Origin: Chiloscyllium plagiosum
Lineage: Eukaryota
Assembly: GCF_004010195.1 (NCBI RefSeq)
Contig: NC_057718.1
Coordinates: 9,091,664-9,129,715 of the forward strand
Length of the DNA stretch: 38,052 nucleotides
Direction: 5' to 3'
In this document: positions 1 to 38,052 of the stretch, in pieces
Layout: each line of letters begins with the position of its first letter
Position numbering within the stretch: the first letter of the stretch is position 1
Program-made: the position numbers and the translations under genes
Notes under the pieces: generated by a model
What the model was told of the DNA's origin: nothing
Seen by the model: the letters and a program-made list of their open reading frames with translations, nothing else
The model's database searches: none

Positions 1-522
1 TGTAATTCCAAAACCAAACTAACAAGCCCCTGTCGAGATTAGACATCACAAGAAATCATTTTCAGGCTGGCAGTGAAAGATCCTCATAAAACTCTTGTGA
101 TCTGCCTACAGAAATGGTCCTAGGATGATGAACGGTGTTATTGTATAACATACAAGGGAAGACAAGTGTTCTAACATACTGTGAGACTGGGGTAACTCCC
201 GGTGGATGTTGTGGGTTAGGGAGCTGACACCGGTTCTCTTTCTGAAGCCAGGTTAAGGGGCTGTTTCTACACCTCACTGAGGCCACGCGCTGGAAAGCAA
301 ACCCCACCAGTCCCAGAATCGTCACAACACTTAAAGATTTTGTCGAAATCTGCAAAATTCTGCAGTTTACTTGTCTTTCAGACCCAGGTTGACAGAAATC
401 ATGGAACAGGTTCTGTACTTACCAAACATTACAATTTATTATAAGCAAGTAGACCCTAGTGATAGTAAACAGATAGGAACCATTGACATATTGCGCTAAT
501 CCCCTTATAAATTCATCCCTAC

Positions 523-595
523 ACACAAACACGCACACACTAACTCTCAGGTACACACACAAACACACACTCACACGCACACACACACACTCTCT
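523..595. repeat. Imperfect (CA)n microsatellite
   Basis: cacacaaacacgcacacac...cacacacacactctct seen directly. Confidence 0.9.
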
Positions 596-1114
596 GTTGG
601 GAAAGGTTAAGGTGGATCAGGGACTGTGCTTTCATCACTGTTGCACCAGGTAACTAGAGTATGCTAACACGAATAACTCCTCGGCTATATCCTACAAAGG
701 AAGCACATTATGTTACAGGGTCCCCATCCCCTATCCCTCCAAGGCCCAGTGCGTGCTCCGCTCTCCAGTCCTGTGTTCAGCTCTTGGAGGGATTGAACAA
801 ACGTATCACAATACATTAAGATTTGATCGAAAGCAGACAGTGTCCAGAAATTGGACCTGTCCTATTACAAAGGTTCAGGCATAAGCAACAGTCTTTAAAG
901 CTGAGATGCTTCAAATTCTCAAAGTTTGAACCGAATAGGAAGCAATTTCAGAGCTGGCCTACTTTCTGTCACTCAGGATTTACCAGAGAAATTCACTGTG
1001 GGCAGAATTTTCAGGGCTATCTCTGATGTACCTGCTCAATGTTCAGCTGTTATGGAGAACTGAACATCAGCCACAGCAGCTGGTACAGAATCTTAGCCCT
1101 TTGAAATTATTCAT

Positions 1115-1635
1115 TTTATTTAAGGAAGTATATCATTTCATTGGAGACAGTTCAGAGAAGGTCCACGAGGATGATCCCTGCTATGGAGGGATCGTCTTAA
1201 GAGGTAAGATTAAACAGGGTTGGGACTCTACCTACTGGAGCTTAGAAGAATGAGAGGTGATCTCATTGAAACATAACAGATTCTCAAGGGACTTGACAGG
1301 GTCAATGCTGAGAGGATGTTTCTCCTCATGGAAGAGTCTGGGACCAGGGGGCATAATCTCAGAATATGAGATGAGGAGGAATTTCTTCTCTCAGAGGGTT
1401 GAGAGTCTTTGGAGCTCCTTGCCACAGATAGAGCTGTGGGCGTTGAGTCCTTATGTATATTTAAGGCTGAGATAGAGAGATTCTTGATCAGTCAGGGGAT
1501 CAAGGGTTCCAGAGAAAAGGCAGGAAAGTGGACGGGAGGAATGTAGGATCAGCCACGATCCTATTGAATGGTGGAGCAGGCGTGAGGTGCCAAACGGCCT
1601 ATTCCTGTTTCTATTTCTCATTGTCTCCTGGTCTT
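1115..1635 (+). mobile_element. CR1/HER1-like LINE, 5'-truncated 3' fragment
   Basis: Decayed ORF2 C-terminus (VQRR..., RGDLIE, RRNFFSQRVESLWSSLP) followed by a CR1 3'UTR. Confidence 0.85.
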
Positions 1636-1662
1636 AAATAATGCAGTAAAATCTTTAACCTA

Positions 1663-1770
1663 ATGGTCAGATATAGCCTAGGTTTACAGTATCATCTGAA
1701 GCACAGGACCTCTGACAATGCAGCACTCCTTGAGTACTGCCCTGGAGTGTCAGCTTAGACATTGTCTCTC
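1663..1770 (-). mobile_element. Deu-domain SINE fragment (SacSINE1/AmnSINE1-like)
   Basis: Minus strand reads ctgacactccagggcagtactcaaggagtgctgcattgtcagagg...tcagatgatactgtaaaccta, matching the Deu-domain core as recalled. Confidence 0.65.
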
Positions 1771-2656
1771 TAACCCTGCATTTAGTCTATAAAATATGCA
1801 GATATGGTCCCATTCACTTTTACGTGAGAAGAAGCAGGAAATCTCCACCTTCGCTCCAAAAACCCTAAAAGAGGCCGGTAGCCACTAAGTCAGTCATTAG
1901 GAAAGATAGGAAAGCCCAGCAAGCAGTACAGAGGTTCAATATAACATAGATACCAGATTTTTTTAAAAATTAAAAGCAGGAAATCACAGCAACCAGTAAT
2001 GCAATTTAAAGCTGTCATGAAGAATTCTATGCAGTTTGACAGAAATACCGAGTTCAAAAGGCCAGCAAACGAAACTAATACTGTTACATTGATGTGGTAC
2101 AGGGTCTACCTTTCTCCTCTCAGCAGAAAGCTATTCCTTGTAGACATCTTTTGTATTTGCCTTTCCGGGAATATACAAAAACGGGGTTAGAAAGGGTATC
2201 AACCCCGGACTGTGTGTACTAGTGGGAGAAGGTATGCTGGTAACTGAGACAGCATGTAAAAACCTCTGTTTGTGGGTTAGTGTGCTGTAAAGGCCAGAGT
2301 TGAAGGACCACTCACTCGTCACCCCTGCGTTGCAGGTAAAATGACAAACTAGTTCTGTTCGCTAGAGAGCAGCGAGCCAGTCAGAAGGAAACATAAAGGA
2401 TTCTCTCAGTCCGAGTGCTGCCAGCTAGCCATCACCAAATAAAATCATGACAAAAGGATTATAATTAAATTGCAAAGCCATCAGCATTCCACTGTCTGCT
2501 CCATACAACTACACAGAGAGACTGAGCTGTATATTATTAATTTTGTTTTGGACTCACTTGCTAATCCTAACCATGTGGCTGTGTGTTGTCTTATTCTTTC
2601 ATTTCATATTTAATACTAAAAAACCTCACTCTTATGTTACCCCAAGAAACTCCTGG

Positions 2657-3000
2657 TTTTTTTTTTCCCTTTATTCATTCACGGGATGAGGCCATCACTG
2701 GCTGGGCCAGCGCTTATTACCCAGAGGGCAGTTAATTCTCAGTCACATTGCTGTGGGTCTGGAGTCACATGTATGCCAAACCAGGTAAGAATGGCAGATT
2801 CCTTCCCTAAAGGGCATTAGTGAACCAGATGGGCTTTTCCCCAGCAATGGATTCATGGTCATCATTAGGTTCTTAATTCCAAATAGCTATTGAATTCAAT
2901 CTCCACCATCTGCTGTGGCAGGATTTGAACCCAGGTGCCCAGAACATTATCTGGGTCTCTGGATTCACAGTCCAGCGATAATACCACTAGACCATCACCT
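2657..3000 (-). mobile_element. Shark tRNA-derived SINE ('family B'), near full length
   Basis: Minus strand has box A-like tggtctagtgg, box B ggttcaaatcc and a tail ending catcccgtgaatgaataaa + A-run; many homologous copies in the window. Confidence 0.85.
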
Positions 3001-3120
3001 AGCAACTCCTTTTAAAACGTGGGTAAGGGAGGAGAGAACGAGGCAGGGAATAGAGAGAATTTCAGGGAACACAGCAGGAAAGGGGACTTGAACCAAGACA
3101 GTTCAAGCAGAGAAGCAAGA

Positions 3121-3311
3121 ACCATAGGGCTGCTCTCTCGTTAGAGAGAGATGACTGGTGATGGTTTTACCTGAGGATCACCACACCTAATATGAGGGGG
3201 TGATGTTCAGAAGGCAGACCCTATACAGTAACCTCACCTGGTGCAGGAAATTGAACCTACGCTGTTGGCACCGCAAACCAGCCATCCAGCCCACTGAGCT
3301 AACAAGCCCCC
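3121..3311 (-). mobile_element. Short tRNA-derived SINE ('family C')
   Basis: Minus strand begins ggggcttgttagctcagtgg...ggttcaatttcc; homologous to 13200-13405. Confidence 0.7.
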
Positions 3312-4221
3312 ATTTTCCAGGGCACATCCTGACTTGCAATTTGAAAAGCTTAAGCAGCTGACTTTTGACCACCGGGTATGGTGGCACTTGAGACAATGGA
3401 GCAGTGGTATTCAATGTCAATGGTCAGGGATAGTGGGAGGTGAAGGAGCAGGCCCTGGCTCTTGCTCATGTCTAGTGTGAGAGCTCATGGACACTGGCTT
3501 GGTATGGACACCAGCCTCCTGCAGTCAAATAGCCCACCAGGGACTGCTTCGACTGGCACTGTCCAATGGAATGTGTCCCAGGGAGGGAGGCATCACCTGA
3601 GAGTTATTGGATAGGGGGATGGGGTTTACAAAATCTACGCAGTTCACCTCCCCCACCTAATTTATACATCTGGGGGGACATGACGACAACGGTTGCTTCT
3701 GCCTTTTGGCAATCATGTGACAAGTTTCCTTCCTACAAATGACCTTTTCTCCTTCAAGCGAAAAAAAATTCCACTCGGAGAGGGAAAGAGAGAAAAAGAG
3801 AGAGAGATCTGCATTTCGAAGGCACAGCCAACACTTACAGCTGAACACTGTGACAGACCAGGTCTATTTATAGAGCTGTGTACTGTGTTATTCAGAAACT
3901 CAAGAGTAACAAATACCAAACATCAGCAAGTACTAATGGTACGTGACCACAGTTTCTGTCCAGTCCCCCTCTTCTCTCCTGGCTCCAAGACAATGATCTT
4001 TCCTGATAGTGTGGGGGCAAGAGGAGGAACATAAAGCCGTTCCACCCCGTCATGAACCAGACCAATAATCACTCTTCAAGTCTATGGCGTGGGAGCTGAC
4101 TAGGCGACAGGGAAAGCAAACACCCTAAAAAAGTGCTGTCCTCAGCTAATGCCCCGAAGTCTGTGGTGGTTCCATAATGAGGAGCAGCAAAGGATCTGAA
4201 ACTCTCCCAACTCTCCCAATG

Positions 4222-4378
4222 GGAATCAGGAGCAAGAGTAGACCATTCAGCCCATCAAGGCTGCTACATCATCCAGGAAATTCATGGCAAAAATGTTTGT
4301 GGCCTTAACTTCTACCTCCTTCACTCTCCACTCTCCCATTAACCCTCGACTCTCGTGTTGATCAAAAATCTATCTACC
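4222..4378 (-). mobile_element. Old CR1 3' end, outermost host of a nested insertion (continues at 7437-7590)
   Basis: gagtagaccattcagcccatcaag...gatcaaaaatctatcta resumes as aactcagcctcaaatgtattcaatgacc at 7437. Confidence 0.7.
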
Positions 4379-4380
4379 TG

Positions 4381-4435
4381 TGGAGGCAATGGCCTCATAG
4401 CATTATTGCTAGACCATTAATCCATAGATCAACAG
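4381..4435 (+). mobile_element. SINE family B, 5' head (split by CR1; remainder at 7195-7438)
   Basis: ggaggcaatggcctcatagcattattgctagaccattaatcc matches the family B head. Confidence 0.7.
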
Positions 4436-6208
4436 TCAACAGAGGGCAAACAATAAATAAATAAGGAGGGAGAAGATTAAATTTGAGGGTAAGCGAGCCA
4501 GTAATATAAAGAAAAACTGTAAGCATTTCTTTAGATACATAAACAGCAAACGAGAGACAATAGTGGACTTTGGACCACTGGAAAATGATGTCGGAGAAAT
4601 AGTAATGGAGAACAAGGAAATGGCCAAGGAACTGAATAATTACTTCACGTCAGTCTTCACAGTGGAAGACATAAGTAATATCTCAAAAATTCAAGGGAGT
4701 AAGGGAGCAGAGCTGAATATGGTGGCCATCACCAAGGAGAAGGTGCTAGAAAAAACTGAACAGCCTGAAAGTGGATAAATCACCTGAACCAGATGGACTA
4801 CACCCCAGAGTTCAAAGGGAGACAGCTGAAGAGATAGTGGAGGCATTATCAGGATCCATCAGGAATCACTAGTATCAGGAAGGGTCCCAGAGAACTGGAA
4901 AATCACTAACGTGACACCCCTGATTAAAAAGGGAGTAAGGCAAAAGACGGAAAATTATGGACTGATTAGCCTGACCTCTGTCGTGGGTAAGATCCTGGAA
5001 TCCATTGTGAAGGATGAGATTTCTGAATACTTGGAAGTGTATGGTAAAACAGGGCAAAGTCAGCATGGTTTCATCAAGGGGAGGTCATGCCTGACAAATC
5101 TGCTGGAATTTTTTGAGGAAGTAATGAGCAGGTTAGACCAAGGAGAGCCAATGGATGTTATCAACCATTCAAGAAGGCCTTTGACAAGGTACCACATAGG
5201 AAGCCACTGAATAAGATAAGGGCCCATGGTATTAGAGGCAAGGTTCTAGGGTGGATAGAAGTTTGGCTGTCTAGCAGAAAGCAGAGAGTGGGGGTAAAAG
5301 GGTCCTTCTCAGGATGGCAGCTGGTGACATGTAGTGTTCTGCAAGGGTCAGTGTTGGGACCACGATTTTTCACTTTATACATTAATGATCAAGATGAAGG
5401 AACTAAGAAAATTCTGGATAAGTTTGCAGATGATGCAAGGATAAGTAGAGGTAGCTTTGAGGAGGCAGGGAGGCTGCAGAAGGATTTGAGCAGATTAGGA
5501 GAGTGGGCAAAGATGTGGCAGATGGAGTACAACATGGGGAAATGTGAGGTCATGCACTTTGATAGGAAGAATAGAGGGATGGACCATTTTCTAAATGAGG
5601 AGAAATTCAGAAATCTGCAGAGCAAAGAGACTTGGGAGTTCTGGTCCAGAATTCCTACAGGGTAAACTTGCAGATTGAGTCAGTAGTTAGGAAGGCAAAT
5701 GCAATGATTGCATTTATTTTGCGAGGACATGAATATAAAAGCAGGGATGTATTTCTGAGGCTCTATAAGGCTCTGGTCAGATCACATTTGGAGTATTGTG
5801 TGCAGTTTTGGGCCCCATACCTCAGGAAGGATGTACTGGCCCTGGAGTGTGTTCAGAGGAGGTTCACAAGAATGGGTCAAGGAATGAAAAGATTAACATA
5901 TGAGGAATGTTTGAGGACTCTGGGTCTAAACTCGATGGTGTTTGGAAGGAAGAGGGGGGAATCTAATTGAAACTTACAGAATACTGAATGGCCTGGACAA
6001 AATGGATGTTGGGAAGATGTTTCCATTGGTGAGAGAGACTAGGACCCGAGGACATGACCTTAGAGTAAAGGGAAGACCTTTTAGAACAGAGATAAGGAGA
6101 AACCTCTTCAGCCAGAGAGTGGTGAATCTACAGAATTCATTGCAACAGAAGGTTGTGGAGGCCAGGTCATTGAGTATATTTAAGACAGATGGATAGGTTC
6201 TTGAGTAT

Positions 6209-7050
6209 TGTTATGAAGATGTGGGAACTATGCTTTTAAGAGAGTAAAAGCTAGCAGTGACAGCACCAAGTGTTCTCAATAAAACACACTGTAACATGTG
6301 CTCCAGCTAATGGAGTAGCTGGTTGCCTGGAAATGACATAAAAACAGGTTCAAATTAGGCCAATCAGTTTAAATTAGAGTGGTGCTGGAAAAGCACAGCA
6401 GTTCAGGCAGCATCCGAGATGCTGCCTGAACTGCTGTGCTTTTCCAGCACCACTCTAAACTCTGGTTTCCAGCATCTGCAGTCACTGTTTTTACCCAATC
6501 AGTTTAAACTATACCCTGAAAAACACCAAATTCCTATCAAGTTTGAATTGAGTATATTTGACAATCTTAAAAGTCAACGACACAATCCCATTCTCTGGGG
6601 TATAAGGCCGGGGAAATTGAACAGTTGGGAGAAGAGCTGCCAAGCCCAACATGTAAACCGACTGCCTGAAAAATAGCTCTCTTAAAGGTACCTTTATCAA
6701 TCAGTAACCTGTGAAGCAGAATCCCTAAGAAGACGAAAAGAAGACACAGGAAGATCCAAACAGAAGAACCGAAAGCTGCCTGGTTTTGAGATAAGAAGTT
6801 TCGTTTTGTAAATCTTAATTGGGAGTTTTATCAGACTAGTATTATAGAAGGGAAGGTAAAAGGTAGGTTAGAGGAAGGACTTGAGATCTGAGTTAATTAT
6901 TCTCTGTCATACTTTGAGAATTAAAATTGTTAATTTTTACTTTAAATAGTTCTTGGCCACTTGAATTTTTACAGGTTACTGCATGGCATAAATCTTTTTT
7001 TGTGTTGCTGGTTTTAAATTAAACAGGAGGGTTTACCCTGTGTTGTAATA
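6209..7050 (+). mobile_element. Solo LTR (probably Gypsy-type)
   Basis: Termini TGTTATG...TGTAATA, 4-bp TSD GTAT (6205-6208, 7051-7054), internal TATAA near 6601; host CR1 is seamless when it is removed. Confidence 0.8.
6374..6494. mobile_element. Penelope-terminus-derived hairpin insertion (family B)
   Basis: Perfect 41-bp inverted repeat 6374-6414/6418-6458, 36-nt tail, 14-bp TSD ccaatcagtttaaa (6360-6373, 6495-6508). Confidence 0.85.
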
Positions 7051-7194
7051 GTATCAAGGGGATCAAGGGTTACAGTGAGAAAGCAGGAGAATGGAGTTGA
7101 GAAACGTATTAGCCATGATTTAATGGTGAAGCAGACTCAATGGGATGAATGACCTAATTTCTGCTCCTATGTGTTATGTTCTATGGTCTTATTA

Positions 7195-7438
7195 ATGGGT
7201 CCAAACCCCACCATGGCAGATGGAAGAATTTTAATTTAAAATAGAATTTGAACAGAGGAATGACGAGTCAAATGATGAATGAAACCATCTGGTTCACTAA
7301 TGTCCTTTCAAGACGAAAACTGCTGTTTTACCATGTGACTCCAGACCCACAGCAATGTGGTTGAATCTTAACTGCCCTGTGGGCAATTAGGGATGGGCCC
7401 AACTAGTGTTACCCTAAGCCCATGTATGAATAAAGAAA
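7195..7438 (+). mobile_element. SINE family B, 3' part
   Basis: catctggttcactaatgtccttt...gactccagacccacagcaatgtggtt...atgaataaagaaa. Confidence 0.8.
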
Positions 7439-7618
7439 CTCAGCCTCAAATGTATTCAATGACCAAGCCTCCAGAATCACAGAAGGGTTATGGAGTAGAA
7501 GAAGACTATTCAGCCCTATGTGTATGTATTGGCTAATCAAAAGAGCACCTCCTGCTGACTGAGGCAGGGAATTCCAAACACTGACAAAGCTTGCTCAAAG
7601 AGGTAGCTCTTATAAAGA

Positions 7619-7768
7619 GTTAAAAATCACACGACACTGGGTAATAGTCCAACAAGTCCTCTGATAGCTGCCTGAGGAAGGAATGGGACTCCAAAAGGTG
7701 GACTATAGCCTAGTCTTGAGAGTTGTTTGGCTTTGTCCACCCCAGTCCTACACCGGCACCTCCACATT
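7619..7768. mobile_element. Degenerate Penelope-terminus hairpin (family A)
   Basis: gttaaaaatcacacgacac...ggactatagcc...cagtcctacaccggcacctcc, homologous to 22737-22965. Confidence 0.65.
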
Positions 7769-7769
7769 G

Positions 7770-8400
7770 TAAAGAGTTGTGAGTGAGGGCTGGTGAAGTT
7801 AAAGGAGGGAATTCAAGAGCTTGATGCGCGAGCCATCGAAGGTACAGCCACCAGCGATGGAGGAAGGTAATTGAGGGTTTTTTTTATTCATTCACAGGAT
7901 GAGAGCATCACTGGATGGGCTATCATTTATTGTCCATCCCTCATTGCCCAAAGGAAGAGGTAAGAGTGAAGCACATTGCTGTGGGTTTGGAGTCACTTGT
8001 AGGGCCAGACCAGGTAAGGACAGCAGTGTCCTTCCCAAAAGGGCGTTCGTGAACCAGATAGATTTTTCCAACAATGGATTCATGATCATCATCAGACATT
8101 TAATTCCAGTCTTTTTTTATTGGATTCAAATTCCACCACCTGCTATGGTAGGATTGGAACCCCAGGTCCCCAGAACATTACCTGGATCTCTGGATTAATA
8201 CTCCAGTGATAATCCCACTAGGCCATCACCTCCCCTAGCTCAGAAGGCCAGAATGGGAAGAAAGAAGAAATCTCCGAAGGTTGATGGGCTGGAGGAAGAT
8301 TGGAGAGATACTGAAGGGGAAGACCATGGAAAATAAAGGTATGGGTTTTCAAGTTGCAACAGTGCTAGACTGGGAAACACAAGCTGAGGTGCCTGGTGTT
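7770..8400 (-). mobile_element. L2-clade LINE fragment interrupted by a SINE
   Basis: Purine-rich ggagggaattcaagagctt...gaaggccagaatgg...ggctggaggaagattggagagata, typical of the L2 antisense 3' region; similar to 16200-16600. Confidence 0.55.
7878..8234 (-). mobile_element. SINE family B, full length
   Basis: T-run at left, tRNA-like head at right; homologous to 2657-3000. Confidence 0.85.
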
Positions 8401-8789
8401 GTGCCCATCATTCTCAAAATCCTGTGCCATCCACAGTAGGTCCAAGTTTCTCACTGTTCAGTATTGAATCAAGGAATTAGGGTCTGAATAAAGATAGGAT
8501 TCAATGTCAGACATTGACACTGTGTTCTGACAGCAGCCTTTGCAGGTAGCAAAGGGAGACAACAGTACAGTGGTAAAGCATCTGAACTAGCAATTGAGTG
8601 ACCCAAGCCAATGTTCTGAGGTTATGTGTTCAAACCCTAACTTCAATGAGGATGTTGAGTCCTTCCTGCTGGCTCTGCAATGTTCTCTGATGTGAAGGTG
8701 AGCTCAAAACTGCAGGCTATCGTTCCGTCCTGAAACTTAGAACAAACCTAATCATGTATTTGCTCCCACAAAGGTCACAGCCCTTTACA

Positions 8790-9417
8790 ATTCTGCAAAA
8801 CATCCTCCCGGTTCCATAATAACAACAAGATATTTCATGAATATCTTCAGCAATGACTGTTGGAGCTCACTGAAAGGACAAGGGCAGCAGATACATGGGA
8901 ACACCACTTCCCACAAGCTCCCGTCCAAGCCATTCACAGATTTCCTAAAATGTGGAAGCTGGCCATTTGGCCCATCAAGTCTCCACCAACTCTCCGAAGA
9001 GCATCTCACTCAGTCCCTGTAACCCTGCATCTCCCATGGCCAATTCACATAACCGGCCCATTTTGTTTGGACTGTGGGAGGAAACCAGAGCACACAGAGA
9101 AAACCCACATTGACACGGGGAGAATGTGCAAACTCCACGCAGACAATCACCCGAGGAGTGGAATTGAACCCAGGTCCCGAGCACTGTGAGGCAGCAGGGC
9201 TAATCACTGAGCCCTCCATCCTGACTTGGAAATATATCACCATCCCTTCAGTGCCGTTTGGGTCAAGCTTCTGGCAATCCCTCCCTAAGGGCATTGTGGG
9301 TCTACCTACAGGATATGAAAATCAGCTAATTACCACCTTCTTGATGTCAGTTGTGGATGAGCAGCAAGTTCACTTTGCCAACGATATCCACGTCCCATGG
9401 ATGAATAAATTAAAATC
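8790..9417 (+). mobile_element. 3' fragment of the LINE sharing its tail with SINE family B; split by an HE1 SINE
   Basis: aaggacaagggcagcagatacatgggaacaccac...ccaagccattcac | catcctgacttggaaatatatc...atgaataaattaaaa; homologous to 20900-21417. Confidence 0.7.
8939..9216 (-). mobile_element. HE1-type V-SINE
   Basis: Minus strand gctcagtgattagccctgctgcctcacag...gtggagtttgcacattctcccc...gtttcctcccacagtcc (V-domain). Confidence 0.85.
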
Positions 9418-9519
9418 AAACATGGAACAGAATAGGGGTTTCCAACAGTAATGAGAGAAGTTTTCTTTGTAAGTAAGTAGTTTGAATGGATTCTAATGTC
9501 TATGATGATGATGATGAAT

Positions 9520-9755
9520 TCTAAGGCCTTACTCCCTTTGGTCCATAGAGATGGAACATGGATTTAGGGTAAGACTTGGGAGGTTTAAAGGGTATTTGAG
9601 GGGTACCTTCTCATTGAGACAACCATAGAGAGCAGAAGCTTGCTAGTTCACAGTATCACATTTTAACAATAATTGAATACATGCTTGTGGTGACATAATC
9701 TACAAGATAGGGCTGGGTTAGGCGTGGTCAGTGCAGATCCTTTTGTACTGTGCCT
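9520..9755 (+). mobile_element. Highly decayed CR1 3' fragment
   Basis: gatttagggtaag...gaggtttaaagggtatttgagggg resembles the CR1 ORF2 end. Confidence 0.45.
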
Positions 9756-9980
9756 TCTTACAACTCCATAAGGACAAGGAGATTGTAAAGGATGGCACAT
9801 TTGAAAATCTTCAGAAACAATCACCTGCTATCATATTATGTTCTTGTTTTAGATGGAAACATACCAATCACACTCAAAGGTTGGAAAGGCAAAAATGTGG
9901 TGCTTTCTTTGAAGATATGGCTAGTTCCAGATAATGTTCACAGGGAACTATGGACAGCACATCTGATCTTGACTACTGTT

Positions 9981-10607
9981 TAGAGTCATAGAGTCATGGA
10001 GATGTAGAGCACAGAAACAGACCATTCGGTCCAACTCGTCCATGCCGACCAGATATCCTAAATTAATCCAGTCCCATTTGCCAGCACTTGGCCCCTATCC
10101 CTCTAAACCCTTCCTATTCATATACCCATCCAGATGCCTTTTCAATGTTGTCTTTGTACCAGCCTCCACCACATCCTCTAGCAGCTCATTCCATACATGC
10201 ACCATCCTCGCTACATGAAAAAAGTATCCCTTGGGTCCCTTTAAAACCTTTCCCCTCTCGCCCTTAACCCATGCCCTTCAGTTGTGGACTCCCCCATTCA
10301 GGGAAAAGACCTTGCTAATTCACTTAATCCATGCCCCTCAGGATTTTATAAACCTCAATAAGGTCACCCCTCAGCCTCCGACAGCCCCAGCCAGTTCAAC
10401 CTCTCCCTATAGCTCAAACCCTCCAACCCTGTCAACATCCTTGTAAATCTTTTCTGAACACTTTCAAGTTTCACAACATTCTTCCAATAGGAGGAAGATC
10501 AGAATTGCACGCAATATTCCAAAAGTGGCCAAACCAATGTCCTGTACACCCACTACAGAACCTCCCAACTCCTATACTCAATGCACTGACCAATAAAGGA
10601 AAGCTTA
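9981..10607 (-). mobile_element. CR1/HER1-like LINE 3' fragment
   Basis: (tagagtca)n tail at left, antisense CR1 ORF2 end; same subfamily as 13443, 28772, 37078 and 37838. Confidence 0.9.
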
Positions 10608-10863
10608 CTGCTTCAAGACTGGCCAACTAGTAAAACATTGGACTAATACAGTATACTCTAATGAGGTAAATAATGATTTCCTGCACTTTGACACACCACA
10701 TTAAAGTTATATACCTATCAAATTACAACTGTGATCTTCAGACTGAGTAAGAGACTAATCTGGAGGTATTTGATTCGATTTACTACTGTTGCATGTATCG
10801 AGATTCAGTGAAAAGTATTGGATTTTCTCTTTTGTAGATGAGAATTTTCTCAAAAATCGCTCC

Positions 10864-12782
10864 TTAGTGAGCACTTTGGGGACAGTGACCACAATTCGGT
10901 GACTTTTACTCTAGTGATGGAGAGGGATAAGTGTGCACTGCAGGGCAAGAGTTATAGCTAGGGGCAGGGAAATTATGATGCGGTGAGGCACGACTTAGGA
11001 TGCGTGGTTTGGAAAAGTAGGCTTCAAAGGAAGGGCGTAATTGATATGTGGAGCTTGATCAAGGAGCAAATATTGAGTGTCCTTGATAAGTATGTACCTG
11101 TCAGGCAGGGAGGAACGGGTCGTGTGAGGGATCCGTGGTTTAATAAGGAATTGGAATCCCTTGTTAAATGGAAGAGGGCGGCCTATGTAAAGATGAGGCG
11201 TGAAGGTTCAATTGGGGCGATTGAGAGTTATAAGGTAGCCAGGAAGGATCTGAAGAGAGAGCTAAGAGCAGCAAGGAGGGGACATGAAAAGTCCTTAGTT
11301 GGTAGGATTAGGGAAAACCCAAAGGTATGTCAGGAATAAAAGAATGACTAGAGTAGGAATAGGTCCAGTCAAGGATAGTTGTGGGAAGTTGCGTGTGGAG
11401 GCTGAAGAGATTGGGGAGACACTGAGTGAATACTTTTCGTCAGTATTCAATCAGGAACAGGACATTGTTGCCGATGTGAATACTGAGTCACAATTAAGTA
11501 GAATGGACGGTTTTGAGGTATGTAGGGAAGAGGTGTTAGAAATTCTGGAAAGGGTGAAAATAGATAAGTCCCCTGGGCCTGATGGCATTTATCCTAGGAT
11601 TCTCTGGGAAGCAAGGGAGGAGATTGCAGAGCCATTGACCTTGATTTTTATGTCCTCGTTGTCTACAGGAATAATGCCAGTAGACTGGAGGATAGCAAAT
11701 GTGGTACCCTTGTTCAANNNNNNNNNNNNNNNNNNNNNNNNNNNNNNNNNNNNNNNNNNNNNNNNNNNNNNNNNNNNNNNNNNNNNNNNNNNNNNNNNNN
11801 NNNNNNNNNNNNNNNNNNNNNNNNNNNNNNNNNNNNNNNNNNNNNNNNNNNNNNNNNNNNNNNNNNNNNNNNNNNNNNNNNNNNNNNNNNNNNNNNNNNN
11901 NNNNNNNNNNNNNNNNNNNNNNNNNNNNNNNNNNNNNNNNNNNNNNNNNNNNNNNNNNNNNNNNNNTGCAGAGCTGAGCAGAAAGGTGGCAAATGGCGTT
12001 CAATGTAGGTAAGTGTGAGGTGATTCACTTTGGTAAGAGTAACAAAAAGATGGGGTACTGGGTTAATGGTCGGATACTTGGTAGTGTGGATGAGCAGAGG
12101 GATCTTGGTGTCCATGTACACAGATCTCTGAAAGTTGCCACCCAGGTAAATAGTGCGGTGAAGAAGGCATATGGTGTACTGGCTTTTATTGGTAGAGGAA
12201 TTGAGTTCCGGAGTCCTGAGGTCATGTTGCAGTTGTATAAGACACTGGTGCTGCCGCATCTGGAGTATTGTGTGCAGTTTTGGTCGCCATACTATAGGAA
12301 GGAAGTGGAGGCACTGGATCGGGTGCAGAGGAGGTTTACCAGAATGTTGCCTGGAATGATAGGAAGATCATATGAGGAAAGGCTGAGGCACTTGGGGCTG
12401 TTTTCATTGGAGAAAAGAAGGTGTAGGGGTGACTTGATAGAGCTGTACAAGATGATTAGGGGTTTAGATAGGGTTAGACCATGAGAACCTTTTTCCACGT
12501 ATGGAGTCAGCTATTACGAGGGGGCATAGCTTTAAATTAAGGGGAGGTAGGTATAGGACAGATGTTAGGGGTAGATTCTTTACTCAGCGAGTCGTGAGTT
12601 CATGGAATGCCCTGCCAGTAGCAGTGGTGGACTCTCCCTCTTTATGGGCATTTAAACGGGCATTGGATAGGCATATGGAGGATAGTGGGCTAGTGTAGGT
12701 TAGGTGGGCTTGGATCGGCGCAACATCGAGGGCCAAAGGGCCTGTACTGTGCTGTATTCTTCTATGTTCTATGTTCTATGTT
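10864..12782 (+). mobile_element. Young CR1-clade LINE, 5'-truncated, spanning an assembly gap
   Basis: ORFs with DKSPGPDGIYPRIL, DWRIANVVPLF, HLEYCVQFWSPYYRK; (ttctatg)n tail. Confidence 0.95.
11718..11966. other. Assembly gap (249 N)
   Basis: Run of N. Confidence 1.
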
Positions 12783-13199
12783 ATTTATTTTTAGAGCACA
12801 GCATTTAAGGATTGAGATCCCCAGCACATACGTATGGGCCTACTCTGCTAAGGTCGGAATGATTTGCCAGAGGATTACCGAAACAAGAGCAGCTGCACAT
12901 TAAACAGAAATCCTTCCCAGTGCAACAGAGTGCAATCATTCTGCAGAGCTGTCTCTTGATGTTATTGGCAGGGATCATCATTGACAGGGAATCCTCTCTA
13001 TCCAAGCAGAATGTTAAACCTCGATGTCCAACAGTGTGGAGTGATCCTCCAGCCACCCCATCCTCAGATGGAAGGAGTCTGCCTGTTGTGAAGGCGATTT
13101 CCAAAATCGTTCATTCAATCCAAGTGACACTGGGGAAGCATTGGGAAGACTGGGCCCAGCCTCATAGTGGTACAGCAGGAGATGTTCTGCTGTTCAACT

Positions 13200-13405
13200 G
13201 TTGGGAAAATATACAGACTGATTTGCAATGCCAGGTGACACCAATAACATGGGTTCAATTCCCGCATTGGCTGAGAAGGACTCTCCTTCTCAACCTCTCC
13301 CCCCACCTGAGGCACGGTCACTCTCAGGTTAAACCACCACTGGCCATCTTTCTCTAATGAGAGACCATCCCGACAATCCTGTAAGACTATGGCGACTTGA
13401 CCTTT
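13200..13405 (+). mobile_element. SINE family C
   Basis: gggttcaattcccgcattggctgag...caggttaaaccaccac...ctctaatgagag; homologous to 3121-3311. Confidence 0.7.
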
Positions 13406-13442
13406 TATCTTATCACAGAGTTGCCTGATTGGGGCAGTGCTC

Positions 13443-13956
13443 AGAGTCATAGAGATGTGCAGCATTGTAACAGACACTTCGGTCCAACGCGTCCATACTG
13501 ACCAGATATCCTAAATTAATCTAGTCCCATTTGCCAGCACTTGGCCCATATCCCTCCAAACACTCCCTATTCATATATCCATCCAAATGTCTTTTCAATG
13601 TTGAAATTGTACCAGCCTCCACCACTTCCTCTGGCAGCTCATTCCATACACGTACCACTCTCTGCGTGTAACAGTTGCCCCTCAGGTCCATTTTAAATCT
13701 TTCCCCTCTCACCCTAAACCCATGCCCTCTAGTTCTGGACTCCCCCACCCCAAGGAAAAGACCTTGTCTATTTATCCTATCCATGTCCCTCATGATTTTA
13801 AAAACCTCTGTAAGGTCACCCCTCAGCCTCCGATGCTCCAGGGAATACAGCCCCAGCCTGTTCAGCCTCTCCCTATACCTCAAACCCTCCAACCCTGGCA
13901 ACATCCTCATAAATATTTCCTGAATCCTTTCAAGTTTCACAACATCCTTTATCTGT
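13443..13956 (-). mobile_element. CR1/HER1-like LINE 3' fragment
   Basis: ORF 13521-13988 DVVKLERIQ...RRLRGDLTEVFKIMR...WNELPEEVV. Confidence 0.92.
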
Positions 13957-14259
13957 AAGTTGTTGTAATGCTCTGTTCTCCAACACAAAGATCAGCGAAG
14001 AGCTGATTTTGAGCTCATAGTAACTTTTCTCGTAGGCTGCCTCTTGTGGGCAATGTTACAGCAACCATGACCCCAGCAGAGCAGGAATAACTGAGCGGCA
14101 CCAGTAAGTGTGGACGCATCTCCCTTGAAAATATCCTGGGTTACGTAACAACATTTTTACAAATTAAAGGGTCAGTTCCTTATCAAAATATCCTTGGCAA
14201 GCCTTTATTTGCACTAACATCAAGGAGTGAAAGCTTTCATAATTAAATGCAAAGTTGTG

Positions 14260-14868
14260 TCTTCATTCTCTCTTTCCCCACCCTTTATACCCCACACTCC
14301 AGATCCTGCTATGATGTGGAGTGCTTCCAGCCATTCACAGTCCCCAATATCATTTATCCAGCTTCCCCTCTCCAGTGCCACTAATAACTCATTGTCAGCC
14401 ACTAACGGTCCTCATTGGCAGCTACTGACTCTCCCAGACTGACTATTACCCATTCACTTCAAGATTAGAGTGGTGCTGGAAAAGCACAGCAGGTCAGGCA
14501 GCATTCGAGGAGCAGGAAAATCGACGTTTCGGGCAAAACGGCGATTTCCCTGCTCCTCGGATGCTGCCTGACCTGCAGTGCTTTTCCAGCACCACTCTAA
14601 TCTTGACTCTAATCTTCAGCATCTGCAGTACCCACTTCCACCCAGTTGATATTACCCATTCATTTGTCTGGCCAACTGCTGTTCTCTCTGTCTGGGCTCT
14701 ACCTCCTCCTATCGTTTACTCCGCCCCCTCTTCAGCACATATTCCAACCATTTCCCAGCCGCAATCAGTTCTGAGGAAGGGTCACTGGACCCAAAACCTT
14801 AACTCTGCTCTCTCTCTACAGATGCTACCATACCTGCTGAGTTTCTCCCAACAATTTCTGATTTTATG
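14260..14868 (+). mobile_element. Penelope-like element 3' terminal region (family C) with a degenerate hammerhead at 14767-14804; split by a hairpin insertion
   Basis: Pyrimidine-rich pLTR ending agtt-ctgagga-a-gggtc actg gaccc-aaaacctt-aact...cagatgctaccatacctgctgagttt. Confidence 0.7.
14460..14649. mobile_element. Penelope-terminus hairpin insertion (family B)
   Basis: About 70-bp inverted arms (caagattagagtggtgctgg.../...ccagcaccactctaatcttg), 44-nt tail, TSD tattacccattca (14444-14456, 14650-14662). Confidence 0.85.
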
Positions 14869-14939
14869 ACTTCCCCCACCCAGAGTTTGTCATCACTTTC
14901 CCTGTTCCATTGTGCAGTCCCAGTACCTCAAGCTTCAAA

Positions 14940-15052
14940 AGAAATGAAGTTGCATTTATATAGTGACTTTCACAATGTCAGGATGATGGACATCGCCTGC
15001 TTTACCTCAACAGCTGCAAAATCAACTCGCAATTAAACACCGTTGTTGTAAT
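14940..15052 (-). mobile_element. Deu-SINE/L2-type 3' tail remnant
   Basis: ttgcatttatatagtgactttcacaat...gttgttgtaat; similar remnant at 21495-21612. Confidence 0.5.
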
Positions 15053-15053
15053 A

Positions 15054-15531
15054 TAGAACATAGAACATAGAAGAATACAGCGCAGTACAGGCCCTTCGGC
15101 CCTCGATGTTGCGCCGATCCAAGCCCACCTAACCTACACTAGCCCACTATCCTCCATATGCCTCGCCAATGCCGGTTTAAATGCCCATAATGAGGGAGAG
15201 TCCACCACTGCTACTGGCAGGGCATTCCATGAACTCACGACTCGCTGAGTAAAGAACCTACCCCTAACATCGGTCCTGTACCTACCTCCCCTTAATTTAA
15301 AGCTATGCCCCCTCGTAATAGCTGACTCCATACGTGGAAAAAGATTCTCACTGTCAACCCTATCTAAACCCCTAATCATCTTGTACACCTCTATCAAGTC
15401 ACCCCTAAACCTTCTTTTCTCCAATGAAAACAACCCCAGGTGCCTCAGCCTTTCCTCATACGATCTTCCTACCATACCAGGCAACATCCTGGTAAACCTC
15501 CTCTGCACCCATTCCAGTGCCTCCACATCCT
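15054..15531 (-). mobile_element. Young CR1 3' fragment, same subfamily as 10864-12782
   Basis: ORF 15134-15565 nearly identical to 12300-12698; (atagaac)n tail. Confidence 0.95.
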
Positions 15532-15696
15532 TCAAAGCAATGGCACTGCAGAAATGATCAGACATAATTTGATGAAAGACATATCGATTTATTTCACAGT
15601 TGTTCCTGTCAAGGTCAGTATCTGTTGCTTAACCCATATCATACTTAAACTCAGTGCTTTGCTGCACCCACCATTTTCAAGATGTTAATAAGAAAA

Positions 15697-15820
15697 TGAT
15701 TTGGAGGTGCCGGTATTGGACTGGGGTGTACAAAGTTAAAAATCACGCGACACCAGGTTATAGTCCAACAGGTTTATTTGGAAGCACTAGGTGTCGGTGC
15801 GCTGCTCCTTCATCAGGTGG
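15697..15820 (-). mobile_element. Penelope terminus family A, single arm, mutated hammerhead
   Basis: tgatttggaggtgccgg...caggtttatttggaagcactag...gctccttcatcaggtg. Confidence 0.8.
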
Positions 15821-16127
15821 AGACAGGGTAGATAAAGATAAACTATTTCCACCAATCGGGGATTCTAGAACGAAGGGGGAGTAGCTGAGGAATTAGAGCC
15901 AGGTCATTCAAGAGAGACCTTTGGAAGCTCTTCTACACTGAAAGGGTGGTAGAGGTTTAGAATTCTCTTCCACAAACGGCAGTGAATGTCAGATAAGCTG
16001 TTAGTTTTGAATCTGAGACACATAATCTTTTGTTAAGCAAAGGTATTTAGTGATATGGGTCGACAGCAGGTATATGGAATAGACTTGAGGGGCTGAATGG
16101 CCTATTCCTATCCCTTCATTCCTATGT
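15821..16127 (+). mobile_element. CR1 3' fragment
   Basis: DRVDKDKLFP..GDSRT motif and 3'UTR gaggggctgaatggcctattcct. Confidence 0.8.
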
Positions 16128-16199
16128 ACCATGGGGAGGTTTGCACCTACATTCCCACATTAGCCTGGAGGACTGCTGGATTACTGCTTGAGTTATCTT

Positions 16200-16600
16200 A
16201 ATGAAAGAACACCAGCAGATGTTGTGAAAAAAGCTTGATGAAGGTCGGAAGCTTTATGAAGCATCTTGGAAGAGGTAGAAGGACGGAGAGGCTGAGGGAG
16301 AGAATTCCGAAGTTCAGCCAGCTGAAGATGGAAATTGGAGAAGCTCAGAAAAACCAGGCTGGCAGGAATTAAATGAACTCAGATTGTCGTAATGATAGAG
16401 GAAGTTACAGGGATAAGGAGGTACTGAGGACATGGAAGAATTGAAACACAGGGATAAGACGTTTAACATTGAGATGTCCTTATGAGAACACCTGTGTAGG
16501 TAAGTGAGCACAAGGTGAATGGATGAATAGGATAAAGTGAGAGTTAAGATTCAGATCAGTTCTGTTTCACTGAGGCTGGAGGTTTCATGGCTAACCAGGT
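16200..16600 (-). mobile_element. Old L2-clade LINE fragment
   Basis: gagggagagaattccg...gaggaagttacagggataagga...gtaggtaagtgagcacaag. Confidence 0.55.
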
Positions 16601-16754
16601 GGGATTGAGCTTCTTGAACTTAATGTTTAATCCATGATGTTCACTCCATTAGGACTTAATATCCTTTCTATAATAAAATAATACTCTTACCTAACCTTTC
16701 CCTTCTTCAAATATTTAATTATCTAGTTCACTTTTATGTTTTAGATACTTCTTA

Positions 16755-16852
16755 ACTAACCTGTTCTTACACACCTCTGGAATACGTGGGACTTAAACCC
16801 AGGCCTCCTGGCTGAGAGAGAGAGAGACACTACAACTGTGACACAAATACCC
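16755..16852 (-). mobile_element. Very short tRNA-derived SINE ('family D')
   Basis: Minus strand tgtgtcacagttgtagtgtctc...cctgggtttaagtcccac...ccagaggtgtgt; homologous to 32325-32442. Confidence 0.6.
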
Positions 16853-17089
16853 TTCAGAGCAATAACCTGGTAATCTGGATTCTTACGCCAGTAATATAAC
16901 CACAAAGCCATTAATTTCCTGGAGCGCTTCCTATGTTTGACCCTCAGCATAAATCCTCAATGTGCCCTGACCGTTGTCAGGTCACACACTCTTGCCTCCA
17001 TATACCTCCACAATGCTCCAATTGCTTACGGTTTCATCCCTTTACAGAATGAGACTGTCACTGCCTGGGCCTGCGGTTAATCCCACTCC

Positions 17090-17420
17090 ACAGCGAGGCA
17101 ATCTCTCGGCGGCCTGTGGCGTCTTTCGGCCCAGCGTGGCTTCAGCGTGGACTTCCTGCCTCAAGGTGATTCAGGCCTGGAGCAGGCTGGAGGCGAGGTG
17201 CTGGTGTGGACTGGGTTGGAAGGACTGCTAACCTGAACTTATGATTTCTCTATCTTTTTAATTTACTCTTACAATCTGTAATGCTGGACTTTTTATTTCT
17301 TTGCTTTTCCAATTTTTTTTCCTGACCTGAAGAATCTGCACCTAGGTACCCTGTATCTAAGATGGGCGCTGTAAGTGGTGACTTGTACACTTTTCAATTT
17401 CAGCACGTGACAATAAAACA
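17090..17420 (+). mobile_element. Unclassified interspersed repeat with a Rex1-like 3' tail
   Basis: GC-rich 5' part, T-rich middle, ends acttttca...cacgtgacaataaa like the 28490-28535 tail. Confidence 0.45.
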
Positions 17421-17529
17421 ATTTCCGTTCCATCTGTCCTTGAGGAGATGATAGTGAGCTGCCCCCACAATACAACAGAGCGTCCCACTGGGCTACAGTA
17501 TTAGGCTTAAAAATGACACCTCCAAAGCA

Positions 17530-17733
17530 TGACTTGGAGGTGCCAGTGTTGGACTGGGCTGGACAAAGTTAAAAATCACACAACACCAGGTATAGTCCAA
17601 CAGATTTATTTGGAAGCACTGGCTTTCAGAATGTTGCTCCTTCACAACCACCTGATGAAGGAGTGGCACTCTGAAAGCTAGCGCTCCCAAATAAACCTGT
17701 TGGACTACAACCTGGTGTTGCGTGAGCTTTAAC
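17530..17733. mobile_element. Penelope-terminus hairpin (family A), plus-strand hammerhead at 17649-17683
   Basis: Inverted arms gttaaaaatcacacaacaccagg.../...cctggtgttgcgtgagctttaac. Confidence 0.85.
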
Positions 17734-17799
17734 CCTAAAGCAGATTGTTAAGGGTCTCATTGTTAATAGTTAACTGACCACAGCAAAAAGTAATTGAAG

Positions 17800-17935
17800 G
17801 AAAATACATAAAAAACAAAAATAGTGTGAACATAGGATGCAGATGCTGGAACCTGTACTGAAAACAATAAATGCTGGAGGTCACGCGGGTCAGACACCAT
17901 CCATGGAGAGAGAGCAAGATAACGTTTCGAGCAGT
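17800..17935 (-). mobile_element. Penelope-terminus fragment (related family)
   Basis: gcagatgctggaacctgtactgaaaac...gagagagcaagataacgtttcga. Confidence 0.55.
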
Positions 17936-18202
17936 AAAAGTAGCCAGTTTTGACTGCAAGGTAACTGCAATGAGTTGGGTTGGGCACACACTGTTTCGTG
18001 TGACACCTGGAGCTGTTATTTGCACAAAGGAATGCTTGGGAAAAGTGCTCAGTGATTGCACTGCAGTGCATAATATTAGATTCTGAATAGTAGTAATAGT
18101 GCGGACCTCCCCCCAGCTCATGAAACCATTGCCGTGGAAACTGAGATAGAGCTCCAAGTGCTGCCCATTACCCTGGAGTCCCCATGGACAGAAGGCATTG
18201 AG

Positions 18203-18342
18203 AGTCATAAGACCATAAAACACAGGAGCAGAAATTAGGCCATTCAGCCCACCGAGTCTACTCTGCCATTCAATCATGGCTGATAAGTTTCTTATCCCCA
18301 TTCTCCCACTTTCTCCCCGTAACCCTTGATCCCTTTGACACT
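18203..18342 (-). mobile_element. CR1 3'UTR fragment
   Basis: cataagaccataa...ggagcagaaattaggccattcagccc; reverse complement of 7055-7192. Confidence 0.85.
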
Positions 18343-18469
18343 TGCCATTTGTTGAATATGCCTCAAGTACTTTAAGCGAATAGATTCACTTCATCTCAAG
18401 TAGATGAAGCCAACACATTTGCTTTATATTGAAGCAAGTGTTTTCCTGTATTAATTTTGATCGAGATCA

Positions 18470-18590
18470 GTAGTCACATGACATCAAGTTATAGTCAAGT
18501 GGCGAAAGGGCCTTGATTGGAGTGTAACCTGGTGTCATGTGACTTCTGACCTTGTCCACCTCAGTCCAACACTGGCACCTCCACATCATT
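18470..18590. mobile_element. Degenerate family A Penelope hairpin
   Basis: gtcacatgacatcaagttatagtc / tgtaacctggtgtcatgtgac plus tail cagtccaacactggcacctcc. Confidence 0.6.
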
Positions 18591-18644
18591 TTGATTGGAG
18601 CTTAAAGGATCTGATTGGCACTTTCAGCCTAACAATGCATGGGC

Positions 18645-18890
18645 CATCCCAGAGTCAATCACATTGCTGTGGGTCTGGAATCATATATAGGCCAGACCAG
18701 GTTGGGTTGGCAGATTTCCTTTCCAAAGGGCATTAGTAAACCAGATGGCTCCTTTACGATAATCTAGTAGTTTTAAAATCATGGTTATTGAAACCAGCTT
18801 TCCCTATCCAGATACGTTCACTGAGCTGAAATCTCCCTGTGATGGGGCTTGAACCCCAGGTCACTAGTCTAGAAACATAAGAACTGTACC
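18645..18890 (-). mobile_element. Degenerate SINE family B
   Basis: agagtcaatcacattgctgtgggtctgga...cattagtaaaccagatgg. Confidence 0.7.
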
Positions 18891-19539
18891 AAATCACACA
18901 GCAGTAAGCCCTCCCTCAGTGACTGCAGGGAATCGGGGCAGAGTGTACCCACTTTCTCATATACAGCTGTGTGCCCATTCTCAGAGCTGGTTAAGATTCC
19001 AGATCATCAGAAGTCATGCGTGGCAACAGTTCACGAACATTTTGACAAACAACGCTCCCAGCAACCTTGTCGTATTGTGATTACAATAACAAATCAGAGA
19101 GCTCTTCGGATGACAGCAGCACAGAGCCAGCAGGACTTTGCACTCAGCACTTCTTCCTGGTTTATTTATAGCAGCTGTTGACAATTTTTTTCCACGTAAA
19201 CAGTGAACATTAAAAGGAGTGATACGAAACAGATGACATCCCCAGTTCGCTCAGACCATGAAGCTTTAAATAACCCCGTGTTTACAATTCATGCTTAGGT
19301 GCGCGCTCGTCATGGGCTGTCGTCGTTTCTGGGGATGTGTTACCTCTAATTTTGTCCACCTCTCCATAAATAAAGTTGGGCTTTTTTCATCAGGTCTGTG
19401 TGCTCCTCATGGAGTTGAGTGATCTTGCTGTGTGATTCCAGTCAGCTTCCAGCACCTTGCCAAAAGGCTGTTTGTCACATAACAACATTACATACTCATG
19501 TTGAGAACTTACTCAACCATACTATCCTGTCCCTCCCTG

Positions 19540-19912
19540 GTGCACTCACACTCTCACACTCAATTACACACCCAGGTACTCACATTCACCCTCACACACT
19601 CACATATTAACACATTCATCCACAAACTCACTCTCATTCACCCTCACACTCACACACATTCACTCACACACACGTACACGCTCACTCATTCACATATTCA
19701 CACTCACTCACTGACTCATATTCACACACTCACACTCACTCACATCCATATACACTCACTCATCTTCACTCTCTCTCTCACTCACTCTCACTCACACTCA
19801 CTCTCACACTCATTCACACTCACATTCACATACTCACACTCAGATTGTCACACACACACTTGATCACACACACTCACTTGATCACACACATACTCACAAA
19901 CATATGAACACA
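19540..19912. repeat. Compound (CA)/(CACT)n microsatellite
   Basis: cactcacactctcacac... low-complexity tract. Confidence 0.92.
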
Positions 19913-20843
19913 GAGTCATAGAGTCACAGAACACGTGAACAAGGAACAAAGGTAGGCCATTCGGCCCTTCGAGCCTGCTCCCCCAATCAATAAGTTCGAG
20001 GCTGATAGATTTTAACCTCAAGTCTATATTCCTGCATCTCCCCGGTAATGTTTCATCACCCTTGATAACCAAGAATCTATCTCCCTCTGCCTTAAAAACA
20101 TTAAAGGATTCTACATGTACTGCCATTTGAGGAAGGGAATTCCAAAGACTTACAACCGTCTGAGAGAAATATCATTTCTCTCATCTCTGTCTTGAATGGG
20201 CGCACCTGTTTTTTTTTAAACTGTAAGCCCTAGTTCTGGATTGTCCCACTAGTGGATCCATCCTTTCCACAACCACATCCGTTCCATTCCCCTCAGGGTC
20301 TATATCTTTCACTTAAGTCACCTTTGACTATTCTTAACTCCAGAGGATACAGGCCTCGCTTGTCCAACCTTTCCTCAGAAAGCAATCCATTCATTCCAGG
20401 TATTAATCCAACAAGCCTTCTCTGAATTGCAAACAAATGTATTAACATCCTCCTGTAAGTACCGTAACCTGTACCATACTCCGTAATCCAGATGCAGTCT
20501 CACCAATACTCTGTATAATTGAAGCATAACATCCATGATCTTACATTTGATTCCCCTCACAATTAACAGAATGATCTATTAGTTTTCCTGATTACTTGCT
20601 GTCCCTGAAGATTAACCCTCTGTGATTCATGTACTAGGACACCCAGATCCCCCTGCGTCTGAGAGTTCCACAACCTTTCATCATTTGAATAATATACTTT
20701 TTTATTCTTTCTGTCAAAATGGACCATTTCATGTTCCCCCACATTGTAACCTATGTGCCAGATCTTTGCCCATTCACTTATCCTATGTATATCCCTTTGG
20801 AGGCACCTTATGTCCTCCTCACAGCTCACTTTCCTACCTCGCA
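19912..20843 (-). mobile_element. Old CR1 3' fragment
   Basis: Minus-strand ORFs LQRDIHRISEWAKIW, LVRLHLDYGVWY; (agagtcat) tail. Confidence 0.88.
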
Positions 20844-20899
20844 TTGTTTCGTAGTTACCGGCTCATCAATGGTATAGATAAAATTCTATGAAATAAATC

Positions 20900-21417
20900 A
20901 ACCCCAGGGCCTCCAAAAGCTATCAACCAGATACAAGTTAGGAGTATAATGTAATGCTGGATGAGTGCAGTTCCAATAAGATCGCAAGAAGCTCAACACC
21001 ATCCAGTGAAAGGCCAGTTCAATTGACACTCCACCCATCAATTTAAACATTCACTCCCTCCAACACTAACACAAGGTGGTAGCAAGATGTACCATCTGGA
21101 AAATGCAGTGGAGGAAGTCGCCAAAGTTTATTAGACAGCACGTTCCAACCCTGCAACCTCTCCCACCTAGAGGGACAATGGCAGCAAATTCACAGGAGTA
21201 CCACCATCTGCAAATTTCTTTCCAAGTCAAACATTGTAGCTGGGTCAAAATCCAGGAACTCCCTTTCCAGTGGAACTATGGGTATACCTACTGCCCATGG
21301 TTTGCCATGGTTTAAGATGGCAGCTCATGACCACCTTCTGAAGGGCAATTAGGAATGGCAATAAATGCTGTCCAGTTAATGACAGCCACTTTTTCACAAA
21401 TGAATTTGTTAAAAATG
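20900..21417 (+). mobile_element. LINE 3' fragment, putative partner of SINE family B
   Basis: Decayed ORF end (CTIWKMQ..., WVKIQELP) and tail gggcaattaggaatggcaataaatgct. Confidence 0.7.
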
Positions 21418-21612
21418 AAATAAGAAATATTAAAGAAATATACTTTTCGCCCACACAACTGGGTCTCTTGCATGACGCATTGCATTGATAAATAGAAAGG
21501 AATGACTTTTCATTTATACATCATCTGTCACAATCTCAAGAAGTCCAAATGGGCTTCACAACCAATGAAGCTGGTTTATTTGAAAATAATTTTTCGCTGT
21601 TATTAAGTATAT

Positions 21613-21965
21613 GGAGTCGTGATGACCTGGTTGCATTATCACCAGGCAATTAGTCCAGAGACCTAGGTAATGTTCTGGGTATCCAGGTTTGAATCCTGCC
21701 ATGGTAGATGGTGGAATTTGAAGTCAACATAAATCTGGAATTAAGAGTCGAATGATACCACGAGTGGATTGTCAGGGAAAGGCCCATCTGGGTCATTAAT
21801 GTCCTTTAGGAAAGGAAACTGCCATCCTCACCTGATCTGGCCTACATGTAACTCCAGATGTGACTGCAGACCCACAGCATTGTGGTTGACTCTTAACTGC
21901 CCTCTTGTCAATTAGGGATGGGCAATAAATGCTGGGCCTAGCCAGCGATACTCTCATCCCGTGAC
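21613..21965 (+). mobile_element. SINE family B
   Basis: Head with ggtttgaatcc box B; body and tail match the other copies. Confidence 0.85.
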
Positions 21966-22788
21966 TTCTATTTGGAATCCACATCTTAATATGATTCAGT
22001 ACCTCCAGGGGCACTAGAATAGACAGGGGTTAAAAAACAAAAACAGGTTTTTCAGAGAAAAGAAGAAACAAGTTACTACGGTGTCATTTTTCCTCCTTGT
22101 TACCTTTTAAAATTTGATCTGTTTGTTGGCACTGCTACTGTGATTATTTAGATTGCAAAACACCAACACAGAGCAAAAGCTCAGAAACCATGGAAACCGG
22201 CCTACTGCTTTTAGGTTCCAGTTAGCTAGAGCCCTCAGCTTGGCCGAGCTGTACCTGTCAAGGAAACTAGTTTCTCCTTGTGCTAATTGTTGCACGTACC
22301 GAGTGATTTTTTTTTCTCTCTCCTCTCGCTGTGTGATTTATTAAATCACAATTAGAATGTCATTAATATCTGCTCACTGATTAACAAAATGCCTTACCAA
22401 ACAGCTGCTTTAATTAAATCAAACAATTACCATTTAAATATTCCAAAATAATCTTGATGAACATCCTTTTTACCCAGACTAATGAAATATGTCCTTGAGA
22501 TGACATCGGTGGCAGATACACAATCAGTTTTATTCTTCATTCCCGAGACAATGTGTGAATCATTTACATGAGTTCCCATGGACAGCTATCAGAGTTCATA
22601 CTGCAAATCATACCCAACGTTTTGCTTCCTCATCTGAAAGTACTGACTGATGTCAGGTTATGTTTCCAGGGGACACTTCACCCGCCCAACGTCCAATGCC
22701 GACAAATACCATTGTTCATGTGGAACCCTGGGCATTAAGTTAAAAATCACACAACACCAGGTTATAGTCCAACAGGTTTATTTGGAAG

Positions 22789-22823
22789 CACTAGCTTTCG
22801 GAGTGCTGCCCCTTCATCAGGTG
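22789..22823 (-). ncRNA. Minimal type-I hammerhead ribozyme motif
   Basis: CAC-CUGAUGA-A-GGGG cagca CUCC-GAA-AGCU-A-GUG. Confidence 0.65.
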
Positions 22824-22844
22824 ATTGTGGAATTACTCCACAAC

Positions 22845-22879
22845 TACCTGATGAAGGAGCAGTGCTCCGAAAGCTAGTG
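22845..22879 (+). ncRNA. Minimal type-I hammerhead ribozyme motif
   Basis: UAC-CUGAUGA-A-GGAGC agu GCUCC-GAA-AGCU-A-GUG. Confidence 0.7.
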
Positions 22880-23009
22880 CTTCCAAATAAACCTGTTGGA
22901 CTATAACTTGGTGTTGTGCGATTTTTAACTTTGTACACCCAAGTCCAAAACCAGCACCTCCAAATCCTGGGCATGAAGAGTTAGTTATTTAAGTGTGTCG
23001 CATCTTTGG

Positions 23010-23215
23010 TGATTTAGGTCCTGCGTTTTGGAATTTGTTCCTAAACCACTGCCTCACTTTCCTTTGTTACAATCCCTCTTGAATCCTAACTGTTTGACCA
23101 AGATTTTAGGTAGCAAGCCTAAGGTCTTTAATGTCTTATTTTTCTGTCTGTTGGTGATCCTGTGTTAGAACAACCCTAGCATATAGCATTGCCACATTAT
23201 AAAAGAGATGTACAG
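23010..23215 (+). mobile_element. L2 3' end remnant
   Basis: ttggaatttgttcctaaacc...tttgaccaagatttt... Confidence 0.5.
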
Positions 23216-23229
23216 TTATGGGTGCAGAG

Positions 23230-23660
23230 AAAATTTAAAATTTTGGAAGATTTGTTGATGGGGTTAATACAGGTAATTCTTCTGTAACTTAATGGTTGCG
23301 TTCTAATGCAACCCTGTGTTATAGAAAAATCGCGCTTGAGAAACAGTACTTAAAGTGTTAGCGATATGATCGTTTTACAGCCAGCACACGTTTTAAAAGT
23401 TCACGCTTTAGAAACAATGTCTCCAATTCATCAATTGCGAATTAATGAATTAATGAAACGTGTGTTATATCTGAACGGCCTGGAGAGAGAATGCTTCCAA
23501 CTGTGAGGGAGAGTTTAACTAGGAGCATCAATACAGGACAATCACCAAGAAATCCAAGAAGAAACTTCTTAACCTAAAGTGTGGTGTTGAGGCTCAGGTT
23601 GAGCACAAATGCTAGCATGGCATGGCTGGGCCGAATGGTCCGTTTCTGCATCACATTGTT
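23230..23660 (+). mobile_element. Old CR1 3' fragment split by a MITE
   Basis: gatggggttaata | gagagagaatgcttcc...ctgggccgaatggtccgtttctg. Confidence 0.6.
23270..23482. mobile_element. Tc1/mariner (pogo/Tigger-like) MITE
   Basis: TA|CAGGTAATTCTTCTGTAAC ... GTTATATCTGAACGGCCTG imperfect TIRs; left TA intact, right reads GA. Confidence 0.6.
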
Positions 23661-23786
23661 GTTGGGGGGCAAGTTTGTGATCAGGAGCAGGCTGTTTTCA
23701 TGCAGTGCATTAATGAGACATGTATAGGTCACCTCAACTCTGAGGAGGCCATTTACTGACTGACTGAGGCGTTGCACGAGCAATGT

Positions 23787-23945
23787 CACTGTTATTCAAA
23801 GAGAAGTGGAGGAAGAGCATCCGGGAAGGCGTCAAGAACCTCGAGACTAGCCGTTGGGAAAATAGCAGAGTTCCGGCGAAAGGCGTGTGCTGTCACACCA
23901 ACGCCCCACCCACCCCTTCCCATGACCACCTTCTGAGGAGTGCAG
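23787..23945 (+). mobile_element. RTE-clade LINE 3' fragment
   Basis: KWRKSIREGVKNLE...PPTPSH.. typical of the RTE ORF C-terminus. Confidence 0.55.
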
Positions 23946-23974
23946 TAGACATGGGTCAGGTCGCGATACAGCTT

Positions 23975-24248
23975 ACAACCTCACCTTTTTTTTTAATATA
24001 CTGATAAAACCTTGAGTTATCTCAGGGCTGTGACTTGAAAGAAGTTCTGGGATTTACATATTAATAAATTAAAACCTGCAACCCCATTCTAAGTGATTAA
24101 AGACTTAACAGCAATCTAGGCTTGTTCAATACATCGCATCATTTGTACGACACTATGATCTTTCGCCATACATTCCATGCCCTGTGATCCTGCCCCACTA
24201 GCTACCTGATGAAGGAGCAGCACTCTGAAAGCTTGTACTTCCAGATAA
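23975..24248 (+). mobile_element. Penelope family A pLTR arm with a hammerhead at 24203-24237
   Basis: Reverse complement of 25013-25250; UAC-CUGAUGA-A-GGAG cagca CUCU-GAA-AGCU-U-GUA. Confidence 0.8.
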
Positions 24249-24924
24249 GTGCTAACTACTGAGCCACTGTGCCTCCCTAACTTGATACTAAGTTGTCAGT
24301 CATGCTCAGAGACAGGGTCATGTAGAAAGCAGTTACTCATTAAGGAATTGTTTCTGATCTTGCTACACGACACAATCCTAACTCAAGCAAACCTTGAAAG
24401 GAAAAGGGGCGATTCATTAAAAGCCCTCAATATGATACTAATTAACAGGCCAGAAATGGAGAGTATGAAAACCCTTTTAAGAGAAAGAGGGGAAAAAAAT
24501 AAGACTGTATGCTACACTTTAATTTTGTTCCTATCTAAACAGCCTTCTTGAAATCTATCTTGATTGACCTACTGTGGCATTGCTCACAGTTAACATAACA
24601 GCGTTACGTAATGAAAAGATAATAAAGGAAAGGACCTTTAAGTAAGTATAGGATTACTAGAGCACATGCAACCTGAACCCAGATATCGACAAAAAGAAAA
24701 TTGAACAATCATACATATTGATAATTGATTACTTCACCTTAGTTCATATTTATTGTTCAATAGAGGATGAAAATTACTTTTCAATAGAGAATGAAAAGTA
24801 TTGTTCAATAATGAGCTATTGGAAAGTAAATGAAAAAAAAAACAAAGTTGAAAAAGGATAAAACCCCAGGTCCAAATGGTATGCAGCCGCATTGTGGTCA
24901 TGTACTCTGTGTGTTAATGTACTG

Positions 24925-25632
24925 TGATTTGGAGGAAGCGGTATTGGACTGAGGTGGACAAAGTTAAAAATCACACAACACCAGGTTATAGTCCAACAGG
25001 TTTATTTGGAAGCACTAGCTTTCAAAGCGCTGCTCCTTCATCAGGTGATTGTGAAGTAGGTCCATAAGACATAGAATTTATAGCAAAAGGTTACAGAGTC
25101 ATGCGGCTGAAATGACATATTGAACAAACCTAGATTAAGTCATTCATCTTTCAGAATGGGTTTGCTAGTTTTGGTTCTTTAATAGGTAAATCCTAGAACT
25201 TCTTTTAAATGACATTCTCAAGATAACTTAAGGTTTTGTAATAAAAGGTGTCATCTCAGCTCAGATAATGCATTAAAGGCTTGAGGTTAAAGTCTGTCTG
25301 TATCCCAGTCTTGAGTCAGACTGGTTCTATTGCTAAAGTGGGATTTACAAAATCTTACATGGACTGACTGCCTGCAGGTTATGCATTTTTTGAGCAAAAT
25401 AGAATGTATGTGCAAATATTTTCTGCAAAATTTTTGCATTTTATCATTCTAAAAGATGAAAGACTTAACAATCTAGGTTTGTTCAATGTATCATTGCATC
25501 ATTGTAATTGTTTGCTATAAATTCTGTGTCTTATGATCCTGTCCACAGCCACCTGATGAAGAAGCAGCGTTCTGAAAGCTAGTGCTTCCAAATAAACCTG
25601 TTGGATTATAACCTGGTGTTGTGTGATTTTTA
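24925..25632. mobile_element. Large asymmetric inverted Penelope pLTR pair (family A); hammerheads at 25013-25047 (-) and 25550-25584 (+)
   Basis: About 500-bp left arm and 190-bp inverted right arm. Confidence 0.85.
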
Positions 25633-25678
25633 ATGATGAGGGAGATCAGACTTGGAGGAGGTGCATGTAGAATGCAGC

Positions 25679-25817
25679 AGAACTGAGGAAGGGTTGCTGG
25701 ATTGAAACATTAACTTTGATTCCTCTTCACAGATGCTGCCAGACCGGCTGAGCTTTTCCAGCAACTTCTGTTTTTATTTCTGATTCACATCATTTGCAGT
25801 TCTGTCGGTTTTTATTC
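25679..25817 (+). mobile_element. Penelope terminus family C inserted in a CR1 tail
   Basis: ctgaggaagggttgctggattgaaacattaact...; TSD agaatgcagc (25669-25678, 25818-25827). Confidence 0.75.
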
Positions 25818-26159
25818 AGAATGCAGCCGACTTTTGTTGGGCCGAATGGACTGCATATTCCACAGGGCTGCGACCAGAACAGGGTGGTGCAGTTGGACAG
25901 GAAGAGGGAGCTTGAGTTTAATGTAGTTTGTGCCTTCAATCCGTAGACAGGTGCTCCCTGCGTGGAAACTGATCTAATCAGACCCATGCTGGGGGTCTAT
26001 TACAGGCTAATGATTGCAGGAGGCTCCAGTAGATGGGAGCTCATTAAACCTTCACACCTGCCTGAGCAGAGAGACCAGGATATCCGGCCAGCTATGGCAG
26101 CACAAAAAGGCATTTAGCACATTAAAAATGCAACATTTCAGCTTTGATACCAGAAGTGA

Positions 26160-26310
26160 GTCTACCTAATTTATCTATCTATCTACAACTCTGTCCATCA
26201 TCTATCTTCCTCTAACACTCACTCTATCACTATTGATCATTTTATCCCTCTCTGTCTCTGTGTACCACTCTATCCATCTGTCACGCTGTCTTTCTCTCAT
26301 CTATTGTACT
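26160..26310. repeat. Degenerate (TCTA)/(TC)-rich simple repeat
   Basis: tatctatctatctac...ctctctgtctctg. Confidence 0.7.
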
Positions 26311-27362
26311 TACAGATATAAAGAGACTGATTCAGTTTGAAGTTAAATTGTGTCTGTCATCACAAAATGCGCAATCTGTTTTCTTTTCACACACAGGATC
26401 TGGGAAACTGTTCTGTATTTGCCTGAGTCATAGCTACGCCAGCATTGTTCTTTCTCATACACACCATACTGTGACTGCAGCCTGAGGCTAAAAGAGACTA
26501 AATGGGACAGTGGGCAGACAAATTATGTCCTAATTTAGCTTCCAGAAGACAAAAGGTACAGCAATGCTTTGGTTATGTTTTTTAGTCTCGTAATCTATAA
26601 TCCACAGAATGAGTTCAATCCCACTATTGGCAGGTTCAGAGATTAAAAAGTCTCAAGATGAAAAGCCAGTACCAGCAGGTGTGTCTGTCCATGATAGTAT
26701 TAAGAGGAGTCGCCCACCATTTAGTCCCTAATGCAATCAATACCCATATTTATACAGAGAGCGGTCCATTGTGTTCTGTAGCACAACCATTCTGCTAAAT
26801 GGGATTGATTTCGATCTGATCTAGCCACTCACGGATGACACCTACAAACTGCTACAGGCCACTGAAAACTGAATCCTAACATCCATCACTCCTCCATCAG
26901 TCTCAACCACATGACTCATAGCTTCAGAGAATTACAAGAAGAGGCCATTCACTCTATCCAGTTCCTGGTATCTCTCTGTATGAGCTGTCCCATTCTTTCA
27001 CGCTCTCCATGAAGACTTGCAATTTTTTGTTCTTTCATGTGTGGTCTTCCAATTTCTTTTTGAAAGCTACAGTTGAACCCTCCAGGAACACTCACTCAGG
27101 TAGCAGTCTTCAGCTCTCCCTGAACATAGAATGATGTCGACTCAGGGGCATCAGTTTCAGCAGAAGGTGTTTGAGTGACAGAACAGACTGATTCTCCACT
27201 TGCCGATCTTTGGGTACAAGGGGAAGGAACATCCCATGGGATAATCGGATCTGGGATTTGCTTCCTTTCCCGTCCCTCTCTGTTGCTGCTCTGCCTCATC
27301 GCTAAGATGCTGGGACTCAAACGACGATGCAACTTGATGGATACATTGCTGAGCTAGTCACT

Positions 27363-27570
27363 AAAATAAAACAAAAAACTGTGCATACTGGAGATCTAAA
27401 ACAAAAACAGAAATTGTTGGAGAAGCTCAACAGGTCTGGCAGCATCTATGGAGAGAGAAACAGAGTTAACATTTCAAATCCAGAGACCCTTCTTCATCAG
27501 AAACATTGACTCTGTTTTCTTCCCACACATGTTGCCAGACCTGCTGAGTTTTGCCAGTAATTCTTCCTCC
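27363..27570. mobile_element. Penelope-terminus hairpin (family C)
   Basis: caggtctggcagcatct...cagagttaacatttc / gaaacattgactctg...tgttgccagacctg. Confidence 0.75.
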
Positions 27571-27869
27571 CTGTCACTGATGTCCATGCAGCTAGACTTC
27601 TGAGGGAGATTCAAACAGTCTTTGTAGAGTTTTCTTCAAACACACTGGATATTGGAGCGTTGATAAACAGGATTGGGGTGGGGGAGTATAGAAAGAGACA
27701 CTTGGCGAATGCATTCAGATATCAGCACGATCAGGTGAGCATACTCTCAGTGGAATGCTAATGGAGCTGGCTTCAAGACAGACACTGAGATTTGCTCAGT
27801 AGTCCTTCCAGTCAATCTAGAGAAGATGGCAGAGGCTTGCTAGCAAAATGCATCTTCTGTCTCACACAG

Positions 27870-28535
27870 TCACTGCCCCCCTACACATTAACAGCACAGA
27901 GGTGGAACGGGTGGAGAGTGTCAAGCTCCTGGGAGTGGTCATCCACAACAAGCTTTCTTGGACTCTTCATGTGGATGCACTGGTTACAAAGACCCAACAA
28001 TGTCTCTTTTCTTCAGGCAGCTGAGGAAATTTGGCATGACGGTGAATACCCTTGCCAACTTTTATACGTGCACCATCAAGAGCATTCTGTCTGGATGTAT
28101 CACTGCCTGGTATGGCAACTGTTCAAGATCGGAGATGGTCACAGAGAGTGGTAAACTCGGCCTGGCCAATCACAAAGGCCAACTTCCCATTTATAGAATC
28201 CATCTACCAGGCCCACTGTCAAGGAAAGGCCGCCAGCATTCTCAAAGATCCATCCCACCCTGGCAATGTTTTTCTACAACCTCTACCATCGGGGAGAAGG
28301 TACAGAAGCCTGAACACACGCACCGGCCGGTTTTGAAACAGTTTCTACCCTACTGTTGTTAGAATACTGAATGGATTCACAAACTCTTAACAATCGCCTG
28401 TACCTGTGTTTTGTTTTTGGCGCTGTTTACCTATTATTTACTATCTATGCTACTTAACTCTGTGATCTGCCTGTATTACTCGCAAGACAAAGCTTTTCAC
28501 TGTGCCTCAGTACATGTGACTATAAATTCAATTCA
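27870..28535 (+). mobile_element. Rex1/Babar-clade LINE 3' fragment
   Basis: RQLRKFG..LANFYTCTIKSILSGCITAWYGNCS; ILKDPSHPG..LQPLPSGRRYRS; tail tgtgactataaattcaattca. Confidence 0.8.
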
Positions 28536-28771
28536 GGAATGAGCTACTGTTGCTGATCCTAGTGTTAGATTGCCCTCATTAGTGAAATAGGGAGCTGCCA
28601 ATGTATCTTGGCACTGCTCAATGTTCAGCTTTTTTGGAAGAGTCTTTCCTTCAAAATCACTGGGAGGTGAAATATTTCACGGGAGCTTCTCAATCATAAC
28701 CACTTCCTGTGAATTTTTGCCTCATATCATGTTTGGTTCGTCAGTCAATTGGCACCTGGGGGAAGCTACAA

Positions 28772-29580
28772 CACAAAGGGAGTTTAATTTAGATAAACGT
28801 TAGGTGCTGCATTTTGGGAAAGCAAATCTTAGCAGGACTTATACACTTAATCATAAGGTCCTAGGGAGTGTTGTTGAACAAAGAGACCTTGGAGTGCAGG
28901 TTCATAGCTCCTTGAAAGTGGAGTCGCATGGTAATAGGATAGTGAAGAAGGCATTTGGTATGTTTTCCTTTCTCAGTCAGGGTATTGAGTACAAGAGTTG
29001 GGAGGGCATTGGCTAGGCCACTGTTGGAATATTGCATGCAGTTCTGGTATCCTTCTTATCGGAAAGATGTTTTGAAACTTGAAAGAATTCAGAAAAGATT
29101 TACAAGGATGTTGCCAGGGTTGGAGAATTTGAGCTCTGGGGAGAGGTTGAATAGGCTGAGGCTGTTTTCCCTGGAGCGTTGGAGGCTGAGGGGTGACCTT
29201 ATAGAGGTTTATAAAATCATGAGGGGCATGGATAGGATAAATAGACAAAGTATTTTCCCTGGGAGAGGGAGTCCAGAACTAGCAGGCATAGGTTTAGGGC
29301 GAGAAGGGAAAGATATAAAAGAGACCTAAGGGGCAACGTTTTCACACAGAGTGTGGTGCATATGTGGAATGAGCTGCCAGAGGAAGTGGTGGAGGCTAGT
29401 ACAATTACAGCATTTAGAAGGCATCTGAATGGGCATATGAATAGAAAGGGTTTGGAGGGATATGGGTCGGGTGCTGGCAAGTGGGACAAGATTGGGTTGG
29501 GATATCTGGTTAGCATGGACGGGTTGGACCAAAGGGTCTGTTTCCATGCTGTACATCTCTATGATTCTATGACTCTATGA
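28772..29580 (+). mobile_element. CR1/HER1-like LINE 3' fragment
   Basis: RDLGVQVHSSLKV, LEYCMQFWYPSYRKD, WNELPEEVV; (ctatga)n tail. Confidence 0.93.
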
Positions 29581-29882
29581 TTGTGCATGCCCAATGGATG
29601 CAGTAGATGGACACCAACCAAGTGCCCCCTTCTCGATGAATGAGATGAAACAGTGCACTTCCAGTAGTGAATGCTGTTGGATTATTCGATGCCTAATTGA
29701 ACCAGGAAGCTCCATGGTCAACCCTGTTCATAATTGTCCAGCTGAAAGACAAGGCTGGAACATCTACACTAATCTTCAACCAGAAATGCTGAGTGGATGA
29801 CCTATCCTGATCTCCCCTGACAACAGCCACTGGCACAAATGTCAGTCTTTGGTCATTTTTGAACCACTCCACATGTGGGAAT

Positions 29883-30705
29883 TGTGACGAACTGTGGCCT
29901 TAAGAAATGTATTTTGTTCTTTTCTTTTAAAAGAGATATTGAACAAAAGGCGACAAGCAATCTATAAGAAAGTAAGCAGCTTGTGAGGCCTTGGAGGTGT
30001 TTTAAAAGTTGGAACAATAGGAGCAGCCTGACTGGGTGTGGTTGAGCTCCCAAATAACCAAGGTTTTTGGTTAGCTTTGAGCTGTTGAGGTCTGGAAGAA
30101 GTGAAAGCTATTTTGTGCTCTCTCAGTTCCATCCAAAAGTTGAGGATTCTCTGCCTGTTAAGAGAGTTTCATGTCAGACAATCTGTGTCTAAATTTGCCT
30201 TTTGCCGGGAGTGTGTTTTTGGGACATTAATATTGGAACGTTTAATCAGTATTTTGTGACTGTATCTATTATGCTGTCAAGTTTTCTAATAGAGTTAAGT
30301 TGTTTCAATCCCTTCTTTCTTTGGTTAGTGTTTTTACTATAGTGGACAAAGTGTGTTTTACTTTAAATCTGGTAGTTTGACCAATTGAATTGCATCTGGA
30401 ACACAACACATTACAGAATGCTCTGCCCCAGAAGGCAGTGGAGGCCCAGTCTCTGGATTCATTTAAGAAAGAGTTGGATAGAGCTCTCAAGGACAGCGGA
30501 ATCAAGGGTTATGGAAATAAGGCAGGAACAGGATACTGATTGAGGATGATCGCCATGATCATATTGAATGGTGATGCAGGCTCGAAGGGCAGAAAGACCT
30601 ACTCCTGCACCTATTGTCTATTGTCTATTTACCTTTAAAATAAGAAACTTTAGGGTCTAGACTATCTTCTGGATATTTTGAGGAGGTTTGGTCTGGTCCA
30701 TAGCA
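29883..30705 (+). mobile_element. Solo LTR carrying a CR1 3' insertion
   Basis: Termini TGTGACG...CATAGCA, flanked by gaat/gagt (4-bp TSD with 1 mismatch). Confidence 0.7.
30415..30629 (+). mobile_element. Young CR1 3' end nested in the solo LTR
   Basis: gaatgctctgccccagaaggcagtggagg...(ctattgt)n. Confidence 0.85.
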
Positions 30706-30739
30706 GAGTGGGAAGTTGAGTTTCAGGCTAGGCCAGACA

Positions 30740-30843
30740 GGAGAACTGAAACAGAAGTTGCTGGAAAAGCTCAGTGGGTCTGGCAGCACCTGTGAAGAGT
30801 GAACAGAGTTAATGTTTCGGGTGTAATGACCCTTGCTCAGAAA
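30740..30843 (-). mobile_element. Penelope terminus family C, degenerate hammerhead
   Basis: cagaagttgctggaaaagctcag...agttaatgtttcgggtgtaatgacccttgctcagaa. Confidence 0.7.
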
Positions 30844-31418
30844 GGAGGGTATTGACTAAAACCAAACCTATCACATGACACCATTTCCCATCCGAAATAC
30901 CTGTCACCTTCACACCCATCTTCGCTGGTTTATGTCTTGGTTCCCAATTTTCAACTGCAAAGAAGTAAAAATCATCATTAACAGGCTTTTCATGCTTTCT
31001 TTGCATTTATGTTAAGGTCGGTTTAACGAGCAGGACCAGCATTTATTGGCCATCCCTAACTGCCCTTGAAGTGGTGGTGGTGGTGGTTCCAACCTTGAAT
31101 AAGGCTGAGTGTCTCGCAAGGCCACTCCAGAAATCCGTTCCGATTAAGTGGGTCTTTCTCTTTATGTATTTTATCACGGGGTGTGGACATCGCTGACAAG
31201 GCCACAGTTTGCGGCCCAGTTGCCCTTGAACTGGGCGGCTTGCAGAACTATTGCAGAATTAACACTCAGACGTGTTGCCGGGGTTTGGGAGCACACTGAC
31301 AAAAAAAGGGCAGACTTACTTCCCTAAAAGGAGACGTCATGTGCAGGTGTTGGACTGGGATGGGCAAAGTCAGAAGTCACACAACACCAGGTTATAGTCC
31401 GGCAGGTTTATTGGAAAT

Positions 31419-31453
31419 CACAAGCTTTCGGAGCGCTGCTCCTTCATCAGGTG
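31419..31453 (-). ncRNA. Minimal type-I hammerhead ribozyme motif
   Basis: CAC-CUGAUGA-A-GGAGC agc GCUCC-GAA-AGCU-U-GUG. Confidence 0.72.
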
Positions 31454-31563
31454 CAGTGTGAGAGGGCATATCAGCATGGAGTTTTAGGTTTGTTCATTCC
31501 ACTTACATCCATTGTATGATCCCGCTGCCTATAAACTCTGCATCGGTGTGCCTTCTCTCACTG

Positions 31564-31598
31564 TACCTGATGAAGGAGCAGCGCTCCGAAAGCTTGTG
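31564..31598 (+). ncRNA. Minimal type-I hammerhead ribozyme motif
   Basis: UAC-CUGAUGA-A-GGAGC agc GCUCC-GAA-AGCU-U-GUG. Confidence 0.72.
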
Positions 31599-31721
31599 AT
31601 TTCCAATAAACCTGTTAGACTATAACCCGGTGTCATGTGATTTTTCACTTTCTGTAAAAGGAGAAGGTAAACCAGAGGAATTTGCATGACAATCCAGTAC
31701 GTTCAGAGCCACTATCATTGT

Positions 31722-32030
31722 TTAGATTAGATTACTTACAGTGTGGAAACAGGCCCTTCGGCCCAACAAGTCCACACTGACCCGCTGAAGAGCAACCCAC
31801 CCAGACCCACTCCCCTACACCTAACACTACGGGCAATTTAGCATGGCCAATTCACCTAACCTGCACATTTTTTTGGACTGTGGGAGGAAACCAGAGCATC
31901 CGGAGGAAACACATGCAGACACAGGGAGAATGTGCACACTCCACACAGACAGTTACCTGAGGTGGGAATTGAACCCAGGTCTCTGGCACTGTAAGGCAGC
32001 AGTGCTAACCACTGTGCCATCGTGCCACCC
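31722..32030 (-). mobile_element. HE1-type V-SINE, full length
   Basis: tRNA head, V-domain and (tctaa)n tail. Confidence 0.9.
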
Positions 32031-32324
32031 AAATTATTCCAAATCTATTTACTCAATAGTATTCAAATTCCTCAACCACCATGATGAGATCACCGGGCCT
32101 GGAACAAAAGTACTCTCGACCACTGTTCCTTCTAACGTGCGTTTCCCAACATTGTCCCACCTCACCCCACTGTTCGGGGAAAGCCCTCAGAGGCAAGGCA
32201 TTTACTAAACATTTCGGAGACAGCATTTGCAACTGAAAGGCAGAAAGAACAGGATGGGATCTGCACCATTTGAAACTCAGTAGTGGGTTAAGCCGATTGC
32301 CAAAGCTGTGCCCAGTCTCAGTCA

Positions 32325-32442
32325 GTGCTTTTGTGGCACAGTGGTAGTGTCCCTACCTTTGGATCGGGTGGTGCTGGTTTCAGTTCCCACCTCCTCTGGA
32401 GGTGTGTCGTGACATCTCTGAACAGGTTGCTGAGAAAATATC
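32325..32442 (+). mobile_element. Short tRNA-derived SINE family D
   Basis: tgtggcacagtggtagtgtccctacc...gaggtgtgtc...tgaacaggttg. Confidence 0.6.
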
Positions 32443-33330
32443 TGGGAAGAGAGTTGTAGTCTTTGGGAAGCCACATTAGTGATGGGTCTGATGAAGCAGT
32501 GGATTATTTTTCTCTAATTTTCAGATGGGAGGAAGTTTTGACTCAAACCAGGAAAGACGGCCTCAGCAGTACATTTGAAAATGGATCAGTGTCACCGATC
32601 CCCTTTGGGGATGGACATCGATGGGCACAGACAGAGCTGTGCCATTCAGATGGAAGAATGGATAAGAATGGGTGTCAGAAATCTGATTGTGATTTCTCAG
32701 GCGATGCTGGAGAAAACTGTGTTTTAAGACAAGACATTTCTGGAGATGAACTGGCTTCCCAGCAACTGCCGTCAGTGACAAGGGGCAAGGGGATGCTGGA
32801 GGAGGGGAGTGCTGTCCTCGCTAAACACCCCACTGAGATCTGAGACGGTGGGAGGGAATAATGCGTTGTTTTCTCATTCTGTGAACCCCAGTCCTACAGC
32901 AATTGGAATCATCCAGCTCAGTGCTTGTGGAAAAATGGGAGTTCCCTGTTGTTCCAAATTCTGGCCAATACACTCACCAGCCGACCCACCGGAGGAGCTG
33001 ATTGCAAACAAACGTTTGAAATTTATGAGGCTGGTCCTTTGCCAGTGTAAATAGTGCAGCAAATTCATTAATTAATGGCAAAAAGGGCACACTGACCTTG
33101 CACGAAGGTATAGAGAGAAACAACATGTTCCTTTTCTTTCTACTTATTGCACTTCTGCGTCAGCTACTGAAGACCATTTCTCTTCAGTGTTGGTGGCCCT
33201 GCACCTTTCGTAATGAGAGATCGATTCACAATGACCCTTCGCTTTTGAGTGTGAAAGTTTGTAACTGAATGGCACAAACACTGCACTCATTATCCAGCAC
33301 TCCACTCCCTTTGAATGTTCAAAACAAGGA

Positions 33331-33660
33331 TTTTTTTTTTAAAAATCCATTCACAGAATGTGGGCAATGTTGGCTATGCCACCATTTATTGCCCATCCCT
33401 AATTGCCCAGAGGCTAGTTGAGAGTCAACCAATTGCTGTGGGTCTGGAGTCACATGACAGTTTCCTTCCCAAAAGGACAGTAGTGAACCAGATGGATTTT
33501 TCCTGACAATCAGCAATGGATTTATGGTCCATTGGATCCTTTATTCCAAATGTTTTATTGAATTCAATTCATGGCAGGATTTGAGCCCAGGTCCCCAGAA
33601 CATTACCTGTGTTGCTAGATTAACAATCCAACAACAATACCACTAGGTTATCACCTCCCC
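33331..33660 (-). mobile_element. SINE family B
   Basis: Homologous to 2657-3000. Confidence 0.85.
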
Positions 33661-34174
33661 TTGAAATCTATCCTTCTCCAGATGTCTCCCCTTCCTTGGT
33701 GGCCACCCTCAACACTCTTGACCCACCCACTGCCTCGGTACCATGAGGTTGCTCGTTCAACATCCAGTCACAGAAGCATGCAGCAGAGAAGAGACCCTTC
33801 AGCCCATCGGGTTCACACCAGCAGCCCTGGATCAGCCACCATTTCCACCATTGAAGAGATGGGGAAACCAATTAGCCATCATTTTCTGTCAGGTGTGGTT
33901 AAATGGTTCTGAGTGGTGCCTCTATGCCATGTCCATTTCTGATGTGAATCCAGGCCATCAGTGTCAGTAGCCACAAACTGATCTTATTCAAAAGCCTAAG
34001 ATGTGAGAGGTGCCCTAACCAGACAAGAGAAGACAATCCAACCAGTATTCTGCACTGGATCATTAAACAGGTCAGTTCTCATCATATGTTTCCCCATGAC
34101 GACCAATGGCATTGTTTTCTGAGATCAGAATACCTTGTGTGCAGTAATGTAGCAAATGGTCAACCTCCTAGTTT

Positions 34175-34335
34175 GTTTTACTCTTGTATGGATGTCACTG
34201 GCAAGGCAGCCATTTGTCATTCATCCCTCATTGTCCATGAACAGGGCGGCTGTCCGGCTATTTCAGGGGGCACAGAAGAGTCAATCACATGACCACGGTC
34301 TGGAAACACCAGGAGGACAAACTGGGTAAGGACAG
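34175..34335 (-). mobile_element. SINE family B tail fragment
   Basis: gatgtcactggcaaggcagccattt...agagtcaatcacat. Confidence 0.55.
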
Positions 34336-34404
34336 CCCTGGGATGGAGCACCCCAGCTGTGAAGAGAGGCTGGGTAAGGTTGGGGCAGGGAAGGATAGGG
34401 CAGG

Positions 34405-34875
34405 GGGGGAGCTGTTTGAGGGCTAGAAGATTATCGGGGGCATGTTCAGGGGTGAATAGAAAGCAGTTGTCACCCTTAGTCAAAGGGTCAATAACAAGGC
34501 GGGAGTGGTGGATAAGTTTAAAGTGAAAGGAAGGAGGTTGAGAGGGAGGAAAGACTTTTAAACCCAGAGAGAGTTGGGAGTCTCAGAATGCACTACCTGG
34601 GAGGGTAGTTGAGGCAAGAAACCAAACAGCCTTAAAAGAGTACTTGGATGAATGTTCAAGGCTATGAGTCAAGTGAGGGAAAATGGGTCTAGTGTCGGTA
34701 GAAATATATATTATGATTCTATGAATTCTGTCTGCTAATAGGACAATCCCACCCATCCAATCTCCATAATGTTCAAGGACGTGGGCTTACTCCAGAAAAG
34801 TAGTAGGTAGAAGTATATTTTTGGCAGCAATGACTTGATGGACCGAAAGGCCTCGTCCATACTGCATGGTTTGAT
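34405..34875 (+). mobile_element. Old CR1 3' fragment
   Basis: gggtcaataacaagg...aagtttaaagtga...gaatgcactacctggg...gatggaccgaaaggcct. Confidence 0.65.
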
Positions 34876-35219
34876 GTGTCTAAGGAAAATGAGATGGGTC
34901 CTTACGACAATAGACAGCAGTTACATAGCCACCTTTAGACCAACTTTTAATTGAACCTTGTTTTATTGAAGTCAGCTCTCACTAACTGCCATGATGGGAG
35001 TCCAAACCCATATCCAGTGATCCATTAGCCCAGTGCTGTGAACGCTAGCCTAGTGACATTGGCACTCTGCCACCACTTCTCCTTGACCGAGGCAGTTCCC
35101 ATGGCTCTAGATTCCCCAGCCAGGGGAAACATCCAATCAACATCCACCCCCTTCCATTGAAGGCAGCTCAGAGATGCTTCACCAGCACCATCCCTGGTCT
35201 TACGAAGAAAGGCTAAACA

Positions 35220-35518
35220 GGGACGGCATGGTGGCTCAGTGGTTAGCACTGCTGCCTCACAGTGCCAGGGACCCAGGTTCAATGTCTGTGTGGAGTTTGC
35301 AAATTCTCCCCGCGTCTGTGTGGGTTTCCTTCGGGTGCTCCGGTTTCCTCCCACAGTCCACAGATGTGCAGAGCAGGTGAATTGGCCACGCTAAATTGCC
35401 CATAGTGTTAGGTGCATTAGTCAGAGGGATTGGGTCTGGGTGGGTTACTCTTCGAAGGGTCGGTGTGGACTTGTTGGGCCAAAGGGCCTGTTTCCACACT
35501 GTAGGGAAATCTAATCTA
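35220..35518 (+). mobile_element. HE1-type V-SINE
   Basis: ggtggctcagtggttagcactgctgcctcacag...aatctaatct. Confidence 0.92.
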
Positions 35519-35651
35519 GGTTGGGACTCTACCCACCGGAGTTTAGAAGGAGAGGTGATCTCATTGAAATACAAAAGATTCTTAAGGGGCTTGACAGAGG
35601 AAATGCTGAGAGGGTGTTCCCCTCAAGGGAGATTCTAGGTCTAGGATAAAG

Positions 35652-35978
35652 CGTTGCTGAGAGAGTGGTGCTGGAAAGACACAGCAGGGCAGGCAGCATC
35701 CGAGGAGCAGGAGAGTCGACGTTTCGGGCATAAGCCCTTCATCAGACAAATGGGAGGTGGGTGGGGCTAGAGGGAAGGTAGCTGGAGAGCGCGATAGACA
35801 GATGGAGGTAGAAGTGAAGGTGATAGGTTGGAGAGGAGGGAGGAGCGAATAGGTGGGAAGGAAGCTGGACAGGTAGGACCATTCAGTAGGCTGGTGCTGA
35901 GTTGGTAGGTAGGATCTGGGATAAGGTGGAGAGAGGGGAACTGAGGAAACTGGTAAAATCCACATTGATCACTTTCTC
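35652..35978 (-). mobile_element. Penelope 3' terminus family B with a hammerhead core at 35715-35747
   Basis: Minus strand CUGAUGA-A-GGGC uuau GCCC-GAA-ACGU-C; possible TSD ctaggataaag/ctagaataaag. Confidence 0.8.
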
Positions 35979-36190
35979 CTAGAATAAAGGAAAGCCAATT
36001 TAAGACTGAGATGAAGAGGAATTTCTTCTGTCAGAGAGTGGTCCGTCTTTGGAACTCCTTACCACAGAGAGCTCTGCAGGCAGAGTCTTTGGGTATATTT
36101 AAGGCTGAGATAGAGAGATTCTGGATCTTCAATCGGCATCAGGAAATCAGAGGTTATGGGGAATGGACAGGAAGGTGGGTGTGAGGAATG

Positions 36191-36290
36191 AGTTAAAAAT
36201 CATGCAACACCAGATTATAGGCCAACAGGTTTATTTGGAAGTACAAGCTTTCAGAGCGCTGCTCCATCATCAGGTAGCTGGTATCAGTCA
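36191..36290 (-). mobile_element. 100-bp family A Penelope terminus, hammerhead at 36242-36276
   Basis: 13-bp TSD ggtgtgaggaatg (36178-36190, 36291-36303). Confidence 0.85.
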
Positions 36291-36399
36291 GGTGTGAGGA
36301 ATGTCAGATCCGCCATGATTCGATTGAATTTGGAAGCAAGCTTGAGGGACTGAATAGCCTCCTCCTGTTCCTGATTCTGATGGTTTTATGGTCTTTTGC

Positions 36400-36998
36400 A
36401 CTCTGTAACAATTTTGCAAGTTTGGATAAGGTCCAATCAGTAAATTTTAAATTGATAATCGCTGGTTTATATCTTATTCTGAAGCAAGCGACTGTGATTT
36501 TAAATGCAGAATGAGTGAAACAAACTTTGGCCTCGATAGTTTATCAGATAGACCTGAACTTTCACATCAAAGGGGAAATCCTATTGTATTGCTGGGATAA
36601 TGGTCAGAGAGAGTCACACCTAAGGATAATAGAGACCCTTCTGAATATCTCTCCAGGAGACCGTCTGTCTGCAGCATCTTGGGTTCAAAGGTTTCCCCAG
36701 ATCAAAGAGAAACTTGAAGACACATTTGGTTTGATTCTGTGAGAACTGAATATCCTCCAGAGACCGTAATGTTAAGGGGAGTTTTTAGTTGAAAATAAAA
36801 GTAGAATGGGGAGGTTTCTATTTGGGATTTTGGTAGAAAACATATTTGCTCACAGGATGGTGTTAAATTTGCAGTGTTTGTTCGCTTCCTTTTAGTAGTT
36901 AAAAGTTTCCCTTTTTAAAATGTGAAATCTTCTTGCGTATACTTCCCAATTAATAACTGGGAACTTAAATTTCCTGGCTATATGAAGGTTGTCATAAT
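36400..36998 (+). mobile_element. Possible decayed solo LTR
   Basis: Composition resembles the other LTRs, ccaatcag box, ends gtcataat; no clear TSD. Confidence 0.3.
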
Positions 36999-37032
36999 TT
37001 AGGTGGAATCTTCCAGCACCTGATCAGCATAT

Positions 37033-37495
37033 TGGAGGGCACAGTGGTTAGCACTGCTGCCTCACAGCACCAAGGACCTGGGGCTGTTTTCCTCAGAGCA
37101 TAGGAAGTAGAGGGATAACTTAATACAGGTTTATAAAATTATGAAGGACATGGATAAAGTGAATAGCCAAAGTCTTTTCCCTCGGGTATGGGTGTTTAAA
37201 ATGAGAGGGTGTAATTTTAAGGTGAGAGGGGAAAGGTTTAAAAGGGACCTGAGGGGCAACTTTTTCACACAGAGGGTGGATTGTATCTGGAATGAACTGC
37301 CAGAGGAAACCATCAATGCAGGTACACTTACAATGTTTAATAGATGTTTGGGCAGGTACATGAATGGGAAAGGTTTAAAGGGATGTTGGCCAAACGCTGG
37401 TGAATGGGACTAGATTAGTTTGGGAAAGTTGGTCAGCATGGACAAGTTGGACCAAAGGATCTGTTTCCATGCTGTCTGACTCTACAACTCTGTAA
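37033..37495 (+). mobile_element. HE1 SINE head fused to a CR1 3' fragment
   Basis: cagtggttagcactgctgcctcacagcaccaaggacctggg joined to gctgttttcc...WNELPEE... Confidence 0.8.
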
Positions 37496-37837
37496 CATCT
37501 CTATCTTACCTTGCCTTTTTACATTCTGCCCACTCAGACAGAGCTTAAAAAAGTGCTGTCCAGGGAAGAAAGGATGAGTAGGATGTTATGGAGATGCAGT
37601 GGTAATGGAACAACTGTGAGAAATCTCACAAGTGCTCACAGAGATCCATCTGCATGAAAATCACTACAATTAACACTTAATCGATTTCTGTTAAAACTCT
37701 ACCCCTTGAGTACACTATTGGCTCCAATAGCAAGACTCTTGAATATCGGAGTGTGTAACTTATCACAGGCTGGACTAGTCTATTGGATGAAGTGCACTTC
37801 TACCTCAATGTCGGAGTCCTTGCATTTCCCAGATAGA

Positions 37838-38052
37838 TTCATAGAGTCATAGAGATATACAGCATGAAAACAGAGCCTTCGGTCCAACCAATCCATGCCA
37901 ACCAGATATCCCAACCCAATCTAGTCCCACCTGCCAGCACCCGGCCCATATCCCTCCAAACCCTTTCTATTCATATGCGCATCCAAATGCCTCTTAAATG
38001 TTGCAATTGTACCAGCCTCCACCACTTCCTCTGGCAGCTCATTCCATACACG
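37838..38052 (-). mobile_element. CR1 3' end (runs off the window)
   Basis: (catagagt)n tail; reverse complement of 29360-29580. Confidence 0.92.

Follow-up and report, generated by a model that had tools for sequence, protein, structure and literature searches.

Probable Penelope-type minimal hammerhead motifs at unusually high copy number in the genome of Chiloscyllium plagiosum

We consider a stretch of 38,052 nucleotides from Chiloscyllium plagiosum (NC_057718.1, positions 9,091,664 to 9,129,715, hereafter the window), in which a dense set of short motifs is found. By their design these are very probably minimal type-I hammerhead motifs such as are carried by Penelope-like elements (PLEs), and cleavage is predicted for them. 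Penelope-type minimal hammerheads are a known kind, and those described here are new members at an unusually high copy number. An earlier note had reported the dense set, and the observation is confirmed: with both strands read, each of the 15 places it listed holds a hammerhead motif or a decayed version of one, and the loose core pattern CTGANGA-N14-GAA, expected 0.43 times in the window, occurs there 10 times, a number reached by none of 100 shuffles. Its interpretation of the motifs as Penelope-type hammerheads is supported, with corrections on family A.

Four families of the motif share CUGANGA, a bulged base, GAA, A15.1/U16.1 and H17, and the marks of Penelope-type minimal hammerheads are present (an unpaired base between A9 and 10.1, the pair G10.1-C11.1 and a palindromic 15.2-16.2). 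In the descriptor parse a complete motif consists of core, bulge, a helix II of 4-5 bp, GAA, AGCU, H and a helix I of 3 bp; the strict descriptor has 36 matches in 249,177 bases, and 0 in the reversed sequence and in each of 5 shuffles. Eight family A copies from outside the window served to build a model (R1), which recovers 10/10 family A sites of the window with E from 3.6e-16 to 3.8e-10. Next comes 17614-17660, an inverted arm in truncated form (E 0.0064), and the model returns none of the family B and C sites of the window at E <= 10. The Rfam search of the window at its thresholds flags no motif site, and the Rfam hammerhead models score none.

The family A features of the window are the following:

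22740-22967: complete insertion unit, with inverted minus arm 22740-22831 (short 3' end) and direct plus arm 22830-22967 (38-nt tail)
22786-22826 (minus) and 22842-22882 (plus): hammerheads of this unit
22729-22739 and 22968-22978: target duplication of this unit, 11 bp with 1 mismatch
31341-31651: head-to-head pair, minus arm 31341-31452 (most of the tail), plus arm 31564-31651 (short end)
24926-25633: head-to-head pair of long forms, minus arm 24926-25429 (tail), plus arm 25445-25633 (short end)
25010-25050 (minus) and 25547-25587 (plus, helix II damaged): hammerheads of this pair
17528-17733: head-to-head pair, minus arm 17528-17644 (tail), plus arm 17640-17733 (short end)
24004-24248, plus strand: long-form fragment that keeps 184 nt before the core and ends 43 nt past the core start
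15698-15822, minus strand: single arm with tail, hammerhead 15782-15822, core C at 15818
36191-36280, minus strand: single arm with short end, hammerhead 36239-36279

Ten family A copies had been said to fit the motif. Seven are complete in the descriptor parse (core C at 22820-, 22848+, 24206+, 25044-, 31450-, 31567+ and 36273-, the sign giving the strand), and three are damaged: the core of the hammerhead 15782-15822 is broken because GAA has become GAC, helix I of 17646-17686 (plus, core C 17652+) is broken, with 1 bp, and in the copy with core C at 25553+ three transitions damage helix II, so that it fits only without the bulge. The minus arm 17528-17644 begins 5 nt inside the core. The pair 31341-31651 has ~46-49 nt upstream of the core in each arm, and both of its hammerheads (31416-31456, minus, and 31561-31601, plus) fit the exact genome pattern. 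In the pair 24926-25633 the upstream part measures 373 nt in the minus arm and 103 nt in the plus arm, with a TATAAAT box spanning -37 to -31 relative to each core. The switch of helix I to UAC/GUA noted at 24203 and 36242 is present in the hammerheads 24200-24240 and 36239-36279, the second of which has a bulged U in place of A; a U.G intermediate of helix I is seen at 22848 and 31567. The cuts predicted by the earlier note, after 31595 (plus copy of the pair 31341-31651) and after 22876, are those that the motif implies.

Families B and C are represented in the window by these features:

35625-35765, minus strand: family B arm, 3' module of a Penelope-like element; hammerhead 35712-35751, core C at 35745
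14467-14598: family B head-to-head pair, missed by the earlier note; source of a weak Rfam mir-2131-type match
6376-6456: family B head-to-head pair, missed by the earlier note; source of a weak Rfam mir-558-type match
14771-14867, plus strand: family C arm, core C at 14771; GGGUC/GACCC, AGUU/AACU
25673-25813, plus strand: family C arm, core C at 25683; helix II broken, ACGU changed to ACAU
27399-27564: family C head-to-head pair, minus arm 27399-27496, plus arm 27500-27564
30749-30818, minus strand: family C arm, core C at ~30818; G8 changed to C, ACGU to ACAU

For the family B copy given as 35715, the perfect core, GGGC/GCCC and ACGU (followed by C) stand as described, while a complete stem I does not: the 5' strand of helix I is missing, with 1 bp left, because the arm is 5'-truncated and homology to other copies begins at the core. 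The pair 14467-14598 holds no complete motif because both arms begin within the hammerhead, at 12 and 21 nt into it; each arm of the pair 6376-6456 is reduced to its last ~40 nt and the hammerhead is gone. The family C copies, called degenerate, are all four decayed, through CpG decay, including the hammerhead of 14771-14867 (G12 changed to A, palindrome decayed) and that of the minus arm of the pair 27399-27564 (core C ~27495-). The plus arm of this last pair (27500-27564) had gone unnoticed.

Genome-wide, exact matches to the four family patterns number 13,708 for A, 79,576 for B, 282 for C and 17 for the fourth type, a total of 93,583 against 0 for backward control patterns; the forecast of very many such motifs in this genome is thereby borne out. 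Between families the stems vary while core, bulged A and palindrome are retained. Helix II is GGAGC/GCUCC in A, GGGC/GCCC in B, GGGUC/GACCC in C and GCUACC/GGUAAC in the fourth type, its fourth pair being G-C, C-G, U-A and A-U in that order. Family A has AGCU as its palindrome, and the other three have ACGU. Weak in A and B, helix I pairs CAC with GUG (3 bp) in A, AUUC with GAAU or GAUU (2-4 bp) in B and AGUU with AACU in C. Of 50 family B arms 21 show AUUC/GAUU, the most frequent state, in which helix I has 2 bp followed by a U.U mismatch. At pair 2.3/1.3 of family A the genome counts are 12,546 for C..G, 705 for U..G, 234 for C..A and 223 for U..A, the last against ~31 expected under site independence. 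The U..A copies have AGY loops, many with H17 = U; because this class is one lineage, the UAC/GUA covariation within family A counts as few events.

We turn to the elements that carry the motifs. Judged from sequence, families B and C are taken to be the 3' module, or 3' repeat (pLTR), of coding PLEs. A family B arm lies on the same strand 53-672 nt downstream in 19 of 30 GIY-YIG loci, where the background density of B predicts ~2, and family C is homologous to B over the entire arm. At one locus (L043) a B hammerhead follows 155 nt after the end of a 429-aa frame that contains YIDD and GIY-YIG, there is another B arm on the same strand 4,284 nt upstream, and relatives of the linked ORF (759-1058 aa) contain RVT_1 plus a C-terminal GIY-YIG. 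The earlier assignment of the families to Penelope termini holds for B and C on these grounds. It fails for A: a reverse transcriptase (RT) or endonuclease frame was sought up to 3.1 kb upstream of two long copies and none was found, and family A as the terminus of a coding Penelope is rejected.

Family A is non-coding, extends over at least 625 nt and bears Penelope-type insertion marks. A TATA box of its own precedes the hammerhead by ~30 nt, and AAUAAA follows the hammerhead. The insertion marks are a target duplication, a head-to-head 5'-truncated arm and a 38-nt tail (35 nt in family B) on one arm only, the tail being on exactly one arm in 4/4 family A pairs of the window. The target duplications match at 14/14 positions in L003, 11/12 in L005 and 10/11 in the window unit 22740-22967, and differ in sequence; family B pairs in L025, L041 and L042, read by eye, have duplications of 12-14 bp. 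The arms of family A are unequal, with inner ends from +5 to -505, and the 3' ends have neither poly(A) nor a simple repeat. Between hammerhead and 3' end A and B have the same layout, and a 12-nt word of the tail recurs in both at the same place (a weak match). A tie of family A to PLEs is suggested by this insertion anatomy and the weak tail match, with no ORF link.

The distance from each motif to the short 3' end of its retroelement is 82-90 nt. In the explanation that we propose, the elements would be copied starting at the 3' end and mostly 5'-truncated. Because of this mode of copying nearly all inserts longer than ~120 nt would carry the motif, which would explain its density in the window. 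Reverse transcription would be primed on both cut DNA strands, from two RNA start sites; the head-to-head arms, the one-arm tail of 35-38 nt and the target duplications of 11-14 bp fit two-strand priming, and two-strand cutting and priming is demonstrated in vitro for the Anolis PLE (PMC11167929). Family A would most likely be copied in trans by PLE machinery. We put at about even the chance that the RNA of the source elements cuts itself after H17, as a dimer formed through the AGCU or ACGU palindrome and probably with help from an element protein. That every copy in the window is a dead leftover with no host role we consider highly likely.

A different reading, which we regard as unlikely, is that the hammerhead-like module is kept for a role other than cleavage, the cut being rare or irrelevant in vivo; the module could be a folded handle for RT/endonuclease binding or part of a promoter or 5' leader. 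Raw RNA reads of one run show no pile-up of molecule ends at the predicted sites, a weak test since the poly(A) single-cell library is ill suited to it. The active double-hammerhead fold is energetically disfavoured, at -13.7 or -6.7 kcal/mol in family A against lowest folds of -23.5 or -26.2, and at -14.3 or -15.3 in family B against -19.5 or -24.1. Helix I of family B is weak, and the hammerhead lies within ~13 nt of the commonest 5' ends and, in family A, ~30 nt after the TATAAAT box. For the Anolis element, hammerhead mutants are reported to insert normally in vitro, no reads ended at the hammerhead cut site, and cleavage required protein (PMC11167929); PLE clades lacking hammerheads are described as multiplying well (PMC8557442). 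Against this reading, core, bulge, G10.1-C11.1, palindrome and a non-G17 are kept in four families with differing stems, a pattern for which protein binding alone is hard put to account, and minimal PLE hammerheads are reported to cleave in vitro as dimers, slowly (PMC4209133, PMC6765202).

Family A could also be unrelated to PLEs, as a LINE-moved SINE or a foldback/MITE DNA transposon with an accidental hammerhead-like string. Head-to-head arms do look like a foldback element, the 3.1 kb upstream of two long copies hold no RT or endonuclease frame, and an A arm occurs in only 2 of 30 GIY-YIG loci, at no fixed distance. The unequal arms, the 3' end described above, the target duplications of differing sequence, the layout and tail word in common with B, and the one-arm tail resembling that of B and of published PLEs (PMC8557442, PMC11167929) make this very improbable. 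Least credible of all, and close to negligible, is a chance resemblance multiplied by repeat amplification with no meaning at the RNA level. In evolutionary terms each family does count as one sample or a few, the bulk of the copies consists of leftovers that decay neutrally, and the Rfam models yield nothing; yet the full design recurs in four separate families with different stems, the reversed, shuffled and backward controls are empty, and the motif's position in the element agrees with published PLEs (PMC4209133, PMC8557442).

Among known systems, the minimal hammerheads described in metazoan PLEs by Cervera and De la Pena in 2014 (PMC4209133) are type-I with nearly no helix III, as here, and have in common with the present motifs the unpaired 9/10.1 base, G10.1-C11.1 and the palindromic 15.2-16.2, several families per genome with compensatory changes, mostly single and truncated copies, close opposite-strand pairs, and a place in repeats beside an RT/GIY-YIG ORF. 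Their helix I has 4-5 bp, longer than the 3 bp of A and the 2-4 bp of B, and the copy number here is higher, at 93,583 exact matches to the four family patterns against ~4,000 motifs in coelacanth and ~9,000 in Xenopus, numbers called remarkable, although the counting methods differ. The PLE insertions of Craig, Yushenova, Rodriguez and Arkhipova (2021; PMC8557442) likewise show frequent 5' truncation, an inverted 5'-truncated copy adjoining the 5' end, a tail of 30-40 bp confined to one end and a hammerhead in the pLTR; the clades treated there mostly lack hammerheads, whereas the elements here have them together with a C-terminal GIY-YIG. Poseidon PAc of Anolis carolinensis (Frangieh et al. 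2024; PMC11167929) also has its hammerhead in the pLTR and two alternative 3' ends 30-40 bp apart (the 'tail'), and it cuts and extends both DNA strands, which fits the head-to-head arms. The PAc ORF begins inside the hammerhead, whereas in L043 the hammerhead lies 155 nt past the upstream ORF stop (one copy read); many B copies read CUGAAGA, without AUG, unlike the PAc ORF start.

Animal non-LTR retrozymes resemble family A in being non-coding and hammerhead-bearing, in their relation to PLE repeats and in relying on PLE proteins (Li, Clavereau, Pollet 2026 preprint; Cervera and De la Pena 2020, PMC7229834). According to the preprint they are known from one cartilaginous fish among other vertebrates, dispersed monomers are common, as here, and they are defined by head-to-tail tandem units, with circular RNA possible. 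The family A copies of the window are single or head-to-head, never head-to-tail, and their hammerhead is of the minimal type, unlike the canonical type I of retrozymes (Li, Clavereau, Pollet 2026 preprint). Schistosoma Sm-alpha and Sj-alpha are, like family A, short non-coding retroposons with a promoter immediately followed by a hammerhead and a very high copy number; their hammerheads are canonical and they are described as SINE-like (PMC6765202). Family A differs from them in its Penelope-type ends, with no A-rich 3' end, a tail and an inverted arm.

We start from the motifs as they stand in the window, which is repeat-rich eukaryotic DNA of 39-49% G+C with one run of N (11718-11966), from an assembly of 3.56 Gb in 101,977 contigs. 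An earlier note listed 15 hammerhead places, ten of family A, one of family B and four of family C (the families being told apart by their stem sequences), and all 15 are examined here on both strands together with our own descriptor parse. The loose core CTGANGA-N14-GAA has 10 matches in the window while 0.43 are expected, and none of 100 shuffles reaches 10. The whole family A design (a 3-bp helix I, CUGAUGA, one extra base, a helix II of 4-5 bp, GAA, AGCU, and A or U at position 17) is intact in seven of the ten family A copies. From the core onward, and no earlier, the family B copy resembles other copies, which leaves its helix I without a 5' strand. The four family C copies are all decayed, and the label "degenerate" that they had been given holds on reading.

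Family A and B hammerhead copies in the window (position of the core C, strand, state)
22820, minus strand: family A, intact
22848, plus strand: family A, intact
24206, plus strand: family A, intact
25044, minus strand: family A, intact
31450, minus strand: family A, intact
31567, plus strand: family A, intact
36273, minus strand: family A, intact
17652, plus strand: family A, damaged, helix I lost
25553, plus strand: family A, damaged, three transitions in helix II
15818, minus strand: family A, damaged, GAC in place of GAA
35745, minus strand: family B, perfect from the core through position 17

A covariance model built from eight family A copies outside the window recovers all ten window copies, with E-values from 3.6e-16 to 3.8e-10, and its next-best match is a truncated inverted arm (an arm being one repeat copy) at 17614-17660. 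Within the window it finds no family B or C site at E <= 10 and is therefore not a general detector of minimal hammerheads. The strict descriptor gives 36 matches in 249,177 non-N bases (the window and the other sequence examined), none on the reversed sequence and none on any of five local shuffles. The core C3 U4 G5 A6 N7 G8 A9...G12 A13 A14, with A15.1/U16.1 and a base other than G at 17, is found in nine of the ten family A copies of the window and in the family B copy; the window copies of family C lack it, while 282 intact copies of that family lie elsewhere in the genome. An extra unpaired base follows A9 in 35 of the 36 strict matches (A in 34, U in one), the match without a bulge being the damaged 25553 copy. 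Helix II opens with G-C in most of the 36, and with a G.U wobble in a few copies of families A and B (e.g., 25044 minus, 24206 plus and 36273 minus). Helix III amounts to a palindrome of 4 nt (15.1-15.2-16.2-16.1), so that it can form only when two copies pair. The motifs are very probably what the earlier note called them. Apart from helix I, which is marginal, the sequence features that define the Penelope-type minimal hammerhead are all present, and self-cleavage would be predicted after position 17.

Do the stems differ while the pairing and the core are kept, as had also been proposed? They do, across four families, since a fourth type is found in addition to A, B and C. The core, the extra base after A9, GAA, A15.1/U16.1 and the non-G at 17 are constant, and the stems vary yet pair. 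The pair states compared across families are those of the descriptor parse, as the MAFFT alignment set family B one column out of register.

Stem sequences by family
Family A: helix II GGAGC/GCUCC, fourth pair G-C; helix I CAC/GUG; palindrome AGCU
Family B: helix II GGGC/GCCC, fourth pair C-G; helix I AUUC/GAAU or GAUU; palindrome ACGU
Family C: helix II GGGUC/GACCC, fourth pair U-A; helix I AGUU/AACU; palindrome ACGU
Fourth type: helix II GCUACC/GGUAAC, fourth pair A-U; palindrome ACGU or ACAU

The fourth type was found at L019:1919-1960 (a locus outside the window, G000:C9:82700725-82700758), 419 nt past a GIY-YIG match, and at 16 other places; all 17 copies carry a C.A mismatch in helix II, and the bulge is U. 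Within family A, the pair 2.3/1.3 reads C..G in 12,546 copies of the genome (by subtraction), U..G in 705, C..A in 234 and U..A in 223, the last against about 31 expected if the two sites were independent. The U..A copies belong mostly to one lineage, with AGY loops and in many cases U at 17, which argues for a compensated founder that multiplied rather than for many independent events.

We turn to the coding elements to which the arms might belong. A GIY-YIG profile search of the genome gives 47 matches, from which 30 loci were taken for analysis. In 19 of the 30 a family B arm lies on the same strand 53-672 nt downstream of the GIY-YIG match, where about two would be expected from the frequency of B arms in arbitrarily picked stretches; a further GIY-YIG locus (L018) has a diverged B-type motif. 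At locus L043 a frame of 429 aa combines the RT motif YIDD with a GIY-YIG domain (25.6 bits, cut-off 22.6), and 155 nt after its stop comes a family B hammerhead. Another B arm, this one decayed, sits on the same strand 4,284 nt upstream, so that the two arms (at 9075 and 4791, both minus) flank the remains of the ORF; this is the layout pLTR-ORF-pLTR, the pLTR being the hammerhead-bearing repeat that flanks a Penelope-like element (PLE). Thirty-six relatives of this frame are longer (759-1058 aa); in one of them (P0004) RVT_1 spans 291-479 and GIY-YIG 708-751, the canonical PLE order. The order of RT and C-terminal GIY-YIG is read from the L043 frame and its relatives, as most RT stretches of the examined loci are N; the long "open frames" beside GIY-YIG matches are likewise runs of N, and were rejected as full-length ORFs. 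Family B has the ORF, the repeat and the insertion signature of a PLE. One survey states that endonuclease-bearing PLEs are known almost exclusively from animals (PMC8557442), so an animal source would be expected for this DNA. After the hammerhead, family C shares its entire arm with family B, the box GATGCTGCC...CTGCTG and the tail included. The inferred undecayed motif, CUGANGA-A-GGGUC-N4-GACCC-GAA-ACGU-U-AAC, is the one that occurs 282 times in the genome, which makes the window copies old members of the family that have undergone CpG decay.

Families A and B follow the same insertion pattern, in which a 5'-truncated arm stands head-to-head with a second arm and the outer ends are 3' ends. 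Exactly one arm of each pair carries an extra tail, of 35 nt in family B and of 38 nt in family A (four of four window pairs), and the whole unit is flanked by a target duplication.

Target duplications around family A and B units
L003, locus outside the window: 14 of 14 bp, family A
L005, locus outside the window: 11 of 12 bp, family A
22729-22739 and 22968-22978, window: 10 of 11 bp, family A
L025, L041 and L042, loci outside the window: 12-14 bp, pairs of family B, judged by eye

These inserts carry the signature that the same survey gives for PLEs, namely a 5'-truncated copy in inverted orientation and, at one end, a tail of 30-40 bp (PMC8557442). For the protein of an Anolis PLE, the part of the report at hand describes two adjacent RT start sites in the RNA, with both DNA strands cut and extended (PMC11167929). 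A different class of element deserves comparison here. Non-LTR retrozymes consist of head-to-tail hammerhead units able to give circular RNA, and animal retrozymes, as hammerhead-bearing non-coding elements derived from PLE repeats, have already been proposed (2026 preprint, in the part available). In the window, by contrast, no head-to-tail pair of any family is present and the close pairs are all head-to-head; the tandem layout that defines a retrozyme is absent there.

If family B is the repeat of a coding PLE, what is family A? The family A unit begins about 13 nt ahead of the core and extends to 120 nt past the core start, with a short 3' end at +81/82 and a long one 38 nt beyond. The upstream extents of 79, 103, 184, 209, 224, 373 and 505 nt form a 5'-truncation series, the boundary at -505 being common to two copies, and the upstream part is CA-rich and non-coding. 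No RT or endonuclease frame was found in the 3.1 kb preceding either of two long copies, and family A was rejected as the end of a coding Penelope. The earlier expectation that the arms would lead to Penelope ORFs with RT and GIY-YIG stands for family B and falls for family A. On its insertion signature we file family A as a putative non-autonomous element copied by PLE machinery. A TATAAAT box lies at -37 to -31, and in the complete unit at 22740-22967 both arms reach about -12/-13, which would fit a transcription start there. The A and B tails share a single 12-nt word, at the same place, with a score that 2-10 of 300 shuffles reach; it may be taken as a weak hint of a partnership between the two families. 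In the first 23 Mb of another contig (G000:C1), exact family A motifs are frequently paired, minus with plus, at a spacing of about 45 nt. Several pairs there are 1.1-1.2 kb apart (2452780/2453965, 12812779/12813932 and 14217257/14218367), a spacing that two long forms head to head would fit.

The next matter is the number of copies. Exact motifs count 13,708 in family A, 79,576 in family B, 282 in family C and 17 in the fourth type, 93,583 in all or one per 38 kb of the genome, and backward control patterns for all four families give none genome-wide. The forecast of very many copies was right in order of magnitude. The hammerhead starts 82-90 nt from the short 3' end, and the density of motifs follows from this position together with copying that begins at the 3' end and usually halts early, so that nearly every insert longer than about 120 nt retains the motif. 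Eight 10-kb stretches picked arbitrarily (73,974 non-N bases) hold 11 B arms, one A arm and one C arm with the whole hammerhead region, four of which pass the strict descriptor. This is one arm per 5.7 kb, against about one per 2.4 kb in the window. Extrapolated roughly from these 13 arms in 74 kb, the genome would hold about 6e5 arms with a hammerhead (Poisson range about 3e5-1e6). The window holds four exact motifs (22848, 31450, 31567 and 35745) and is rich in family A, with ten hammerheads from seven insertion events against one in the 74 kb of arbitrary sequence, and three exact family A motifs against 0.15 expected. PLEs insert into or beside older copies, according to the available part of PMC6765202, and this habit may explain the family A cluster at 14400-36300.

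The kind of biology is not new: the literature already describes minimal hammerheads in PLEs, their dimer logic, the tail on one side only and the inverted arms. New are the membership, with four families in this genome and a non-coding rider among them, and the scale: letter-perfect motifs number at least 93,583, about an order of magnitude more than in the vertebrate cases first termed remarkable. Families A and B, the one a non-coding rider and the other coding, also share a layout but not their stems, and comparing them would be a natural way to test whether copying requires the hammerhead.

Does the motif cleave? Helix I has 3 bp in eight of the ten window copies of family A. In family B it has 2 contiguous bp in 25 of 50 arms and 3-5 bp in only four of the 50, the commonest state (21 of 50) being 2 bp followed by a U.U mismatch; the window copy has 1 bp. 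For both family A and family B, another dimer fold has a lower computed energy than the double hammerhead. Of the two raw RNA runs mapped to the window, X13 placed no reads and X12 was usable; X12, a poly(A) single-cell library and a poor test, shows no pile of RNA ends at the predicted sites. For the Anolis element, the accessible text reports that insertion in vitro is normal in hammerhead mutants and that cleavage required the protein (PMC11167929), and the portion available of PMC8557442 describes hammerhead-less PLE clades that thrive. In view of these points we judge it about as likely as not that cleavage matters in the life cycle of the element.

The Rfam hammerhead families (clan CL00010) have no match in the window at the gathering threshold. 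In E-value mode the only hammerhead row is Hammerhead_HH10 at 30054-30145 (plus strand), which we rejected: it scores 25.9 bits where the threshold is 75, its core is broken, reading CUGUUGAG, and it is unrelated to the three families. Rfam also gives weak matches to microRNA-type models, namely mir-558 (42 bits), mir-2131, bantam, mir-305 and MIR161, all far under threshold. These were rejected as microRNA genes, being the head-to-head junction hairpins of inverted A and B arms.

Junction hairpins with microRNA-type matches
6381-6451, junction hairpin of inverted arms
14494-14571, junction hairpin of inverted arms
17605-17690, junction hairpin of inverted arms
22799-22869, junction hairpin of inverted arms
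31435-31579, junction hairpin of inverted arms

Such hairpins can mislead small-RNA and gene annotation, and so can the poly(A) sites of family A. In X12, 345 raw reads, which may derive from any copy at least 90% alike, enter poly(A) right after 22906; this point lies 15 nt past the family A AATAAA and about 29-30 nt past the predicted hammerhead cut (region 22886-22906). Family A arms therefore supply polyadenylation sites that are used. A far bolder reading would make family A a self-promoted, Penelope-dependent non-coding element whose hammerhead-plus-AAUAAA module is a widely used 3'-end signal for transcripts, which we hold to be very unlikely. Were it true, self-cutting by family A before the poly(A) could strip the tails from thousands of RNAs, and the module would be, beyond junk, a genome-wide ribozyme switch on RNA stability.

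Other abundant repeats of the window also end in or donate poly(A) sites: about 1,280 X12 reads have poly(T) before 31721-31736, and 231 have poly(A) after 28535. The depth of X12 is highest at 28592-29879, 31168-32455 and 35032-35675. Outside the span of the motifs, at 4830-5665 (plus strand), two overlapping frames match RVT_1 (E 5e-4 and 1e-15) and mark a decayed retroelement.

Follow-up and report, generated by a model that had tools for sequence, protein, structure and literature searches.

The hairpin at 22727..22978 of the window (the window being the whole stretch of 38,052 nt from Chiloscyllium plagiosum that was analysed) is very probably a dead and very short insertion of an endonuclease-bearing Penelope-like retrotransposon (PLE), built in place at the time of insertion. 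The inverted copy, the one-sided tail, the target-site duplication (TSD) and the opposite-strand hammerheads have all been published already for such elements, and the hairpin is an ordinary stub. The locus itself matters little, and it can be annotated as a dead PLE stub as opposed to a MITE, a retrozyme or a microRNA-like hairpin. The pattern seen across its family could be of interest to retroelement specialists, as a fixed start together with an extra G predicts a cap 8 nt upstream of the hammerhead core (position -8).

Anatomy of the hairpin

The hairpin consists of two arms of 95 nt each that are 93% complementary and separated by 5 nt (Table 1), just as the initial annotation had described them. 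The unit has a predicted folding energy of -161.3 kcal/mol (z = -24), and none of 200 shuffled sequences was equally stable. It is flanked on both sides by CCTGGGCAT, whereas random pairs of 9-mers drawn from the window agree with a frequency of 1.2e-5. The initial annotation had recognized both this duplication and the unit that it encloses, although the span between the 9-mers is 230 bp rather than 229 bp, and the duplication is probably 13 bp long rather than 9, since the flanks match at 12 of 13 bases (22727-22739 and 22966-22978; chance 3.5e-6 for random window pairs). A 13-bp duplication overlaps the end of the left arm and fits the mode of 12 found in the family. The unit is asymmetric, with the right arm longer by 34 bases that correspond to the PLE tail. 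The 5-nt loop most likely goes back to a centre of 1 nt in which a single substitution has occurred, judging from its undecayed form in two other loci (L008 and L032).

By inspection, each arm features CUGAUGA, an extra A, a stem II of 4-5 bp, GAAA, a palindromic AGCU and a 3-bp stem I, followed by AATAAA. Both hammerheads are of the minimal PLE type, in which stem I has 3 bp, an extra A follows A9 and AGCU replaces stem III, and both arms share with the motifs described in PMC4209133 the CUGAUGA...GAAA-UH core, the extra nucleotide at 9/10.1, the G10.1-C11.1 pair, the palindromic 15.2-16.2 and the short helix I. Both arms retain all positions of the catalytic core, and the two cores lie 27 nt apart. 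The same inspection upholds the earlier claim of one hammerhead plus AATAAA per arm, with a single sense hammerhead on each strand. An Rfam scan returned no match at the hairpin locus down to E = 1, and neither arm folded alone gives a hammerhead.

Table 1. Features of the hairpin in window coordinates. Offsets are relative to C3, with the parental sequence upstream of C3 taken by eye from three copies (L003, L005 and L124).
Feature	Position	Strand	Remarks
Left target-site duplication	22727..22735	+	Exact over 9 bp; probably 13 bp, to 22739, over the arm end
Short arm, copy of PLE pseudo-LTR/5' UTR	22737..22831	- (sense)	Ends at inner terminus, without tail
Short-arm AATAAA, putative poly(A) signal of parent	22777..22782	-	
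Short-arm minimal hammerhead, C3 at 22820	22789..22823	-	By inspection; stem II weakened by substitutions at 22810 and 22804
Head-to-head junction	22832..22836	.	Both arms reach ~-13/-14 relative to C3
Long arm, paired part, copy of PLE pseudo-LTR/5' UTR	22837..22931	+	
Long-arm minimal hammerhead, C3 at 22848	22845..22879	+	By inspection; architecture as described in PMC4209133
Parts of long-arm hammerhead	Stem II 22856-22868; GAAA 22869-22872; palindromic AGCT 22872-22875	+	Predicted cut after 22876
Long-arm AATAAA	22886..22891	+	
PLE tail, 34 nt, on one arm only	22932..22965	+	Abuts the ATG of the ORF in parent copies
Right target-site duplication	22966..22974	+	Probably to 22978

The parent element

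Within the window, blastn with the right arm gave 14 matches including itself, several of which form inverted pairs (7613-7767, 17529-17733, 24924-25633 and 31341-31651). Walking upstream from a longer copy reached the end of an endonuclease-like ORF, and a PLE reverse transcriptase (RT) with a C-terminal GIY-YIG domain, the latter recognized by eye, is contiguous with hairpin-type terminal sequence at three loci (L082, L091 and L095). At L082, fragments of RT and GIY-YIG are enclosed by an inverted arm that bears the tail and a direct arm that lacks it, with the same two ends as the hairpins. The best protein homologue, P0001 from a shark, matches RVT_1 at 5e-9, and DKG and GIY-YIG can be recognized in it by eye. 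No GIY-YIG match was returned by Pfam for the fragments or for P0001, and five ORF fragments had no significant Pfam match at all. The search for an intact, full-length ORF gave none, as the longest frames fetched are broken or interrupted by N.

A CX4CxxC motif precedes GIY-YIG in L091 and P0001 and is decayed in other copies. In the RT-EN linker, CX2-5CxxC is described for Neptune and Nematis and as absent from Penelope/Poseidon (PMC8557442). By this linker motif, the parent is classified as an endonuclease-bearing PLE of the Neptune type (Neptune or Nematis). The Poseidon and Penelope clades were also considered, and do not fit with CX4CxxC.

The tail abuts the ATG of the ORF directly in L088 and L095, and the ORF continues after the tail in 18 of the first 40 of 236 tail-plus-ATG matches, a set from which L131 was dropped as a chance match and in which L127 and L128 are the two arms of one insertion. 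Since the tail runs into the ORF in parent copies, the hairpin arms are copies of the pseudo-LTR and 5' UTR. Both arms copy ~130 nt located 5' of the parent ORF, where the pseudo-LTR with its hammerhead lies directly 5' of the ORF, and the long arm is 86-92% identical to the stretch immediately 5' of the ORF in those parent copies that hold the whole arm. The RT and GIY-YIG of the parent and the shared ends support the initial annotation in its preference for retrotransposition over a MITE and for a Penelope-like origin.

MITEs, which are non-autonomous DNA transposons, have symmetric terminal inverted repeats, uniform copies, a TSD of fixed length and a transposase partner. The hairpin resembles them in being short and in having inverted repeats and a TSD, but one arm is 34 nt longer than the other, centres vary between loci and duplications range from 9 to 18 nt, making this reading improbable in the extreme; MITE identity is refuted by a parent ORF that encodes RT and GIY-YIG.

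Several further observations concern the parent and its relatives. At the poly(A)-signal position, which precedes a GT-rich stretch, the arms of L040-L079 read ATTAAA in 57 of 80 cases and AATAAA in 6. ATTAAA and AATAAA are both standard poly(A) signals, and the sequence suggests that the signal is functional in the parent. The long RT-endonuclease copy at L082 carries within its 3' UTR a nested short hairpin of the same family (~2138-2367, TSD of 13-15 bp), and in other fold-back insertions one or both arms extend beyond the tail to enter the ORF at its start (L127/L128 on G000:C3, L111, L112, L136 and L137). A second family with its own minimal hammerhead and short fold-back insertions is present in the window (6376-6457, 14467-14598 and 35662-35745) and at L090, where the insertion sits within a PLE ORF. 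The window also holds inverted 3' ends of a LINE RT (12298-12783 and 15049-15533), 94-95% complementary over ~490 nt and 2.3 kb apart.

Junctions, arm ends and the route of insertion

Short hairpins of this family are abundant in the 3.56-Gb genome that holds the window. Exact-anchor patterns identify at least 6,702 with 58-88 nt between two downstream anchors, and exact 12-mer core anchors identify at least 2,735 with 4-34 nt between the two cores; controls with reversed patterns gave 0, and the counts are lower bounds. A sample was formed by the first 40 of the 2,735 loci, chosen solely by the two core 12-mers. Sampled loci are all pattern matches, mostly from the start of contig C1, and are biased toward well-preserved copies. 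One tailed and one untailed arm are found in 33 of the 40, and a duplication of at least 9 nt with at most one mismatch in 32 (mode 12, range 9 to 18 nt, by a permissive search). The 40 hairpins have 37 distinct centre strings by eye, and their junctions show microhomology in 13 cases, are blunt in 7 and contain extra bases in 20. The 35-bp junction of the hairpin at 22727 has its only exact match at that locus, with three more loci within 3 mismatches. Two of the loci with near-identical junctions differ from it in other respects, L002 having the other poly(A)-signal allele, that of another subfamily, in both arms and L032 having its tail on the opposite side, and at least these therefore arose separately.

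The initial annotation had entertained a self-contained hairpin element that amplifies as a unit, non-autonomously and in the manner of a retrozyme. Hairpins of similar size are indeed very numerous, one 15-nt centre string recurs in 3 of the 40 sampled loci, and the centre at 22727 is nearly repeated in 4 loci genome-wide. However, such recurrence is expected from the joining of ends near one hot spot, the loci with a common centre differ in subfamily or tail side, and 37 centres among 40 loci leave amplification as a unit very unlikely. In addition, non-LTR retrozymes are defined as tandem repeats (10.64898/2026.07.22.740005) while the hairpin is inverted; it carries one sense hammerhead per strand and very probably has not spread as a unit. 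Dead inverted Penelope insertions had been named as the reading to adopt if inversion junctions differed from copy to copy, and the centres do mostly differ, with only a few junctions recurring. Rare propagation of a junction may occur, as the four near-shared junctions of the 22727 type and the pair L075 and L076 could indicate. The members of this pair (G000:C1, ~474 kb apart) have in common an unusual 21-nt junction with one mismatch, and differ in tail arm, which is opposite, and in arm alleles.

The inner ends of the arms cluster. The downstream anchors that give 6,702 loci with a gap of 58-88 nt give 397 with 0-28 nt (the two bins counted, with gaps of 29-57 and >88 nt outside them), and the core anchors give 2,735 loci with 4-34 nt versus 437 with 35-65 nt. 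This clustering points to the cDNA stopping immediately 5' of the core. The hammerhead cut site was considered as an alternative stop and rejected on the count of 397 versus 6,702 loci.

The modal arm extent is -8, reached by 17 of 80 arms, and the next base is G in 15 of these 17. Where a copy extends further upstream, its base at -9 is C in 24 of 25 cases and never G. Genome-wide, 4,338 arms have a base other than C at -9, and the first 100 listed comprise 69 G, 22 T and 9 A by hand count. Continuation into parental sequence is seen in none of the first 20 G arms, but by eye in 9 of the 13 T arms that are among the first 20 non-G arms, as C-to-T mutations. The ratio of G to A at -9, 69:9, exceeds the background of 0.64 (p = 1e-6). 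Within hairpins, this G excess has a confounder: the partner arm is itself rich in G, the other 63 arms are followed by G in 32 cases, and in several loci the partner arm could have supplied the extra G. The non-parental G suggests a copied cap, with two cDNAs having run off the 5' end of the RNA before being joined. At 22727, the arms start around -13/-14, beyond the mode at -8, and have no extra G, so that run-off at this hairpin needs either a minor upstream start or plain truncation.

The insertion might also have been longer originally and have lost its centre later, as occurs in long palindromes. Longer inverted copies do exist (window 24924-25633, L039 and L082), and the hairpin at 22727 lies off the -8 peak, but the gap counts (6,702 vs. 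397 and 2,735 vs. 437) speak against later loss, and deletion would not be expected to produce a start that is fixed and bears a non-parental G. We consider this explanation improbable.

The formation of inverted and tandem PLE ends has been called undefined (PMC8557442). The route to the hairpin that we favour, by a small margin over its being wrong, starts with a staggered cut. The GIY-YIG endonuclease would cut both target strands with a stagger of ~12 nt, and each 3' end would prime reverse transcription at one of two internal start sites. Both cDNAs would then halt at or near the 5' end of the RNA, slightly upstream of the hammerhead, and their ends would be joined blunt, via 1-5 nt of microhomology, or with filler. 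The hammerheads and AATAAA would be passengers from the parent with no role in the hairpin. The fixed outer ends, 34 nt apart, together with a TSD of ~12 bp, fit with one cDNA per strand and one per start site, although PAc, the element with two such start sites, belongs to a different clade. In vitro, the PAc protein cuts and extends both strands, favours ATT and initiates reverse transcription at a pair of internal sites delimiting the tail, and the PAc ribozyme cut only together with the protein and was dispensable for insertion (PMC11167929).

A more specific version, for and against which the evidence seems to us evenly balanced, is that the hairpins are 'double strong-stop' products. Both strands would prime at two internal sites of an uncleaved RNA whose capped 5' end lies 8 nt upstream of the core, and ~95-130 nt would be copied up to this end, with a C added opposite the cap before the ends are joined. 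If so, hairpins map the transcription start of the PLE, with the one at 22727 stemming from a minor start around -13; the template in vivo does not end at the ribozyme cut; and longer copies need a jump from the 5' to the 3' terminus of that RNA, as in LTR elements. The Penelope of D. virilis has an internal promoter (PMC2377424), and the untemplated 5' G of full-length LINE-1 and SVA insertions has been interpreted as a copied cap (PMC4859970). In the open-access literature, we found no paper that interprets PLE insertions in terms of a cap G or a strong stop, and none on Penelope palindromes of sharks.

An alternative possibility is that a single cDNA folds back and primes itself, so that the second arm is copied from the first at the DNA level, as has been proposed for palindromic PLE junctions (PMC3846280). 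We regard this as the less probable course but one to be taken seriously. The centre of the 22727 hairpin was once a near-perfect palindrome, arms are 5.9% apart within loci compared to 7.4% between loci, and the A/T allele in the poly(A) signal is discordant between arms in 3 of 37 loci versus 10.3 expected at random (3 of the 40 loci, with a broken arm, being left out). On the other hand, 20 of the 40 junctions contain 2-15 extra bases and 7 are blunt, both arms of L053 end in an extra G around a 2-nt spacer, and the end of the short arm is fixed, falling 34 nt short of that of the long arm, in a match to the two RT start sites of PAc (PMC11167929). A subfamily-specific 2-nt indel that differs between arms in 7 of 37 loci is a weak point against self-priming, with a TG run elsewhere slipping in 4 of 37. 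As a separate observation, two common alleles of the stem II loop in the arms of L040-L079 are mutual reverse complements, and this column is arm-discordant in 11 of 37 loci; inversion of a small hairpin is a possible origin of these alleles.

Age of the locus and comparison with known systems

In organisms B (run X8) and D (run X15, which has flat depth and may be DNA), contigs cross both junctions, and in organism C (run X11) one contig crosses the right junction. The flanks in these organisms have diverged by ~2-4%, and the presence of junction sequence in all three places the insertion before those splits. No empty orthologous site was seen in relatives among the joints listed. The arms differ at seven positions, including one CG that has decayed to TG in one arm and to CA in the other (CpG decay on opposite strands), and the CA form breaks a stem II pair. 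The 22727 locus is old and decaying. To the left of the hairpin, an AT-rich region of the window with TAAT motifs (~22340-22610) shows few differences among those listed in three other organisms, and is possibly a conserved non-coding element.

It had also been suggested that the hairpin serves as a folding-dependent ribozyme switch or as a source of dsRNA or siRNA. In favour of this, read-through would yield a transcript with a 95-bp duplex, this old insertion has been retained, and the core positions for catalysis are preserved in each arm. However, the arms stand head to head, so a polymerase arriving from either direction would transcribe the antisense arm first and the sense ribozyme only afterwards, which would leave no window for folding. 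Stem III consists only of AGCU and needs a second ribozyme of the same sense, and minimal PLE hammerheads examined as single motifs did not cleave (PMC4209133). The seven arm differences, with CpG decay and a broken stem II pair among them, and the existence of thousands of similar loci further argue against a role for this particular copy. A ribozyme switch at this hairpin is unlikely, and recruitment of the locus to any of these functions is highly improbable.

The inverted pseudo-LTR, the one-sided tail and a 9-bp TSD have each been described for PLEs (PMC3846280, PMC8557442, PMC8969392). Canonical insertions of endonuclease-bearing PLEs, including Pen2a of Adineta vaga (PMC3846280), the general scheme of PMC8557442 and the 34-bp repeat of D. 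virilis (PMC2377424), are described with an inverted, 5'-truncated, head-to-head copy, a tail of 30-40 bp at one end, a TSD of ~8-13 bp and a near-palindromic junction, all of which are found here. In comparison with these accounts, the hairpin has no ORF between its arms and is at the shortest end of the range, and the tail of its family ends at the ATG as opposed to inside the ORF. Dual minimal hammerheads on opposite strands have been described about 100-700 bp apart (PMC4209133), whereas the cores of the hairpin are only 27 nt apart; the relevant passages of that paper name no shark family.

PAc, a Poseidon element of Anolis carolinensis (Frangieh et al. 2024, PMC11167929), provides a working parallel for the hairpin family, with cutting and extension of both strands, two internal RT start sites that define the tail, an uncleaved RNA template and ATT in the target. 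It belongs to a different clade than the hairpin family, which has the CX2-5CxxC linker, and its start sites lie 111-118 nt into the ORF; the passages on PAc deal neither with short inverted insertions nor with an additional G at the 5' end. Non-LTR retrozymes (10.64898/2026.07.22.740005) are, like the hairpin, non-coding, equipped with a type I hammerhead and derived from PLE pseudo-LTR sequence. As described, they are head-to-tail tandems with at least 2 ribozymes of the same sense that spread as units, while the hairpin is an inverted pair with a locus-specific junction. In the twin priming of L1, as reviewed in PMC4859970, two primers yield an inversion, as proposed here for the hairpin. 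In contrast to L1-driven insertions, the two cDNAs of the hairpin would start from nearly the same internal sites, such that its arms mirror each other.
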